This document shows positions 1 to 64,000 of a stretch of 64,000 bases of DNA, piece after piece (the first letter of the stretch is position 1; every line of letters begins with the position of its first letter). The notes beneath the pieces are model-generated. The model was not told where the DNA came from. It was given only the letters and a program-made list of their open reading frames with translations, and made no database searches. Source of the stretch: Vicinamibacterales bacterium (GTDB lineage: Bacteria; Acidobacteriota; Vicinamibacteria; Vicinamibacterales; JAMQPK01); the NCBI GenBank assembly GCA_023717525.1, contig JAMQPK010000021.1:612-64611 (forward strand), given 5' to 3'. The position numbers and the translations under genes are program-made.

Positions 1-1041
1 GGTTCACTCGAAGGCCGGATGGACAATCTCGGACAGGTTGAGCGATCGTGGCGAGTCGACTGGCGCGATCGGGGCCTCAAGCGGCCCGCCCTGAGTGTGC
101 GTCAGGCCAGCGCAACCGTGCGAGGTCGGGGACTCGCGGTAGACGTCGGCAAACAGTTCATTCGCTGGGGCAAGGCGGACATTCTGAATCCGACCGATCG
201 GTTTGCGCCTCGCGATTTCATGGAAGTTACCAACGACGAGTTTCTGGCCGTCACTGCAACTCGTGCTCAGTACGAGGCGGGGGCGCAGTCGCTGGATTTC
301 GTCTGGGTTCCGATCTTCACGCCAAGCCGCATTCCGCTGGTCGGTAGTCGCTGGACGCCTGCGACACCGCAAACGGCCAGCCCGGTCCTCATCATTCAAA
401 GCGATCGATCCTTTCCAGACGAAGGGCAGTTCGGTGTCCGATGGAACGTTCTCGCGCCTGGATTTGAATGGTCCGCGTCGTTCTTCGACGGTTTCAATCA
501 TCTGCCTGAGTTCACGACCGACTTGCCAGATCAGGTTGCTCCTCTACCATTTGTGGCATTGCGGCGTTCGTATGCACCGCTTCGGATGATTGGCGCCGAT
601 GCGGCTGTGCCGCTGCGCTGGTTCACGCTGAAGGGCGAAGCGGCTGGCTTCATCACCACCAGCCAGGTCGCCGACGACGTGGTGATCTATGTGGTGCAGG
701 CCGAACGCCAGTCGGGCGAGCTCAGCCTGGTTGGCGGATACGCCGGCGAGGTGGTGACCGCGAAGCGCTCGGAATTTGCCTTCGCGCCGGACCGAGGTCT
801 CACGCGCGCATTTCTCGGCCGCGCCGGCTACACGCTCGACGCCAGCAGCGAGATATCCATCGAGGCAGCGGTCCGTCAGAACGGAGACGGCGCCTGGGTG
901 AAGGCGCTGTACTCACGCGCGCACGGGGCACACTGGAGAATCACCGTTGGCGGCGCCGTGATCGCCGGAACGTCGACCGACTTCTTCGGCCAGTACAGCC
1001 GGAATTCGCACGCGACGCTCAGCGCGCGATACAGCTTTTGA
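1..1041 (+). CDS. Outer-membrane beta-barrel protein (family not recognised), 5' end cut by window edge
   Basis: The frame is open from base 1, with no stop before the ATG at 19. It shows an alternating beta-strand-like pattern rich in Gly and aromatics. The C-terminus ...LSARYSF ends in Phe like an OMP beta-signal. Confidence 0.5.
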   Translation, partial: GSLEGRMDNLGQVERSWRVDWRDRGLKRPALSVRQASATVRGRGLAVDVGKQFIRWGKADILNPTDRFAPRDFMEVTNDEFLAVTATRAQYEAGAQSLDFVWVPIFTPSRIPLVGSRWTPATPQTASPVLIIQSDRSFPDEGQFGVRWNVLAPGFEWSASFFDGFNHLPEFTTDLPDQVAPLPFVALRRSYAPLRMIGADAAVPLRWFTLKGEAAGFITTSQVADDVVIYVVQAERQSGELSLVGGYAGEVVTAKRSEFAFAPDRGLTRAFLGRAGYTLDASSEISIEAAVRQNGDGAWVKALYSRAHGAHWRITVGGAVIAGTSTDFFGQYSRNSHATLSARYSF

Positions 1042-1059
1042 ATGGGTCTGGAGTAGGAT

Positions 1060-1884
1060 GTGAATCCGGTGAGCCATCCGCTTCTCGCGACTCCCACGGA
1101 ACTCTCACTAGAGTTGAAGGGCGACAGATCGCCCCTCGTCCTAGATTTGCGTCCGGCCGAGGCCTTCGCCGACGCGCATCTTCCTGGCGCTGTTCACCTC
1201 GATCTGTTCGGATTGAGCATCATCGACACCGATCCGGCTCCGCTGAACGCGTTCTTCTGGATGATCGAGCACCTGCTCGCAAGCCGTGGCGTGTCCGATG
1301 ACGTTCCGGTTGTCGTCTACGACGACGCGTCGGGCATGCGTGCCGCCCGAGCATTCTGGTTCCTCGAGTTCTTCGGTCATCCAAACGTCCGCCTGCTGGA
1401 TGGCGGATACGGCGCCTGGGCGCGCGCCGGCCTTGCGACAACCAGGGAAACGACCAAGCCAAAAGGGACCGAATGGACCGGCACCCGCAATGACGATCGG
1501 CTCGCAAGCTGGCGCGACGTGAAGGATCGCATCGGCACAAAGGACGCGATCATTCTCGACACGCGGAGCGACGGCGAGTATTGCGGGACCACCGTGCGCG
1601 CGGCGAGAGGCGGAGCCGTGCCTGGGGCGATTCATCTGGAGTGGACGAATAACCTCGGGCCTGACGGCACGTTCAAGACGGGCGGCGAACTGACGAGGAT
1701 GTATGCAGACGCGGGTGTCACCCCCGATCGTGAAGTCGTGACTTACTGCCAGGGTGGCTATCGTGCCGCCCATTCGTATCTGGCGCTTCGGCTGATCGGC
1801 TATCCCCGGATTCGGAACTACGTCGGATCGTGGAAGGAATGGGGCGACCGCGTCGACTTGCCAATCGAGCATCCCAAGAAGTAG
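1060..1884 (+). CDS. Rhodanese-domain sulfurtransferase (two tandem rhodanese domains)
   Basis: 274 aa with a GTG start. Two rhodanese-like halves; the active-site loop CQGGYRAAH lies in the C-terminal domain, and WKEW lies near the end, as in thiosulfate/3-mercaptopyruvate sulfurtransferases. Confidence 0.85.
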   Translation: MNPVSHPLLATPTELSLELKGDRSPLVLDLRPAEAFADAHLPGAVHLDLFGLSIIDTDPAPLNAFFWMIEHLLASRGVSDDVPVVVYDDASGMRAARAFWFLEFFGHPNVRLLDGGYGAWARAGLATTRETTKPKGTEWTGTRNDDRLASWRDVKDRIGTKDAIILDTRSDGEYCGTTVRAARGGAVPGAIHLEWTNNLGPDGTFKTGGELTRMYADAGVTPDREVVTYCQGGYRAAHSYLALRLIGYPRIRNYVGSWKEWGDRVDLPIEHPKK

Positions 1885-1892
1885 AGGACATC

Positions 1893-3263
1893 ATGGAGAA
1901 GATCGTCGATTACATTCACGTGCAACGCGATCGATATGTGGAAGAGCTGAAGCAGTACCTCGCCATCCCCAGCGTGAGCGCGCTTCCCGAGCACCAGGCC
2001 GACGTCCGCAAGTGTGCCGAGTGGTCGGCCGCGCACATGCGCGAGATCGGGCTGCAGAACGTCAAAGTGATCGAGACCCCAGGCAATCCAATTGTTTACG
2101 CCGACTGGCTCGGAGCGCCCGGCGCGCCGACGATCCTCTTCTACGGACACTACGATGTGCAGCCGGTCGATCCGGTCGAGCTCTGGGAGTCGCCGCCGTT
2201 CGAAGCCACAGTTCGCGAAGGAGAAATCTACGCGCGGGGTGCAGCGGACGACAAGGGTCAGGTCTTCATGCACTTCAAAGCTGTCGAAGCCCACATGAAG
2301 CAGAACGGCCGCCTGCCGGTGAACATGAAGTTCTTTATCGAAGGTGAAGAGGAAGTCGGCAGCCTGCACCTCGATCAGTTTGTACGCGACAACAAGCAAA
2401 TGCTCGCGGCCGATGTCGTCGTGATTTCGGACTCGGCGATGTTCGCGCGTGGCGTGCCGTCGATCTGTTATGGGCTCCGGGGCCTGGTCTACTATCAGAT
2501 CGATCTGCGAGGCACCAAGAGCGATTTGCACTCAGGCGTATTTGGCGGAGCGGTCGCCAACCCGGCGGCTGTGCTCGCACACGTGCTGGCGCAGATGAAG
2601 GACAAGAGCGGCAAGGTGAAGATCGCCGGCTTTTACGATGATGTGCGCGAGCTGACGCCAGAGGAGCGCGCCGAGTGGAAGAAGCTGCCGATGGATGAGA
2701 AGGCGTATCGAAAAGAGCTGGCGGCGCCAAAGCTGACGGGCGAGTCCGGCTACACGGTGCTCGAGCGCGTGTGGGGACGGCCGACATTCGAGGTGAACGG
2801 ACTCCTGTCGGGGTTCACCGGCGAAGGGCCGAAGACGGTGATACCTGCCGTGTCGATGGCAAAGGTCAGCATGCGGCTCGTGCCGAATCAGAATCCCGAC
2901 AAGATCGCGCACCTCTTTGAAGAGTATGTGAAGAAGGTGACGCCAGGAACGGTCGAGTTGAAGCTGACGCGCCTGCACGGCGGCAAGCCCTGGATGGCCG
3001 ACTTCGATAGCCCCTATATCCGCGCGGCCGGCCGGGCGATTGAGAAAGGCTTCGGCAAGACCCCCGTGTTCACGCGCGAGGGTGGGTCGATTCCCGTCGT
3101 GGCGACCTTTCAGGAAGAGCTCGGGATTCCGAGTGTCCTCTTTGGGGTGGGACTGCCAGACGAGAATGCGCATGCGCCGAACGAGAAACTCGATCTCGGC
3201 AATTTCCACGGCGGCATCATCGCGTCGGCGTATCTCTATCAGGAGATCGCGAACCTCACATGA
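1893..3263 (+). CDS. M20 family dipeptidase / ArgE-DapE-CPG2-like metallopeptidase
   Basis: The internal ATG at 1893 (MEKIVDYIHVQRDRYVEELKQYLAIPSVS) follows the rhodanese stop at 1882-1884. Motifs seen: HYDVQP, GAADDKG and EGEEEVGS metal-ligand motifs typical of M20 peptidases. Confidence 0.85.
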   Translation: MEKIVDYIHVQRDRYVEELKQYLAIPSVSALPEHQADVRKCAEWSAAHMREIGLQNVKVIETPGNPIVYADWLGAPGAPTILFYGHYDVQPVDPVELWESPPFEATVREGEIYARGAADDKGQVFMHFKAVEAHMKQNGRLPVNMKFFIEGEEEVGSLHLDQFVRDNKQMLAADVVVISDSAMFARGVPSICYGLRGLVYYQIDLRGTKSDLHSGVFGGAVANPAAVLAHVLAQMKDKSGKVKIAGFYDDVRELTPEERAEWKKLPMDEKAYRKELAAPKLTGESGYTVLERVWGRPTFEVNGLLSGFTGEGPKTVIPAVSMAKVSMRLVPNQNPDKIAHLFEEYVKKVTPGTVELKLTRLHGGKPWMADFDSPYIRAAGRAIEKGFGKTPVFTREGGSIPVVATFQEELGIPSVLFGVGLPDENAHAPNEKLDLGNFHGGIIASAYLYQEIANLT

Positions 3264-4348
3264 TCAGGTCGCTCACACGCGCTCGTGTGGCGGCTCTCGC
3301 GAGTGTGTGTCTGGTGTCGGCCGCTTCGCGAGTGTTCGCGGCGCCGCCCGCGTACGTCGACATCACATGGATGTCGATCTCGAACATGTACTACGAGCTT
3401 GGGCCGCTGAATGTCGTTACAGACGGCTACATTACGCGCATCCCCGAGAGCACGTTTTTCGGCGGCGGTGGCGGTCTTGCGTCCACGAAGAGTGCCTTCA
3501 CGCCGAATGTCTTTGCGGTCACGCGCGTGCTGACGGCGCTCGGAGGACGCTCAAAAGTGAACCTGTTGTTGACGGGTCATAGTCATTTCGACCACTCCTT
3601 CGACACGGCCACATGGTCGAAGCTTACCGGCGCGCGCATCATCGGCTCGAAGACCACGTGCCTGCAGGCGCAGGCCGAGCGGTTGCCTGCGGATCGATGC
3701 CGGGCCGTCAACGGACGCGAAGTGATTCCCCTCGGCGACGGTGTGACGATGAGAGTCGTACGCTGGAATCACAGCGGCGATCCGAAGGTGAACCCTGAGC
3801 AGCACAATCCGGTGGAGCTCAGCGCGGTGCCCTCACGGGATCGCGCCACAGGTGGTCTGCATCCTGGCGTAGCGGAGGATTTTCCTAACGGCGGCGGCAA
3901 CCGCGCGTTTCTGTTCACGGTCGACGGCCCGCAGGGGCGCTTCAGCTGGTTCTTCCAAAACTCGGCGAGCGCCGTCGATCTCGATGTCCCGATTGTCATT
4001 GATGGTATCGACTACGGAGCGCCCATCGAGAATCTGAGACTCGCGATGAAGGATGCGGCGCTCGAATCGGTCGATCTCTGGATCGGATCCGGCGGCCGTG
4101 CGATTGCCGAGCTCGTGGCGCCCATTCTGAAGCCGAAGGCGTATCTACCCGTTCATTGGGACGGTTTGTACGGTGCGTTCGAGAAAGGTGTGCCTCGCGC
4201 CTACAACGATCAGAATCTTGAATCGTTTCTTCAAACAGCGGGCGTCACGCTGGTCCGCCCTGTGCAGTACATGGACAAATGGCGGCTCGATCGCAACGGC
4301 GTGAGGCCTCTCGACAACGCGCAGGTCAAAAAAGCCCTGGGTTTCTGA
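3260..4348 (+). CDS. Secreted metallo-beta-lactamase-fold hydrolase
   Basis: ATGA overlap with the upstream stop. N-terminal signal peptide (...ASRVFAAPPA). HSHFDHSFD matches the HxHxDH motif of the MBL fold. Confidence 0.7.
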   Translation: MIRSLTRARVAALASVCLVSAASRVFAAPPAYVDITWMSISNMYYELGPLNVVTDGYITRIPESTFFGGGGGLASTKSAFTPNVFAVTRVLTALGGRSKVNLLLTGHSHFDHSFDTATWSKLTGARIIGSKTTCLQAQAERLPADRCRAVNGREVIPLGDGVTMRVVRWNHSGDPKVNPEQHNPVELSAVPSRDRATGGLHPGVAEDFPNGGGNRAFLFTVDGPQGRFSWFFQNSASAVDLDVPIVIDGIDYGAPIENLRLAMKDAALESVDLWIGSGGRAIAELVAPILKPKAYLPVHWDGLYGAFEKGVPRAYNDQNLESFLQTAGVTLVRPVQYMDKWRLDRNGVRPLDNAQVKKALGF

Positions 4349-5056
4349 GTGGGCGACATTATTGCCATCGGCGGTGCGTCGTTTGCGGCCGAGCCGCGTA
4401 ATCTGGCCCTCGACAGATATATTCTCGACCAGACGAGAAAGGATCGGCCCAATGTCCTGTTCATTCCGACGGCGACTGGCGACGCCGATCCCTATGTCGC
4501 AAAGTTCTATGCGGCCTACGCGAGTCTGGATGCAAGGCCGGTGCACCTGACGTTCTTTCAGCGTACGCCCGACTTGCGCCGGCTGATTTCGACGCAGGAC
4601 GCGATCTATGTTGGCGGCGGCAATACGAAGAGCATGCTGGCCGTATGGCACGAGTGGGGTCTGCCGGATCTGCTGAAGGACGCGTCTGCGGCCGGCACGG
4701 TGCTGGCCGGCGTCAGCGCCGGCGCCATCTGCTGGTTCGAGCAGGGAATCACCGATTCGTGGGGCGACCGCCTTCGACCGCTGGAAGGCCTCGGCTTCAT
4801 TGCCGGCAGCTGTTGCCCTCACTATGACGGCGAGCCAGAGCGGCGCCCCTCGTTTCACGCGCTGCTGGGGCGAGGGGAGGTTAAACCCGGGATCGCCATC
4901 GAAGATGGTGTCGCCGCGCACTACCGCAACGGCCGTCTCGAACGTGTCGTCACGGCGCGCGAGCGCTCGCGGGCGTATCAGGTGACGATCGATTCCGGCG
5001 TCGTCAGGGAGAACGTCCTGCCGGCAACGTACCTGCAAGCAGAAACTGGAAAGTGA
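4349..5056 (+). CDS. Peptidase S51 (dipeptidase E / cyanophycinase-like) family protein
   Basis: GTG start directly after the upstream TGA. Contains NVLFIPTATGD and the nucleophile-elbow-like GVSAGAICWFE, typical of S51 peptidases. Confidence 0.75.
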   Translation: MGDIIAIGGASFAAEPRNLALDRYILDQTRKDRPNVLFIPTATGDADPYVAKFYAAYASLDARPVHLTFFQRTPDLRRLISTQDAIYVGGGNTKSMLAVWHEWGLPDLLKDASAAGTVLAGVSAGAICWFEQGITDSWGDRLRPLEGLGFIAGSCCPHYDGEPERRPSFHALLGRGEVKPGIAIEDGVAAHYRNGRLERVVTARERSRAYQVTIDSGVVRENVLPATYLQAETGK

Positions 5057-5066
5057 CTTCAAAACC

Positions 5067-5101
5067 TACTTCTTACTTCCTACTTCCTACTTCTTACTTT
5101 C
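5067..5101. repeat. Tandem heptamer array (TACTTCY)x5, single arm
   Basis: Read directly: TACTTCT TACTTCC TACTTCC TACTTCT TACTTTC. It fills the gap between convergent genes (stop at 5056, stop at 5101-5103). No inverted partner is nearby. Confidence 0.8.
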
Positions 5102-5985
5102 TAGTTGAGCGATGCCACTCTCCTCCGCAGCGTCTTCACATGCTCCCACAGCTGTTCATGGTCAGACCGCGATTCTTCGTCGACTGCCGCGCCGGACGTG
5201 AAGTGCAAGTACTGCTGGAGATCCCGCAAGGCGGCCGAGAAATCGTTCATGTGATAGGCCAGCAGTCCTCGATCGCGCAATTCGGTCAGGGCCGGCGGAT
5301 CGACCGCCAGCAGCAGTTCCGTGACGCTCCGCGCCTGCGGGAACGAGTGCAGGCGCACGTAAATCCGCTTCAGGTTCAGCAGGATGCGCGTCAGCATCTG
5401 CGGCTTCGTAGCCGGAGCCAGCAGTTCGTTATCGAACGGCGCGCTTTCGCCGACGTGCCGCTCGAAAAGCCGGCGGCAGTCGTGCTCCGTCAGGCGCGCA
5501 CCGCGATGAAACGGGTCGAGAATGAGGTCGGTCGTCGTTGATCCCTCGTTCCGATGCGGTGGATAGCGCATCAGGAAGTGTCCGGGGAAGTTGATGCCCT
5601 CGACGTGAATGCCTGCACGTCTGGCGACTTCCATGTAAACGAGAGCCAGCGTAATAGGGATGCCAGTTCGACGGTCGAGCACTTCGTTGAGAAAACTATT
5701 GCTGGGATCCTCGTACCGGTCGCGATTGCCAGTGAAGCCCTCTTCCTCAAACAGGTACGCGTTCAAGACATCGACGGCACTCTCGGACTTCCGGGCGTCC
5801 TGCAAACATCCACTCGCGAGCAATCGCTCGCGCGCGGCTGCCCCCATGGCGTCGAGTTGTGCAAGGTACGGCGCTGGATCGAGAAGTGGACACTCGAGCC
5901 TCGCGATGACCAGCGCCGGCGAGGCGAGGTCGCGTTCGGGACTCGCCGCGAGCCTGGAAAATTCCTGGATGAGGGCGTCCTTCAT
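5101..5985 (-). CDS. SirB1/YchA-like protein (transglutaminase-like N-domain plus TPR-like C-domain)
   Basis: 294 aa. YEDPSNSFLNEVLDRRTGIPITLALVYMEVARRAGIHVEGINFPGHFLMRY is the signature region of the SirB1 / UPF0162 family. Confidence 0.75.
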   Translation of the reverse strand: MKDALIQEFSRLAASPERDLASPALVIARLECPLLDPAPYLAQLDAMGAAARERLLASGCLQDARKSESAVDVLNAYLFEEEGFTGNRDRYEDPSNSFLNEVLDRRTGIPITLALVYMEVARRAGIHVEGINFPGHFLMRYPPHRNEGSTTTDLILDPFHRGARLTEHDCRRLFERHVGESAPFDNELLAPATKPQMLTRILLNLKRIYVRLHSFPQARSVTELLLAVDPPALTELRDRGLLAYHMNDFSAALRDLQQYLHFTSGAAVDEESRSDHEQLWEHVKTLRRRVASLN

Positions 5986-6671
5986 GGTTCCCGTCCATTA
6001 TCGCGCACGATGGCTTCCAACCGAGGGATCGTAATCTCGCTGAGGTGTTCGACGACGAGATCGGCGGCGGTCAGATCTGCCGCCGGATAGGTGTGGGTGA
6101 CCGCGACGCATCGAAGGCCGGCACTACGAGCGGCTTCGAGTCCCCAATGCGAGTCCTCGATGGCAATGCAGGAGCCCGGGTTCAGCACTTTCACATCGCG
6201 CAGCTTGGCCATCGCGAGCATATAGAGATCGGGCGCCGGCTTTCCGCGCACGCCGTCCGACGCCGACGCAATTGCGTGAAAATACTCACGAAGCCCCGCG
6301 TGATCGAGCACCAGCGCGATCTCCGGTTCCAGAGCGCCCGATGCCACCGCCAGCGGGACGCGTGACGCACACCGTTTTACGCACTCGACGGCTCCCGGGA
6401 AGAGCACGCCGGCACTCGACAGCAGATCTTCGACGATCTCGGACTTTGCGGCGATCCACTCGTCGATTGTGCCGCCGTCGTGCTGCAACCCTCGATCCTT
6501 CACCAGCGCACGGAACAACCCCAGGTCGTCATAGCCGAGATACTTGGCGTAGTACTCCTCTCGGCCGAGTTCGATTCCGTCTCGCTGAAGGACAGACTGA
6601 TATGCGCGCAGATGCAGCGGCTCGCTGTCGGCGATCACCCCGTCGAAATCGAAGAAGACGGCTTGAAGCAT
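5982..6671 (-). CDS. HAD-superfamily hydrolase (beta-phosphoglucomutase-like subfamily IA)
   Basis: The internal ATG at 6669-6671 overlaps the upstream stop. The N-terminus MLQAVFFDFDGVIADSE carries the DxDG motif; a later EDSxxG motif is present. Confidence 0.85.
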   Translation of the reverse strand: MLQAVFFDFDGVIADSEPLHLRAYQSVLQRDGIELGREEYYAKYLGYDDLGLFRALVKDRGLQHDGGTIDEWIAAKSEIVEDLLSSAGVLFPGAVECVKRCASRVPLAVASGALEPEIALVLDHAGLREYFHAIASASDGVRGKPAPDLYMLAMAKLRDVKVLNPGSCIAIEDSHWGLEAARSAGLRCVAVTHTYPAADLTAADLVVEHLSEITIPRLEAIVRDNGREP

Positions 6672-7288
6672 CAACGAAGGCGCTGGCCGGCGCGAATCGG
6701 CACAGGCAGACGGTTTTCCTTCGGCGGATAGGGGCAATCGAACGTCGAATTGTAGTAGCAGTAGGGGTTATAGGCCTTGTTGAAGTCGACGTTGTAGAGG
6801 CCGGTCGGCGTGCGCTCCAGATCGAGGTAACGTCCGGCTGCGTACGTTTCCGTTCCGCTCGTCAGATCGCTGAACGGCACGAACAGACGATTCAGGTCAT
6901 TCGATCCGGCTTCGATGAAGGCGCCGAGCGTCAGCGGCCGGCCCTGCAGAGTGAATTCGAGCACGCCGACGCGCTCCTCCTTCCGTGTTTCGCCGGTTGA
7001 GGTCGGCATGTCGACGAAGATGCGCTGGTCGGCGAGCTTCAGTGACGCCGGCACGACGTACTCGACATCCGGCGGAAAGTATTTCAGCGGCAGAAGCGTG
7101 TCCATCAGATGCGGTGGCACCGGCTGGTTCGGGCGGCTCCGAAACGATTCATCCAGCTCTGCCCGCGCCGCCTGAAGCTGCTCGGGGTAGCTGGCATCCG
7201 AGTCGGGCGGCGGCGGACTTCCGCCATTGCACGCAACCAGCATTCCTGACGTCAACACCGTCAGCACAACCTGAAAACGTAACCTCAT
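6671..7288 (-). CDS. DUF1684 family lipoprotein
   Basis: Lipobox LVAC follows a signal sequence. The C-terminal AYNPYCYYNSTFDCPYPPKENRLPVPIRAGQ matches the conserved DUF1684 signature. Confidence 0.8.
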   Translation of the reverse strand: MRLRFQVVLTVLTSGMLVACNGGSPPPPDSDASYPEQLQAARAELDESFRSRPNQPVPPHLMDTLLPLKYFPPDVEYVVPASLKLADQRIFVDMPTSTGETRKEERVGVLEFTLQGRPLTLGAFIEAGSNDLNRLFVPFSDLTSGTETYAAGRYLDLERTPTGLYNVDFNKAYNPYCYYNSTFDCPYPPKENRLPVPIRAGQRLR

Positions 7289-9006
7289 TGGAAAATGTAA
7301 CTCCCGCGCCTGACCGTCTCGTCTGCGATCCGGCGCCTTCGGATCACTGTATCGGTCGGCATCACTTTCAGCAACCTCCGCAACGCTGCCAGGTGCGTAC
7401 GAAGTGTATCGCCTTCCGCCATCGCGGCCAGCAGTCGCCTTGCCATTGTTTCGATAGTCGCGGCTGCGCCATCAGTCACGATAGCCGTCGCGTCGGCATG
7501 AAACGCCGCCGCCTGCCCCGTGGCTGCGGCCGCTCGTAGCTGCGCGCTTTCGGCGCACGCAGTGGCAATAAGGATGTCCGCAATGGCGATCAGCACTTCC
7601 TGCTGCTCGGCGATATCTTCGCCATAGCGCTGCATCGCGAGCCCAAGCGCCATCAGCGCCACTTTCTTGAACGATCCCACGGTGTCGTCCGCCGATCCCT
7701 GGCCCGAAAGAATCTCGTCCTGCAGGTTCCTGGCGGCACCAATCAATGGAAGATCCCCTTTCAGGGATCGTCGAATCAACATTCCCGGGATGAGGAGTCT
7801 GTTGATCTCGTTGGTGCCCTCGAAGATCCGATTCACCCGCGCATCGCGGTAGTGCCGCTCTGCCGGGTAGTCGCGAACGAAACCGTTTCCACCGTGGATC
7901 TGCACGTTCTCGTCGAGCACGAAATCCAGCGTTTCGCTGCCTGCCACTTTCGCGATCGATGCTTCAACGGCGAATTCCTCCATTGCCGCGAGCACGGCGC
8001 CTGAGCCTTCCCCCAGCGCAATAGATGCGTCGATCAGGCCCGCGGTTCGATAGAGCAGGCTTTCAACGGCGTACGTTCGCGCGCTCATCTCGCCGAGCTT
8101 GTGCCTGATAGCCCCGAACGACGCAATGGTCTTGCCGAATTGCTTGCGCGAAGCAGCGTATCGCGCGCTGTCGCCCACCGCGAGGGCTGCTCCTCCGACG
8201 CACATTGCACCCAGCTTGAACCTGCCGAAGTTCAGGACGTTGAACGCGACCTTGTGGCCCTTACCAATTTCTCCAAGCAAATTCCCCGCGGGCACTCGAG
8301 CGTCCTGGAGCAGCAGGGGAGTGGTAGACGAGCCATGGAGGCCCATCTTGTGCTCTTCCTTACCGGTGCTGACGCCGGGAAAGCCGCGCTCGACGATGAA
8401 GGCAGTAAAGTGCTCGCCGTCGACCTTGGCGAACACGACGAAGACGTCGGCGAATCCTCCATTGGTGATCCACATCTTCTCGCCGTTCAACGAGAAGCCT
8501 CCGTCCGGCAGTTTCACGGCTCGGGCATTCGCTCCCAATGCATCGGATCCGGATCCGGACTCGCTGAGCGCGTACGCGCCGACCATCTCGCCCGCGATCA
8601 GCCGCGGCAGATATCGAGCTTTCTGTTCGGGCGTCCCGAACAGCAGAATGGGCGTGATGACGAGGTTGCCCTGGGCGCCGAACGCCGCGCTGAACGACGC
8701 GCTGCCAGACAAGTTGCGACTGACGATGAGCGCAGCGGTCTTGTCGAGGCCTACACCGCCAAACTCCTCCGGCGCATCGACGCCGAGCAATCCCAGCTCG
8801 CCAGACCGGCGCAGAAGCTGCCGCGCGAAGGCCCAGTCTTTCTGTTCAAGGCGATCGATGTTGGGGACGACCTCCTTGTCGACGAACTCCTGAGCGGTCC
8901 GGCCGATCAGGCGCTGCTCCTCCGACAAGTGCTCAGGCGTGAGGACGGTCGTCGGGTCTGCAGGCCCGAGCAGCCAGGCCCCTCCCTTAGCGGCACCCGC
9001 AGCCAT
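7285..9006 (-). CDS. Acyl-CoA dehydrogenase (long FadE-type with C-terminal extension)
   Basis: The ATG at 9004-9006 overlaps the thiolase stop (ATGA). ACAD motifs seen: GAYALSESGSGSD, KMWITNGG, IHGGNGF and RIFEGTNEI. Confidence 0.9.
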   Translation of the reverse strand: MAAGAAKGGAWLLGPADPTTVLTPEHLSEEQRLIGRTAQEFVDKEVVPNIDRLEQKDWAFARQLLRRSGELGLLGVDAPEEFGGVGLDKTAALIVSRNLSGSASFSAAFGAQGNLVITPILLFGTPEQKARYLPRLIAGEMVGAYALSESGSGSDALGANARAVKLPDGGFSLNGEKMWITNGGFADVFVVFAKVDGEHFTAFIVERGFPGVSTGKEEHKMGLHGSSTTPLLLQDARVPAGNLLGEIGKGHKVAFNVLNFGRFKLGAMCVGGAALAVGDSARYAASRKQFGKTIASFGAIRHKLGEMSARTYAVESLLYRTAGLIDASIALGEGSGAVLAAMEEFAVEASIAKVAGSETLDFVLDENVQIHGGNGFVRDYPAERHYRDARVNRIFEGTNEINRLLIPGMLIRRSLKGDLPLIGAARNLQDEILSGQGSADDTVGSFKKVALMALGLAMQRYGEDIAEQQEVLIAIADILIATACAESAQLRAAAATGQAAAFHADATAIVTDGAAATIETMARRLLAAMAEGDTLRTHLAALRRLLKVMPTDTVIRRRRIADETVRRGSYIFQ

Positions 9007-10136
9007 CACGCGATCCTCTCGAGAATTCCGGCCGCGCCCATTCCACCGCCGACGCACATCGTCACGAGGCCGTAGCGCGACTGACGGCGTGCCATCTCAT
9101 AAATGATGCTCGTCGTCAGCTTCGCTCCCGTGCAGCCGAGCGGATGACCGAGGGCGATAGCGCCGCCGTTGACGTTCAACCGTTCTTCGTCCATCGGCAA
9201 CTCGCGAAGGCAGGCGATGACTTGAGCGGCAAACGCTTCGTTCAGCTCGATCACATCCATTTCGTTCAACGAGAGGCCCGCCAGCTTCAGCACCTTCCGA
9301 ATCGCCGGCACGGGGCCAATGCCGAAGCGCTCAGGCGCGACACCGGCCGTGGCAAACGCGACGAACCGCGCAAGCGGCTTCAGCTGGCGTTCCTTTGCAA
9401 AACGATCGGACGTCAACAGCACGACCGACGCGCCGTCGCTCATCTGCGAGGAATTTCCAGCGGTGACGGTACCTCTCACGTGAAATGCCGGTTTCAGCTT
9501 TGCGAGCGCGTCGAGCGATGTGTCGCGACGAGGCCCTTCATCGGTAGCCAGGGCCCCGATCGGCAGCGTCTCCTCACGAAACCTTCCGGCATCGATCGCA
9601 GCCACCGCCCGCTGGTGACTGCGGAACGCGAACGCGTCTTGTGCGTCACGAGAGATCTTGTAGTCCCGTGCGTGATTTTCCGCGACGAGTCCGGTGCTCA
9701 GATATACGTCTGGATAGGAGTCAATGAGGGCGGGATTCGGCGCGACCTTGTTGCCGCCCATCGGCACCAGGCTCATGCTTTCGGTGCCGCCGGCAATGAT
9801 GACTGAAACTGAACCGCCCCTGATCCGGTCGGCGCCAAAGGCGATCGCCTGAAGGCCGGAGGCGCAGAATCGATTGATCGTCACGGCAGACGCTTCAACA
9901 GGGATACCGGCCCGGAGACTGGAGATGCGCGCCACGTTCAGCCCCTGCTCGGCTTCGGGCATCGCGCATCCGATGATGACGTCCTCCACATCCGCCGGAG
10001 ACACACCCGGCGCGCGATTCAGAACTTCGCGCATCACTGCCGCCGCCAGCTCGTCTGGCCGTGTCGAGCGCAGCGATCCCGCCGGTGCTTTTCCGACTGG
10101 TGTGCGGACAGCTGACACGATGACAGCATCAGTCAT
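9006..10136 (-). CDS. fadA: Acetyl-CoA C-acyltransferase (thiolase)
   Basis: Start at [16 protein letters not shown]. Active-site regions [32 protein letters not shown] and CVGGGMG are seen. Confidence 0.92.
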
Positions 10137-10776
10137 TGAAATCCTGAAGGAGATCCTCGATGGCGTCGCCGACTTCCGTGACATGGCCGTCGAAGAGATG
10201 ATCGGCGTCGTCGATGACGACGAGCTCTTTCGGCTCGGGAAGCTGGCCGTAGAACTTGCGGACCGCTTTCACCGGGATGAGCTCATCGCGTTCGCCGTGA
10301 ATGATGAATGCCGCCTTGCCCGCCGTGACGGCCGGCGCGAAATCGTAGAGCGTCACCGGCGGCGCAATCCCGATGATAGCGGTGACACGGGGATCCTCGA
10401 CGGCCGATGTCATCGCGACCCACGCGCCGAACGACATGCCGGCGGCCCAGACTCGCGTCACGTGGGGATAGCGAGCCACCATGAATGCCAGCGCTGCGGC
10501 AAAGTCGTCCTTCTCACCGGACCCGCCAGCGAACGCGCCATTGCTTCGGCCGACTCCCCTGAAGTTGAACCGCAGGGCAGGGCAGTCGATGCGCGCGAAC
10601 GCTTTTGCGGCATGAAAGACGGCCTTGGTGTGCAGTGTTCCGCCAGCGGTCGGAAGCGGATGGGCGAGGACCGCTACAGCGCGCGGCTCTCCGCCGGCTT
10701 TTTCGTTGATGACTCCTTCCAGCACCCCGGCCGGGCCGGGGATTTCTACGGTGAGGAGACGGATGTTCTCAGCCAT
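10129..10776 (-). CDS. Alpha/beta hydrolase (COG2945-like)
   Basis: 215 aa. Nucleophile elbow GMSFGA, and a late GERDELIP...DHLF region typical of small alpha/beta-fold hydrolases. Confidence 0.75.
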
Positions 10777-11539
10777 TCAGGAATCTCGAGACGATCATCG
10801 CAAACCGTTCTGGCGCGGAGATGGTTCCCAGGTGACCGGTGTTCTCGAACAATTGATACCGTGCCCCCTCGATCGCGGTCACATAGCTCATCGAGTCGTC
10901 GGGTCCGACAACTCTATCGAGATCTTGCTCGCCTGTAACGACAAGAGTGGGAACCGTGATGCGCGCGCAGTCTCGATCGAAGCGTTCGGCAGCAGCCATG
11001 CGCGCTCGCACCCCCATCCGCCATGGTACAGCGGGCGCCCTGATGACGCGCGGCGCAGCCTTTGCGCAAAACCTGATTCGCTCGACGAGATTGGGATATG
11101 TCACTCGCAACTCGCCCCAGGACCGGCGCGCTGCGCCGATGGCAAACAGTGGACTTCGCAGCAGCGGCCTATCGATGTCCGCCTGCTGATGCGGCGTCGG
11201 CTTCCAATGTGGCCCCGGTGTCGAGACAAGGATGAGCGCCCGGACCCGCTCGGGCCGTTGCGCCGCGTATCGAAGCGCAATAAGACCGCCAAACGACACG
11301 CCGCACATGACAGCTGCGGGGATTTGCCTGGCATCGAGAAGGCCGTCAACGTAGCCGACAAACGCGTCGAACCCGCTTCCGGGCGATACGGGCGCGCCGC
11401 CGCCCGGTTCACCCGGCAGCGAGCTCGAGACGACACGGAACTCCTTCGACAGCGCCGTCACTGCTGGATTCATCCACTCCCAGCGCCCATGAATCCCTGG
11501 AATCAACACCAGGGCCGGACCCGTTCCAATGTCAATCAT
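10769..11539 (-). CDS. Alpha/beta hydrolase fold protein
   Basis: 256 aa. Oxyanion region LVLIPGIHG, nucleophile elbow GVSFGG, and C-terminal GHLG with His. Confidence 0.8.
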   Translation of the reverse strand: MIDIGTGPALVLIPGIHGRWEWMNPAVTALSKEFRVVSSSLPGEPGGGAPVSPGSGFDAFVGYVDGLLDARQIPAAVMCGVSFGGLIALRYAAQRPERVRALILVSTPGPHWKPTPHQQADIDRPLLRSPLFAIGAARRSWGELRVTYPNLVERIRFCAKAAPRVIRAPAVPWRMGVRARMAAAERFDRDCARITVPTLVVTGEQDLDRVVGPDDSMSYVTAIEGARYQLFENTGHLGTISAPERFAMIVSRFLNG

Positions 11540-11551
11540 CGTGTCAGTTCG

Positions 11552-13744
11552 TCAATTCCTCAGGGGTTTGCCCGTCTTCAGTGTGTGCTGAATGCGTTCG
11601 AGGGTTTTCGGCTCGCCGCACAAACTCAGGAATGCCTCGCGCTCGAGATCCAGAAGGTGTTCCTCGGTGACCGTTGCCGAGGCTGGCAGAGAGCCTCCTG
11701 CAAGAATCCACGACAGCTTACGGCCGATAAGCGCGTCGTGATCGCTGATCCGGCCGGCACGCCACGCGAGGTGCACTCCGAGATCAAGCAACGCGCGGGT
11801 GGGGTCGCCTCCAACCGGAATGGCAGATCGGCGCGCGGGCGGGACGTAGCCCTCTCGGACCCTTTCGAGTGCCAGCTGCTTCGCGTCGTACACCAGGCGT
11901 TCGCGGTTCATCGTGATGCAGTCGACATCGCGAAGGTAATCCAGGCGGCGGGCGTCGGTTCCCGCGGTCGACGTCTTTCCGAAGCCGATCGTCTCGAACG
12001 CCTTCTGGGCGCCGCTTCGGAGCAGCATCTCTTTGGTGCCGCCCCCGGCAGGGATGAGACCGACGCCGGCCTCTACCAGTCCAATATAACTCTCGGCTGC
12101 GGCTTGCACCCGGTCGCCGTGGAGCACGATCTCGCACCCTCCACCGAGGGTCAGACCAAGCGGCGCGATGACGACTGGCACCTGTGAATATCGCAGGCCG
12201 GTCGTGGCCCGCTGGAACGTCCGGATCATCGCGTCGATTTCGTCCCAGTTCTCATCCTGCGCTTCGAGCAGGAGGAGCATCAAGTTGGCGCCGACAGAAA
12301 AATTCTGGGCGTCGGTCGCAACCACCAGAGCGACGAAATCCTGTTCGGCTCTTGCCACTCCCCGCTGAAGCATCTCCAGCGCGTCCCCGCCGATGGCGTT
12401 CATCTTGGAGTGCAGCGAGACGGCGAGAACGCCGTCGCCAAGATCGATCAGGCTGGCTCCGGCATTCGACTGAACAACCCGTTCGCGCTCCGCGGCGCTT
12501 CGTAGAATCTCGAATTCGGGATGAGCGGGTGCAAGGGGCTCGGAGCGCATCTTCTTTCCGTCGAGACCGATGGCGTCCCACAGCTCGAACGGGCCTTGCG
12601 GCCACCCATAACCCCATCGCATCGCACGGTCGATGTCGTCGAGCGAGCCCGCGATGTCGGGCGCCACATCAGCGGTGTATTTCAACGCCGGCAACAGCGT
12701 CTCTTGCAGGAATTCACCGACGCGATCGGAGCCTGAAAGCAGCTTCCGCACGCGATCGGCGAGCGGCAGGGAAGCCGTCGCGTCAAGTGAGGGGAGTGCG
12801 GGCGGCTGACGCGGCCGGTACTCCATCTTCACCGGGTCGAGCGACCAGATCTCTGTTTCGCCGGAAGGTCCGACGCGCCGCTCGTAGAATCCGCGTCCGG
12901 ACTTCTCTCCTATCCATCCGCGGCGCACCATTTCGGCAACGAAGGGAGGGGCGTGAAACCGCGCCCCTCGCTCGGCGGGAAGCCGAGCCGCGAGGTCGTT
13001 CGCCACGTTCAGAATGATGTCGAGCCCGGCGATGTCGGCCGTTCGGAACGTCGCGCTCTTTGGCCTGCCGAGCCCAGGGCCCGTAATGGCGTCGATGTCC
13101 TCGACGGTGTACTTGCCCGATGCGAGCGACTCGAAAATACGTAACAGGCCGTACATCGCCACATGATTCGCGATGAACCCCGGTGTGTCTCTCGCGATCA
13201 CGACGTTCTTGCCGAGCCTGAGATCAACGAACGCTCCAACGGCGGCGATGACGGCTGGGTCGGTGTCCCCGGCCGGGATGAGCTCGACGAGCGGGAGATA
13301 GCGAGGTGGATTGAAGAAGTGCGTGCCAAGCCAATGGCGGCGAAAGTCGGCGCTCCGGCCCTCTGCAAGACCGGCAATTGACAGCCCGGATGTATTCGAG
13401 CTGACGATCGATCCCGCTTTTCTGAAAGCATCGACCTGTTCCAGCAGCGCACGCTTGACGTCCGCCTTTTCGACGATCGCTTCGACGACCCAGTCCGCCT
13501 CTGCGATGTCCTTCAGGTGCTCGTCGAAACCGCCGGTCCGAATTCGCGCGAGCACGTCTGAAGTGAAGAACGGATCCGGTTTCAGCTTCCGTGCACGCTC
13601 GAGCCCTTCGCGTGCGATGTGCGGCGTGAGATCGAGCAGCAGAACCGGGCAACCGCCGTTGGCGAAGTGCGCGGCGATCTGCGCGCCCATCGTTCCGGCG
13701 CCGAGAACGGCAGTCGATCGGATTTTCCGTGCGAAAGGCGGCAT
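11552..13744 (-). CDS. Bifunctional 3-hydroxyacyl-CoA dehydrogenase / enoyl-CoA hydratase (FadN-type domain order)
   Basis: The ATG at 13742-13744 gives MPPFARKIRSTAVLGAGTMGAQIA, a Rossmann GxGxxG motif. The N-terminal half is 3HCDH; the C-terminal half is a crotonase fold (GGGCEIVLH). Confidence 0.9.
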   Translation of the reverse strand: MPPFARKIRSTAVLGAGTMGAQIAAHFANGGCPVLLLDLTPHIAREGLERARKLKPDPFFTSDVLARIRTGGFDEHLKDIAEADWVVEAIVEKADVKRALLEQVDAFRKAGSIVSSNTSGLSIAGLAEGRSADFRRHWLGTHFFNPPRYLPLVELIPAGDTDPAVIAAVGAFVDLRLGKNVVIARDTPGFIANHVAMYGLLRIFESLASGKYTVEDIDAITGPGLGRPKSATFRTADIAGLDIILNVANDLAARLPAERGARFHAPPFVAEMVRRGWIGEKSGRGFYERRVGPSGETEIWSLDPVKMEYRPRQPPALPSLDATASLPLADRVRKLLSGSDRVGEFLQETLLPALKYTADVAPDIAGSLDDIDRAMRWGYGWPQGPFELWDAIGLDGKKMRSEPLAPAHPEFEILRSAAERERVVQSNAGASLIDLGDGVLAVSLHSKMNAIGGDALEMLQRGVARAEQDFVALVVATDAQNFSVGANLMLLLLEAQDENWDEIDAMIRTFQRATTGLRYSQVPVVIAPLGLTLGGGCEIVLHGDRVQAAAESYIGLVEAGVGLIPAGGGTKEMLLRSGAQKAFETIGFGKTSTAGTDARRLDYLRDVDCITMNRERLVYDAKQLALERVREGYVPPARRSAIPVGGDPTRALLDLGVHLAWRAGRISDHDALIGRKLSWILAGGSLPASATVTEEHLLDLEREAFLSLCGEPKTLERIQHTLKTGKPLRN

Positions 13745-13794
13745 GAAGCGCCATGTTACAATGCCGACGCTCCCCAAAAACACGAGGTGTTCAC

Positions 13795-16794
13795 ATGGCT
13801 TGGCTTCGGACTGCGCTCACAGTGATGTGTCTTGCGGTGGCCGGCCTGGCATCCGCGCAGACCCGCGCGACGAGCGCCGATCTCACGGGCACGGTCGTGG
13901 ACCAGCAGTCGGCCGTTCTGCCCGGCGCCACGGTGACCGCCACCAACAACGACACCAACTACAGCCGAAGCGCCACGACGGATGAAGCCGGTCACTTCCT
14001 GATCCCGGCCCTGGCGCCAGGGCGCTACAGTGTTCGCGCCGAACTTCAGGGTTTTTCGCCGCGCAGCGTAAACGATGTGGTCCTGTCGCTTGGCAGCCAG
14101 ATTGACGTGCGGCTGCAACTCAACGTCGCGGGTGGCCAGGAACTGGTCGTCGTTGCTGGAACGGCGCCGCTCGTGGATCCGCAGAAGACGGTCGTTTCCA
14201 GCGTCATCGCCCAGGAACAAATCGAGCGCCTGCCCATCAATGGCCGCAGCTTCATTGGCTTCTCGCTGCTGACGCCGGGCGTGTCGACTGACAGGACACC
14301 GCAGCAGGGCGCTTCTGGGACGTCGGGTCTGACGTTCGCCGGACAGCGCGCCCGCTCGAACAACATCACGGTCGATGGGCTCGACAACAACGACGCGTCG
14401 ATCGGCGCAGTTCGCGCGACGTTCAGCCAGGAAGCCGTGCGCGAGTTTCAGGTACTGACGAACTCGTACTCCGCGGAGTTCGGCAAAGCGGTGGGTGGCG
14501 TCGTCAACATCGTGACCAAGAGCGGTACCAATACCCTGGGCGGCAACGCGTTCTACTTCGGCCGTGATGATGGACTCAACGCGAAGGACCATTTTGAGAA
14601 GTTCGACGTCAACGGCAACGAAATTTCGCGGGAGAAAGCGCCATACGGACAGAAGCAGTACGGCGGCACGCTCGGCGGGCCCATCCGGCGCGACAGGACC
14701 TTCTACTTCGTGTCGTTCGAGCGGCTCGACATCAGCGCCAACAACTTCGTGACGATCGACGACACGACGCCCGTCACCTATGCCGGTCAGAACTTTGGCA
14801 CGGCGGCTCAGATTCTGCGCAACGCAGGCTTTCCCGTGCAGACCGGCAATGCGCCCTATCGGGTGCAGTCGAGTCAGTTTCTCGGCAAGATCGACCACAC
14901 GCTGGATACCAGTAACGTGCTGACAACGCGGTTCAACTGGGCACAGGATCTGAACGAGAACATCGAGCCGTTTGGCGGCATCGTGGCGCGCAGCCGGGGC
15001 GGCGTGTTGAACAGCCACGATGTGATGTTCGCCGCCTCTGAAACCTCCGTGCGTTCATCCAAGATGGTGAACGAGATGCGGTTTCAAGTGGCGCTTCGCG
15101 ATCAGACAGTGCGATCGCTCGATCCGTTGTGTGGTGGGGAATGCATTGAGGAAAATCAGGGTGGACCGACGCTCGAGGTCCTCGGCGTCGCCAGTGTGGG
15201 CCGCCAGCGATTTACGCCGCAGCCTCGGAGAAATACGCGATACCAGGTGCTCGATACGGTCAGCTACTACACCGGCGCACATCAGATGAAGGCGGGGATC
15301 GATTTCAACTACATCGATCAGAGCGAGCAGAGCCTTCCGCTCCATTTTGGGGGGCGCTATATCTTTGCGACGATCCCTGCAGCGCAGGCTCCGCTGCTCG
15401 GCCTGCCGCCTCTCGAAGTGTCGCCGATCGTCGCTGTAAAGCTGGGCATTCCCGGGCGCTATGTTCAGGGCTATGGCAACTCGCTCGCCCCCTATACCTA
15501 CAGCGATTTTTCAATGTTCGCGCAGGACGACTGGCGGATCACGCCGCGGTTGACGGCGAAAGTCGGCCTCCGCTATCAGGTGCAGATGTGGCCCGACGTG
15601 AACTACACGGTGGCCGGTTATCCGGATATGTACCAATTTCCCGGTGACGGCAACAACCTTGCGCCACGGTTCGCCGTGGTGTGGGATCCAACCGGCGATC
15701 GCAAGACGACGGTTCATGGCGCGTACGGCATCTACTTCGACAATCTCATTACCGGCCTCGTCGGCATTACGAAAGGGATCAACGGACGCGACGGTGTGAG
15801 GACACTCGTCGCGTCGTTGCCGACGACGGCGGCTGCGTGGAATACGCCGGGCCGCCGGCTTCCGGAGCCGTCAACTCCATACCCAAGCCTGGTGATTTCC
15901 ATCGACCCCGGACTTCAGACGCCCTACGCGCATCATCTGGCGGGTGGCATCGCGCACGAGCTGCCAGGGCAGACGTCGCTTTCGGCCGACGTCATCTACG
16001 TTCGCGGCTTCAAGCAGCCGTCGACGCTCGACTACAACCCGCTTGTTCCGTCCCTGGGCGCCGGCAGACGGCCTGCGGATGTGAATGGCGTTCCTGGCAC
16101 GTCGAACTCAGTACTGCAGTACACCTCGTTCGGCGAAACGTGGTACCGCGGCCTGACGGTATCGGCCGTCAGACGTTTCATGAACCGCCATCAGCTCTTG
16201 ATGAGCTATACGTTGTCAAAGGCGGAAGACAACGGCACCGACTTTCAGAGCGAGTTCATCGCTCAAGACAGCGGGCGTGGCCGAGACCCCGGCAATCTGA
16301 AGGGGCTTCCACTGGCGTTCGATCCCGATTCAGAGAAGGGGCCATCGGTTCAGGATGAGCGGCACAGGTTTGTGGCGAGCGGTATCTATGTGCTGCCGCG
16401 CGACATCGAGCTGTCGTCGATCATCACGATCGGATCCGGGCGTCCCTTCAATATTCTGGCGGGCGCGGATTTGAACGGCGATGGAGACGGAGGCGCGACC
16501 GATCGGGCGCGGGGAACGCTGAGCGACATCACCACATCGGCGATGCGCGACGCCGGTACGCTGCCTGCGCAGGCGACCGTCGACTTGCGCGTGGCAAAGC
16601 GATTCGTGGCGGGTCCCACCCGCGTGGAAGGGATTTTCGAGATCTTCAATCTGCTCAACAGGGCGAACTACACTGCCGTGAACAATGTGTGGGGCACGGG
16701 AGCCTATCCCGGGTCGCCGGTGTCGAGCTACGGGAAGTTCACGCAGGCGGGGCCGCCGCTGCAGATGCAGCTCGCCGTCAAGGTCAGCTTCTAA
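13795..16794 (+). CDS. TonB-dependent receptor-like outer membrane protein with N-terminal carboxypeptidase-regulatory-like domain
   Basis: The ATG at 13795 follows GAGG. Signal peptide ends ...GLASAQ. GTVVDQQSAVLPGATVTATN..GHFLIPALAPGRYSV is CarboxypepD_reg-like. A plug-like region and a long beta-barrel follow, ending ...KVSF. Confidence 0.85.
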   Translation: MAWLRTALTVMCLAVAGLASAQTRATSADLTGTVVDQQSAVLPGATVTATNNDTNYSRSATTDEAGHFLIPALAPGRYSVRAELQGFSPRSVNDVVLSLGSQIDVRLQLNVAGGQELVVVAGTAPLVDPQKTVVSSVIAQEQIERLPINGRSFIGFSLLTPGVSTDRTPQQGASGTSGLTFAGQRARSNNITVDGLDNNDASIGAVRATFSQEAVREFQVLTNSYSAEFGKAVGGVVNIVTKSGTNTLGGNAFYFGRDDGLNAKDHFEKFDVNGNEISREKAPYGQKQYGGTLGGPIRRDRTFYFVSFERLDISANNFVTIDDTTPVTYAGQNFGTAAQILRNAGFPVQTGNAPYRVQSSQFLGKIDHTLDTSNVLTTRFNWAQDLNENIEPFGGIVARSRGGVLNSHDVMFAASETSVRSSKMVNEMRFQVALRDQTVRSLDPLCGGECIEENQGGPTLEVLGVASVGRQRFTPQPRRNTRYQVLDTVSYYTGAHQMKAGIDFNYIDQSEQSLPLHFGGRYIFATIPAAQAPLLGLPPLEVSPIVAVKLGIPGRYVQGYGNSLAPYTYSDFSMFAQDDWRITPRLTAKVGLRYQVQMWPDVNYTVAGYPDMYQFPGDGNNLAPRFAVVWDPTGDRKTTVHGAYGIYFDNLITGLVGITKGINGRDGVRTLVASLPTTAAAWNTPGRRLPEPSTPYPSLVISIDPGLQTPYAHHLAGGIAHELPGQTSLSADVIYVRGFKQPSTLDYNPLVPSLGAGRRPADVNGVPGTSNSVLQYTSFGETWYRGLTVSAVRRFMNRHQLLMSYTLSKAEDNGTDFQSEFIAQDSGRGRDPGNLKGLPLAFDPDSEKGPSVQDERHRFVASGIYVLPRDIELSSIITIGSGRPFNILAGADLNGDGDGGATDRARGTLSDITTSAMRDAGTLPAQATVDLRVAKRFVAGPTRVEGIFEIFNLLNRANYTAVNNVWGTGAYPGSPVSSYGKFTQAGPPLQMQLAVKVSF

Positions 16795-16797
16795 AAC

Positions 16798-17430
16798 TCA
16801 GTCGACGAGGTTGTGCTGAATGCCGTAGTGCATCAGCTCGGCCGTTGTCTTCATGCCCATCTTCTCGAGAACCCGCGACCTGTACGTGCTCACGGTCTTG
16901 ACGCTCAACGACAGCCGGAGAGCCACCTGTGAGACGGTGAGGCCGGACGCGATCATTCGCAGCACCTGATACTCGCGGTCCGACAACGCTTCGTGCGGCC
17001 GTTGCCCGCGCTCTGGCTGCGTGTTGGCGACCAGTTCCTCGACAACGGCGGGGTTCAAGTACCGGCGTCCGGCGATCACTTCGCCGACCGCTTTCACGAG
17101 CTCGGTCGTCGGACTGTCTTTCGTGAGGTATCCGGATGCGCCGGCGTTCATCGCGCGCCGTGCGAACTGATCGGGCGGATGCATGCTGAGAACGAGCACC
17201 GGCAGCGTCGGCCGCTCGCGCCGAAGATCTTTCAGAAGGTCGAGACCGCTTGCGCCCGGGAGCGTGAGATCGAGCACCATGACGTCCCAGTCGGTGCTGC
17301 GGATCTCGGTCATGCCCTCCTCGGCGTTGGCCGCCTCGCCGACGAGCGCAGACTGAAACGCGCTGGTCAACACCTGTTTAATCCCTTGACGCACAAGCGG
17401 GTGATCGTCGACGAGAAGGATTCTGGTCAT
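16798..17430 (-). CDS. NarL/LuxR-family response regulator
   Basis: Start at MTRILLVDDHPLVRQG (ATGA overlap with the kinase stop). Receiver domain plus a C-terminal LuxR HTH (LSDREYQVLRMIASGLTVSQVALRLSLSVKTVSTYRSRV). Confidence 0.9.
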   Translation of the reverse strand: MTRILLVDDHPLVRQGIKQVLTSAFQSALVGEAANAEEGMTEIRSTDWDVMVLDLTLPGASGLDLLKDLRRERPTLPVLVLSMHPPDQFARRAMNAGASGYLTKDSPTTELVKAVGEVIAGRRYLNPAVVEELVANTQPERGQRPHEALSDREYQVLRMIASGLTVSQVALRLSLSVKTVSTYRSRVLEKMGMKTTAELMHYGIQHNLVD

Positions 17431-18221
17431 GATCTGGCCGATGGAACCTTGACGGTGACGGTTGTTCCGCGCCCCGGTACGCCCGTAATCGTACATCTGC
17501 CGCCGAGCAGGCGCGCGCGTTCCGACATGCCGAGCAATCCAATCGACATCATGCTCGAGATTTCCGGTCTGGCAATTCCTCGGCCGTTGTCCTTCACGAC
17601 GAGCACCAGCGTTCGGCCCTGCTCAGCCAGGCTGATTCGCACCGCTCCGGCATGGGCGTGCCGCACCACGTTGGTGAGCGCCTCCTGCAGAATTCTGTAG
17701 AGGGCCAGCGCGCGCGTGCGATCCGCGACGTCGTGCACCAACTGCGATACGACCCGGCACCGGATGCCCGTGCGCGCCTGAAACTTCGTCGCCTCCCATT
17801 GGATCGCCTCGCGTAGACCCAGATGGTCCAGGACCGCCGGCCGAAGGTCTCCAGAGATCTGCCGAACCGACTGAATGCTCACTTCGATGAGCCCGATGAG
17901 CGACTGCAACTTGTTCACCAGCTGGATGCCGGGTTTTGGCTCGCTTTTCTTCAGCTCATCAACCAGCCAGCTGAACTCGAGCTTCAAGCTGGTCAGCACC
18001 TGTCCCAGCTCGTCGTGCAGTTCACGTGCGACACGCGCCCGCTCTTCTTCTCGAGCCATCTCCAGACGGAGTGACAGGGCGTGCAGGGCCTTCTTCCGGC
18101 TCGCGCGGCTACCGCGGCGGGGCGCCAACCTTTTTGACGCCCTTGGCCGTTTCATCTGTTGAATGCGGGCTCGATGGTCAGGATCTGGACGATGACGCGT
18201 AAGTATAGCTGCCCGGTGCAA
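17427..18221 (-). CDS. Soluble sensor-less histidine kinase (HisKA_3 + HATPase_c)
   Basis: H-box ARELHDELGQ, N-box EALTNVVRHA, G-box DNGRGI. There is no TM segment or sensor domain, only a basic Arg/Lys-rich N-terminal tail. The start is uncertain (alternative ATG at 18155). Confidence 0.8.
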   Translation of the reverse strand: MHRAAILTRHRPDPDHRARIQQMKRPRASKRLAPRRGSRASRKKALHALSLRLEMAREEERARVARELHDELGQVLTSLKLEFSWLVDELKKSEPKPGIQLVNKLQSLIGLIEVSIQSVRQISGDLRPAVLDHLGLREAIQWEATKFQARTGIRCRVVSQLVHDVADRTRALALYRILQEALTNVVRHAHAGAVRISLAEQGRTLVLVVKDNGRGIARPEISSMMSIGLLGMSERARLLGGRCTITGVPGRGTTVTVKVPSARS

Positions 18222-18332
18222 AACCGCCAGCGACGAAGTCTGCAGACGGCGTTCTTGTCAGATAAACACCTACTCCGCAACTACGGGATGAATGCACGCG
18301 CGGGGCGCTCATACCGATACTCAGGATGACGT

Positions 18333-19352
18333 GTGAGTCCGTTAGAACACCAAACAGTGACCGAACTGCCCCGTGCGACGTCCCTTGGAAAGGTGCTCGT
18401 GGTCGACGATGTGTCGGCTAACGTGGACTTGCTCAACACCCTTCTATCTCGGGAGGGATACACCGTGCTTACCGCTTCCGACGGTCAGCAGGCGCTCGAA
18501 ATCGTGGCGCGCGAACATCCTGATCTCGTGCTGATGGACGTGATGATGCCGAAGCTCAACGGATTCGGCGTCTGCGAGCAAATCAAGCAGAACAAAGCGA
18601 CGCGGCTGACGCCAGTGGTGTTGATCACGGCCCTGTGCAAGCGGGAGGATCGCATCCAGGGCATCAATGCCGGCGCCGACGATTTTCTCATCAAGCCGAT
18701 CAATATCCACGAGCTGACCGCTCGTGCCAGATCCCTCATCAGGCTGAAGCGTTACACCGACGATCTCGACACGGCCGAATCGGTAATCGTCAGTCTGGCG
18801 CTCGTCATCGAAGCTCGCGATGCGTACACGGACGGCCACTGCAACCGCCTCGCCGACTACGCGACCGCCCTCGGAAGCGCACTCGGACTCGGCAACGAGG
18901 ATGTGGCGGCGCTGTATCGCGGGGGCTATCTCCACGACGTCGGGAAAGTCGGGATTCCGGATGCCGTGCTTTTGAAGAGCGGCCGCCTCACGCAAGAGGA
19001 GTACAAGGCCATCCAGCAGCATCCTGTCATCGGCGACCGGCTCTGCGGCGAGCTTCGTTCCCTGCGCCGGGTGCGGCCGATCGTGCGCCATCACCACGAA
19101 CGTCTCGACGGAACCGGCTATCCCGATCGGCTGACGGGAGACGACATTCCGCTGCTCGCGCAGATCATGGGCATCGTTGATGTCTACGACGCCATTACGA
19201 CCGAACGGCCGTACAAGCCGGCGGTTCGGTCCGATCGGGCATTCGAAGAGTTGATGGACGAGGTCAAACAAGGCTGGCGCCGGAGAGACCTTGTCGAAGA
19301 GTTCATCAGGCTGATGCAGTTGACGCGCAGGCCCGCAATCGACACTCCATGA
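18333..19352 (+). CDS. Response regulator with HD-GYP phosphodiesterase output domain (RpfG-like)
   Basis: Receiver (VLVVDDVSANV..., DLVLMDVMMP) followed by HD-GYP motifs (YLHDVGK, HHERLDGTGYPD). The exact start (GTG 18333) is uncertain. Confidence 0.85.
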   Translation: MSPLEHQTVTELPRATSLGKVLVVDDVSANVDLLNTLLSREGYTVLTASDGQQALEIVAREHPDLVLMDVMMPKLNGFGVCEQIKQNKATRLTPVVLITALCKREDRIQGINAGADDFLIKPINIHELTARARSLIRLKRYTDDLDTAESVIVSLALVIEARDAYTDGHCNRLADYATALGSALGLGNEDVAALYRGGYLHDVGKVGIPDAVLLKSGRLTQEEYKAIQQHPVIGDRLCGELRSLRRVRPIVRHHHERLDGTGYPDRLTGDDIPLLAQIMGIVDVYDAITTERPYKPAVRSDRAFEELMDEVKQGWRRRDLVEEFIRLMQLTRRPAIDTP

Positions 19353-19558
19353 ACGACGATCGCATCTTTCTCCACGACATGAAGAACATGCTCGGCATCA
19401 TCATCGGGTTCAGCAACCTGCTGCTCGAGGGGATGCCGGAGGAAGATCCTCACCGCGGCGATGTCGACGAGATTCGCCTCGCGGCCGAGGGGGCGATCGC
19501 GCTGCTGGCTCGATGGAGTCAGGCCAATCTGGATCGCGTGAAAGGGGACACGAGGTGA
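19349..19558 (+). CDS. 69-aa stand-alone H-box / DHp-like mini-protein (putative histidine phosphotransfer or phosphatase module)
   Basis: ATGA overlap with the upstream stop and GTGA overlap with the downstream start. IFLHDMKNMLGIIIGFSNLLLE resembles a HisKA H-box helix, and a second helix is predicted from AAEGAIALLARW. No ATPase domain. Confidence 0.5.
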   Translation: MNDDRIFLHDMKNMLGIIIGFSNLLLEGMPEEDPHRGDVDEIRLAAEGAIALLARWSQANLDRVKGDTR

Positions 19559-20934
19559 CCGCGCCCAGGCCCGGCCTTCTCGTTGTCGATGACGAGCCCG
19601 GCATCGTGAGGCTGATCAAGCGGTTCGCAGAGGGTATGGGCTTCGTCGTGACCGCCGCAGAGAGCGGGCAGGAGGCGCTGGAAAAGCTCGAGACCGAAAA
19701 AGCGGCTGCCGCGCTCGTCGATCTGCGCATGCCCGACGTCGATGGCCTGGAAGTCCTTCGCCGAATCCGCACGGCGCAGCCGGACTGCCAGGTCATCCTG
19801 ATGACCGGTCATGCGAGCCTCGATACGGCGATCGAGGCGATCAAGCTCGGCGCGATGGACTACCTGAGCAAGCCCTTCGACTTCGATCGCCTGCAGGAAC
19901 TGCTGGGCGGTGTTCGGGACGATATCGAACGCCGGCGCGCGCTGCTCGCCGCCGAGAGCCGCATGGTGAGGCAACTGGAGTTCGGCGGCATGGTTGGCCG
20001 CAGTGCCGCAATGCTCGAGTTGTTCGATCGGATCAGGCGATTCGCGCCCCATGTCCGAACGGCTCTCGTTACCGGAGAGACGGGTACAGGGAAAGAGCTC
20101 GTTGCAAGGGCATTGCATGCGTCAGGCCCGCGACCGAGCAAGAAATTCGTCTGCATCAACTGCTCTGCCGTCGTCGAGTCCCTGTTCGAGAGCGAGCTTT
20201 TTGGCCACGTGCGAGGCGCGTTCACAGGCGCGGTCGAGGCGAAGCCCGGATTGTTCGAAGTTGCCGACGGCGGCACGCTCTTCCTCGACGAGATCGGTGA
20301 ACTGCCGCTGCCCGCCCAGGCCAAGCTCCTGCGCGCTCTCGAAACCGGCGATGTGCAGCGCGTCGGCAGCGTCGATGCGCGTCACGTTGATGTGCGCGTC
20401 GTTGCGGCGACCAACCGCGATCTGCGTGCGGAATCGGCGGCAGGGCGCTTCAGGGAAGACCTGTTCTACCGCTTGAGCGTCGTCGAGTTGAATGTCACTC
20501 CGCTGCGAGATCGGCGTGAGGACATTCCCTATCTGACCGCGGCTTTCGTGCGTGAGTTTGCGGGGCGATTCGGCAAGCCCATCCTGGGGCCGACTCCTGC
20601 CGCCGAACGAATTCTGCTGACGGCGCCCTGGCCGGGAAATGTGCGGGAGTTGCGGAATACGATCGAAAGAATCTGCATTGTGACAGACGACCGCCTCTTC
20701 ACGGAGAAGGATACGGCTGCGTGCGTCACCTCTCTCCCACCGGGTGTGTCGCCGCCAGCGGCATCGGCGGGCGCCACGAGAACAGCGAACTCGCCTCTCC
20801 TGGCCGATGCGGAGCGCCAGCACATCTCGCGCGTCCTCCACGGCACGGCTGGCAACAAGAAGGCAGCGGCGAAGCAACTCGGCGTAAGCAGGCGGTCGCT
20901 CTACCGGAAACTCGATCGTCTAGGCCTCAGATAA
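19555..20934 (+). CDS. Sigma-54-dependent response regulator (NtrC family enhancer-binding protein)
   Basis: GTG at 19555 preceded by a purine-rich stretch. Domains: receiver ([11 protein letters not shown]), AAA+ with Walker A GETGTGKE and the GAFTGA loop, and a C-terminal Fis-type HTH ([17 protein letters not shown]). Confidence 0.9.
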
Positions 20935-20943
20935 ACACCGACA

Positions 20944-21006
20944 GGTGTGCGGGGAAGCCCCGCGCACACCCCCTCGTGGTGTGCGGATGGTGCCCACGGC
21001 GCACAT
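20944..21006 (+). promoter_or_regulatory. Two palindromic upstream activator-like sites: GTGTGCG-N11-CGCACAC and GTGTGCG-N13-CGCACAT
   Basis: Read directly. The half-site GGTGTGCGG occurs twice (20944-20952 and 20979-20987), each with an inverted partner (20963-20969 and 21000-21006), about 35 bp apart and about 65-125 bp upstream of the -24/-12 element. Confidence 0.5.
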
Positions 21007-21029
21007 GTCTCGTATCGACACAAATCATT

Positions 21030-21042
21030 TAAGATATTGATA
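21030..21042 (-). promoter_or_regulatory. IHF-site-like element (TATCAATATCTTA matches WATCAANNNNTTR)
   Basis: The minus strand reads TATCAATATCTTA. It sits in a strikingly AT-rich patch (AAGATATTGATATTAAAGATATT) between the palindromes and the -24/-12 element. Confidence 0.35.
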
Positions 21043-21070
21043 TTAAAGATATTACAGTTGTCTTGGGATA

Positions 21071-21086
21071 TGGCACAGCCTCCGCA
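21071..21086 (+). promoter_or_regulatory. Sigma-54 (-24/-12) promoter: TGGCAC-N5-CCGCA
   Basis: TGGCACAGCCTCCGCA has GG and GC spaced exactly as in the TGGCAC-N5-TTGCW consensus. It lies about 53 bp upstream of the GTG at 21139 and immediately downstream of a sigma54 activator gene. Confidence 0.6.
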
Positions 21087-21138
21087 TTAGGAACGGGCAT
21101 CGGCGCACAAAGCGCCGGACGTTTTGAGGAGAGCAGCC

Positions 21139-21609
21139 GTGAAGATCAAGCGCACTCTGGCACTGGCGGTCGTCGTCGGACTCAGCTTTTCGAGCGCCGC
21201 GTTCGCCGCCGAAAAGGAGGACGCCAGATTGGAACGCGAGCGCAGGCTCGATGCCGCGCAGCAGGCTTCGACGATGACGCCGATGGCTGGCTACGTGCCG
21301 GAGATGAAACGTCCCACGGCGCTTACTGCTCTTTATGCGACGCTCGGGGCTATGCAGGCGTGGGACGTCTACAGCACTACAGCAGCTCTGAAGGCAGGCG
21401 CGACGGAAGCGAACCCGATGGCCGCACCGTTTGCGGGCAACACCGGATCGATGCTGGGCATGAAGGCCGCAACCACGGTCGGAACGATTTTCTTCGCCGA
21501 GCGGATGTGGAAGAAGAACAAAGTGGGCGCCATCGTGATGATGGTCGCGATCAACAGCGCGACGGCTGCCGTTTCGATGCACAACATGCACAACGCCCAT
21601 AGTCGTTAG
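21139..21609 (+). CDS. DUF5658-like small membrane protein with signal peptide
   Basis: GTG at 21139, 7 nt after GAGGAG. Signal peptide ends ...SSAAFAAE. WDVYSTTAALKAGATEANPM matches the D..sT...l..G..E.NP motif of DUF5658. Two C-terminal hydrophobic segments. Confidence 0.65.
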   Translation: MKIKRTLALAVVVGLSFSSAAFAAEKEDARLERERRLDAAQQASTMTPMAGYVPEMKRPTALTALYATLGAMQAWDVYSTTAALKAGATEANPMAAPFAGNTGSMLGMKAATTVGTIFFAERMWKKNKVGAIVMMVAINSATAAVSMHNMHNAHSR

Positions 21610-21926
21610 TCGTTCGGCGTTGGTCGTTAGTCCCGGTCGTTGGTCGTTGGTCACAGTCGTTAGTCCCTTGCTCGCCTCGCCAACTGCATCGCTTACACAG
21701 TGAAGATCATCATCATTTGAACGCGCCGTGGTCTTGACAGCGCCATGGGCTGCGGCAAGGAATACTCGCTTCAGCCGATCAGTGAGATTCTGAACCTACA
21801 GGGTATCGACTTGGTGGCGGGATTCAAGCTGACGTCGGGCACGTCTCAGCGTTCGCATTGAGACTAACGACGAACGACTGAGACCAACGACTGGGACCAA
21901 TGACCAACGACGAACGACCAACGACT
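21601..21926. repeat. Long imperfect inverted repeat (arms about 65 nt of GTCGTTR heptamer-like units) flanking a roughly 195-bp unique core; MITE-like or giant hairpin
   Basis: The left arm (21601-21667) and the reverse complement of the right arm (21862-21926) align over the first 45 nt or so with about 7 mismatches. The arms touch the stop codons of the two convergent genes. Confidence 0.6.
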
Positions 21927-24046
21927 CAGTATGCTGTGACCTTCTCGATCGCCCTCAGGATGTCGTCGGTCTGCGGCAGGATCACTTCTTCCAGCTCGGG
22001 CGCGTAGGCCACCGGCGAATCCATGGCACCCACGCGTGTGACAGGGGCATCCAGATACTCGAACAGCTCTTCTGAAATCCGCGCGGCGAGTTCGGCGCCA
22101 AACCCACAGGTCAATTGATCCTCGTGCGCGACTATGACGCGGCTCGTGCGTTTCACCGCCTCTGCAATGGCATCCCAGTCGTAGGGCATGATCGTGCGCA
22201 GGTCGATGACGCTGACGCTGATACCCGACTTTTCCGCCATCTGCGCAGCCACGACAGAGCGCTGCACGAGCGCGCCGTAGGTAATCACGACGACATCAGT
22301 TCCCGGACGCCGCTCGATCGCACGGCCGAACGGAATCATGTAGTTCGGACCGGGGTACTCGCCCTTGTTGTACGTCTGGCGATACAGGTGCTTGTGCTCC
22401 AGGAACATGACTGGATCGTCGCACCGGATCGACGTGCGAAGCAGTCCGGCCGCGTCAGCGGCCGTCGAGGGGAAGGCGATCCGCAGTCCCGGGCAGTGCG
22501 CAAAAATGCTTTCACCCGACTGGCTGTGATACACGCCGCCGCCCCGTAGATATCCGCCGGTCGCCACGCGAATGACGATGGGGCACTTGTAGGTATTGTT
22601 CGAGCGATACCGCAGCATCGTGAGCTCGTCGCGAATCTGCATCATCGCCGGCCAGATGTAGTCGAAGAACTGAATCTCGACCACCGGCTTGAGCCCGCGA
22701 ACAGCCAGTCCAATGGCTCGCCCGACGATGTTCGCTTCCGAGAGCGGCGAGTTGAAGACACGGACACTGCCGAACGTTTTCTGGAGCCCAAGTGTGGCCT
22801 TGAAGACACCGCCCTTTCCAGGAACTCTGTCGAGCAGTTCGGGCCGGCTGACGTCGGCGACATCCTGGCCGAACACCACCATGAAAGGGTTGTGCGCCAT
22901 TTCATCGTGGAGCGTCCTGTTGATGAGCGACACCATCGTTTCGGGCTTGCCGTCTGGCTCGGCCGGCGTGCTGAATGCGTCCGATGTGGGATGGACATCA
23001 GGCGAGCAGACGTAAAGGCCCGCCGATTCGACCGGCGGCCGCTCTGCCTTCAGCGCCCGATCGGCCGCGTCGGCAACCTCGATGTCCACGTCTCTGCGAG
23101 TGTCGGCCAGGGCCTGTTCGGAGGCGACTCCTTCAGCCACAAGCCATCGTGCCAGCTGCGTGATCGGATCACGTGCGGCTTCGAGCTCGCGTTCTTCGGG
23201 CGCCTTATACGCGCGTTCGTCGTCGGAATGCGAGTGGGAGTAGAGGCGAACGACTCTGGCGTGGACCAATGCGGGCCCCTTCCGGGCCCGGGCATAGGCG
23301 ACCGCCTCGCGCATCGCGCGATAGCTCTGCACGAGATCGGTACCGTCGACGCGAATGACCTCGAGATGTGGAAACGATTCGACCAGTCGAGAGATGTCGC
23401 CGCCGGGTGTGTGGAACTCGGAAGGGCACGAAATTGCGTAGCCGTTGTCCTCCACGAGGCAGACGACCGGCAGGCGTTCGGCACAAATCGCGCTGAGGAA
23501 CTCCCAGAACTCGCCTTCGCCCGTCGCCCCGTCCCCAATCGAGACGTACGTTACTTCGTCTTCAGTGACGGGCGGGGGAGGGGCTCCGAGCAATGGAAGT
23601 CGCTTCGATGCCTCGCCGCATCCGGCTGCATGAAGGCACTGCGTGCCGGTGGCGCTGGATCCGTTCACGATGTGCAGGGAAGGCTTGCTCCAGTGCGACG
23701 GCATCATGCGTCCGCCAGACGCCGGATCGTCCTTCGCGCCTACAGCGGCCAGGAGCATGTCGTGCGCGGTCATGCCGAGGACCAGTGCCAGCGCGCGGTC
23801 GCGGTAGTACGGAAAAAACCAGTCGTGCCCGGGCCTCAGGGCCATGCCGGCCGCCACCAGAATCGCTTCGTGGCCGGCGCCGCTGATTTGAAAGAAAATC
23901 TGGCTCTGATTCTTGAGCTGGATTTCCTTGTCATCGAGACGCCTCGACAACACCATCCAGCGATAGGCCTTGAGGAGCTCCTCGCGGGAAAGTCCTTCGT
24001 AGGTTCGTCGCGTCTTCTGCCCGTTGCTCACCGTCGAAGACTTCAT
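21926..24046 (-). CDS. Fused 2-oxoacid (branched-chain/pyruvate-type) dehydrogenase E1 component, alpha + beta subunits
   Basis: 706 aa. The N-terminal half carries the TPP-binding E1-alpha motif ([12 protein letters not shown]...NNGYAIS). The C-terminal half is transketolase-like E1-beta ([13 protein letters not shown]..., HSQS). Confidence 0.9.
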
Positions 24047-24109
24047 TCACGCTCCCCCGAACAGCAAATTATACATCGGTACGGGTGCTATAATTCGAGT
24101 CCAAAAGCC

Positions 24110-24445
24110 TTGCACCTTTCTCATCGTCTCTTTCGCTGGGACGAAATCGCGCTTGAAAAAGTTACCGAACTGGTTTCCCGGAAATTCGTGTCTGGAGAAC
24201 GGGAGACCATGGCGCAAATCTACCTGAAACGCGGCGCCATCGTGCCACAGCATTCGCACGAAAGCGAGCAATTGACGTACGTCCTGCAGGGGGCACTGAG
24301 GCTGCTGGTCGGCGGAGAGGAGGTCACCCTGCGGGAGGGTGAGGTGTTGCATATCCGTCCCGGCGTTGCGCATCAGGTCGAGGCCGTCGACGACACGTTC
24401 GTCTTGGGCGTCTTCAGCCCGGCCCGGCACGACTGGCTGGAGTAG
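24110..24445 (+). CDS. Cupin-domain protein
   Basis: The 3' end of a long shadow ORF. FRWDEIALEKV...GAIVPQHSHESEQLTYVLQGAL...GVAHQVEA is a classic cupin_2 pattern. TTG 24110 is proposed as the start; the alternative ATG 24209 would truncate the fold. Confidence 0.6.
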   Translation: MHLSHRLFRWDEIALEKVTELVSRKFVSGERETMAQIYLKRGAIVPQHSHESEQLTYVLQGALRLLVGGEEVTLREGEVLHIRPGVAHQVEAVDDTFVLGVFSPARHDWLE

Positions 24446-24547
24446 CGACCGCAACCTGAGCACCGGAACGCCCGTATCAAGATCCGGAGCGTGAGCGACG
24501 GCAGCGCGTGGGGTGGGGCCCCACGCGAACGTAATCAAGGAGGTCAT

Positions 24548-25111
24548 GTGGCGGGATTGGTGCTTGTCGGGGTCATGGTCCTGCTGGCGGTGTGGGGCAT
24601 CGCGTTGTACAACCGGTTGATCGGTCTTCGAAATCAGGTGTCGAACGGCTGGCGCCAGATTGACGTGCAGTTGAAGAGGCGGCACGATCTCATCCCCAAC
24701 CTCGTCAACACCGTGCGCGGCGCCATGGAATTCGAGCGCGACACGCTCACTCAAGTGATGGAGGCGCGCGCTCGCGCGCTTTCGGCAGTCGGCCCGGCGG
24801 ATGCGGCCAGAAAAGAAGGCGAACTGTCGCAGGCGCTCGGCCGCCTCCTTGCCGTGGCCGAGAACTACCCAACGCTGAAGGCCAATGAGAACGTGAAGAT
24901 GCTGCAGGAAGAGCTGACGTCAACGGAGAACAAAGTCGGCTTCGCGCGCCAGTTCTACAACGACATCTCGACCAGGTTCAACACGTCCCAGCAGACGTTT
25001 CCGTCCAGTCTCATTGCGTCCAGCCTGGGATTCACGCCGGCGGAGCTGTTCGAGTTGACCGACGCGGCTGAACGGCAGGTGCCGTCGGTCGATCTCTCCA
25101 TGAGGAAGTAG
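24548..25111 (+). CDS. LemA family protein
   Basis: GTG at 24548, 7 nt after AAGGAGG. One N-terminal TM, then YNRLIGLRNQVSNGWRQIDVQLKRRHDLIPNLV...NYPTLKANENV, the LemA signature. Confidence 0.9.
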   Translation: MAGLVLVGVMVLLAVWGIALYNRLIGLRNQVSNGWRQIDVQLKRRHDLIPNLVNTVRGAMEFERDTLTQVMEARARALSAVGPADAARKEGELSQALGRLLAVAENYPTLKANENVKMLQEELTSTENKVGFARQFYNDISTRFNTSQQTFPSSLIASSLGFTPAELFELTDAAERQVPSVDLSMRK

Positions 25112-25167
25112 GTCTGGCCGGAAACCTTTTCGAGCAGCAGGCCTCGAACCGGCGGCGAACGTGGGCG

Positions 25168-26088
25168 GTGATGGCCGTGTTCGTCGCCTTCGTCGCCTTT
25201 CTTGGATATGGATTCGACCGGTTCTATCTCGGTGCCGGCACGATGCCGTTTCCGATCGGCACCGTGTTCGCTCTGGGCTTTGGCAGCGTATCGGCAGTGT
25301 CTAGCTACTACGCCGGCGATCGTGCGGTGCTGCTGTCGACCGGCGCCGTCGCCCTTGATGAGGCCGCTGCGGCAGGGTCCGATGATGACCGGCTCAAACT
25401 CCAACAGTTGCAGAACGTCGTTGACGAGATGAGCATTGCTGCCGGCCTGCCGCGGCCGAAAGTCTACGTCGTGCCCGATCCCGATCCGAATGCCTTTGCG
25501 ACTGGACGGAACCAGGAGCACTCATCGATCGCGGTCACACGCGGACTCCTTGATGCGGTGAACCGCGAAGAACTTCAGGCCGTCGTGGCCCACGAGTTGA
25601 GCCACGTGCGCAACCTCGACATTCGATTGATGACCGTGATCGCGGCGATGGTTGGCGCGGCCGTGTTGATTTCCGACTGGGCCGGGCGAGGGCTGCGCAT
25701 GGGCGGCGGCAGCCGTGGCAAGAAGGATGGCAAGGCCAGCGGAGGCGCCGGGGTCATCCTCCTCGTGATCTGGATTGTGGCCGTCATCCTCGCGCCGTTG
25801 GTTGGTCAAGCGCTCGCCATGATGGTGTCGAGGCGGCGCGAGTATCTCGCTGACGCGTCCGCAGCAGAATTGACGCGCAACCCGCTGGCGCTCGCGAGCG
25901 CTCTCGAGAAGATCGACGCGGCGGCCGCGCCGACCGAGGCCGTCAAGCGCGGAACGGCACATTTGTGCATCGCCGATCCGCTAGGACGGGCTGTCGGTCT
26001 CAGGGAAGGGCCCTGGGCGAACCTCATGGCCTCGCATCCTCCCATGAAGAACCGCATTGCCGCCCTCCACGAGATGGGATTTCGCTGA
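25168..26088 (+). CDS. M48 family zinc metalloprotease (HtpX-like)
   Basis: HELSHVRN contains the HExxH motif. Multiple TM segments, and a position downstream of lemA that is typical. The frame is open back to 25072 and encodes a conserved-looking GNLFEQQASNRRRTW, so the true start may be further upstream (CTG 25114). Confidence 0.85.
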   Translation: MMAVFVAFVAFLGYGFDRFYLGAGTMPFPIGTVFALGFGSVSAVSSYYAGDRAVLLSTGAVALDEAAAAGSDDDRLKLQQLQNVVDEMSIAAGLPRPKVYVVPDPDPNAFATGRNQEHSSIAVTRGLLDAVNREELQAVVAHELSHVRNLDIRLMTVIAAMVGAAVLISDWAGRGLRMGGGSRGKKDGKASGGAGVILLVIWIVAVILAPLVGQALAMMVSRRREYLADASAAELTRNPLALASALEKIDAAAAPTEAVKRGTAHLCIADPLGRAVGLREGPWANLMASHPPMKNRIAALHEMGFR

Positions 26089-26549
26089 TGGCGCAGTCAT
26101 CCCCGATTCAACGATCAGGCGGGCAGAAGGGGCAGGCGATTGGCCTGGTGCTCGTGCGCATTTCCCTGGGGGTTTACTTGTTCTGCACCGGTGCCAGCAA
26201 GATTTCGTGGCTGCTTGATTCGACGCACCTGACCAGCCAGTTTGGGCAGTGGCTGAGCGACGCGACGCCGATGAGCCGGTGGTACCTCGACCGCATGATG
26301 CCGGGTGCCCCGATTTTCGCGCGCATCATTCCTGTGGCGGAAATGGCTGGAGGACTGGGGCTGGCATTGGGGGCCTGGCCGCGGCTGGCAGCGGCGCTGT
26401 GTCTCGTCGTGGTGTTGAACCTGCAGGTCGCTGCGGCGGCGATGTTCAGATTGTCGTACCTTACAGACGCCACCGGGTTACCGATCGTCGGTGCGCTGCT
26501 GGGGCTGATGATCGGAGGAGGGAAACTTCCGCTCAGCTTGCGCAAGTAA
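26088..26549 (+). CDS. DoxX-like integral membrane protein
   Basis: The ATG overlaps the upstream TGA (TGATG). About 4 hydrophobic helices; LVLVRISLGVYLFCTGASK resembles the DoxX N-terminal motif. Confidence 0.55.
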   Translation: MAQSSPIQRSGGQKGQAIGLVLVRISLGVYLFCTGASKISWLLDSTHLTSQFGQWLSDATPMSRWYLDRMMPGAPIFARIIPVAEMAGGLGLALGAWPRLAAALCLVVVLNLQVAAAAMFRLSYLTDATGLPIVGALLGLMIGGGKLPLSLRK

Positions 26550-26553
26550 TTTC

Positions 26554-26580
26554 AAATCTCAAATTTCAAATTTGAGATTT
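26554..26580. terminator. Perfect 13-bp AT-rich palindrome (AAATCTCAAATTT c AAATTTGAGATTT), probable bidirectional terminator
   Basis: Read directly. It is embedded in the heptamer array TTTCAAA TCTCAAA TTTCAAA TTTGAGA TTTCCAA (26550-26584), which fills the gap between convergent stops at 26549 and 26586. Confidence 0.6.
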
Positions 26581-26585
26581 CCAAT

Positions 26586-27323
26586 TCAGTGGATGCGCTT
26601 GTCGTTCTTGCCTCCAGTGTGGATCGCGAATTTCTTCCTCGCCTTGTCCATCTTCCACCGCAGATATCGGTACCTGACTTCGCTCGCAGGGCTGAAACGT
26701 GGGCGGCGGAGCAGCGCGTAGCCGGCGACGAGACCACCAAGATGCGTGATGTGCGCGACCCCGCTGCCCGAGCCCTCCACTGCCTGCAGAAGCACGATGA
26801 CGCCCACGATCATCACGAAGTACTTCGCGGGAATCGGAAACACGACAAGGAGAATTGTTCGGTTCGGAAAAATCAGACCGTACGCCAGCAGCAACCCGAA
26901 GATTGCACCCGATGCCCCAATGGTCACCGAGTCGTAGAGCGGCGCCGTCACCTCAAAAGGAAGAATCGAAAAGAGAATGGTTGTGACCCCCGCTGCAATG
27001 CCTGTGGCGAAGTAGTAACGGAGAAACGCCGGTGTGCCCCACATCCGCTCGAGTTCGGTGCCGAACATCCAGAGCGCGAGCATGTTGAACAGGATGTGGC
27101 CGATTCCCCCATGGAGGAACATGTAGGTGACGAGCTGCCAGAGGCGGAGCTGCTGGAAAATTGCCGCCGGCATCAGGCCCAGGAATTCCGTCATCCAGGG
27201 AAAGACGTACCGCGAGAGCAGGAACACCACCGCGTTAGTGATGATCAGCGCTTTGATGGCAGGTGAGAGAGGGCCGGGGCCGAACGAGTACGCGAGGTCG
27301 CGCGTCGATGGATAGCGGCGCAT
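26586..27323 (-). CDS. Rhomboid-family intramembrane serine protease
   Basis: 6-7 TM helices, the GASGAIFGLL catalytic Ser motif, and a later AHxxHLGG-like motif (AHITHLGGLVAG). Confidence 0.9.
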   Translation of the reverse strand: MRRYPSTRDLAYSFGPGPLSPAIKALIITNAVVFLLSRYVFPWMTEFLGLMPAAIFQQLRLWQLVTYMFLHGGIGHILFNMLALWMFGTELERMWGTPAFLRYYFATGIAAGVTTILFSILPFEVTAPLYDSVTIGASGAIFGLLLAYGLIFPNRTILLVVFPIPAKYFVMIVGVIVLLQAVEGSGSGVAHITHLGGLVAGYALLRRPRFSPASEVRYRYLRWKMDKARKKFAIHTGGKNDKRIH

Positions 27324-27333
27324 TCGTTCGAAT

Positions 27334-28899
27334 CTACCACGGTTTCAGGAGGCGCACGTTCTGCGAGAATTCCTCGATGCGAAGGAGATGCGCTGATGTT
27401 GCGAGCACCGCGATCCCGGCGCCGATCGCTGCAAACACCCGGATACTCTGGGTTGCGACGCTGGCGCCTGGGAAGGGGACGTGAAGCAGTCCCTCGGTTG
27501 CATATGCGGCGTAACCCATCGCGAGCGATGCAATGGAGATCTTGGTCAGCGTGACGAGCACCCGGGCGCCATCGAGACCCGCAAGCCGGCTTCGCAGGAG
27601 CCACAGAAGGATGCCGGCATTGGTGAGAGCCGACAACGCGGTGCCGAGCGCCAGCCCGCGATGGCCGAGCACGCCTACCAGCAGCACGCAGCACGCTACG
27701 TTCACTGCGACGCTGACAGCGGAGGCGATCAGCGGAATCCTGCCGCTGCCGAGCGCGTAGAAGGCGGGAGAGATCAACTTTACTGCCGAGTAGCCGACGA
27801 GGCCGGGTGAGTAATAAACCAGGGCTGCGGCGGTCGCGGTCGTATCGGTTGCCGTGAATCGTCCGTGCTCGAAGATGAGACGCACGATCGGCGTGGCGAG
27901 CACCAGCAGGCCTGCGGTCGCCGGCACGTTCAACATCAGCATCATCCGTAAGGCATTCGATACCGATTCGCGCACGCCGGCGTCGTTATCCGCGGCGGCG
28001 TGTCCCGAAATGTCCGGCATCGACGCCGTGGCAATCGACAAGCCGAACAGGCCGATTGGCATGTACATCAGGCGGAACGCATAGTCCAACCACGACACCG
28101 CGCCAGTGCCGAGGCTCGTGGCCAGCCAGCTATTCACGAAGAGATTGATTTGCACGGATGCGAGCCCCGCGACACCAGGCAGCATCAATCGTCCGATCTC
28201 ACGAAGCCATCGATCGCGAAGATCGACGGCTGGCCGGTAGCGAAAGCCCTCTTTCGTCAGCGCCGGCCATTGCAGGACCACCTGTCCCACGCCGCCGACC
28301 AGGGTGCCGATGCCAATCGCCAGAATCGGGGCGACACCCACTCGAGATGCCAGCGGCACGAGCGTGAGTGCGCAGAGAATGGCGCCCACGTTGAACATCG
28401 CCGGCGACAGCGCGGGGATGAAGAACCGATGCAACGCGTTCAACATGCCCATCAGTGCGGCAGCGATTGTGACCAACGTCAGAAAGGGGAACATGATCCG
28501 CGTCAGGCGAACCGTCAGCTCGAATTTTCCCGGCACCGCGCGAAAATCGCCGGCGTAAAGAGTGACGAGCGGTTCGGCGAAGAGCATGCCGGCGAGGGCG
28601 AGCACGCCCGTGACGATCAACAACACGCTGATGAGATTGCTGCCCGTCCGCCAGACGGCGGGCTTTCCGCCGGACGCGATCGCCCGCGTGAAGGTCGGGA
28701 CGAGCGCCGCGCTCATCGCGCCCTCTGCGAACAGGTCTCTGAGCATGTTGGGAAGGCGAAAGGCGATACGGAATGCATCCATGGCGTCGCCGGCGCCGAA
28801 GAGGAAGGCGAATACTTGATCTCTGACGAGACCGAGCACCCGGCTGGTCATCGTTGCGATGCCGATGACGCCAGCCGAGCGGAGAAGGGATCTGTTCAT
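27334..28899 (-). CDS. murJ: Lipid II flippase MurJ (MviN)
   Basis: 521 aa polytopic protein. The N-terminus ...MTSRVLGLVRDQVFAFLFGAGDAMDAFRIAFRLPNMLRDLFAEGA is the MurJ signature. Confidence 0.9.
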   Translation of the reverse strand: MNRSLLRSAGVIGIATMTSRVLGLVRDQVFAFLFGAGDAMDAFRIAFRLPNMLRDLFAEGAMSAALVPTFTRAIASGGKPAVWRTGSNLISVLLIVTGVLALAGMLFAEPLVTLYAGDFRAVPGKFELTVRLTRIMFPFLTLVTIAAALMGMLNALHRFFIPALSPAMFNVGAILCALTLVPLASRVGVAPILAIGIGTLVGGVGQVVLQWPALTKEGFRYRPAVDLRDRWLREIGRLMLPGVAGLASVQINLFVNSWLATSLGTGAVSWLDYAFRLMYMPIGLFGLSIATASMPDISGHAAADNDAGVRESVSNALRMMLMLNVPATAGLLVLATPIVRLIFEHGRFTATDTTATAAALVYYSPGLVGYSAVKLISPAFYALGSGRIPLIASAVSVAVNVACCVLLVGVLGHRGLALGTALSALTNAGILLWLLRSRLAGLDGARVLVTLTKISIASLAMGYAAYATEGLLHVPFPGASVATQSIRVFAAIGAGIAVLATSAHLLRIEEFSQNVRLLKPW

Positions 28900-29345
28900 C
28901 CTCCGAGCTTGCGGCGGACGATCTCGTTCACGGCTTTCCCGTCGACGGTCTTGCCCGCCAGCCCGGCCATGACGGCCTTCATGACCTTGCCCATGTCCCT
29001 GGCCGATGTGGCGCCGGTCGACGCAATGGCCGCATCGACGTCGCGCTCGAGCTCCGCCGCGTCTACGGCGGGCGGCAGATATGCTTCGAGGATCGCGATC
29101 TCCGCGGTCTCCCGATCGGCAAGATCCTTCCGGCCGCCCTTCAAGAATTGGTCGATGGAGTCGCGCCGCTGCTTCACGAGGCCTGCGACGACCTGACGGG
29201 CCTCGTTGTCATCGGGTGCGCGCCCCCGTTCCACCTCGCGGTTCATCAGCGCGGCCTTCAGCATGCGAAGCGGAACCAGGCGATTCTGATCTTTCGCTTT
29301 CATCGCGTCGGTGATGGCGCGGTTTACGTCTTCGGCTATGGACAT
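28896..29345 (-). CDS. GatB/YqeY domain protein
   Basis: 149 aa. DAMKAKDQNRL..LRMLKAAL..., EIAILEAYLP and DMGKVMKAVM match the YqeY family. Confidence 0.85.
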   Translation of the reverse strand: MSIAEDVNRAITDAMKAKDQNRLVPLRMLKAALMNREVERGRAPDDNEARQVVAGLVKQRRDSIDQFLKGGRKDLADRETAEIAILEAYLPPAVDAAELERDVDAAIASTGATSARDMGKVMKAVMAGLAGKTVDGKAVNEIVRRKLGG

Positions 29346-29350
29346 AGGCC

Positions 29351-30394
29351 CTATCTATCCTGATCGGAGTCGCCGAGGGTGACATGCCAGTCGTCGGTGT
29401 TCTTGTAGAACTTCGCAGGTACGCCGACCGCGTTGATCTTGACGGCCAGCGCCAGCGGGTGCCGCATCTGGAAATAGCCCGAGTGCCGCATGATCCGCCG
29501 GAATCCAAGGTGCGCTGCGTAGCAGCGGATCTTGTCGGATCCCGCCTGCCGTGCTTCCGCATCAACCCAACGGAGCAGCGTCTTGAAGCCGATGTCGTCG
29601 TGCGTATCGGCGAGGAAGTCCACGAGCAGCGTCACACGGCCCCTTGGCTCCTGCGCGTGGCGATATACCGCGTACCCTTCCGAACGGCCGTCCCGTTTCA
29701 GCGCCGCGACGGAGTATCGCACGTGCGGTGGCTCGATGTATTTCCAATTCAGGTATGCAGCGTCACGCCGTACGGCCAGTTCGAACCGATCGGCGACGCG
29801 CTCCCACAGATCATTGAACGTGGCATCGAAGCGGCGAATCGGTTCGACGTCGGCGCGGAGCGGACGAACGCGCGCCGCCACCCGGACGATCGGCAACGTC
29901 AGAGCGGAGATCAGGCGATTCACCGGCATCGGCAATTGCGGCACACGAACCGCCCGGCGAGTCAGTGGTTTCACCAGGCCTGGAACCGCCGCGACATCGG
30001 GGAAGTGCATCTTCTTCAGCAACGGCGACGAGGAATCGGAGAGACCTATCCCAAGCGCCGCACCGACGCTGCGATCCCAGGTACGGAACAACTCTTCGCC
30101 AAGGCCGCGGCGCTGGCGCTCGGGGGCGACCATCGCGTCTGTGCCCCACGCTCCGTCGATTTCCTTTCCGCCGAGCGACAGCCGGACGGGCATCGTCGCG
30201 TAGTGGCCGATGATGGCCGTGCCTTCGCGGACGACCCAGACCAGGGGCTGGCCGCCGGGATTGTTCGGGTTGCGCCGGTACTGCCAGTCCCATCGGAAGC
30301 GGCTGGCCGCGGCGGCGTCGGATCCGAAAACACGGCGATATAGCGCCTCTACACCGCGCTGGTCCTCCGGCCTGTACCGATCAATTTCTGGCAT
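29351..30394 (-). CDS. GNAT-family acyltransferase with extended C-terminal domain
   Basis: 347 aa. RQRRGLGEELF fits the acetyl-CoA-binding R/Q-x-x-G-x-G/A motif. The second half is not assignable. Confidence 0.6.
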   Translation of the reverse strand: MPEIDRYRPEDQRGVEALYRRVFGSDAAAASRFRWDWQYRRNPNNPGGQPLVWVVREGTAIIGHYATMPVRLSLGGKEIDGAWGTDAMVAPERQRRGLGEELFRTWDRSVGAALGIGLSDSSSPLLKKMHFPDVAAVPGLVKPLTRRAVRVPQLPMPVNRLISALTLPIVRVAARVRPLRADVEPIRRFDATFNDLWERVADRFELAVRRDAAYLNWKYIEPPHVRYSVAALKRDGRSEGYAVYRHAQEPRGRVTLLVDFLADTHDDIGFKTLLRWVDAEARQAGSDKIRCYAAHLGFRRIMRHSGYFQMRHPLALAVKINAVGVPAKFYKNTDDWHVTLGDSDQDR

Positions 30395-30413
30395 GAGTCA
30401 GAACGAGAAGCGC

Positions 30414-31133
30414 TTATCGATCGGCCTGCGGCGGACGGCGTATGCCTGTGTCGGGTGTGGTAGGCGTCGGCGGCGCCGGCGGCGCCAGACCCGGAAGCGC
30501 GGCACCGCCCGATACGTTCCAGGGATTCGATGGTGCGGCCGCAGGGGGCATCGGCTGTGCAACCGGATCCGTGGGCAAGCGCATGCCCGGAGCCGTCATC
30601 CCCGGTGGGGGGGCGGGAACCGCGACAAGCCCGGCGGCAGCCGCAGCCGCAATCGCCGGATCATCCTGCCCGTCGTCGCCAGGTTCCGGCAGGAGGCCAG
30701 GCGTGAGGGGCATGGGCGAACGAAGCTGTGTGACATTCGGCGACTGGAACGTCTGGCCGCCCGGTGCAGGCCGAACATTCGACACGGCACTCGCCGTTGT
30801 CATGATCAGGATCCGGTCGTAAACGGACGCGTTCGCGAGGTAGGTCGAACGCGGCGCAGCCATGTATCCGGGGATTGTGCGAAGAATCACGTCGAGGGCT
30901 TCGTTCTCTGGAACGTTATCGAGCCTCAGCGTGATAGGACCAGACGTGACGCCTTCGAGATTTACGATGCGCGTCTTTCCGAGTCTGGCCCACTCCGTCA
31001 GAATCTGACGGATGGTGACGTCCTGCGCGTCGATCGACACGTGACCGTCGCCAATGGTCAGTTTGAGGCCGGCCGCCCGCACGGGGGACGCCGACAACGC
31101 AACGACCAGCAGGCCGAAAGCCACTCTTTTCAT
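30414..31133 (-). CDS. Secreted protein with secretin-N/STN-like domain and Pro-rich tail
   Basis: The ATG at 31133 gives MKRVAFGLLVVALSASPVRA (signal peptide). IDAQDVTIRQILTEWARLGKTRIVNLEGVTSGPITLRLDNVPENEALDVILRT resembles secretin N-terminal repeats. The C-terminus is Pro/Ala-rich. Confidence 0.5.
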   Translation of the reverse strand: MKRVAFGLLVVALSASPVRAAGLKLTIGDGHVSIDAQDVTIRQILTEWARLGKTRIVNLEGVTSGPITLRLDNVPENEALDVILRTIPGYMAAPRSTYLANASVYDRILIMTTASAVSNVRPAPGGQTFQSPNVTQLRSPMPLTPGLLPEPGDDGQDDPAIAAAAAAGLVAVPAPPPGMTAPGMRLPTDPVAQPMPPAAAPSNPWNVSGGAALPGLAPPAPPTPTTPDTGIRRPPQADR

Positions 31134-31159
31134 GAATCTACACGACAACTCAGTATAAA

Positions 31160-32128
31160 TCAGGACTGCTGGGAGCGGAAATAATGGACCACCCTGGAGA
31201 TGATTTCACCTAATTGCACGGTCGGCTGGAATCCGACGAGATTGTGGATTTTGGTGATGTCGGGAACGCGACGCGGCATGTCCTCGAACCCGGTTTCGTA
31301 CGCCTTGTCGTAGGGCACGAATTCGATCGCCGATTCACTGCCGGTTTGCGCCTTGACGAGTTCCGCCAGTTTCAGAATCGTAACCTCTTGCGGGTTGCCG
31401 ATGTTGAAGACCTCGCCCACGGCCTTCTTCTCGTGCATCAGTTTTACGAGGCATTCGACGACATCGCTGACATCGGTAAAGCTGCGCGACTGCGTACCGT
31501 CGCCGAACACTGTGATCGGCTCGCCGGCCAGCGCCTGGCGCACGAAATTTGGCAGGACCATCCCATACTGCCCAGTTTGCTTCGGCCCGACGGTGTTGAA
31601 AAACCGCACGACAACGACGGGGAGGCCCCGTTCTTTCCAGTAGGCAAGCGCCAGAAACTCGTCGATGGCTTTGCTGCACGCATAAGCCCAACGGTGTTTT
31701 ACCGTTGCGCCCATGACGAGGTTCGCGTCCTCGCGAAACGGCACGTCCGTGTTCTTGCCGTACACCTCGGAGGTGGACGCAATGAAGACGAGCTTCTTCT
31801 TCTTGTTGGCGTGCTTCAACACGACCTCAGTGCCGTGCACGTTGGTTTCGATCGTGTGGACGGGCTGTTCGACGATCAGCTTCACACCGACGGCAGCCGC
31901 GAGGTGGAAGATGACGTCGTTGCCGTCGATCAACTCTGCGAGCAGGGGCTCGTTGGTGATCGTGTCAATCACGTACTTGAACTTCGGATGCTGCTTGAGG
32001 TGTGCGACATTGCGGATGGATCCCGTCGAGAGATTGTCGATGATGTCGACGTGATGCCCGGCGTGCAGCAATGCCTCGGCAAGATGCGAACCGATGAAAC
32101 CCGCCCCTCCGGTAATGAGTACTCTCAC
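31160..32128 (-). CDS. NAD-dependent sugar-nucleotide decarboxylase/epimerase (UXS / ArnA C-terminal domain-like SDR)
   Basis: MRVLITGGAGFIGSHL Rossmann motif and the YACSK catalytic Yxxx K motif. Overall it resembles UDP-glucuronate decarboxylases. Confidence 0.85.
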   Translation of the reverse strand: MRVLITGGAGFIGSHLAEALLHAGHHVDIIDNLSTGSIRNVAHLKQHPKFKYVIDTITNEPLLAELIDGNDVIFHLAAAVGVKLIVEQPVHTIETNVHGTEVVLKHANKKKKLVFIASTSEVYGKNTDVPFREDANLVMGATVKHRWAYACSKAIDEFLALAYWKERGLPVVVVRFFNTVGPKQTGQYGMVLPNFVRQALAGEPITVFGDGTQSRSFTDVSDVVECLVKLMHEKKAVGEVFNIGNPQEVTILKLAELVKAQTGSESAIEFVPYDKAYETGFEDMPRRVPDITKIHNLVGFQPTVQLGEIISRVVHYFRSQQS

Positions 32129-33243
32129 GAAACCTGTTCCTTTCCCGAGTGTGGCGCAAACGATTGCACTGCCTCAGCGACGGCGTCCACGTCGGAGAGG
32201 GGCAGCCCGGGATGCAGGGGCAGCGACAGGACTTCGTCAGCCGCACGCTCCGCATTCGGGCAGTCAGCTGGATGGATTGCAGCAAACGCCGGTTGTCGAG
32301 AGATCGCGATGGGGTAGTGCACGAGCGTTTCGATACCCGCCGATCGCAGGTGCGCCTGAAGTGCCGATCGCCTCGCCGTTCTGACGGGAAACAGATGATA
32401 CACGTGACCAGGATCTTTCTCGATGGGTACGACGATTGGCGAACCGGCCAGGCGCTGCCGGTACGCAGCCGCCAAGAGCCGCCGCTGCTCGGTCCGCCCA
32501 CGCAGTCGGGGCAACCGGACGCGCAAAACAGCGGCCTGCAGCTCATCCAGGCGGCTGTTCACGCCGATTTCCTGGTGACGATAGCGATCGGTCTGTCCTC
32601 CGTTGCGAATCCGCTTCATTCGCGCGGCAAGCGATGGGTCGCCTGTGACGATTGCCCCTCCGTCGCCAAGGGCGCCGAGGTTTTTCGTCGGATAGAAACT
32701 GAAAGCCGCGGCCGAGGAGAACGCGCCAACGGGCCGTCCGGCGCACGTGGCCAGATGGGCCTGACAGCAGTCCTCAACGAGAGCCAGGCGATGCTTCGAA
32801 GCGAGAGCAGCGAATGCCGGCATGTCTGCCGGCTGTCCGTAGAGGTGGACCGGCAGAATCGCTCTGGTTCTGCTGGTGATCGCGGCTTCAGCCGCCGCGG
32901 GACTCAATGTGAGCCGTTCCGAATCGATGTCCGCAAACACCGGACGCGCGCCGACCATCGCGATCGCAAGCGCGGTGTAGGTTGCCGACATCGCCGCCGT
33001 GATCACTTCGTCGCCGGGTCCGATATCCAGCGCGCGGAGGGCTATCGCGATCGCGTCGGTACCATTGCCGGTGCCGATCGCGTGCGCGATGCCCGAGAGC
33101 TCCGCGAACTCAGTTTCAAACGCGTCGACTTCTGGCCCGAGGACGAACCAGCCACTGTCCACCACGCGAGTCAGCGCAGCGAGGATCTCGCCGGCCTCTT
33201 CGGCAAGATGCAGATCTAGGAAGGGAATCTGTCGAACACTCAT
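32125..33243 (-). CDS. DegT/DnrJ/EryC1/StrS-family sugar aminotransferase (ArnB-like)
   Basis: The ATG at 33241-33243 overlaps the upstream stop. It reads MSVRQIPFLDLH..., and the FSFYPTKNLGALGDGG region carries the PLP lysine. Confidence 0.9.
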   Translation of the reverse strand: MSVRQIPFLDLHLAEEAGEILAALTRVVDSGWFVLGPEVDAFETEFAELSGIAHAIGTGNGTDAIAIALRALDIGPGDEVITAAMSATYTALAIAMVGARPVFADIDSERLTLSPAAAEAAITSRTRAILPVHLYGQPADMPAFAALASKHRLALVEDCCQAHLATCAGRPVGAFSSAAAFSFYPTKNLGALGDGGAIVTGDPSLAARMKRIRNGGQTDRYRHQEIGVNSRLDELQAAVLRVRLPRLRGRTEQRRLLAAAYRQRLAGSPIVVPIEKDPGHVYHLFPVRTARRSALQAHLRSAGIETLVHYPIAISRQPAFAAIHPADCPNAERAADEVLSLPLHPGLPLSDVDAVAEAVQSFAPHSGKEQVS

Positions 33244-34271
33244 GCCACGGTGGAGGGAGCCGGCGCCGGCTCGTCCAGATAGGCGCTGAGATGGGCGCGA
33301 TAGTACTCGATGGTCTTCGTGAGGCCCGCCCGCAGCGGCACGCGTGGCTCCCAACCGACAGCCTGGCGGAAGCGCGAAGAGTCGGCATAGAAACTGCCAA
33401 TGTCGATGACTTTCTTTTCGGGCGGCCATAGGACATATCGTGCGCGTCCCGCACCGGCGACGTCGATCAGCACCTTCACAAGGTCGCTGTGAGAGATCGG
33501 CTCGGTGCCGCCAACGTTGAAGACCTTGCCGTTCACCGCATCCGAAGCGCCGGCCCGAAGAAACGCGTCGGCCGCGTCGTCGACGTAGACGAAATCGCGC
33601 ACCTGGGATCCATCGCCGAAGATCTGAATTTCTTCGTTTTCGAGCGCCAGTCTGATGAACCAGCCAATGAACCCCTGCCGATTGTGCCGAATCAGCTGCC
33701 GGGGTCCGTACACGTTCGTAAGTCGCAGAGAGCAGGCGCGAACGTTGAAGACGTTGTTGTAGAGCAGGTGATAATTCTCTCCGGCGGCCTTGTTGATCCC
33801 GTTCACGTCTGTGGGCCGGACGAGGTGATCTTCCGTGACCGGAAGCGAATCGGGTTTGCCGTACACCTGCCTGGTCCCCGCAAAGACGACCTTCACGTCA
33901 GGGTTGTTCTTCCGGCAGGCCTCCAGGATCGAAAGTTGACTGCGGCAGTTGATTTCGAGATCCGTGTAGGGGTCCCGCATGCTGTCGATGTGGCTCACTT
34001 GCCCCGCGAGATTGAAGATCACTTCGCGATCGCGCACCAGGTGGTTCATCGTGCTTTCCTGGCGCACGTCGGCGATGTTGACCCGTAGGCGGTCGGCAAT
34101 GCCGTCGATATTGAAAAAATTGGCACCCGAATCCGGAATCAGGGAGTCCATCAGGAGTACGTCGGCGCCAAGATCGGCCAGACTGCGGGCGAGGTTGCTG
34201 CCGATGAATCCGAGGCCGCCGGTGATCATCACGCGCCGGCCGCGGTAGAAATCGAGATAAGCGCGCGTCAC
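33240..34271 (-). CDS. NAD-dependent epimerase/dehydratase (extended SDR)
   Basis: The GTG at 34269-34271 overlaps the upstream TGA. VMITGGLGFIGSNL Rossmann motif; later INKAAGE in the YxxxK region. Confidence 0.85.
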   Translation of the reverse strand: MTRAYLDFYRGRRVMITGGLGFIGSNLARSLADLGADVLLMDSLIPDSGANFFNIDGIADRLRVNIADVRQESTMNHLVRDREVIFNLAGQVSHIDSMRDPYTDLEINCRSQLSILEACRKNNPDVKVVFAGTRQVYGKPDSLPVTEDHLVRPTDVNGINKAAGENYHLLYNNVFNVRACSLRLTNVYGPRQLIRHNRQGFIGWFIRLALENEEIQIFGDGSQVRDFVYVDDAADAFLRAGASDAVNGKVFNVGGTEPISHSDLVKVLIDVAGAGRARYVLWPPEKKVIDIGSFYADSSRFRQAVGWEPRVPLRAGLTKTIEYYRAHLSAYLDEPAPAPSTVA

Positions 34272-35044
34272 AGCGCGCGCGTCCTCTGCTGTACCGCGTC
34301 GGTTCCCTTCACCGGAGTCCGATCCCGCCGGACAACCAGAACAAACCACAGCTTGATGACATCGATGCCCGTTCGATAGATGCGCGGGAAATTGAAAAAC
34401 TGCGACCGCCCGTATGCGCGGTGGTAGTGATGGACCGGCACTTCAACGATGGTGAAGCCGGCGTCCTGGATCTTCTTCATCATCTCGAGGCAGATGACCC
34501 CGCTGTTCTTCTCGAGGCGGACACGATCAAAGATCGCGCGCCGCATCATCCGGAAGTCACAGTCCACGTCCCGGACCCTCAGCCGGAACAGTGTCTTCAC
34601 GATGTGGTGATAGACCCTGCCGATGAAAATCCGGTGCCACGGATCAGACCGGCTGATCTTGTAGCCGTTCACCAGGTCCACGCCTGGCCCCATCTGCTGC
34701 CAGAGCAGCTCCATTTCCGACGGGTCGTACTGCGCGTCACCGTCGGTATAGAACACGACGTCCTTGGACGCAGCCGCAAATCCGCTCCGGAGCGCGCCAC
34801 CATAACCTCGGTTCACGGAGTGCGTGACGATCCGTAATGAAGGGTACACCTCCGCGAGCGCATTCAGGATCTGAGCGGTGCCGTCGGTGCTTCCGTCGTT
34901 GACGACGATCACTTCGTGGTTCGGCGTGAGCACGGCCGCGGTTTGAAGTGCCCGGATGACGAGGCTCGCGATCGTCCCGCTGTCGTTGTAGGCCGGGAAA
35001 AAAACGCTGAGGCTGGATGGTACAGCCGGACTGGACCCTGCCAT
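34268..35044 (-). CDS. GT2 glycosyltransferase (polyprenyl-phosphate sugar synthase-like)
   Basis: Start at MAGSSPAVPSSLSVFFPAYNDSG. Also VVNDGSTDGT and TDGDAQYDP (DxD). Confidence 0.85.
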   Translation of the reverse strand: MAGSSPAVPSSLSVFFPAYNDSGTIASLVIRALQTAAVLTPNHEVIVVNDGSTDGTAQILNALAEVYPSLRIVTHSVNRGYGGALRSGFAAASKDVVFYTDGDAQYDPSEMELLWQQMGPGVDLVNGYKISRSDPWHRIFIGRVYHHIVKTLFRLRVRDVDCDFRMMRRAIFDRVRLEKNSGVICLEMMKKIQDAGFTIVEVPVHHYHRAYGRSQFFNFPRIYRTGIDVIKLWFVLVVRRDRTPVKGTDAVQQRTRAL

Positions 35045-35093
35045 GGTGAAGTGGGCTGACGTTAACACGGGGCTCGCGTCAAGAGCAACCAAG

Positions 35094-35792
35094 TTAAGGC
35101 TTTAGGCGCAACCGCCACGGCACAATCAGAGACTCGAGCAGCACGCGCGACGAGACCTTGGATGCGCCTTCCTGGCGTTCCACAAAAATGATCGGCACTT
35201 CGCGGATCCGAAAGTGTGCCTGATGCGCCAGATGCAAGGTCTCGACGAGGAACGCGTAGCCTTCTGAAATGACCTTGTCGAGAGGCATTTGCGCCAGCGA
35301 CGCGCGACGCCAACATCTGTAGCCCGTCGTGCAGTCGTTGACGCGGAGCCCTGTAATGGCGCGAATGTATCTGTTGGCCACGGTACTGAGGACGATCCGG
35401 TACAGCGGCCAGTTGACGACGCTGACTCCGTCAAGATAGCGGGAGCCAAGGACGAGGTCGGCGTCGGCCGTTGCAGCCGCCATGGCGGCCAGATATTTCG
35501 GGTCGTGGGAGAAATCGGCGTCCATCTGAAACACGATGTCGTCGGCGCCGCCGGCCGCCTTCCTGAGGCCCTCCACCAGCGATCGGCCGAGTCCCCGCGG
35601 GCCTGTCCGGTGAATCACGTCGATCCGGCCTGGATACTTGACCGAAAGCTCGTCAGCAATGGCACCGGTGCCATCTGGGGAGTTGTCGTCCACGACGATC
35701 ACGCGATAACCGGAATTCTGCAGAATCTGCTCGACCAGCTTCGCAAGATTCTCACGTTCGTTGTACGTGGCGATGACCACGCTCGCGTTCAT
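35094..35792 (-). CDS. GT2 polyprenol-monophosphate mannose/glucose synthase (Dpm1-like)
   Basis: MNASVVIATYNERENL, VVDDNSPDGT and MDADFSHDP (DxD). This is the soluble Dpm1-type architecture. Confidence 0.85.
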   Translation of the reverse strand: MNASVVIATYNERENLAKLVEQILQNSGYRVIVVDDNSPDGTGAIADELSVKYPGRIDVIHRTGPRGLGRSLVEGLRKAAGGADDIVFQMDADFSHDPKYLAAMAAATADADLVLGSRYLDGVSVVNWPLYRIVLSTVANRYIRAITGLRVNDCTTGYRCWRRASLAQMPLDKVISEGYAFLVETLHLAHQAHFRIREVPIIFVERQEGASKVSSRVLLESLIVPWRLRLKP

Positions 35793-36649
35793 CGAGGCCC
35801 TTCAGCACGCAATGTCGAGATCTGTTCCGATACCAGGCCGACGAGAAAAATAATGACCGCGAGGACAATCAGGAGGACGGACGAGTTGGTGATGTGGTGT
35901 TGTGTGATGGCGGTCCAGATTGCGTAGGCCGTACCAATGCTGAACGACAGCGCGCTGACCGGAAGGAAGATCCTGAGCGGACTGAAGACCGTGATGACCT
36001 TCAACAGGATCAGGAAAAAATTCGTGCCGTCGGACACGAGCCTGATCTTTGATCGGCCAACTCTGGTGCGGGTCGCGATCGGCTCGAACCTCACGCTGTA
36101 TCCGGCCTTGATGAACGACAGCGTGGTCGTGGTCGGCGTCGAGAACCCGTTAGGGAGCAGGTGCAGGAACTCTCGAAATCCAGTTGCGCGCGCAGCGCGC
36201 ATGCCCGACGTCAGGTCGGGAATGTCCCGGCCCGTCAGATAGCTGGCGAGCCAGTTCAGCGCGTTATTGCCAAGGTGCCGTGCGGTCGATGCCTGCCCTG
36301 AAGACGCGCGAGTACCCACGACCAAATCATAGCTGCCGAGGTGCTGCACGAGCCGGACGGCATCTTCCGCAGCATGCTGGCCGTCTCCATCCATGATCAG
36401 GATGAAATCGCCCGACGCTTCGCGAATGCCGCTTTTGACCGACGCACCGTTCCCGATGTTGTAAGGATGTGTGATGACCTTGGCGCCCGCCGCCCTGGCG
36501 GCATCCCCGGTGCCATCGGTCGAGCCATCGTCGATGACGATAATCTCGCGCCACGTGGCCGCCTCGCGAAGGGACCCAATCACGCGGCCGATCGCGCCCT
36601 CTTCGCCGAATGCGGGAATGATGACGGAGACGGCAGACGGCTCGGCCAT
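35789..36649 (-). CDS. GT2 bactoprenol-phosphate glycosyltransferase with two C-terminal TM helices (GtrB/ArnC-like)
   Basis: The ATG at 36647-36649 gives MAEPSAVSVIIPAFGEE. Also VIDDGSTDGT and MDGDGQH. The C-terminal TM pair (FFLILLKVITVF..., VLLIVLAVIIFLVGLV) is as in GtrB/ArnC. Confidence 0.85.
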   Translation of the reverse strand: MAEPSAVSVIIPAFGEEGAIGRVIGSLREAATWREIIVIDDGSTDGTGDAARAAGAKVITHPYNIGNGASVKSGIREASGDFILIMDGDGQHAAEDAVRLVQHLGSYDLVVGTRASSGQASTARHLGNNALNWLASYLTGRDIPDLTSGMRAARATGFREFLHLLPNGFSTPTTTTLSFIKAGYSVRFEPIATRTRVGRSKIRLVSDGTNFFLILLKVITVFSPLRIFLPVSALSFSIGTAYAIWTAITQHHITNSSVLLIVLAVIIFLVGLVSEQISTLRAEGPR

Positions 36650-36653
36650 GCGT

Positions 36654-37745
36654 TTAGGTCGCGTGTCGGAAATTGATGACGTCGCCGTCCTGGACGACGT
36701 ATTCCTTGCCCTCGAGCCGGATTTCCGCGTTCTCCCTGCACGCTGCAAGCGATCCGCGTTGGAGAAGCGGCTCGCAGGAAACGACTTCTGCCCGGATGAA
36801 ACCGCGCTGAATATCGCTGTGGATCTCACCGGCCGCCAGTTGTGCGTTGGTGCCGCGCGGAATCGACCAGGCGCGGTTCTCGTCTTCGCCTACCGTGAAG
36901 AAGGAAATATAGCCCAGCAGATCGTAGCTCGCGCGGATGACGCGATCGAGGCCCGACTCCGCGAGGCCGAGATCGGCGAGGAATGATTTCGCATCAGCGG
37001 GATCGAGCTGGGCGATTTCAAGCTCGATCTTCGCGCAGACGGCGACCAGCCGCGTTGCGGTGTGCCCGCCAATACCCGCCAGGGCCATCCGTTCGATGGC
37101 CGCGGCGGATCCTCCCGGCCCGGTAAGGTCGGCCTCATCGAGGTTAATCACGATCAACAGCGGTTTCGCCGACAGGAATTGGAAACCCCGCAAGCGCTTG
37201 ATGTCGTCGTTCGACAGACTCAACGTCCGAAGGGGCTTGCCCTCTTCGAGCGCTGCACGGCAGGCGGTCAGCACGTCACGCTCGCGTTCGAGCTCGGCGT
37301 TCTTGCCTTTCTTCAAATCTTTTGCGAGGCGCTCGAGCCGTTTCTCCGCGATGCCCAGGTCGGCGAGCATCAGTTCGTCTTCGACCGCTTGAATGTCCCG
37401 CGCAGGGTCGATCGTTTCGCGAGGTGCGGGCACGGACGGATCGCGAAAGGCGCGGACGACGTGCAGCAGTGCGTCGGCGTTTCTATATGCCGTGACATCG
37501 ACGAGCGACTGTGTGCTGCCGGTGGCGCCGACGATGTCCGTGAATTCGACGGTCGCCGGGATGTGCTTCTTGGGATTGAAGAGCGCCGTAAGGCGATCGA
37601 GCCGGACGTCGGGCACCCTGGCAATGCCGACCTGAACCTCGGTCTTTCCAAAACCTCCGCCGGCAGTTTCCTTCACGCTGGTCATCAGCTGAAAGAGTGT
37701 GGTCTTCCCGGCCGACGGTAACCCAACCAGTGCAGCTCTGAGCAT
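36654..37745 (-). CDS. ychF: Redox-regulated ATPase YchF (Obg-family GTPase)
   Basis: GLPSAGKTTLF P-loop, a TGS-like C-terminus, and IHSDIQRGFIRAEV, which is highly conserved in YchF. Confidence 0.92.
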   Translation of the reverse strand: MLRAALVGLPSAGKTTLFQLMTSVKETAGGGFGKTEVQVGIARVPDVRLDRLTALFNPKKHIPATVEFTDIVGATGSTQSLVDVTAYRNADALLHVVRAFRDPSVPAPRETIDPARDIQAVEDELMLADLGIAEKRLERLAKDLKKGKNAELERERDVLTACRAALEEGKPLRTLSLSNDDIKRLRGFQFLSAKPLLIVINLDEADLTGPGGSAAAIERMALAGIGGHTATRLVAVCAKIELEIAQLDPADAKSFLADLGLAESGLDRVIRASYDLLGYISFFTVGEDENRAWSIPRGTNAQLAAGEIHSDIQRGFIRAEVVSCEPLLQRGSLAACRENAEIRLEGKEYVVQDGDVINFRHAT

Positions 37746-37813
37746 CGGTGTGAATCTATCATGCGAGGGGGCGAAAATTTAGCGTAACCTCTTACCACAC
37801 TACATTTTAACCG

Positions 37814-37842
37814 TTGACTTCGATATACCCGTCCTCTACTAT
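37814..37842 (+). promoter_or_regulatory. Sigma-70-type promoter upstream of mraZ: TTGACT-N17-TACTAT
   Basis: Read directly: -35 TTGACT (37814-37819), a 17-nt spacer, and -10 TACTAT (37837-37842), about 40 bp upstream of the mraZ GTG. Confidence 0.55.
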
Positions 37843-37846
37843 CGCC

Positions 37847-37871
37847 ATGGACTTTTTTGGAAAGAAATGGA
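37847..37871 (+). promoter_or_regulatory. Three direct (A/T)TGGA repeats at exact 10-bp phasing; candidate MraZ operator
   Basis: ATGGA (37847), TTGGA (37857) and ATGGA (37867) lie between the -10 box and the mraZ start. MraZ proteins are known to bind phased short direct repeats in their own promoter. Confidence 0.45.
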
Positions 37872-37881
37872 GTAGCCGAGC

Positions 37882-38322
37882 GTGCTTCGGGGCAACTCGC
37901 CGGCGAAAATTGACGATCGGGGGAGACTCAAGATCCCCAACGGGTTCCGCTCGTTCATCGAAGATGAACACGGGCGCGCCATCTACGTCACAAGTGTGCT
38001 CGGCGATTCGGTCCGCATCTACCCAATGCCGGTCTGGGCAGCCATCGAGCAGAAGCTCTCCACCATTCCCTCGACACACCCATCCCGCTTGAAATTCCTG
38101 GACCGGGTCAATTTCTACGGCCAGGTCACGGAAATCGACAGCCAGGGCCGCGTCGTGATTCCTTCACGCCTTCGGGAGTCCGCCACGATGGTGGGTGAGG
38201 TCGACGTGTTCGGCCAGATGAACTACCTCGAGGTCTGGAACCACGAACGCTTCGTCGCCAAGCTGCAGCGCGATCCGTTTACCGATGACGATGCACGGGC
38301 GCTTTCGGATCTGGGTTTATGA
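37882..38322 (+). CDS. mraZ: Transcriptional regulator MraZ
   Basis: MLRGNSPAKIDDRGRLKIPNGFR and a second DSQGRVVIPSRLR repeat give two SpoVT-AbrB-like halves. First gene of the dcw cluster. Confidence 0.92.
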   Translation: MLRGNSPAKIDDRGRLKIPNGFRSFIEDEHGRAIYVTSVLGDSVRIYPMPVWAAIEQKLSTIPSTHPSRLKFLDRVNFYGQVTEIDSQGRVVIPSRLRESATMVGEVDVFGQMNYLEVWNHERFVAKLQRDPFTDDDARALSDLGL

Positions 38323-39215
38323 CGATTCATCATGAACCCGTGATGACGCGCGAGGTTCTCGCGTTTCTTCAACCGGAGAAAGGCGGGGTGTTCCTGGACT
38401 GCACCGTCGGGTTGGGCGGTCATGCCCGGGCCATGCTGGAGGCCGGCGCCACGAGGGTGATCGGCCTCGATCGCGACCCGGCAGCCCTTGCCCTTGCCTC
38501 GCAGGCGCTCGCAGGATTCGGCGATCGGGTGGAGCTCGTGCACTCGGACTATCGGTCGTTCGAGTCTGTTCTTGATGCCAGAGGCATCCGCGCTATCGAC
38601 GGCGCGCTTGCCGACCTCGGCATGTCGTCGTATCAGCTCGAGGCCGAAGGCCGCGGGTTCAGTTTTCAGCGTGAAGACCCGCTCGACATGCGGATGGACA
38701 CCACCGCGGGTCCAACGGCTGCGGATTTGCTGAGCGGTGCCTCAGAGAGCGAGATCGCCGACGTCATCTACCAGTTCGGCGAAGAGCGGTTCTCGCGCCG
38801 TGTCGCCAGGGCGATTGTGGAAAACCGCGAAACGGCGGCCATCCGCACGACCGGACAGCTGGCGGCCATCGTGCGCCACGCGATTCCCCGTCGCGGCTTT
38901 TCGCGCATCGATCCGGCGACGCGCACGTTTCAAGCCCTGCGCATCTGGGTGAATCGCGAGCTCGAGGGACTTGATGATTTTCTCGGCAGGCTTGCCCGGC
39001 GCCTGAGTACCGGCGCCCGCATGGTGGTGTTGACGTTTCACTCGCTCGAAGATCGGATTGCCAAGCACGCGCTCCGGGCGTTGGCGCAACGGGAAGGCAC
39101 ACCGCTTCGGATCCTGACGAAAAAGCCGGTCGTTCCGCAGAACGACGAAGTCGATCGAAACCCACGGGCACGGAGCGCGAAACTGCGCGCGGTCGAATGC
39201 CTGATCGATCAGTGA
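38319..39215 (+). CDS. rsmH: 16S rRNA (cytosine1402-N4)-methyltransferase RsmH
   Basis: HEPVMTREVL, DCTVGLGGH, DLGMSSYQL and FHSLEDRIAK motifs. Confidence 0.95.
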   Translation: MTIHHEPVMTREVLAFLQPEKGGVFLDCTVGLGGHARAMLEAGATRVIGLDRDPAALALASQALAGFGDRVELVHSDYRSFESVLDARGIRAIDGALADLGMSSYQLEAEGRGFSFQREDPLDMRMDTTAGPTAADLLSGASESEIADVIYQFGEERFSRRVARAIVENRETAAIRTTGQLAAIVRHAIPRRGFSRIDPATRTFQALRIWVNRELEGLDDFLGRLARRLSTGARMVVLTFHSLEDRIAKHALRALAQREGTPLRILTKKPVVPQNDEVDRNPRARSAKLRAVECLIDQ

Positions 39216-39222
39216 GGACACC

Positions 39223-39660
39223 ATGGCTGAGGCGTTGAAAAACGAAACCTTTGAATACGCCATCAAGAAGGACGTGCGAAACAATCCCATCGTGCGCGAG
39301 GTGGACGAGCGCCGCGTCCGCGAGCAGTGGCACACGCTCGTCATCGTCGTTCTCTTCGTCGCCGTGGTCCTGTTCTCGGGGTGGCAGCGCGTCGAGCTTC
39401 TGCAGCACGGGTATCTGGCCGAACAGATGCAGGAGCAGCGTGGCCAGGAAGAAGAAACGAACCGCCACCTGCGCCTGGAGATTGAGACATTGAAGTCGCC
39501 GCAGCGCATCGAGCGGCTCGCGACCCAGAAACTGCATCTCGTGACGCCGGAGATCGGCGCCGCCGTCGTCATCGAACGCGTTGTTCCTCCCGATCCCCCT
39601 TCAGCATCGGTCGTCGCACGTGCCTCGGAGAAACCTGTTGAGCGGGCCCACTTCAGATAA
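39223..39660 (+). CDS. ftsL: Cell division protein FtsL-like
   Basis: Position between rsmH and ftsI. A single TM (LVIVVLFVAVVLF) is followed by a coiled-coil region. Confidence 0.7.
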   Translation: MAEALKNETFEYAIKKDVRNNPIVREVDERRVREQWHTLVIVVLFVAVVLFSGWQRVELLQHGYLAEQMQEQRGQEEETNRHLRLEIETLKSPQRIERLATQKLHLVTPEIGAAVVIERVVPPDPPSASVVARASEKPVERAHFR

Positions 39661-41653
39661 CTGGCGCGTCACGATTCGGCGCCGGCTGTTCTTCGCGGCC
39701 GCGTTGTTCGTGCTGTGGGCGACGGGCATTCAGGCCCGGCTCGTCTATCTGCAGGTGCACCGCCACGCCGATCTTGAAGCTCGCGCCGAAAACCAGTCGG
39801 CGCGCACGATTCCGGTGTCCGCCAAACGCGGCGACATCCTGGACCGTCACGGCCGGGTGCTTGCCTACAGCGTCGAGAGCGAATCGGTGTACGCGGTTCC
39901 GCCCGACATCGACGATCCGGCGAAGGCCGCTGCAGCTCTTTGCGGCGCCCTGGGCGACTGTTCGCCGAAAGACCGCGAGGCGCTTGTCACGAGACTTCGC
40001 CAGAAACGGGCGTTCGCCTACGTGCGGCGGCAGGTGTCACCGGAGCAGGCAAAGCGGATCGCCAATCTGAAGCTGAACGGCGTCGACTTCATGAAGGAAG
40101 ACCGTCGCTTTTACCCCAAGAGGGAGCTCGCAGCTCAGGTGCTTGGATTTGTCGGCGTCGAAAACAAAGGCCTCGCCGGCCTCGAGTCGGCCTACGACAG
40201 TCAGATCAGCGGCACGCAGGGCAAGATGCTCTACGAGCGGGACGCTCGCGGCCATCGTTTCAGCCGACTCGAGCGTCCTCCGACGGCGGGCGCGACCGTC
40301 GAGTTGACGATCGACGAGTACCTGCAGCATATCGCCGAGCGTGAGCTGCGAGATGCCGTCTCCCGGAACAGGGCCTCGGCCGGCACCGTCGTGGTGATGG
40401 ATCCGCACACAGGCGAAATTCTCGCGCTCGCCAACGAACCCACATTCAATCCGAATGTGTTTGCCGACTCGGAGCCGGAGCAGCGCCGCAATCGCGCCGT
40501 GCAGGATCTCTATGAGCCCGGGTCGACGTTCAAGGTCGTGACCGCCTCCGCGGCGCTCGAAGAGCACCTCTTCGGTGTCGATCAGATGATCGACGCGAGC
40601 GGCGGGCGCATCAAGATCGGATCGCGGGTCATTCCAGACACGCACGACTACGGTGTTCTCAGTTTCACCGACGTCATCGTCAAGTCCAGTAATGTGGGTG
40701 CGATTCGCATAGGGCTTCAGCTGGGAGCAGAGCGGCTGGGTCTCTACGCTCGCCGTTTTGGCTTCGGTCGCGCGCTCTCGCCAGATTTTCCAAGCGAGAC
40801 GGCCGGCATCCTGTGGGATCCGGCAAGGCTCGACACCAGTGCCCTCGCGTCGATGTCGATGGGCTATCAGGTTGGTGTGACGCCGCTCCAGATGGTGGCG
40901 GCCGTCAGCTCCGTTGCCAACGGCGGCCAGCTGATCCAGCCCCGCGTCGTCCGTGCGCTCATTCGCGAAGGGAAGAGACACGAAGTGAAGCCCACGGTGC
41001 TCGGAAGAACGATCGACGCCGAGACTTCGGCAACGCTCACGGGCATCATGGAGCAGGTGGTGGAGCGCGGTACCGCCACCTACGCTCAAATCGACGGCTA
41101 CACGATCGCCGGGAAGACCGGCACGGCACACAAACTGGTCAACGGCCGCTATTCGAACACCGACTATTTTGCGTCGTTCGTCGGGTTCCTTCCATCAAAA
41201 GATCCTGTCGTCGCCATCATCGTGGTGCTCGACTCACCACACGCGGTGGGGCATTTTGGCGGTCCGATCGCGGGGCCGGTGTTCCAGCGGATTGGCCAGG
41301 CGGCGTTGCGGCACTTCGGCGTGGCTCCGACTCTGAATGCCCCGTCTCCTGTGCTGGTGGCCAGACGCGGCATGCCTTCAGACGATCGACCAACCAACAT
41401 CGTTCGCGAAGCGACGATCGTTCCGGTCGGTGCCCCTGGTTCGGTTCAGGTGCTGCCGGATTTCCGCGGACTGAGTGCACGCGAAGTTGTGAGAACGCTG
41501 ACCAAGATGGGACTCTCCGTCCGGCTGCACGGCAGCGGTGTTGTCAGCGCTCAAGCTCCACCCGCAGGCACATCGATTGATTCGGGAAGAACATGCGACC
41601 TCTGGTTGGAGCGCGCCCCAGTCGCCGTTGCATCGCTGGCCCCTGAACAATGA
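39581..41653 (+). CDS. ftsI: Penicillin-binding protein (FtsI-type class B transpeptidase) with C-terminal PASTA domain
   Basis: TM anchor, dimerisation domain, and transpeptidase motifs STFK, SSN and KTGT. The C-terminal LPDFRGLSAREVVRTLTKMGLSVRLHGSGVVSAQAPPAG is PASTA-like. The start is uncertain (TTG 39581, or TTG 39638 with a smaller ftsL overlap). Confidence 0.9.
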   Translation: MFLPIPLQHRSSHVPRRNLLSGPTSDNWRVTIRRRLFFAAALFVLWATGIQARLVYLQVHRHADLEARAENQSARTIPVSAKRGDILDRHGRVLAYSVESESVYAVPPDIDDPAKAAAALCGALGDCSPKDREALVTRLRQKRAFAYVRRQVSPEQAKRIANLKLNGVDFMKEDRRFYPKRELAAQVLGFVGVENKGLAGLESAYDSQISGTQGKMLYERDARGHRFSRLERPPTAGATVELTIDEYLQHIAERELRDAVSRNRASAGTVVVMDPHTGEILALANEPTFNPNVFADSEPEQRRNRAVQDLYEPGSTFKVVTASAALEEHLFGVDQMIDASGGRIKIGSRVIPDTHDYGVLSFTDVIVKSSNVGAIRIGLQLGAERLGLYARRFGFGRALSPDFPSETAGILWDPARLDTSALASMSMGYQVGVTPLQMVAAVSSVANGGQLIQPRVVRALIREGKRHEVKPTVLGRTIDAETSATLTGIMEQVVERGTATYAQIDGYTIAGKTGTAHKLVNGRYSNTDYFASFVGFLPSKDPVVAIIVVLDSPHAVGHFGGPIAGPVFQRIGQAALRHFGVAPTLNAPSPVLVARRGMPSDDRPTNIVREATIVPVGAPGSVQVLPDFRGLSAREVVRTLTKMGLSVRLHGSGVVSAQAPPAGTSIDSGRTCDLWLERAPVAVASLAPEQ

Positions 41654-43146
41654 CCCTCGTTCAGCTGCTGCATTCTGTCGATCACCTTGCGCGGCCGCCG
41701 CTTACCCCGCAGGCTCTGCCGGCCGTCGATGTTCGCAGCCTGATGTACGACTCGCGGTTGGTCGAGAGCGGAGATCTCTTCATCGCGCTGAAAGGATTGA
41801 AAGCCGCAGGCGCCGACTTCGCGGTCGACGCCGTTTCGCGTGGCGCCGTTGCGGTTGTGGCAGAGCAACCTCCCGCACAGGGCGTGACCGTGCCGTGGGT
41901 TGTTGTGACGCATGCGCGGCAGGCCATGGCCGTGCTCGCCGACGAGATCTACGGCCATCCGAGCCGCGATATGCGCGTCGTCGGGATTACTGGCACCAAC
42001 GGAAAGACGACAACGGCGTATCTGCTGCGCGCCGTCTTCGAAGCTGCGGGCATCAAGACCGGGTTGCTCGGTACCGTGACGTATCTCGTTGGCGATCGAT
42101 CGATTCCGGCCTCGCGAACGACCCCGGAATCGCCGGACGTGCAACGCATGTTCCGCCTGATGGTCGAGAGCGGTTGCGGGGCGTGCGTGATGGAAGTCTC
42201 GTCGCACGCGCTCGCGCTGCAACGTGTCGACGAGACGCGATTTGCCGCTGGAGTGTTCACGAATCTCACGCGGGATCACCTCGACTATCACGGCGACATG
42301 GAGTCGTACTTCGCCGCCAAGCGGCGCTTGTTCGAAATTCTGCCGGAGGGCGCACCCAGCGTGATCAACCTCGACGATCCGAGGGGAGAAGCCCTTCGCC
42401 GTGTTGCCAGCCGCCCTGTCACGTACGCGGTCGACAAGCCGGCGGATGTGACCCCCGGTCCGTTGTCATTCAGCTGGAACGGACTCCAGTTTGATGTGCG
42501 AACACCACGTGGTCGCGTCCACGTGGCGTCCAAACTCGTCGGCCGTCCGAACGTGTCCAACATTCTCGCGACTGTCGCGGCAGCCACGGCCCTCGATCTG
42601 CCGCACGCGGCCATCGAGCGCGGCCTTGCGGAACTCGAAGGCGTACCCGGCCGGTTTCAGGTTGTCTCCGATTCGCGCGATCGGATGACGGTGATCGTCG
42701 ACTACGCGCACACCGACGATGCGCTGAAGAACCTGCTCGAGACGGCGCGGCCGCTCGCTCAGGGACGAGTCATCACGTTGTTCGGGTGTGGAGGCGATCG
42801 CGATCGCACGAAGCGCCCGCTGATGGGCGCTGTCGCCGCCCGGTTGAGTGACGTCATTGTCATCACATCGGACAACCCCCGCAGCGAGGATCCAGCGCGA
42901 ATCATCGACGAGATCAAGCGGGGGATTCAGACGCCGCAGGGACGGCAGGCCGTACCGATGTTTGCGATTGTCGATCGGTCGGAGGCAATCCAGTTCGCCA
43001 TAGAGACGGCGCAGCCGGGCGACCTGGTGCTTCTGGCAGGAAAGGGTCACGAGAAGACACAGGTGATCGACGGCCGCGAGTTGCCGTTCGACGAGGTCGC
43101 GATCGCCCGCGAGGCGCTCGAACGGTGCCGGAAGAACTCGAACTGA
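41650..43146 (+). CDS. murE: UDP-N-acetylmuramoyl-L-alanyl-D-glutamate--2,6-diaminopimelate ligase
   Basis: GITGTNGKTTT P-loop and the DNPR motif (ITSDNPRSEDP), which is typical of meso-DAP-adding MurE. Confidence 0.93.
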   Translation: MTLVQLLHSVDHLARPPLTPQALPAVDVRSLMYDSRLVESGDLFIALKGLKAAGADFAVDAVSRGAVAVVAEQPPAQGVTVPWVVVTHARQAMAVLADEIYGHPSRDMRVVGITGTNGKTTTAYLLRAVFEAAGIKTGLLGTVTYLVGDRSIPASRTTPESPDVQRMFRLMVESGCGACVMEVSSHALALQRVDETRFAAGVFTNLTRDHLDYHGDMESYFAAKRRLFEILPEGAPSVINLDDPRGEALRRVASRPVTYAVDKPADVTPGPLSFSWNGLQFDVRTPRGRVHVASKLVGRPNVSNILATVAAATALDLPHAAIERGLAELEGVPGRFQVVSDSRDRMTVIVDYAHTDDALKNLLETARPLAQGRVITLFGCGGDRDRTKRPLMGAVAARLSDVIVITSDNPRSEDPARIIDEIKRGIQTPQGRQAVPMFAIVDRSEAIQFAIETAQPGDLVLLAGKGHEKTQVIDGRELPFDEVAIAREALERCRKNSN

Positions 43147-44528
43147 CGCCGGCGGCGATTGCGGAGGCTGTCGGCGGCGAGCTGATGGGGCCCGGCGGAG
43201 AGCGGACCATCACCGGGTTCTCGTTCGACACCAGAACACTGGCACGTGGCGATCTGTTCTTCGCACTGCGCGGCATGCGGGATGGCAACACCTTCGTCAG
43301 GGACGCCGTCGCCGGTGGCGCCGCCGCGGCCGTTGTCAGTGACCGAGGACTGGCTGGTCAGGCTGATCTTGCCGCTACGTCCTTGATTGTTGTGAATGAC
43401 GCGCTCGACGCGCTGCAGCAACTGGGCAGACACGTGCGGCGCGCATCGGGTGCAGCCGTGGTGGCGGTGACGGGAAGCGCGGGAAAGTCGACGACAAAGG
43501 AGATGACGGCGGAGCTGTTGTCATCGCGCTATCGAGTGTTTAGGAACAAGGGGAACTTGAACAATCACATCGGGCTGCCGCTTTCGCTGCTCGAGCTCAG
43601 GCACGGACCAGACATTGGCGTTTTCGAACTTGGCATGAATCATTCCGGAGAGATCAGCGCGCTCGTCAAGATGGCTGAACCCGAGGTGCGTGTCTGGACG
43701 AACGTCGGACCGGCGCACCTGGAGTACTTCGGAACGGTCGACGCCATCGCGAGCGCAAAAGCAGAAATTCTGGAAGGCGCGAGATCGAGTGACGTGCTCG
43801 TCGCCAACGCCGACGACGAACGAGTGATGCGCCACGCCAGGACATTTGCCGGCCGCGTGACCACGTTCGGGCTCGAGCGTCCGGCCGATGTGCAGGCGTT
43901 GTCGGTACGCGATCTGGGCATCGACGGCACGGCAGCCAGGGTCCGCACGCCGGTTGGCGAGGCTGATGTCCGGACACCGCTGCCCGGCATTGCCAATCTT
44001 TCGAATCTGCTCGCGGCGACCGCGGTGGCGCTGCGTTTCGACGTCTCGCTGGCCGACGTCGTGGCGCGATCGGCCGGGTTGCGGCCAATGCCGCGCCGCG
44101 GGGAGATTACGCGGATCGGCGGCGTGACGATTATCGACGACTCGTACAACTCGAATCCGCGCGCATTGTCCAAGGCGCTGTCCACGGTCTCCGGGGAGAG
44201 ACGATGCTCACGTCGAGTCGCCGTCATCGGCGAAATGCTCGAGCTCGGCGAAGCGAGCGACGCTCTTCACCGGGAAGCGGGGGAGGAGGCCGGCCGCGCC
44301 GGTCTTGATGTGTTGATCGCCGTCGGCGGCCCTGCCGCGCGCGCGCTCGCAGAAGGAGCCGTGGGGAGCGGCATGAGCGGCGCGCACGTGCACTACGTGC
44401 CGAACAGCGCAGACGCCGCGGAACTTGCGGCATCGCTCGTCAAGCCAGGAGACCTGGTTCTCGTCAAAGGCTCCCGCGGCATTCGAACAGAGGTTGTGGT
44501 CGATCGCCTCAAGGCGGAGTTCGCCTGA
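43125..44528 (+). CDS. murF: UDP-N-acetylmuramoyl-tripeptide--D-alanyl-D-alanine ligase
   Basis: [14 protein letters not shown]-loop, the Mur ligase middle and C-terminal domains, and the expected position in the dcw order. Confidence 0.9.
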
Positions 44529-45613
44529 TGCTCTACAACCTCCTCTACCCGTTTCACACGCAGCTGACGGTCCTGAACGTCATCCAGTACATCACCTTCA
44601 GGACGGCAGCGGCCAGCCTGACCGCGCTTGCGATCAGTCTGCTACTGGGGCCGTGGCTCATCCGCAAGCTGCGCGAATTTCAGATCGGCCAGGTCATCCG
44701 CCAGGAAGGCCCGTCATCGCACGCGCCCAAGGCCGGTACGCCGACGATGGGCGGGCTGTTGATTCTGACGGCCGCGCTCGTCCCAACGCTGCTTTGGGCC
44801 GACCTCAGGAACATCTACGTCTGGATGGCCGTGGTGTCGACCGCGGCGTTCGGCGCGATCGGGTTTGCCGACGACTATTTGAAAATCGTCAGGCGATCGC
44901 ATCATGGATTGCTTCCGCGCTACAAGCTGGCGTGCCAATTCGGCGTGGCGCTTATTGTCGGCCTCATTCTCATGGTGCTCGCCGATCACAACTTGTACTC
45001 GACGAGACTGATCTTCCCGTTTTTCAAGCGGCTCATTCCGGATCTCGGATGGTGGTACGTTCCCGTCGCCATCATCCTGCTCGTCGGCTGGTCGAATGCG
45101 GTGAACCTGACCGACGGACTCGACGGGTTGGCCATCAGCACGTTCGCCATCTCGGCCGCGACGTTCACGGCGCTGGCGTACGTCACCGGCCACCGCGTGC
45201 TCGCTCAGTACCTGCTGCTCGTCCACTTCGAGCCTGCGGCGGAGCTCACGATCTTCTGCGGAGCGCTCGTCGGCGCGAGCCTCGGATTTCTCTGGTACAA
45301 CTCGTACCCAGCGGATATCTTCATGGGCGATGTCGGATCGCTTGCGCTCGGCGGAGCATTGGCGACGGTCGCGATTCTCATCAAACAGGAGATTCTGCTG
45401 CACATCGTCGGCGGTGTCTTCGTGCTCGAAGCGGCATCGGTGATTATCCAGGTCGGGTCCTTCAAGCTGACCGGCAAGCGCGTGTTCAAGATGGCGCCGG
45501 TGCACCATCATTTCGAGTTGATCGGGTGGAGCGAGCCGAAGGTCATCGCGCGCTTCATCATCGTGGCAATCATCTTCGCGCTCTTCAGTCTGACGACGTT
45601 GAAGCTGCGATAG
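44528..45613 (+). CDS. mraY: Phospho-N-acetylmuramoyl-pentapeptide transferase
   Basis: [34 protein letters not shown] and APVHHHFE motifs. Confidence 0.95.
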
Positions 45614-45628
45614 GCGAGGCACACTGGG

Positions 45629-46942
45629 ATGTTTTCGGTGGAACGGAAGACAGTGACGGTCGTGGGTGCGGCGCGCAGCGGCATCGCCGCCGCGCTGCTG
45701 CTCGTCGATCGCGGTGCGCGGGTCACGTTGACGGACACGCGGCCGTCCCTCGACGACGCGCAGGCAGATGCCCGGCTGAGAGGCGCCGGAGTGTCGCTCG
45801 AGTTCAATGGGCATCGTCCGGAAACGTTCATGTCGTGCGATCTGATTGTGCTGAGCCCGGGCGTTTCGCTGGAACAGCCGCAGGTCTCGGCGGCCCGGCG
45901 TGCCGGCGTTCCGGTGATCGGGGAGCTGGAGCTGGCGTCGCGCTGGCTCAGCGGGCGCATCGTCGCCATCACCGGCACGAAAGGCAAGTCGACGACGACA
46001 ACATTGACGGGCCGGATGTTCGTCGCCGGAGGACTGAAGGCGCTCGTGGGAGGCAACATCGGAACGCCGCTGAGCTCCCAGGTGGCGGACTCGACACCCG
46101 ACACATTTCATATCGTCGAGGCCAGCAGCTTTCAACTGGAGGCGACCGATACGTTCCACCCGTGGATTGCCGTGATGCTGAACATCTCACCGGATCACCT
46201 TGATCGTCATGCATCGTTCGCTGAATACGCCAGGGCGAAAGCGAAGATCTTCGCCAATCAGCACGAAGACGACTGGGCCGTCATCAACGCCGACGATCCG
46301 GAAACCCTTGCGATGGCGCGTCAGGGCCGCGCACGCACGATGACGTTCTCGGCCGAGCGACCGCTCGTGCCGCTGTCGTCGATTCGGTTGATAGGAAGGC
46401 ATCTGGTCGCCGACGTGATGGCCGCCGCGACCGTTGCGCAGATCGCCGGAGTGCCGCAGGACGCGATGGTTCGAGCCGTGGAGTCCTTCAGCGGGCTCGA
46501 GCACGCGCTCGAGCCCGTCGAAACCGTTCACGGAGTCCACTTCGTGAACGACTCGAAGGCGACGAACGTGGATGCAGCCAAGCGTGCGATCGAGAGCTTC
46601 GAGAAGGGGCTGGTCGTGATTATGGGCGGGCGCTTCAAAGGCGGCGATTTCCGGCTGCTGCGCGAGCCACTCGCGGCGAGACAGGCGACGGTCGTCGCCA
46701 TCGGCGAGGCGCAGTCGCTGATTCAGTCGACGTTCGAGGGAATGGTGCGCGTGGAAACGGCGGCGTCGCTGGCCGATGCGGTCCGCGTGGGCTACGTGCT
46801 GGCGCAGCCCGGTGGCACGGTGGTGTTGTCGCCGGCATGCGCCAGCTTCGACATGTTTCGCGACTATGCCGAGCGGGGTTCAACGTTCAAGCAGGAAGTG
46901 AGGAGGCTGGCAGAGGAAGCGAAAACATCGCGCGAGCAGTGA
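45629..46942 (+). CDS. murD: UDP-N-acetylmuramoylalanine--D-glutamate ligase
   Basis: VVGAARSGIAAA Rossmann-like N-terminus, ITGTKGKSTTT P-loop, and NDSKATN. Confidence 0.93.
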   Translation: MFSVERKTVTVVGAARSGIAAALLLVDRGARVTLTDTRPSLDDAQADARLRGAGVSLEFNGHRPETFMSCDLIVLSPGVSLEQPQVSAARRAGVPVIGELELASRWLSGRIVAITGTKGKSTTTTLTGRMFVAGGLKALVGGNIGTPLSSQVADSTPDTFHIVEASSFQLEATDTFHPWIAVMLNISPDHLDRHASFAEYARAKAKIFANQHEDDWAVINADDPETLAMARQGRARTMTFSAERPLVPLSSIRLIGRHLVADVMAAATVAQIAGVPQDAMVRAVESFSGLEHALEPVETVHGVHFVNDSKATNVDAAKRAIESFEKGLVVIMGGRFKGGDFRLLREPLAARQATVVAIGEAQSLIQSTFEGMVRVETAASLADAVRVGYVLAQPGGTVVLSPACASFDMFRDYAERGSTFKQEVRRLAEEAKTSREQ

Positions 46943-47055
46943 GCAGTCGTCAGTCGGCCTTGGCGGTAGAGAGCTGGCTGCTGGGAACACAGGCCGCCCC
47001 GGCCCGTGAAGCTGGTGTCTCAACCCTTGGGCTGACTGATGACTGCTGACTGCTC
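46934..47055. repeat. 26-nt inverted repeat of heptamer-like units (GAGCAGT...) flanking a 70-bp core inside the murD-ftsW spacer
   Basis: Left arm GAGCAGTGAGCAGTCGTCAGTCGGCC (46934-46959). The reverse complement of the right arm (47030-47055) matches it at 23 of 26 positions. Confidence 0.65.
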
Positions 47056-47126
47056 GCGCAGCACCGTGTGACTGATATGTCGGGACGAAGGCGCTTTTGC
47101 TTTAGTCCCGACCGAAGGCAGGGAGT

Positions 47127-48227
47127 ATGGCCCGAAAGCTGAAGTCCGACAAGGTACTGTTCATGGCGACGCTGCTGCTCGTTGGCGCGAGCGTCATCAT
47201 GGTGTACAGCGCTTCGGCCGTTCTCGCGCAGAACCGGTACAGCCAGCCGTATTTCTTCTTGATCAGGCAGGCCATGTGGGCGGCGCTCGGTCTAGCAGTG
47301 ATGAGCATCGCCATGCGGTTCGACTATCGGAACTACCGGGCGCCCTCGTTCATCTGGCTGTCGCTGGGCGGGGTCACGCTGGCACTGGTCGCCGTCCTGT
47401 TCAGCCGGCCGATTAACGGCAGCAGCCGATGGTTCGGGCTCGGCGGCATCGGTGTCCAGCCATCCGAGCTTGCAAAGTTGAGCGCCATCTTCTTCACCGC
47501 CGCCATCCTCGAGCGAAGAATGGATCGCATCGACGAAATTCCGTATGCGCTCGTTCCGATTGGGCTCGTGGTCGGCATGCTGGTCGGCCTGATTCTTCTC
47601 GAGCCCGATCTCGGGACGTCGATCACGCTGGTGCTCATCGCCGCGGCGATGGTCTTCGCCGCCGGCGTCAGCTACCGCTATGTCGTTGGCGTGCTGCTTG
47701 GTGGACTCCCGATCGCCTACCTGCTGGTCATGGGCTCGGCGTATCGACGCCGCAGGCTCATGGCGTTCTGGGATCCGTGGAGAGATCCGCTCGGCGACGG
47801 TTTTCAGGTGATTCAATCGCTGATCGCCGTCGGAGCCGGCGGCGTGACGGGACGAGGATTCATGGGCGGCGTGCAGAAGCTGTTCTATCTGCCAGAGCCA
47901 CACACCGATTTCATCTTCGCGGTGATCGGCGAAGAGCTCGGGCTCCTTGGCACGACCGTGATTCTGTTGTGCTTTCTGGCGATCGCGTGGCGCGGGTTTC
48001 AGATCGCCATGGACGCACCGGATCGTTTCGGATCGTTTCTCGCGGTCGGTCTCACCACGATGTTTGCGGCGCAGGCGTTCTTCAATATCAGCGTCGTCCT
48101 GGGACTGGTGCCGACCAAGGGGATTCCATTGCCGTTTGTGAGCGCCGGCGGTTCGTCGCTGCTCATCAGCCTGCTGGGCATGGGCATTCTGCTCAATGTG
48201 TCGCAGCATTCGGCGCCCGGATCGTGA
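47127..48227 (+). CDS. ftsW: Peptidoglycan glycosyltransferase FtsW (SEDS family)
   Basis: About 10 TM segments. Contains QPSELAKL, PEPHTDFIFAVIGEELG and LVPTKGIPLPFVSAGGSS. Confidence 0.9.
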   Translation: MARKLKSDKVLFMATLLLVGASVIMVYSASAVLAQNRYSQPYFFLIRQAMWAALGLAVMSIAMRFDYRNYRAPSFIWLSLGGVTLALVAVLFSRPINGSSRWFGLGGIGVQPSELAKLSAIFFTAAILERRMDRIDEIPYALVPIGLVVGMLVGLILLEPDLGTSITLVLIAAAMVFAAGVSYRYVVGVLLGGLPIAYLLVMGSAYRRRRLMAFWDPWRDPLGDGFQVIQSLIAVGAGGVTGRGFMGGVQKLFYLPEPHTDFIFAVIGEELGLLGTTVILLCFLAIAWRGFQIAMDAPDRFGSFLAVGLTTMFAAQAFFNISVVLGLVPTKGIPLPFVSAGGSSLLISLLGMGILLNVSQHSAPGS

Positions 48228-48242
48228 CGGTAGGAGGATTGT

Positions 48243-49331
48243 TTGCGCGTCGTGATTGCGGGAGGAGGCACGGGAGGCCACCTGTTTCCAGGTCTCGCCG
48301 TGGCCCGGGCGCTGAAGGCGCGGGTGCCGTCTTCGGAGATCTCATTCGCCGGGACCGCCAACGGTATCGAGGCTCGAGTGATTCCGCCGGCCGGATTCGA
48401 GCTGGACGTGATTCGCAGCGCGGGGTTGAAGGGCAAGTCTTTCGGCACGCTGGTTCGCGGTCTGGCGTTGCTGCCCCTGAGCGCGCTCGACGCATGGCGC
48501 CTGGTATCCCGCCGACGGCCCGATGTCGTGATCGGGGTAGGCGGGTACAGCTCTGGTCCGGTCGTCGCTGTTGCAGTGGCGCGCAGAATTCCTGCGCTGC
48601 TCATGGAGCAGAACGCGTTGCCTGGAGTGACGAATCGTCTACTGGCGCCGCTGGTGCAGTCGGCGGCGGTCACCTACGACGCGTCACTCGAGTACTTCGG
48701 GAAGAAGGCGTTCGTCAGCGGTAACCCGATTCGTCAGGAGTTCCTGCATGTCGATGATGTTGCGGTTCACGCAGACCTTGCCCGGGTCCTAGTCGTTGGC
48801 GGCTCTCAGGGTGCGCACGCAATTAATGTGGCCGTCGCGGAAGCGGCGCCACGACTGGCTGGGGGCGGCCATGCGCAGGCCGTCAGCATCGTGTGCCAGA
48901 CAGGGACGCGGGACTTCGATATGGTCAGCGAGGCCTTTCAACGCGGCGGTCTGCAGGGCCGCGTGGAGCGGTTCATCGATGCGATGGACCAAGAGGTGAA
49001 GGCGGCAGGACTGATTGTTTCGAGGGCAGGCGCGACGACGTTGGCGGAAATCACGGCGGCTGGAAGGCCGTCGATTCTGATCCCCTTGCCGACGGCGGCC
49101 GATGACCACCAGCGCAGGAACGCCGAAGCGCTGCAGGCTGTCGGGGCGGCCGAGGTGATCGAACAGAAGGATCTGACGGCCGAACGGCTCGCCAGCCGCA
49201 TCCTCGCTCTTGCGGGCGACGTCGAGGCGAGGAAGCGGATGTCGGCAGCGGCCAGGCGGCTGGCGAAACCGGACGCTGCGGAGCGGATTGTCGACGCCGT
49301 CATCGCTCTGGCCGAACGGCGTGTCTCATGA
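48243..49331 (+). CDS. murG: UDP-N-acetylglucosamine--N-acetylmuramyl-(pentapeptide) pyrophosphoryl-undecaprenol GlcNAc transferase
   Basis: The TTG start gives IAGGGTGGHLFPGLAVA. Also SRAGATTLAEI and QRRNAEAL. Confidence 0.93.
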   Translation: MRVVIAGGGTGGHLFPGLAVARALKARVPSSEISFAGTANGIEARVIPPAGFELDVIRSAGLKGKSFGTLVRGLALLPLSALDAWRLVSRRRPDVVIGVGGYSSGPVVAVAVARRIPALLMEQNALPGVTNRLLAPLVQSAAVTYDASLEYFGKKAFVSGNPIRQEFLHVDDVAVHADLARVLVVGGSQGAHAINVAVAEAAPRLAGGGHAQAVSIVCQTGTRDFDMVSEAFQRGGLQGRVERFIDAMDQEVKAAGLIVSRAGATTLAEITAAGRPSILIPLPTAADDHQRRNAEALQAVGAAEVIEQKDLTAERLASRILALAGDVEARKRMSAAARRLAKPDAAERIVDAVIALAERRVS

Positions 49332-50737
49332 GCGGTGTGCTCGAGCAGGCCAAGCGCATCCATTTCATCGGCATCGGTGGAATCGGGATGAGCGGCATCG
49401 CTGAGCTGCTGGTGAATCTTGGGTACGAAGTGAGCGGATCGGATATGCAGCGAACAGACATCACTGACCGGCTCGAGTCGCTGGGTGCGCGCGTGGTCGA
49501 AGGGCATCACGCCGGAAATCTGGGCGCGGCGCAGGTCGTCGTCTATTCGTCGGCCGTGGCACCCTCGAATCCAGAGATGGCCGCGGCCCGCGACCGTCAG
49601 CTGCCAGTCGTGCCGCGCGCCGATCTGCTCGCCGAGCTGATGCGGCTACGACAGGGCATTGCCGTTGCCGGCGCTCATGGAAAAACGACCACCACGTCGA
49701 TGATCGCGTTGGTACTGGATGCGGCCGGCCTCGACCCGACTGCGGTCATCGGCGGGCGCGTGAGTGCATTCGGGAGCAACGCGCGACTCGGCCGGGGCAA
49801 GTATCTCGTGGCGGAAGCCGATGAAAGCGATCGCTCATTCCTCAGGCTCTCGCCACGGTTCGCCGTGATCACGAACATTGATCGCGAACACCTGGAGGCC
49901 TATCGCGATTTCGACGATCTGCAGGCGTCGTTCGCGCAGTTCGCGAACCTGGTGCCAGCAAATGGGGGCGTCGTGATTCTGTGCGCCGACGATCCGTACC
50001 TGAAACGGTTGAGGCCGGCGATCCATCGGCCAACCGTCAGCTACGGCTTCGACCCGACGGCGGACATTACGGCCGTGGACGTTCGGCTCGCGGGGTTCGG
50101 GTCGGCGTCGCGTGTCGTGGCCCGGAGACGAGACGGGCAAACAGCGGACCTGGGAGATCTGGTGCTGAATACGCCCGGTAGCCACAACGTGCTGAACGCC
50201 CTCGCAGCGGTGGCGCTGGGACGCGAGTTGGGCATCGCCTGGAGCCACATCGCCGCTGCGCTCGCCGGGTTTCACGGCGCGGAGCGGCGGTTTCAGGTTC
50301 ACGGCGAGGCCAACGGCGTAACGGTGGTCGAAGATTACGGCCATCACCCCACGGAGATCGCCGCGGTGATCGCGGCGGCAAAACCGGCGACGCGCGGCCG
50401 GTTGCTGGTCGCGTTCCAGCCACACAGATTCTCGCGGACGCAGATGCTGATGCGCGACTTCGGGCCCGCCTTTTCCGGCGCCGATCTCGTTGTGCTGACG
50501 GACATCTATGCGGCGGGCGAAGCCCCGATCCCTGGCGTCGACGTCGAGTCGCTCGCCAGGGAGATCGCCAGCGAGTTCCATGGCGCGGTCGCGGTGATCA
50601 CGCCGCTTGGCAAGGTGGCTCAGAAGCTTGCCAGTGAAGCGCGTCCGGGAGATCTCATCCTCCTGCTTGGCGCCGGATCGATTGGCTCGATCTGGCGAAA
50701 CGTGTTGAGTGAACTGGAACGAGGTGCAAAGAGCTGA
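49328..50737 (+). CDS. murC: UDP-N-acetylmuramate--L-alanine ligase
   Basis: IHFIGIGGIGMSGIAE, GAHGKTTTTSM and DYGHHPTEI. Confidence 0.93.
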   Translation: MSGVLEQAKRIHFIGIGGIGMSGIAELLVNLGYEVSGSDMQRTDITDRLESLGARVVEGHHAGNLGAAQVVVYSSAVAPSNPEMAAARDRQLPVVPRADLLAELMRLRQGIAVAGAHGKTTTTSMIALVLDAAGLDPTAVIGGRVSAFGSNARLGRGKYLVAEADESDRSFLRLSPRFAVITNIDREHLEAYRDFDDLQASFAQFANLVPANGGVVILCADDPYLKRLRPAIHRPTVSYGFDPTADITAVDVRLAGFGSASRVVARRRDGQTADLGDLVLNTPGSHNVLNALAAVALGRELGIAWSHIAAALAGFHGAERRFQVHGEANGVTVVEDYGHHPTEIAAVIAAAKPATRGRLLVAFQPHRFSRTQMLMRDFGPAFSGADLVVLTDIYAAGEAPIPGVDVESLAREIASEFHGAVAVITPLGKVAQKLASEARPGDLILLLGAGSIGSIWRNVLSELERGAKS

Positions 50738-51615
50738 TGCCGATCACCGCACCGGCTGACAAACGGTTCAGGCGCGCGCACCTGAAGCCGGCGCGCAAAC
50801 GCACCGGCTGGATGGCGCGCCGCTGGCGCGTCGTGGGCGTGGTGTCGGCGGTCGTGGTCGGCTTGCTCGTCGCGCATCGGGCGTTCACCGGATTCCTCGA
50901 CCTGGAGATCTTTCAGGTGCGACGGATTGTCGTGCATGGCAACCACCGGTTGTCGAACGCGGAGGTCGTTTCCCTCCTCGATGGTCTGCGCGGGGAGAGT
51001 CTGCTGGCCTTGAATCTCGATGACTGGCGCCGAGGTGTAATGGCGTCGCCCTGGGTGGAAGACGTGTCGCTTCACCGGACGTTGCCATCGACCGTCGACG
51101 TGACCGTTCAAGAGCGGGCGCCCATCGGTATCGGCCGCATTCGCGGCTCGCTCTTTCTCGTGGACGAGCGCGGAGACGTCATCGACGAGTACGGACCGAA
51201 CTACGTCGATCTCGACCTGCCCATCATCGACGGGCTGTCGTCTGCGCCTGAGGAGACCAACCCCGACGTTCCTCGCGCCCTGCTGGTGCGCCGGCTGATG
51301 GACTCGCTGCGCGCGCGCAACATGGCGTCGCGCATCTCTCAGATCGATGTGACCGACGCCCGCAACGCCATCGTCCTGCTTGACGGCGATCCGACGTCGA
51401 TTCGTCTCGGCAACGAGCGTTTTGTGGAGCGCCTGCAGGCGTACTTCGACCTCGCTCCAACCTTGCGCGAGCAGGTGCCGAGCATCGACTACGTCGACTT
51501 GCGATTTGACGAACGGGTGTACGTGCGGCCGGCCCGGCGAGGGGCATCTGAGGTGCCGATCGCGAGGCCTCCGGTGAGGCCGCAGAAGCGTGGACGGGGA
51601 ACACAGACGGGGTAG
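50737..51615 (+). CDS. ftsQ: Cell division protein FtsQ
   Basis: TGATG overlap with murC. One TM, a POTRA-like region (VRRIVVHGNHRLSNAEV), and the expected position before ftsA. Confidence 0.8.
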   Translation: MPITAPADKRFRRAHLKPARKRTGWMARRWRVVGVVSAVVVGLLVAHRAFTGFLDLEIFQVRRIVVHGNHRLSNAEVVSLLDGLRGESLLALNLDDWRRGVMASPWVEDVSLHRTLPSTVDVTVQERAPIGIGRIRGSLFLVDERGDVIDEYGPNYVDLDLPIIDGLSSAPEETNPDVPRALLVRRLMDSLRARNMASRISQIDVTDARNAIVLLDGDPTSIRLGNERFVERLQAYFDLAPTLREQVPSIDYVDLRFDERVYVRPARRGASEVPIARPPVRPQKRGRGTQTG

Positions 51616-51617
51616 AT

Positions 51618-51652
51618 GGGAAGGGCTAAGGGCTGAGGGCTAAGGGCACTGA
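51618..51652. repeat. Tandem heptamer array (GGGCTAA/GGGCTGA units), single arm, in the ftsQ-ftsA spacer
   Basis: Read directly: GGGAAGGGCTAAGGGCTGAGGGCTAAGGGCACTGAG. The same units recur after ftsZ at 54188-54216. Confidence 0.75.
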
Positions 51653-51666
51653 GAAAAGAGGGTGCG

Positions 51667-52902
51667 TTGGGCAGCAGAGACCGTTACCTGGTTGGACTGG
51701 ACATCGGCACGTCGAAGATTGGCGCCATCGTCGCCGAAATGATGGACGACGGCAGCCTCGAGGTCATCGGGATCGGCATGGCAGAGGCGAAAGGGATTCG
51801 CCGCGGCGCCGTGGTGAATCTCGAGGCGGCCGTCGACTCCATCAAACATGCCGTCGATGAGGCCGAGCTGATGGCGGGCGTGGAGGTCGATGCGGTTCAC
51901 ATCGCCATCTCCGGGCCGCATATCAAGGGATTCAACAGTCGAGGCGTGATTGCCGTGGCGGGAAAGAACCGCGAGATCACGCGCGATGACGTACGCCGTG
52001 CCATCGACGCTGCGAAAGCCGTCGCGCTCCCGACAGGCCGCGAGATCCTTCACGTTCTTCCGCAGGACTTCGTCGTCGACGATCAGGACGGCATCGGCGC
52101 GCCCGTCGGCATGACCGGCGCGCGCCTCGAGGTGAACGTCCACATTGTCACTGGCGGAACTACTGCCACCCAGAACATCGTCGCGTGCGTGAACCGCGCC
52201 GGCCTCAGCGTCGTCGACACCGTGATCGAACAGCTTGCGGCCAGCGAAGCGGTGCTGACGCCCGACGAGAAAGAACTCGGCGTGGCCCTCATCGACATCG
52301 GCGGCGGGACAACCGATCTCGCCATTTTCGAGCGAGGCAGCCTCTGGCACACCGGCGTGATCGGCATCGGCGGCGATCACTTCACCAACGACATTGCGGT
52401 CGGACTACGGACGCCGATTCCAGATGCGGAAAAACTCAAGCGGAAATGCGGATGTGCACTGTCATCGATCGTCGACGAGGACGAAACGATGGAAGTCGCC
52501 AGCGTTGGCGGCAGAAAGTCGAGACTGTTGGCCAGACGCGTGTTGTCGGAAATCCTCCAGCCGCGCGCCGAGGAAATCTTCCACCAGGCGTGGGACGAGA
52601 TTCGGCGTGCGGGCTACGAAAAGTCCCTTAACTCCGGCATCGTGTTGACAGGAGGAGGCGCGATTCTCGAAGGGATGCCCGAGATCGCCGAACAGATATT
52701 CGATCTGCCGATCAGGCGCGGAAGTCCTGCGGGTGTCGGCGGTCTGGCCGATCACGTGAGCAATCCGGAGTTCGCCACCGCCGTCGGACTCGTGTTGTAC
52801 GCGCAGCGCAATCACATTGGCGAAGCCGGCCGGATGGCCGGCGCCGGAGCGTTCGGACGCGTGGCCGGTCGGCTGCGCGGGTTGTTCAAAGAGTTCTTTT
52901 GA
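51667..52902 (+). CDS. ftsA: Cell division protein FtsA
   Basis: Actin-fold motifs LVGLDIGTSKI and DIGGGTTDLAI. TTG start preceded by a purine-rich stretch. Confidence 0.93.
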   Translation: MGSRDRYLVGLDIGTSKIGAIVAEMMDDGSLEVIGIGMAEAKGIRRGAVVNLEAAVDSIKHAVDEAELMAGVEVDAVHIAISGPHIKGFNSRGVIAVAGKNREITRDDVRRAIDAAKAVALPTGREILHVLPQDFVVDDQDGIGAPVGMTGARLEVNVHIVTGGTTATQNIVACVNRAGLSVVDTVIEQLAASEAVLTPDEKELGVALIDIGGGTTDLAIFERGSLWHTGVIGIGGDHFTNDIAVGLRTPIPDAEKLKRKCGCALSSIVDEDETMEVASVGGRKSRLLARRVLSEILQPRAEEIFHQAWDEIRRAGYEKSLNSGIVLTGGGAILEGMPEIAEQIFDLPIRRGSPAGVGGLADHVSNPEFATAVGLVLYAQRNHIGEAGRMAGAGAFGRVAGRLRGLFKEFF

Positions 52903-52926
52903 TCCCTTCTGATTTGGAGGCCACGA

Positions 52927-54168
52927 ATGGCAGAAATGCGTGAAACCCCGTTACGTTTGAAGCTGGCTGAGGAAACGCGCGCCGGTGCCCGCATCAAAGT
53001 GGTCGGCGTAGGCGGCGGCGGCGGCAACGCCGTGAACCGGATGGTGCAGGTCGGACTGGAAGGCGTCGAGTTCATCGTCGCGAACACGGACCTCCAGGCG
53101 CTCAACGGCAACGCGGCGACGACGAAGATTCAGATTGGCAGCAGACTGACCAAGGGATTGGGCGCCGGCGCCGATCCGAACGTTGGCCGCGAAGCGGCCC
53201 TCGAGGACACCGATCAATTGATCCAGGCGCTGACCGGTGCGGACATGGTCTTTGTGACGACCGGGCTCGGTGGCGGAACGGGAACGGGCGCGGCGCCGGT
53301 CATTGCGAGCCTCGCGTGCGAACTGGGGGCACTGACGGTGGCGGTCGTGACAAAGCCGTTCAAGTTTGAAGGCAAGAAGCGACTGGCTCAGGCCGATCGC
53401 GGGCTCGCGGCCCTCCGGGAATGCGTGGATACGATCATCACGATTCCGAACGAGCGGTTGCTGGCCATCGTCGAGCGCTCGACGACGCTCCCCGAGGCGT
53501 TTGCGACGGCTGACGATGTTCTGCGCCAGGCCATTCAGGGCATCTCGGACCTGATCCTCGTTCCCGGACTCATCAACCTGGATTTCGCAGACGTGAAAAC
53601 CATCATGTCCGGCATGGGCATGGCAATGATGGGCACAGGAATCATGTCGGGCGAGAACAGGACTATCGAAGCCGCGAAGGCGGCGATCTCGAGTCCGCTG
53701 CTCGAAGGCGCCTCCGTCCACGGAGCACGCGGCGTGATTATCAACGTGACCGGCGGTCACGACCTGTCGCTGATGGAAGTGAACGAAGCATCACTGCTCA
53801 TCCAGGAAGCCGCCCATGAGGATGCCAACATCATCTTTGGTGCCGTCGTCGACCCGAAGCTCGATGGCCGCGTCAAGGTGACAGTTATCGCGACCGGGTT
53901 CGACCCTGCCGCGAATCAGCATGTGACCCCGCCGGGAATTCAGACGCCGGTGGATCTTCAACACTACACCGCGCATCTGAAGGATCGCGTCGAAGCACCT
54001 GCCGCGGATCTGGGACGTCTCTCGATTGCCAGGAGGCCTGCGATCGATCTCGGGGCAGCAGTGTCTGGCGCCGGTGGGCACCAGCCGTCGGCCAGGGATT
54101 CAGGCGACCTCGACCTCGACGCACTGTCGGCGTTCGATGTCCCGGCATTCCTGCGTCGCGAAGGCTAG
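52927..54168 (+). CDS. ftsZ: Cell division protein FtsZ
   Basis: [13 protein letters not shown], the [13 protein letters not shown] tubulin signature, and the C-terminal conserved peptide DVPAFLRR. Confidence 0.97.
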
Positions 54169-54187
54169 GACACGCAGCATTTCTGTC

Positions 54188-54245
54188 AGGGCTGAGGGCT
54201 AAGGGCTGAGGGCTGACTGGCCGTGAGCCCTTAGCCCTCAGCCCT
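54188..54245 (+). terminator. 20-bp perfect stem hairpin built from GGGCTGA/GGGCTAA heptamers, at the 3' end of the dcw cluster
   Basis: AGGGCTGAGGGCTAAGGGCT (54188-54207) pairs perfectly with AGCCCTTAGCCCTCAGCCCT (54226-54245). The loop is 18 nt. No clear U-tract follows. Confidence 0.55.
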
Positions 54246-54336
54246 TCCTGATACACTAGGTATACCCACGGAAGACGGGATCGGCGGCGTCGCAGGCTGA
54301 GCAGCCTGCCGCCAGAAGAGTCCTTCCTCAGCATTT

Positions 54337-56079
54337 ATGAACTCCTGGCAACTGAAAGAACAGGCGCATGCCACCCTGGCGAAAGAGGTCGGCTATGTAC
54401 GCAAGCCGCACGCCGACCGGCTCCGTGTCGCGCTCGCATTTCCCAACACGTACTACGTGGGCATGTCGAACCTGGGTTTTCAGACCGTCTATCAGCTCTT
54501 CAACGCGCACGATGATGTCGTGTGCGAGAGGATGTTTCTTCCGCCCAAGCAGCAATTGAAGGAACAGCTGTCGTCGGCAACTCCGATCATCACGATCGAG
54601 TCCCAGACGCTGGCGCGCGACTTTGACGTCATCGCTTTTTCGGTGTCGTTCGAGTGGGACTACACGAACATCCTCACCATGCTGCGGCTGGCGGGCGTGC
54701 CGATCCACGCGGCGAAGCGTACGGCGCACGATCCGCTGGTGGTGATTGGCGGCGCGATCACGTTCGTGAACCCAGAACCGCTGGCGCCCTTTGCCGACGT
54801 CATTGCCGCCGGCGAGGGTGAAGAGCTCGTGCCGGGGCTGATCGACGCATTTCGTGACGGCGGCGGGCGACAGGATCTGCTGAGAAGCCTGGCCAGCAAG
54901 CGCGGCTTCTACGTGCCGTCTTTCTACGACGTGAACTACAAAGCCGACGGCACGATCGAGGGATTCGTGCCGAAAGCCGGTACGGGCGCGCCTCCTGTCG
55001 TGAAGAAGGCCGCGTTGTCGACCACCGCTGCCGTGGAACCGCCTTGCACGCGCATCTTTACTCCGGACACTGAGTTCGGTTCGAGGTTTCTGATCGAGGT
55101 CGTCCGAGGCTGCGCCAACCTGTGCCGCTTCTGCTGGGCCGGCTACAACTATCTGCCGGTGCGCGCGTTCCCCGCCGATCGCATCCTCGAGCGTGCGAAG
55201 GAGGCGCGGGCACATTCGAGCCACGCAGGGCTCGTATCCATTGCGCTTTGCGACCATCCGGAAATCGAGCGCATCCTGACGGGACTCGCGGAGATGGGCT
55301 ATTCGATTAGTCCGGCATCGCTTCGCCTGGACGATCTGACGCCATCGATCGTCCGCCAGCTCCGCGAGAGCGGTGAAAAAACTCTGACCATCGCGCCGGA
55401 GACCGGCTCCGATCGGCTGCGCCGTGTCATCAACAAGACCGTGACCAACGACGAAATTCTCGATCGCGCGGAGCTCATCTTTTCGAGCGGCATCGAGAAC
55501 CTGAAGCTCTATTACATGATCGGCCTGCCGAGCGAGACCGACGACGATCTCATCGCAATTCGCGATCTGACGCTGCAGATGCGCGACATCATGCTGGCGC
55601 ACGCAAAGGGCCGGGGACACATCGGCAGAATCATCGCCAGCGTGAACCCCCTGATACCGAAGCCGTCGACCACCTACCAATGGCTGCCGATGGAGGCTCC
55701 AGACGTGATCGAAGCGAAGGTAAAGCGCCTTCGGGCATTGACCGCCGACATCGACAATGTGTTCTTCAACATCAAGTCCGAACGTCATTCGTTTTTCCAG
55801 GCATTGCTGTCACTTGGCGACCGGCGCGTCGCTCCGGCGATTGAAGCCGCCGAAGCCAATGGCGGCGACTGGCGGAAAGCCGTTGCCGATACTGGCGTCG
55901 ACGCCGACTTCTATGTGTTCAGAAACAAATCTGACGATGCCGTACTCCCGTGGAGCATCATCGATGGCGGCATGAAGGAAGCGTTTTTCCGCGGTGAGCT
56001 CGAAAAGAGCTTGCGCGCGGAATGGACGCTTCCCCCCAAACGCCAGGCAGAAAACGCCCGCCTTCTTCCCGTCCTCTGA
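54337..56079 (+). CDS. B12-binding-domain radical SAM protein
   Basis: 580 aa. The N-terminal Rossmann-like region is followed by RGCANLCRFCWAGYNY (CxxxCxxC cluster motif). Confidence 0.85.
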   Translation: MNSWQLKEQAHATLAKEVGYVRKPHADRLRVALAFPNTYYVGMSNLGFQTVYQLFNAHDDVVCERMFLPPKQQLKEQLSSATPIITIESQTLARDFDVIAFSVSFEWDYTNILTMLRLAGVPIHAAKRTAHDPLVVIGGAITFVNPEPLAPFADVIAAGEGEELVPGLIDAFRDGGGRQDLLRSLASKRGFYVPSFYDVNYKADGTIEGFVPKAGTGAPPVVKKAALSTTAAVEPPCTRIFTPDTEFGSRFLIEVVRGCANLCRFCWAGYNYLPVRAFPADRILERAKEARAHSSHAGLVSIALCDHPEIERILTGLAEMGYSISPASLRLDDLTPSIVRQLRESGEKTLTIAPETGSDRLRRVINKTVTNDEILDRAELIFSSGIENLKLYYMIGLPSETDDDLIAIRDLTLQMRDIMLAHAKGRGHIGRIIASVNPLIPKPSTTYQWLPMEAPDVIEAKVKRLRALTADIDNVFFNIKSERHSFFQALLSLGDRRVAPAIEAAEANGGDWRKAVADTGVDADFYVFRNKSDDAVLPWSIIDGGMKEAFFRGELEKSLRAEWTLPPKRQAENARLLPVL

Positions 56080-56098
56080 AGCCGGCGAGCGGGTGCCG

Positions 56099-56404
56099 CT
56101 ATTCCGCGATTGCCAGATGCTCCTCGTGCTCCTGATACGCCTGCAGGATGAGGTCGCGCACGCGATCCTGCGACGTTGCGTCGGCGACAGGCCGTAGCAG
56201 GGCGAAGCTCCGGCGCTCGCCGTTCACCGAGTACTGACGAGCCGGGAACGTGACGTTGCGGCCGTTGCCGTTCCGTCGCTCCCACACCGCGAATCCGACC
56301 AGCTTCAGGCCTTGAAGATGGCCGTCCTCAAAATGGAGCTCAGCTTCGGCGAGTTTTCCTGGAGGGGTGCCTTTGTCATTGGGTGTGATCTTTACAGTCA
56401 TCAT
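56099..56404 (-). CDS. Small SpoVG-like protein (weak assignment)
   Basis: AAGGAG lies upstream of a tandem ATGATG. KLAEAELHFEDGHLQGLKLVGFAVWERRNGNGRNVTFPARQY mimics the SpoVG pattern of a beta-hairpin core followed by a conserved Pro/Arg segment. This is by-eye similarity only. Confidence 0.45.
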   Translation of the reverse strand: MMTVKITPNDKGTPPGKLAEAELHFEDGHLQGLKLVGFAVWERRNGNGRNVTFPARQYSVNGERRSFALLRPVADATSQDRVRDLILQAYQEHEEHLAIAE

Positions 56405-56559
56405 GTGCTCCTTATGCGCGATCACACAGGCAAAGCGGGTACCCGGCCAGCGCCGGCGGCCATGTCAGTGAAACATGCTGATGCGGAAGGACTTTACGAT
56501 CGTGCGACGAAGGAGACCATCGGCCGAGGGTCCACGCCAGAACGGAGTGACAACTGGAG

Positions 56560-56940
56560 TTACGCGCCGAGGAGCATCACCTGGGCGATCGCCAGGGTTT
56601 GCGAGTGCGTTATGGTGAGGAGCGAACCGCTCGCCTTCAACCGCTCGAAGTGTCGGGCTGCGCCACCGTGAAACCGTAGTTGCGGTGGACCGCCCTGGCG
56701 GACGACCTCGATGTCGCGCCAGAACACGCCGTGCGCGTTCCCGGTGCCGAGCGCTTTCATGGCCGCTTCCTTTGCGGCGAACCGCCCTGCAAGATGGGGC
56801 GCAGGGTTCCGGCGGCGTGTGGCGTACGCGATCTCACCTTCGGTGAACACGCGACGGAGAAACTTGTCGCCAAAACGCGCGACGGCGGCCTCAATCCGAT
56901 CAATTTCTGCGGCATCCATACCGATCCCGATAATATTCAT
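56560..56940 (-). CDS. acpS: Holo-[acyl-carrier-protein] synthase
   Basis: Start at MNIIGIGMDAAEIDRIE. Also RVFTEGEI, FAAKEAAMKALG and the trimeric AcpS length of about 126 aa. Confidence 0.88.
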   Translation of the reverse strand: MNIIGIGMDAAEIDRIEAAVARFGDKFLRRVFTEGEIAYATRRRNPAPHLAGRFAAKEAAMKALGTGNAHGVFWRDIEVVRQGGPPQLRFHGGAARHFERLKASGSLLTITHSQTLAIAQVMLLGA

Positions 56941-56946
56941 CGATCG

Positions 56947-57735
56947 ATGATCCTGCCCAAGCCTACTGGCGAGTTCGAATGGACGCAAGAGTCATGGGGG
57001 AGCGCCCTTCGTTGCACGGCGCTGGCGACCACCGCCCGTCATCTCTTTAGTACGCGGCAGCTGACGATTCCCGGCTCGCCGACAGAGGATACGGCGAGCT
57101 GGAGCGTGTTGGCGCGAGCACTGGATCTCGACTCGTCGCGCAACGCGCTCGTATGCCTGCGCCAAGTGCACCGGGCCGGCGTCTTTGAGGCCGCAGCCGA
57201 AATCGCCGCGAGGAGTCCAGTTGCAGAATGGCCGGAGGCAGACATTGCCATTAGCCGCGATGCGGCTGTTGGAGTAACCGTGCGCGCGGCCGACTGCGTC
57301 CCTGTTCTGCTGGCGGATCGCGTAACCGGTGCCGTGTCGGCGATTCATGCAGGCTGGCGTGGAACGGCAGCCGGCGCCGTAGGCGCGGCAGTGGAGGCCA
57401 TGACGACGCGCTTCGGCACCGAGCCGCGCAACGTCGTGGCCGCCGTGGGCCCTTCCATCGGGCCCTGCTGTTATACGGTGGGCGAGGAGCTGCCAGGGAA
57501 ATTCACGTCACACAGGGACGCACAGCGCTGGTTTACTCGAACCCGCGACGGATTGCGGCTTGATTTGTGGCGGGCCACCCGGGATCAGCTCGAACGGGCG
57601 GGTGTGTCAGCGGGAAATGTCCACGTCAGCGGGTTGTGCACGTTCGACCATCCCGGCATCTTCCATTCCTACCGTCGCGATGGCCATAAGGCCGGGCGGC
57701 TTGTTGCCGCAATCCGGGCGAATCCGAAAGGCTAG
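56947..57735 (+). CDS. pgeF: YfiH/PgeF family (purine nucleoside phosphorylase / peptidoglycan editing factor, DUF152)
   Basis: The internal ATG at 56947 avoids the acpS overlap. Contains DCVPVLL, HAGWRGT, PSIGPCCY and FHSYRRDG. Confidence 0.85.
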   Translation: MILPKPTGEFEWTQESWGSALRCTALATTARHLFSTRQLTIPGSPTEDTASWSVLARALDLDSSRNALVCLRQVHRAGVFEAAAEIAARSPVAEWPEADIAISRDAAVGVTVRAADCVPVLLADRVTGAVSAIHAGWRGTAAGAVGAAVEAMTTRFGTEPRNVVAAVGPSIGPCCYTVGEELPGKFTSHRDAQRWFTRTRDGLRLDLWRATRDQLERAGVSAGNVHVSGLCTFDHPGIFHSYRRDGHKAGRLVAAIRANPKG

Positions 57736-57797
57736 AAAAACGCGAAAACCCGCCTTATGCAACCCGAAGGGGCGTTCCTCCGTAAGGAAGGAGAAGG

Positions 57798-58367
57798 TTG
57801 GCTGCCACAGACGTCGAGCTGGTTCGTGGGGCGCTCACCGGATCCGAGCATGCGTTTCGCGACATCGTCCTTCGGTACCAGCGGCCGGTGTTCGGGCTCA
57901 TTGTCCGAGTGGTCCGGGATCCTGGCCGGGCCGAGGAACTGGCGCAGGACACATTCGTGAAGGCCTTTCGCGCCCTTCACACCTATGACGTTCAGCGGAA
58001 GTTTTCCGCCTGGTTGCTGACCATTGCCCATCATGTCGCGATCGATGAAGTGCGCAAGGGCACCCTCGCTACCGTGTCGATCGAGGAGCTGGGCGATCCA
58101 GATGGGCCGCGGATCGACATCGCGGACCGCAAGAGCGCCACGCCGGCGGCTCTCGCCGAGCGTGCGGCGCTCGCGACCGCGCTGAAGGTGGCAATCGGCA
58201 GGCTTCGCCCAGAGTATCAGGAGATTGTGACCTTGCGGTACGCGCAAGAGCTCGAATACGACGAGATTGCCGACATCACCGGGTTGCCGCTTGGCACCGT
58301 CAAGAGCTCGCTATTCCGCGCACGCAAGGAACTGGCCGTCGAGATGGAATCCATGGGGTGGAAATGA
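57798..58367 (+). CDS. ECF (group IV) sigma-70 family sigma factor
   Basis: TTG start after GGAAGGAGAAGG. Region 2 (FRDIVLRYQRPVFGLI...DTFVKAF) and region 4 (EIADITGLPLGTVKSSLFRARKEL). Confidence 0.9.
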   Translation: MAATDVELVRGALTGSEHAFRDIVLRYQRPVFGLIVRVVRDPGRAEELAQDTFVKAFRALHTYDVQRKFSAWLLTIAHHVAIDEVRKGTLATVSIEELGDPDGPRIDIADRKSATPAALAERAALATALKVAIGRLRPEYQEIVTLRYAQELEYDEIADITGLPLGTVKSSLFRARKELAVEMESMGWK

Positions 58368-58858
58368 CACGCCAGCACGAGGACGAACTGGACGCGCGGC
58401 TGTCGGAACTGTTTCGCGCAGTCGAGCAGCCCGAGCCGTCGCCAGGTTTCGCGTCGCGCACCTTGAAGGCGGTTCACGCTGCACCGTTGCCGGAGGGTCG
58501 ACAGCGGCTACGTAGTCTGTGGAGCGTTCGATTTGGATGGGGCGCATTCACCGGCGCCGCTGCCGCGGCGGGGTACGTCTTCGTGAATCTGCCGCTCGCC
58601 GCAAGAATGTTCGCGTCGATGATCGGTTTCACACTGGACACCGCCGCGGCTCTGGTGCGATTTGTGTTTGCCGGCCTGGCGTGGTCTGAACTGCTCATGA
58701 CGATCGGTCGAGCAGTTGCAATGGCAGCGGCGACTCGAGAAGGCACGACAACATTGATCGTGACGGCCGTGGTCGCAGGCATCGCCCTCTCGGCGTTGCG
58801 TCGATTGCTGTCGTCTGAGGGGGAGGCTTCACAATGGCAAGAGCTCTCGTCGCAATAG
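58364..58858 (+). CDS. Putative membrane anti-sigma factor (no zinc-binding ZAS motif)
   Basis: ATGA overlap with the sigma stop. A short cytoplasmic N-terminus is followed by several hydrophobic segments. The call rests on position and topology only. Confidence 0.5.
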   Translation: MTRQHEDELDARLSELFRAVEQPEPSPGFASRTLKAVHAAPLPEGRQRLRSLWSVRFGWGAFTGAAAAAGYVFVNLPLAARMFASMIGFTLDTAAALVRFVFAGLAWSELLMTIGRAVAMAAATREGTTTLIVTAVVAGIALSALRRLLSSEGEASQWQELSSQ

Positions 58859-60150
58859 CGCTTCTGATGACGTGTGCGGCGACTCCCGCCGCCCAAAGGG
58901 CTGCGGTCGAAGGGGATGTCACTGCGCTGCGCTCCCGTGTCGAGCGGCGCTTCGAGATCCTTCCCGTCGCAGGCGGCGTGGTGCTGACTCCGCATTTCAA
59001 GGCCGCTGTGCGGTCGATCGAGATTGCCGACGGCACCATCGCGCTGGATGGGACGCTGGTGACGGGCGCAGAGCTGCGACAGAGGCTCGGAGCCGACGCC
59101 GATCTCGTCCTGCAGCTTTCGTATCTCGACACCGCATCGCGGCGGTCGCTCGCAGGAGTCGCCGCGACACCCACACCGCCCGTACCGCCCGGCGTCGCCG
59201 AGCCATCATCTGCGCCAGAGACGACGTCGAAAATGCCGCGCGCCAGGCGCAGGGGATCGCTCGTTCGCATCGGCGGAAGCGTAAAAGTCGAAACCGACGA
59301 ACACGTGACCGACGATGTTGTGGCGATTGGCGGAAGCGCAGACGTAGACGGCGAAGTTGATGGCGACGTGGTCGTCGTCGGCGGCTCTGCGAACCTCGGG
59401 CCCCGGGCCCACATCAATGGCGATGTTGTGGTGATAGGTGGTTCGCTCAGTCAAGATCCGGCCGCCACGATTGACGGAGAAGTGCATAACGTGGGCTTCG
59501 GCGACATGTTCAGTGGGGCAGGCAGCCGGTGGCGCGGCAACTGGCGAGGATGGGACCCATGGGGAGGTTTCCGTCCGGTCGCAAAGTTCCTGGGGACCCT
59601 GATGCGCGTCGGGCTCTTGATGCTCTTTGCGGCGCTGGTGCTGTTTGTCGCGCCGGCGCCCGTTGGACGAGTGGCCGATCGTGTGGCAGCCGAGCCCGTG
59701 AAGTCCTGGCTTGTCGGGTTTGTCACCGAAATTCTGTTTCTCCCGGTGTTTGTCTTGACGGTCTTTGTACTGGCGGTCTCCATCATCGGCATTCCCGTCG
59801 TCATACTGCTCGTGCCAGTCGTGATCGTGGGCGGGATTATGGTCTTTCTGGTCGGGTTCACAGGTCTGGCATTTCACCTCGGGCGCACTCTGCAAGCGCG
59901 CGTCGAACAACTGCAAGCGCGTCCTTATCTCGCCACGCTTTCGGGCATCGTCCTCGTCGTGTCGCCGTTGCTGCTGGGGCGTCTCGTCGGACTGACGGGT
60001 GAGATGGGCGTGATGGTGGGATTGCTGGTCGCGGTGGGCGTGGCGATTGAGTACATCGCCTGGACTGCGGGGCTTGGCGCCGCCGCGCTCGCGCGTTTCG
60101 GGCACCCGGTGAGGCCATCACCGGAGGTGATGCCGCCTGCATCCACCTAG
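58834..60150 (+). CDS. Signal-peptide protein with bactofilin-like beta-helical repeats and a multi-TM C-terminal domain
   Basis: Signal peptide (LLMTCAATPAAQ). Repeats IGGSVKV...VAIGGSADVDGEVDGDVVVVGGSANL...GDVVVIGGSL, then at least 5 hydrophobic helices. Third gene of the ECF module. Confidence 0.6.
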   Translation: MARALVAIALLMTCAATPAAQRAAVEGDVTALRSRVERRFEILPVAGGVVLTPHFKAAVRSIEIADGTIALDGTLVTGAELRQRLGADADLVLQLSYLDTASRRSLAGVAATPTPPVPPGVAEPSSAPETTSKMPRARRRGSLVRIGGSVKVETDEHVTDDVVAIGGSADVDGEVDGDVVVVGGSANLGPRAHINGDVVVIGGSLSQDPAATIDGEVHNVGFGDMFSGAGSRWRGNWRGWDPWGGFRPVAKFLGTLMRVGLLMLFAALVLFVAPAPVGRVADRVAAEPVKSWLVGFVTEILFLPVFVLTVFVLAVSIIGIPVVILLVPVVIVGGIMVFLVGFTGLAFHLGRTLQARVEQLQARPYLATLSGIVLVVSPLLLGRLVGLTGEMGVMVGLLVAVGVAIEYIAWTAGLGAAALARFGHPVRPSPEVMPPAST

Positions 60151-60153
60151 AGG

Positions 60154-61152
60154 CTATCTCTGCTGGTCTCCGTTCTCCGGTACGCCCGGTTCGTCGAGGA
60201 GCTGTGTCGATGATGCTGGCCCGAAGTTCTTCCAGTCGCGCAGTGCCCAGACGACCTTCTTGTCGGGGGTCACTTCGATCAACTGAACGACGTTCGGCCA
60301 TTCCTCGAACGGCCGGCTACCGCTCCAGTTGTTGATCAATGTGTTGCCGTTGGCGAGCCGCGTGACCTCCTGAACGACTTCCAGGGTGATGCCTGGGAGC
60401 TCGTTCTTGGTGATTTCCCACACGATCTGGCCGGCTTTGTTCACCTCGCGCACCCAGCCGTGCTGATTGCCGCTTATCAGCGTGTTGCCGTTCTTCAGTC
60501 GCACGGCCGCCCATGCCGACGGCGCGTCGACCGACCAGATTGCCTTGCCCTTGGTGTCGTACTCCACGACTTTTCCAAGATCGAGATGTGCCACGAGCAG
60601 CGTGTTCGCCTTCGTCCAACGGATGTGACGCACCTGTCCGTGCGCGTTTTCCGGACGCCGAACCGGGATCGTCCACTCCCGCTCGACATCGCCGGATTTC
60701 TTATTGACGATCATCGCTTTCGCTGGATTCCCGTTCAGCATGATCAGGACGCGATCCTTGCCGATCGGTTGCGCGGTGTGGATCTCCGATCCCGGCGGCG
60801 CCTCGTAGTGCCACACGAGCTTCTTGCCAGACGTCACCTCGCTTGCACCGAGACGCCGCGAAAACACGATGTTGCCGTTCGACATTCGCGTGCAGTCGCC
60901 GAACTCCTCCTTGCCGGGGATATAGAACGTCCACACGACTTCTCCCCCGCGAACAATCCGCATGGTTTGATTCGACTTGCCGCGGTTCTCCCACTCGCCG
61001 CAGTAAAGGAACGGATGCTGCGCGAGGCCCTTGCCCGGCAAAGGCGCGTCGGACATTGGAGATTGGGCGATAGGTTGGGCGATGGGAGATTGGGCGAGTG
61101 GGGAAGCGACGGCAGCCAAGGCCAGCAAGGTCACGATCGGCGTGCGTTTCAT
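60154..61152 (-). CDS. Secreted beta-propeller-like protein
   Basis: Signal peptide, then repeated ...G.VVW.../NGNTLI... blades (VVWTF, LVWHY, AIWSV, IVWEI, VVWAL). The family was not identified. Confidence 0.55.
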   Translation of the reverse strand: MKRTPIVTLLALAAVASPLAQSPIAQPIAQSPMSDAPLPGKGLAQHPFLYCGEWENRGKSNQTMRIVRGGEVVWTFYIPGKEEFGDCTRMSNGNIVFSRRLGASEVTSGKKLVWHYEAPPGSEIHTAQPIGKDRVLIMLNGNPAKAMIVNKKSGDVEREWTIPVRRPENAHGQVRHIRWTKANTLLVAHLDLGKVVEYDTKGKAIWSVDAPSAWAAVRLKNGNTLISGNQHGWVREVNKAGQIVWEITKNELPGITLEVVQEVTRLANGNTLINNWSGSRPFEEWPNVVQLIEVTPDKKVVWALRDWKNFGPASSTQLLDEPGVPENGDQQR

Positions 61153-61208
61153 CTCATGTCACCCATGAATGTTCACTCTCTACGGGCCCAAAGCCCAGAG
61201 CCTGAAGC

Positions 61209-61619
61209 CTACTGCGAAGCCGCCGTGCCTTCGTCCATTGCCAGATTGGCGAGCCGGTCGGCATGCGTGTTCTGCTCGCGCCGGACGTGCTCGTACACGA
61301 CGCGGTCGAAACCGTCTGCCAGCGCCTTGGCCTCCTGATAGAGCGGTTGGAGGCCGGCGTTCTTCACACGGTACTCGCCCCGCATCTGCTTCACGAGCAG
61401 CTCCGAATCCGACTTGATGTGAAGCTTGCGATGGCCGTGCCCCGTCGCATAGCGAAGGGCGGCGAGCAATCCGTTGTACTCGGCGATGTTGTTGGTCGCG
61501 CTGCCCAGAAAACCGTGGAATTCTTCCACGAGGCCTCCCTGCTCGTCCTCGATGCGGACGCCATAGCCGGCTGGGCCGGGATTTCCCCTCGCGCCCCCGT
61601 CAATGTAGGCGACGATCAT
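61209..61619 (-). CDS. rnhA: Ribonuclease HI family protein
   Basis: DGGARGNPGPAGYG, NNIAEYNGLLAAL, and SDSELLV...NTHADRLAN supply the DEDD catalytic residues. Confidence 0.88.
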   Translation of the reverse strand: MIVAYIDGGARGNPGPAGYGVRIEDEQGGLVEEFHGFLGSATNNIAEYNGLLAALRYATGHGHRKLHIKSDSELLVKQMRGEYRVKNAGLQPLYQEAKALADGFDRVVYEHVRREQNTHADRLANLAMDEGTAASQ

Positions 61620-61622
61620 CGA

Positions 61623-62378
61623 CTAGTCCTCGGCAGGGACAGCTGGCTGGGTGGTCTGAGCGACCGGCGCGTTTTCGCCGGCGAAGTACAGGATCCGGCG
61701 ACAGCTGTCGCACTGGATGATGGACTCGTTCTTCCTGACTTCGTTGAAGATCTGTGGCCGAAGGCGCACGTGGCAGATGGTGCACAGGCCGTTGTGCGCT
61801 TCGGCGACGGCGACACCCTTGCGCCCCTTGGCAGTTGTCTCGAAGATGGCCAGCGCGGCACGATCAATCTGCGCCACCAATGCTGCGCGGGCCGCAGCCG
61901 TCGTGCTCATTTCGATTTCGAGCTGTGCCACTTCCTTTTCGAGGGCCGCGCGTTCCGCGGCGATCTCCTTCTCGGAGGCCTTCAGCTCGGCTTCGCGCTT
62001 TTTGAGCTCGGCGTTGAGTTCGTCGGACTCCATCATGATTTCAAGGATGCGATCCTCGCGGGTCTTGATGTCGTTCTGAGCGGCCTCGATCTCGTGCAGC
62101 ATCGCCGTGTATTCGCGGTTGGTCTTCACCTCGAGGAGCTGATCCTTGTACTTCGCGAGCCGCGTCTGCACGGTCGAGACTTCCTTTTCGTCGGCGCGCC
62201 GCTTTTCCTGAGCGGCCGCCAGCCGGGTCTTTACATCGGCGACCAGGTCGCGGGCGTGCTGAAGCCTCGAGTCGAGCGCCTGGCCACGGTCTGGATGGTC
62301 GGCAATTTGTCGTCGGGCATCATCTGCCGTGGTCTCGAGCTGCTGCAGGCGGATCAGTTTTTCCAGATCAGCATTCAT
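61623..62378 (-). CDS. COG1579-type coiled-coil protein with C-terminal C4 zinc ribbon
   Basis: Long heptad-rich Glu/Lys/Ala region, then CTICHVRLRP...IQCDSCRRILY (CxxC...CxxC). Confidence 0.8.
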   Translation of the reverse strand: MNADLEKLIRLQQLETTADDARRQIADHPDRGQALDSRLQHARDLVADVKTRLAAAQEKRRADEKEVSTVQTRLAKYKDQLLEVKTNREYTAMLHEIEAAQNDIKTREDRILEIMMESDELNAELKKREAELKASEKEIAAERAALEKEVAQLEIEMSTTAAARAALVAQIDRAALAIFETTAKGRKGVAVAEAHNGLCTICHVRLRPQIFNEVRKNESIIQCDSCRRILYFAGENAPVAQTTQPAVPAED

Positions 62379-62397
62379 AGGGACGGCCGCCTATAAC

Positions 62398-62419
62398 AAA
62401 AAAGCCCCGTGGGGGGCTT
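62398..62419 (-). terminator. Intrinsic terminator downstream of the tRNA
   Basis: The minus strand reads AAGCCCC-CCAC-GGGGCTT followed by TTTT: a 7-bp GC stem, a 4-nt loop and a T-run. Confidence 0.7.
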
Positions 62420-62423
62420 CGCA

Positions 62424-62519
62424 GTAGGTAGAAGGTGGAAGGTGGAACGTGGAACGTAGAAAGTAAGCCCCGAACTTTCGAGCTTACCTTCCACTTTCCA
62501 CTTTCCACTTTCCACTTTT
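62424..62519. repeat. Hairpin built from GGTGGAA/CGTGGAA heptamer arrays, 3' of the tRNA
   Basis: Left arm GTAGGTAGAAGGTGGAAGGTGGAACGTGGAACGTAGAAAGTAAG. Right arm CTTACCTTCCACTTTCCACTTTCCACTTTCCACTTTT. The A-C mismatches on the plus strand become G-U pairs in the minus-strand RNA. Confidence 0.7.
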
Positions 62520-62542
62520 GACCTGCATGCATTCATAAGATG

Positions 62543-62618
62543 TGGTGGGCCCACCAGGATTCGAACCTGGGACAGGCCGGTTATGAGCCGGCGGCTCTGA
62601 CCGCTGAGCTATAGGCCC
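62543..62618 (-). tRNA. tRNA with anticodon CAU (elongator Met or lysidine-modified Ile2), CCA encoded
   Basis: Folded by hand: acceptor GGGCCTA/TGGGCCC, D-arm GCTC/GAGC, anticodon stem GCCGG/CCGGC with loop CTCATAA, and T-arm CCAGG-TTCGAAT-CCTGG. G1:C72 is paired and there is no GGG/CCC anticodon stem, so it is not an initiator. The C4:G69 and C5:G68 pairs resemble TilS determinants. Confidence 0.9.
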
Positions 62619-62631
62619 GAGGTACTTTGCT

Positions 62632-62723
62632 GAAACGTGGAAAGTTGAAAGTTGAAGGTGGAAGGTACGTTCAGAGCTCTTTCCACCTACCCTCAACTTT
62701 CCACCTTCCACTTTTCCACCTAC
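62632..62723. repeat. Imperfect hairpin of GTGGAAA/GTTGAAA/GGTGGAA heptamer arrays between rpoD and the tRNA
   Basis: GGTGGAA (62657-62663) pairs with TTCCACC (62681-62687). The flanking heptamer units pair with internal loops. Confidence 0.65.
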
Positions 62724-62732
62724 ACCGAAGTA

Positions 62733-64000
<1,268 letters not shown>

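Follow-up and report, generated by a model that had tools for sequence, protein, structure and literature searches.

What are the short tandem arrays of 7-nt period that lie at gene ends in this DNA, and do they form one family? The window analysed here is the whole 64 kb stretch of Vicinamibacterales (Acidobacteriota) DNA, and relatives were compared with it at their ftsZ neighbourhoods. A sequence-only reading had described eight such loci, six of them hairpins and two single arms, sharing a period and an architecture rather than a unit sequence. These loci are real: the arrays called by Tandem Repeats Finder (TRF), with scores of 32-60, agree with the earlier coordinates within a few bases (Table 1), and the sequences are as described. 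Inverted-repeat search and folding bear out the division into six hairpins and two single arms, and period and architecture are indeed what the loci have in common. An excess over shuffled sequence had been set as the test of the observation. With a lag-7 scan that requires four or more units and a self-match of 80% or higher, the window yields 9 arrays and 30 dinucleotide shuffles yield 0; relaxing it to 3 units gives 11 arrays against a shuffle mean of 0.47. The same scan of the window returned 0 arrays at periods 8 and 10-15, with enrichment at no other non-codon period. A CRISPR array, with repeats of 23-50 nt and unique spacers, does not fit these contiguous 7-nt units.

Table 1. Period-7 loci of the window and associated features, with TRF period-7 calls, predicted folding energies and flanking genes (gene names from Pfam).
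Feature	Position	Strand	Basis	TRF period-7 calls	Fold (kcal/mol)	Neighbours
Array 1, (TACTTCY) x5.6, single arm	5065-5103	.	TRF, sequence	5065-5103	No structure found on either strand	Convergent peptidase S51 (+, stop 5056) and transglutaminase/TPR gene (-, stop 5101-5103)
Array pair 2, ~9.5 GTCGTTR-type units (21600-21665) and mirrored inverse (21862-21925)	21600-21925	.	TRF	21600-21665, 21862-21925	-156.9 (z -8.4)	Convergent DUF5658 gene (+, stop 21607-21609, within array) and E1 dehydrogenase gene (-, stop 21926)
Array 3, TTTCAAA/TCTCAAA units, small hairpin	26548-26586	.	TRF, inverted repeat (19 nt at 89%)	26548-26586	-12.1/-12.2 (z -2.6/-3.2)	Convergent DoxX (+, stop 26549) and rhomboid (-, stop 26586)
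Locus 4, ~130-nt conserved RNA hairpin, murD-ftsW spacer	46930-47059	+	Covariance model, folding	47031-47054	Sense -93 (z -8.7), antisense -76	murD (stop 46940-46942) and ftsW
Array 5, (GGGCTRA) x4, single arm	51618-51652	+	TRF, sequence	51621-51647	No structure found	ftsQ (stop 51615) and ftsA (start 51667)
Array pair 6, (GGGCTRA) x4 and inverse x3, short-loop hairpin	54186-54249	+	TRF, inverted repeat (26 nt at 92%)	54188-54216, 54226-54246	-55.8 (z -8.6)	ftsZ (stop 54168) and radical-SAM gene
Canonical intrinsic terminator, GC stem and T run	62401-62420	-	Terminator scan, sequence			
Array pair 7, GGTGGAA/CGTGGAA arm and perfect (TTCCACT) x4.3 arm	62424-62523	-	TRF, folding	62426-62461, 62489-62518	-55.5 (z -8.1), sense strand	tRNA-Met 3' end and intrinsic terminator
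tRNA-Met (CAU), heptamer hairpin on either side	62543-62618	-	ARAGORN, Rfam			
Array pair 8, GTGGAAA/GTTGAAA units and inverse, hairpin	62631-62722	-	TRF, folding	62631-62663, 62696-62719	-43 (z -5.0)	rpoD-like sigma-70 gene (stop 62733) and tRNA-Met

The places where arrays occur are the ends of genes just past the stop codon, the gaps between convergent genes, the flanks of a tRNA and the sequence ahead of the next promoter; divergent promoter regions are not among them. All those in the window lie within its 7.3% of intergenic sequence, as expected of repeats with a unit length indivisible by three, and their neighbours are stop codons or a tRNA. By gap type, they are found in three of five convergent, five of 12 co-directional and none of seven divergent gaps. 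Of 47 arrays in relatives, at least 29 fall in intergenic sequence, where 12.9% would be expected (p 7e-15), and divergent gaps hold just one. The earlier description of arrays that fill their gaps almost exactly and often touch stop codons needs to be narrowed. Near-complete filling is confined to array 1 (44-nt gap) and array 3 (36-nt gap), while the others take up one third to four-fifths of the gap; loci 1-5 do touch stop codons, and 6 and 8 come close to doing so.

The eight loci are not, as had been proposed, one family. The murD-ftsW locus is a separate, anciently fixed structured RNA, conserved in sequence and distinct from the labile arrays. Its outer stem is quasi-7-periodic (GAGCAGT GAGCAGT CGTCAGT), its internal loop GCUGGGAAC is invariant and its apical loop is CCCCG. 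It lies in the dcw operon on the sense strand, which is also the strand with the more stable predicted fold (Table 1), with the murD stop codon inside its 5' arm and the conserved promoter-like box of ftsW following it. A covariance model of the hairpin finds one sense-strand copy, at 105-148 bits, in each of the 50 Vicinamibacterales loci that cover the region (window included), and no match in the loci of other Acidobacteriota. In an alignment of 48 sequences, compensatory changes occur at 34 of 50 pairs, and 95.3% of cells are paired; shuffles reach 86.6% (0/500) and slid controls 31-46%. A search of Rfam 15 with positions 46850-47200 returned no family, the best hit being a microRNA model that scored 20 bits where its gathering threshold is 100, and across the whole window only the tRNA reaches a gathering threshold. 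The murD-ftsW hairpin is an uncatalogued, well-supported new candidate for a cis-acting RNA in the dcw operon.

The other seven loci are heptanucleotide simple-sequence-repeat arrays, which are a known kind. Between convergent genes, the two arms of pair 2 stand 196 nt apart and form an inverted repeat of 45 nt at 89%, mirrored in register with an irregular 13-nt block included. In the cell-division cluster, array 5 matches a G-quadruplex pattern (G3N4 x4-5). The ftsQ-ftsA spacer that holds it is 7-30 nt long in most relatives, and at this site the close relative L002 reads ...ACGGGCTAAGGGGG..., a one-and-a-half-unit seed; where the window has (GGGCTRA)x4, L002 has GGGCTAAGGG. From this comparison, array 5 appears to have been born locally, being derivable from the ancestral sequence at the site. 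Pair 6 begins 20 nt past the ftsZ stop, and the conserved promoter-like box of the radical-SAM gene is directly downstream, a placement between stop codon and promoter-like box that it shares with the murD-ftsW hairpin. Relatives have different arrays or none at the ftsZ-radical-SAM site. Two units are each found by TRF at two neighbouring loci (51618/54188 and 62424/62631).

The third setting is the gene order rpoD to tRNA-Met to CT398-like, which 27 relatives share with the window (28 sequences in all). In pair 7 a 100% perfect arm pairs with a diverged one, giving a stem mismatch at each 7 nt, and the closest relative, L001, has no such hairpin at the site. The canonical terminator is separate from hairpin 7 and lies beyond it, so the hairpin supplements the terminator and does not replace it; equivalent terminators are present in most relatives. 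Pairs 7 and 8 are also complementary to each other across the tRNA (62480-62519 with 62633-62672, 85% over 40 nt). Periodic hairpins occupy the rpoD-tRNA-Met-CT398 spacers in about half of the 27 related loci, with at least seven different units. Per kb of intergenic DNA, these spacers reach 2.0 arrays against 0.2 (p 1e-9), a 10-fold hot spot. This concentration may have a mutational cause, such as high transcription, instead of reflecting selection.

Across 1.04 Mb of Vicinamibacterales loci, we identified 41 period-7 arrays where about one is expected, and a further six in other Acidobacteriota loci where none is expected; a 50-kb E. coli dcw control contained none. Metagenome relatives yielded 24 arrays of period 7, nine of period 8 and none of periods 10-12, period 8 taking the place of 7 in some lineages. 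When 80 arrays are pooled, at least 60 unit families can be distinguished, among which we found no bias for stop triplets or purines. Comparison of orthologous spacers in relatives, a check that the sequence-only reading had itself asked for, showed that position and architecture are kept and that units have turned over, being different nearly everywhere. The nearest genome found has 83% FtsZ identity, and the only contig from the same strain, L081, spans no window array. The closest relatives, L001 and L002, have no arrays at the ftsQ-ftsA, ftsZ-radical-SAM and tRNA-Met sites, and this absence, together with patchy presence elsewhere, indicates that the hairpins are dispensable. No compensatory change was seen in the periodic stem of three related genomes with one common hairpin. 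Moreover, the sense strand is not favoured among the periodic hairpins (20 against 23 spacers, Wilcoxon p 0.42), and these are poor in G-U pairs, for which reason a DNA-level palindrome fits equally well as a selected RNA.

The sequence-only reading knew of no described class that behaves in this way, but heptanucleotide repeats are documented, for example as inverted pairs in Xanthomonas (PMC4692102) and as the STRR of cyanobacteria. Head-to-tail units of no more than 11 nt in runs longer than chance constitute long simple-sequence repeats (LSSR), and the window arrays belong among them. In the survey of Mrazek, Guo and Shah (2007), as summarised in PMC4679880 and PMC4692102, heptanucleotides are the most abundant 5-11-nt LSSR class in SSR-rich prokaryotes. 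As those summaries present them, LSSR and the window arrays are alike in their tandem 7-nt units beyond chance length, varied units, mainly non-coding location and dominance of period 7, and replication slippage is the proposed source. Compared with the same summarised description, the arrays here are mostly mirrored into hairpins at stop codons, and their recurrence at one orthologous site with differing units goes beyond it. A literature search for heptanucleotide LSSR in Acidobacteriota found no report. In Xanthomonas, 70-75 inverted heptamer-array pairs are found per genome in intergenic regions (Rehm et al. 2015, PMC4692102). The GGGAATC repeats there keep their position and type (single or paired) between species while varying in length, and both these and the GGGGAYT repeats of Nostoc are transcribed intergenic arrays of typically ~4 units (PMC4692102). 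The window resembles this arrangement in having inverted intergenic pairs at six of eight loci, with conserved sites, and in the G3N4 pattern of its GGGCTRA arrays. In Xanthomonas and Nostoc one G-rich unit dominates each genome, whereas here nearly every locus has its own.

STRR units include CCCCAGT, TTGGTCA and CAACAGT, and stem-loop potential between nif genes has been reported for them. The window arrays are likewise intergenic tandem heptanucleotides with several unit families per genome. STRR, however, belong to (heterocystous) cyanobacteria, the units here are TACTTCY, GTCGTTR, TTTCAAA, GAGCAGT, GGGCTRA and GTGGAAA, and STRR units are dispersed in many genome-wide copies, a comparison for which our view spans 64 kb. 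Three tandem heptanucleotides are described from Calothrix PCC 7601, as cited in PMC4692102. In marine Beggiatoaceae, TAACTGA direct repeats occur intergenically in 2-6 copies (MacGregor 2015, PMC4679880), just upstream of start codons and inverted in one of 170 sets (PMC4679880). They are similar in being intergenic heptamer direct repeats, and relatives L015, L102 and L153 have similar GAACTGA arrays, but TAACTGA is a single unit before starts, while the arrays here have many units, follow stops and are mostly inverted pairs. The extragenic REP stem-loops at 3' ends in E. coli block 3'-5' exonucleases; they form one conserved palindromic family with hundreds of copies, mobilised by RAYT transposases. 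The likeness to REP/BIME lies in the proposed mode of action, stem-loops that protect gene 3' ends, and the difference in stems that are internally tandem-periodic with no common sequence. We found no REP/BIME/REPIN-like family of near-identical palindromes in the window, where only neighbouring hairpins that share a unit resemble each other, and each locus has its own unit and no shared family, which upholds the earlier distinction from REP, BIME and ERIC elements.

We consider it probable, with moderate confidence, that the arrays are slippage-born microsatellites tolerated only 3' of genes, that their mirrored forms serve as stem-loops for transcript ends or processing, and that the murD-ftsW hairpin is a separate fixed RNA. 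The origin of the arrays is in part documented and in part reconstructed. Slipped-strand mispairing would first duplicate a 7-nt seed of arbitrary sequence located next to a stop codon in non-coding DNA, and continued slippage would make the units within an arm uniform. The second, mirrored arm was probably made, or kept matched, via putative intramolecular template switching at the palindrome. Insertion or deletion of 7 nt in a gene is a frameshift, so arrays survive only at harmless places. On folding, the mirrored arrays give stems of 20-45 bp in transcripts, without a U tract. These would most likely act as 3'-end or processing stem-loops, that is, as barriers to exonucleases, as substrates for RNase III, or by insulating cistrons from one another and tRNA-Met from its surroundings. 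A stem-loop of any sequence can do this work, so that architecture and position would last while units turn over.

The same observations might be explained by neutral mutational debris, in which a lineage-specific slippage bias towards 7-nt (sometimes 8-nt) units and quasi-palindrome template switching fill the least-constrained 3' gaps without function. We regard this as a real possibility, if on balance an unlikely one. The arbitrary units of the 80 pooled arrays, the bare sites in the closest relatives, the lack of an RNA-strand signature, the tolerated periodic stem mismatches and the use of period 8 in some lineages all agree with it, and the SSR survey authors held a similar opinion of 5-11-nt repeats, as summarised in PMC4679880. 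Debris would not readily account, however, for a 10-fold concentration in the rpoD-tRNA-Met-CT398 spacers of many genomes with differing units, nor for near-equal unit numbers in mirrored order in both arms. Moreover, one hairpin with a 7-nt rhythm is kept order-wide with strong covariation, which makes selection on such structures possible. The location at gene ends, including three convergent gaps, would also suit non-canonical intrinsic terminators that replace the type with GC stem and U tract in this genome, where canonical terminator-like sites are no commoner than in shuffles over most of the window. This we think quite unlikely. No hairpin is followed by a U tract, and the terminator scan picked only 62420-62401, the separate canonical terminator that follows hairpin 7. 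A co-oriented tRNA starts only ~10 nt downstream of hairpin 8, and loci 4 and 5 are inside the dcw gene cluster, places where full termination would be harmful.

Similarly doubtful is a role for DNA or RNA G-quadruplexes at the two GGGCTRA loci (51618-51652 and 54186-54249), for instance in modulating ftsA translation. Both arrays match G3N4 x4, G3-containing units such as GGGATTT, GGGATCY and GGGGCTA recur in relatives, and GGGAATC and GGGGAYT heptamer repeats form G-quadruplexes in vitro (PMC4692102). Yet a tract of 3-4 G per unit is present only at these two of eight loci and is lacking in most of the 80 pooled arrays, and so G-quadruplex formation cannot be the common property; at 54186, moreover, the G-rich arm is wholly paired in a hairpin that would compete with a quadruplex. 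For Geobacter metallireducens, tandem heptanucleotide repeats carry an annotation as putative sites of a global regulator (PMC2700814), and a protein that reads each 7-nt unit, in iteron-like fashion or as a global regulator, could control transcription or replication. We hold such binding-site arrays to be very improbable here, as at least 60 unit sequences are beyond reading by any single protein, and the arrays follow stop codons instead of preceding promoters, with none in the divergent promoter gaps of the window and a single one in those of relatives. Insertion of mobile or dispersed repeats (REP/REPIN, MITE) at gene ends is hardly credible. The loci are intergenic and hairpin-forming, pair 2 looks like a 326-bp element with 66-nt terminal inverted arms, and one unit is common to two nearby loci in two cases. 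Against this, no sequence family unites the loci, the locus 4 model has a single copy per genome region, the arms are tandem-periodic within, unlike REP sequences or MITE terminal repeats, and array 5 is derivable from local ancestral sequence. Pair 2 was considered as a MITE and rejected: its inverted arms consist of tandem arrays and extend into the stop codons on both sides, and neither a flanking duplication nor a second copy was seen.

Beyond the preferred reading of slippage-born arrays with stem-loop roles, we can imagine, as a rather improbable extension, that periodic hairpins are a structure-defined, sequence-free RNA class in Vicinamibacterales, with arms made of 7-nt arrays and the murD-ftsW riboregulator as a fixed descendant. 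If this were true, slippage would renew the arms, pairing between them could take several registers, and the hairpins beside tRNA-Met and the cell-division genes would be evolvable elements for processing or insulation. More generally, the excess of heptanucleotide repeats, poorly understood in some bacteria, is now extended to Acidobacteriota, a dominant and little-studied soil phylum. Hairpins of different 7-nt units stand at the same sites in different genomes (rpoD-tRNA-Met-CT398 and the ends of ftsQ, ftsA and ftsZ), an unusually clean comparative case in which mutational by-product and selected RNA structure can be set against each other directly. The murD-ftsW hairpin, present in every examined Vicinamibacterales locus and absent from Rfam, adds a new candidate cis-acting RNA to the dcw operon.

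Period-7 arrays were listed by Tandem Repeats Finder at each of the eight intergenic loci named in the sequence-only reading, and the sequence at each agrees with the description given there. In a lag-7 self-match scan (at least four units, at least 80% self-match, with 30 dinucleotide-preserving shuffles as the control), the window holds 9 period-7 arrays and the 30 shuffles none; at three or more units it holds 11, against a shuffle mean of 0.47. Periods 8 and 10-15 returned no array in the window at the four-unit threshold. These counts indicate that the excess is real and specific to period 7, and that the arrays are more frequent than in shuffled sequence, as had been supposed. All of them lie within the intergenic 7.3% of the window, in three of five convergent gaps, 5 of 12 co-directional gaps and none of seven divergent gaps (see table). 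Two imperfect repeats of periods 27 and 26 nt (Tandem Repeats Finder scores 62 and 67, respectively) are unrelated to the heptamer arrays. A 38-aa ORF between the arms of pair 2 has coding-like third-position GC; Pfam gave no match for it, and the only similarity found was weak, in the form of leucine-rich-repeat-like hits to large STAND/LRR proteins at E 7e-5.

Heptamer loci and associated features in the window and in related loci (L numbers); gene context in the window from Pfam
Feature	Coordinates	Strand	Context	Fold (kcal/mol; z)
Array 1			Fills 44-nt gap between convergent peptidase S51 and transglutaminase/TPR genes	
Pair 2	21600-21925		Arms 196 nt apart, touching stops of convergent DUF5658 and E1 dehydrogenase genes	-156.9; -8.4
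38-aa ORF	21745-21861	+	196-nt spacer of pair 2; stop adjoins second arm	
Array 3			Fills 36-nt gap between convergent DoxX and rhomboid genes	about -12; -2.6
Locus 4	46930-47059	+	Begins at murD stop, ftsW downstream	-93; -8.7
TKTCGG box	47077-47116		Between locus 4 hairpin and ftsW start	
Array 5	51618-51652		ftsQ stop to ftsA start	
Pair 6	54186-54249		3' of ftsZ stop	-55.8; -8.6
Pair 6, 3' arm	54224-54246		Complementary to array 5	
Radical-SAM box	54249-54271		Promoter-like	
Pair 7	62424-62523	minus	With pair 8, either side of tRNA-Met, downstream of rpoD-like sigma-70 gene	-55.5; -8.1
Pair 8	62631-62722	minus	As pair 7	-43; -5.0
27-nt imperfect repeat	61058-61109			
26-nt imperfect repeat	14354-14406			
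Match to SRR19536934 contig	36681-38641			
L005 period-8 array	2298-2621			
L018 period-8 array	1634-1762			
L137 period-8 array	3803-5998			
L142 period-8 array	16572-16683			
L046 non-periodic hairpin	13222-13582		rpoD-tRNA-Met spacer	-137
L007 tandem repeat	9634-9977		ftsA-ftsZ spacer	

The window was assigned to Vicinamibacterales (Acidobacteriota) by its FtsZ relatives, the best match being 83% identical, and a metagenome scan returned no relative above that FtsZ identity. Exact-protein look-ups for FtsZ and FtsA gave no match. A look-up for MraZ led to one Logan contig of 1,961 bp (SRR19536934) that is 100% identical to the window and spans none of the arrays, placing the organism in an independent assembly.

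The scan of relatives covered 1.36 Mb in 80 FtsZ-centred loci of GTDB genomes. Period-7 arrays number 41 in the Vicinamibacterales-like loci, where about 1 is expected, and 6 in those from other Acidobacteriota, against 0 expected. Period 8 accounts for 5-6 arrays in the GTDB loci and periods 10-12 for none; counts at periods 6 and 9 are high as well, in keeping with codon repeats. A further 80 metagenome loci (0.61 Mb) gave 24 period-7 and 9 period-8 arrays, with none at periods 10-12, and a 50-kb E. coli dcw region contains no period-7 array. Lineages seem to differ in the period they favour. Period-8 arrays with the same gene-end hairpin architecture occur at four related loci, that in L142 reading (CAGTTCTC)x14. 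The 80 pooled arrays comprise at least 60 unit families with a unit GC of 52%. Stop triplets, purines and internal palindromes are not over-represented in the units, whose sequence is in effect arbitrary. Of the relatives' 47 arrays, at least 29 are unambiguously intergenic, against 12.9% expected (p 7e-15). The other 18 were classed as coding, mostly an artefact of a crude ORF caller that over-extends 5' ends, and several of them are intergenic by homology.

Comparison of orthologous regions bears out both the presence/absence and the unit turnover of arrays at the ftsQ-ftsA, ftsZ and tRNA-Met sites. The ftsQ-ftsA spacer measures 7-30 nt in most relatives. Since the close relative L002 reads ...ACGGGCTAAGGGGG... 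there in place of the window's (GGGCTRA)x4, array 5 looks like a local expansion of stop-codon/ribosome-binding-site sequence. An equivalent origin of array 6 from the ftsZ stop region is weakly supported, as GGGCTGA is the commonest ftsZ ending yet occurs in only 12 of 134 relatives. Relatives carry differing short-period arrays or none 3' of ftsZ, and the arrays always lie upstream of a conserved promoter-like box for a radical-SAM gene (TGGTAnACT...ATCCACGG). This box reads TGATACACTAGGTATACCCACGG in the window and is kept in nearly all Vicinamibacterales loci. One relative, L007, has three tandem copies of a ~105-nt unit between ftsA and ftsZ.

The tRNA-Met site is a hot spot. The gene order rpoD, tRNA-Met, CT398-like gene is common to the window and 27 related loci, about half of which carry a long near-perfect hairpin of 7-nt units in one or both spacers, with units varying by genome (CAGTCGC, GAAGTGA, GAACTGA, AAGGCAG, AATCGGA, TGCAAAA, GAATGCT and GAGAAGT). 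These spacers hold 2.0 arrays per kb, intergenic DNA elsewhere 0.2 per kb (p 1e-9). At this site the closest relative, L001, has ordinary hairpins and a terminator, with no heptamer hairpin. Different units at the same sites, together with this absence, indicate that position and architecture recur while sequence does not, and that the element is dispensable. A non-periodic hairpin pair (GCCTTCGCTCAC...GCGAAGG; CGCCGTAGCC...) is found 3' of tRNA-Met in L001, L008 and L020, recurring in relatives whose tRNA-Met-CT398 spacer lacks a heptamer hairpin. In L046, a ~190-nt near-perfect non-periodic hairpin occupies the place taken by heptamer hairpins in other genomes.

An inverted-repeat search found inverted pairs at six loci of the window, folding far better than shuffles, and arrays 1 and 5 are single arms that form no structure on folding, in agreement with the earlier count of six hairpins and two single arms. 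The arms are in-register mirrored copies, with pair 2 mirroring even an irregular 13-nt block, and a shift by one unit costs the alignment little, which leaves room for several registers of pairing. In pair 7, one arm, (TTCCACT)x4.3, is 100% perfect and its partner has diverged, leaving a stem mismatch each 7 nt; this points to slippage homogenizing sequence within an arm rather than to strictly maintained pairing. Across tRNA-Met, pair 7 and pair 8 have arms complementary to each other (85% over 40 nt). Array 5 is likewise complementary to the 3' arm of pair 6, by which long-range pairing enclosing ftsA-ftsZ might be possible in principle.

The sequence-only reading knew of no described element class of this sort, and its suggestion of a new kind does not stand. 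As relayed by PMC4679880 and PMC4692102, Mrazek 2007 reported that heptanucleotides outnumber the other simple-sequence repeats of 5-11 nt in SSR-rich prokaryotes, and proposed polymerase slippage as the cause. Moreover, a Xanthomonas genome holds 70-75 inverted pairs of GGGAATC arrays, which are intergenic and transcribed, constant in site and type between species and variable in length (PMC4692102). Cyanobacteria (STRR heptamers) and Beggiatoaceae (TAACTGA repeats) have related repeats too. The window arrays are therefore of a known kind, although they differ from these repeats in their near locus-specific units and marked association with stop codons and a tRNA; literature searches returned no report of such heptamer repeats for Acidobacteriota. 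The stated unlikeness to REP-type elements is upheld, since REP/REPIN membership, like that of MITEs, CRISPRs and intrinsic terminators, fails on a defining feature. G-quadruplex formation cannot be the common denominator, given a different unit at almost every locus.

As to function, the hot spot, the balanced mirrored arms and the position after a stop codon and ahead of the next promoter-like box are the grounds for a proposed role of the periodic hairpins as 3'-end or processing stem-loops in transcripts. They are not ordinary terminators: no heptamer hairpin of the window has a U tract, and a terminator scan places a separate canonical terminator after hairpin 7. Over most of the window, terminators of the canonical type show no enrichment. 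Conversely, sense and antisense strands of the periodic hairpins fold equally well (20 versus 23 spacers, p 0.42), giving no RNA-strand signature; G-U pairs are few, and a GAATGCT hairpin common to three related genomes shows no compensatory change in its periodic stem. These properties fit near-perfect palindromes of DNA whose arms a DNA-level process holds in match; quasi-palindrome template switching, an established mutational mechanism, may be such a process. Young RNA structures are equally compatible.

The family defined by architecture, with units that differ at almost every locus, is real for seven of the eight loci grouped in the earlier reading; the murD-ftsW hairpin (locus 4) stands apart. 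Every Vicinamibacterales locus has a murD-ftsW spacer of 160-360 nt, in contrast to E. coli, where murD and ftsW overlap; the ~130-nt hairpin in this spacer is conserved in both sequence and structure. RNAalifold gave 50 pairs, 34 with compensatory double changes, and 95.3% of cells are paired, versus 86.6% in shuffles (0 of 500) and 31-46% with partners slid. The sense strand folds better than the antisense (-93 versus -76 kcal/mol) because of many conserved G-U pairs. With a covariance model, each of the 50 Vicinamibacterales loci yielded exactly one copy, on the sense strand and at 105-148 bits, and loci from other Acidobacteriota yielded none; no Rfam family matches. The internal loop GCUGGGAAC is invariant, and the murD stop codon is the conserved UGA of the 5' arm in about half of genomes. 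A hammerhead core (CUGAUGA in the 3' arm) was rejected, as all of it is base-paired and it varies to CUGGCGA with compensating changes. Of 47 loci, 38 have a TKTCGG-N16-18-CTTTAG(G) box ahead of ftsW, at a varying distance from the start codon, against a background of 0.01 per 120 nt; the box may belong to a small hairpin or serve a non-standard sigma factor as promoter. The 7-nt rhythm of the outer stem (GTGAGCA GTGAGCA GTCRTCA), kept order-wide, suggests, without proving, descent from a heptamer hairpin. The murD-ftsW hairpin is thus a well-supported, separate new candidate RNA motif.
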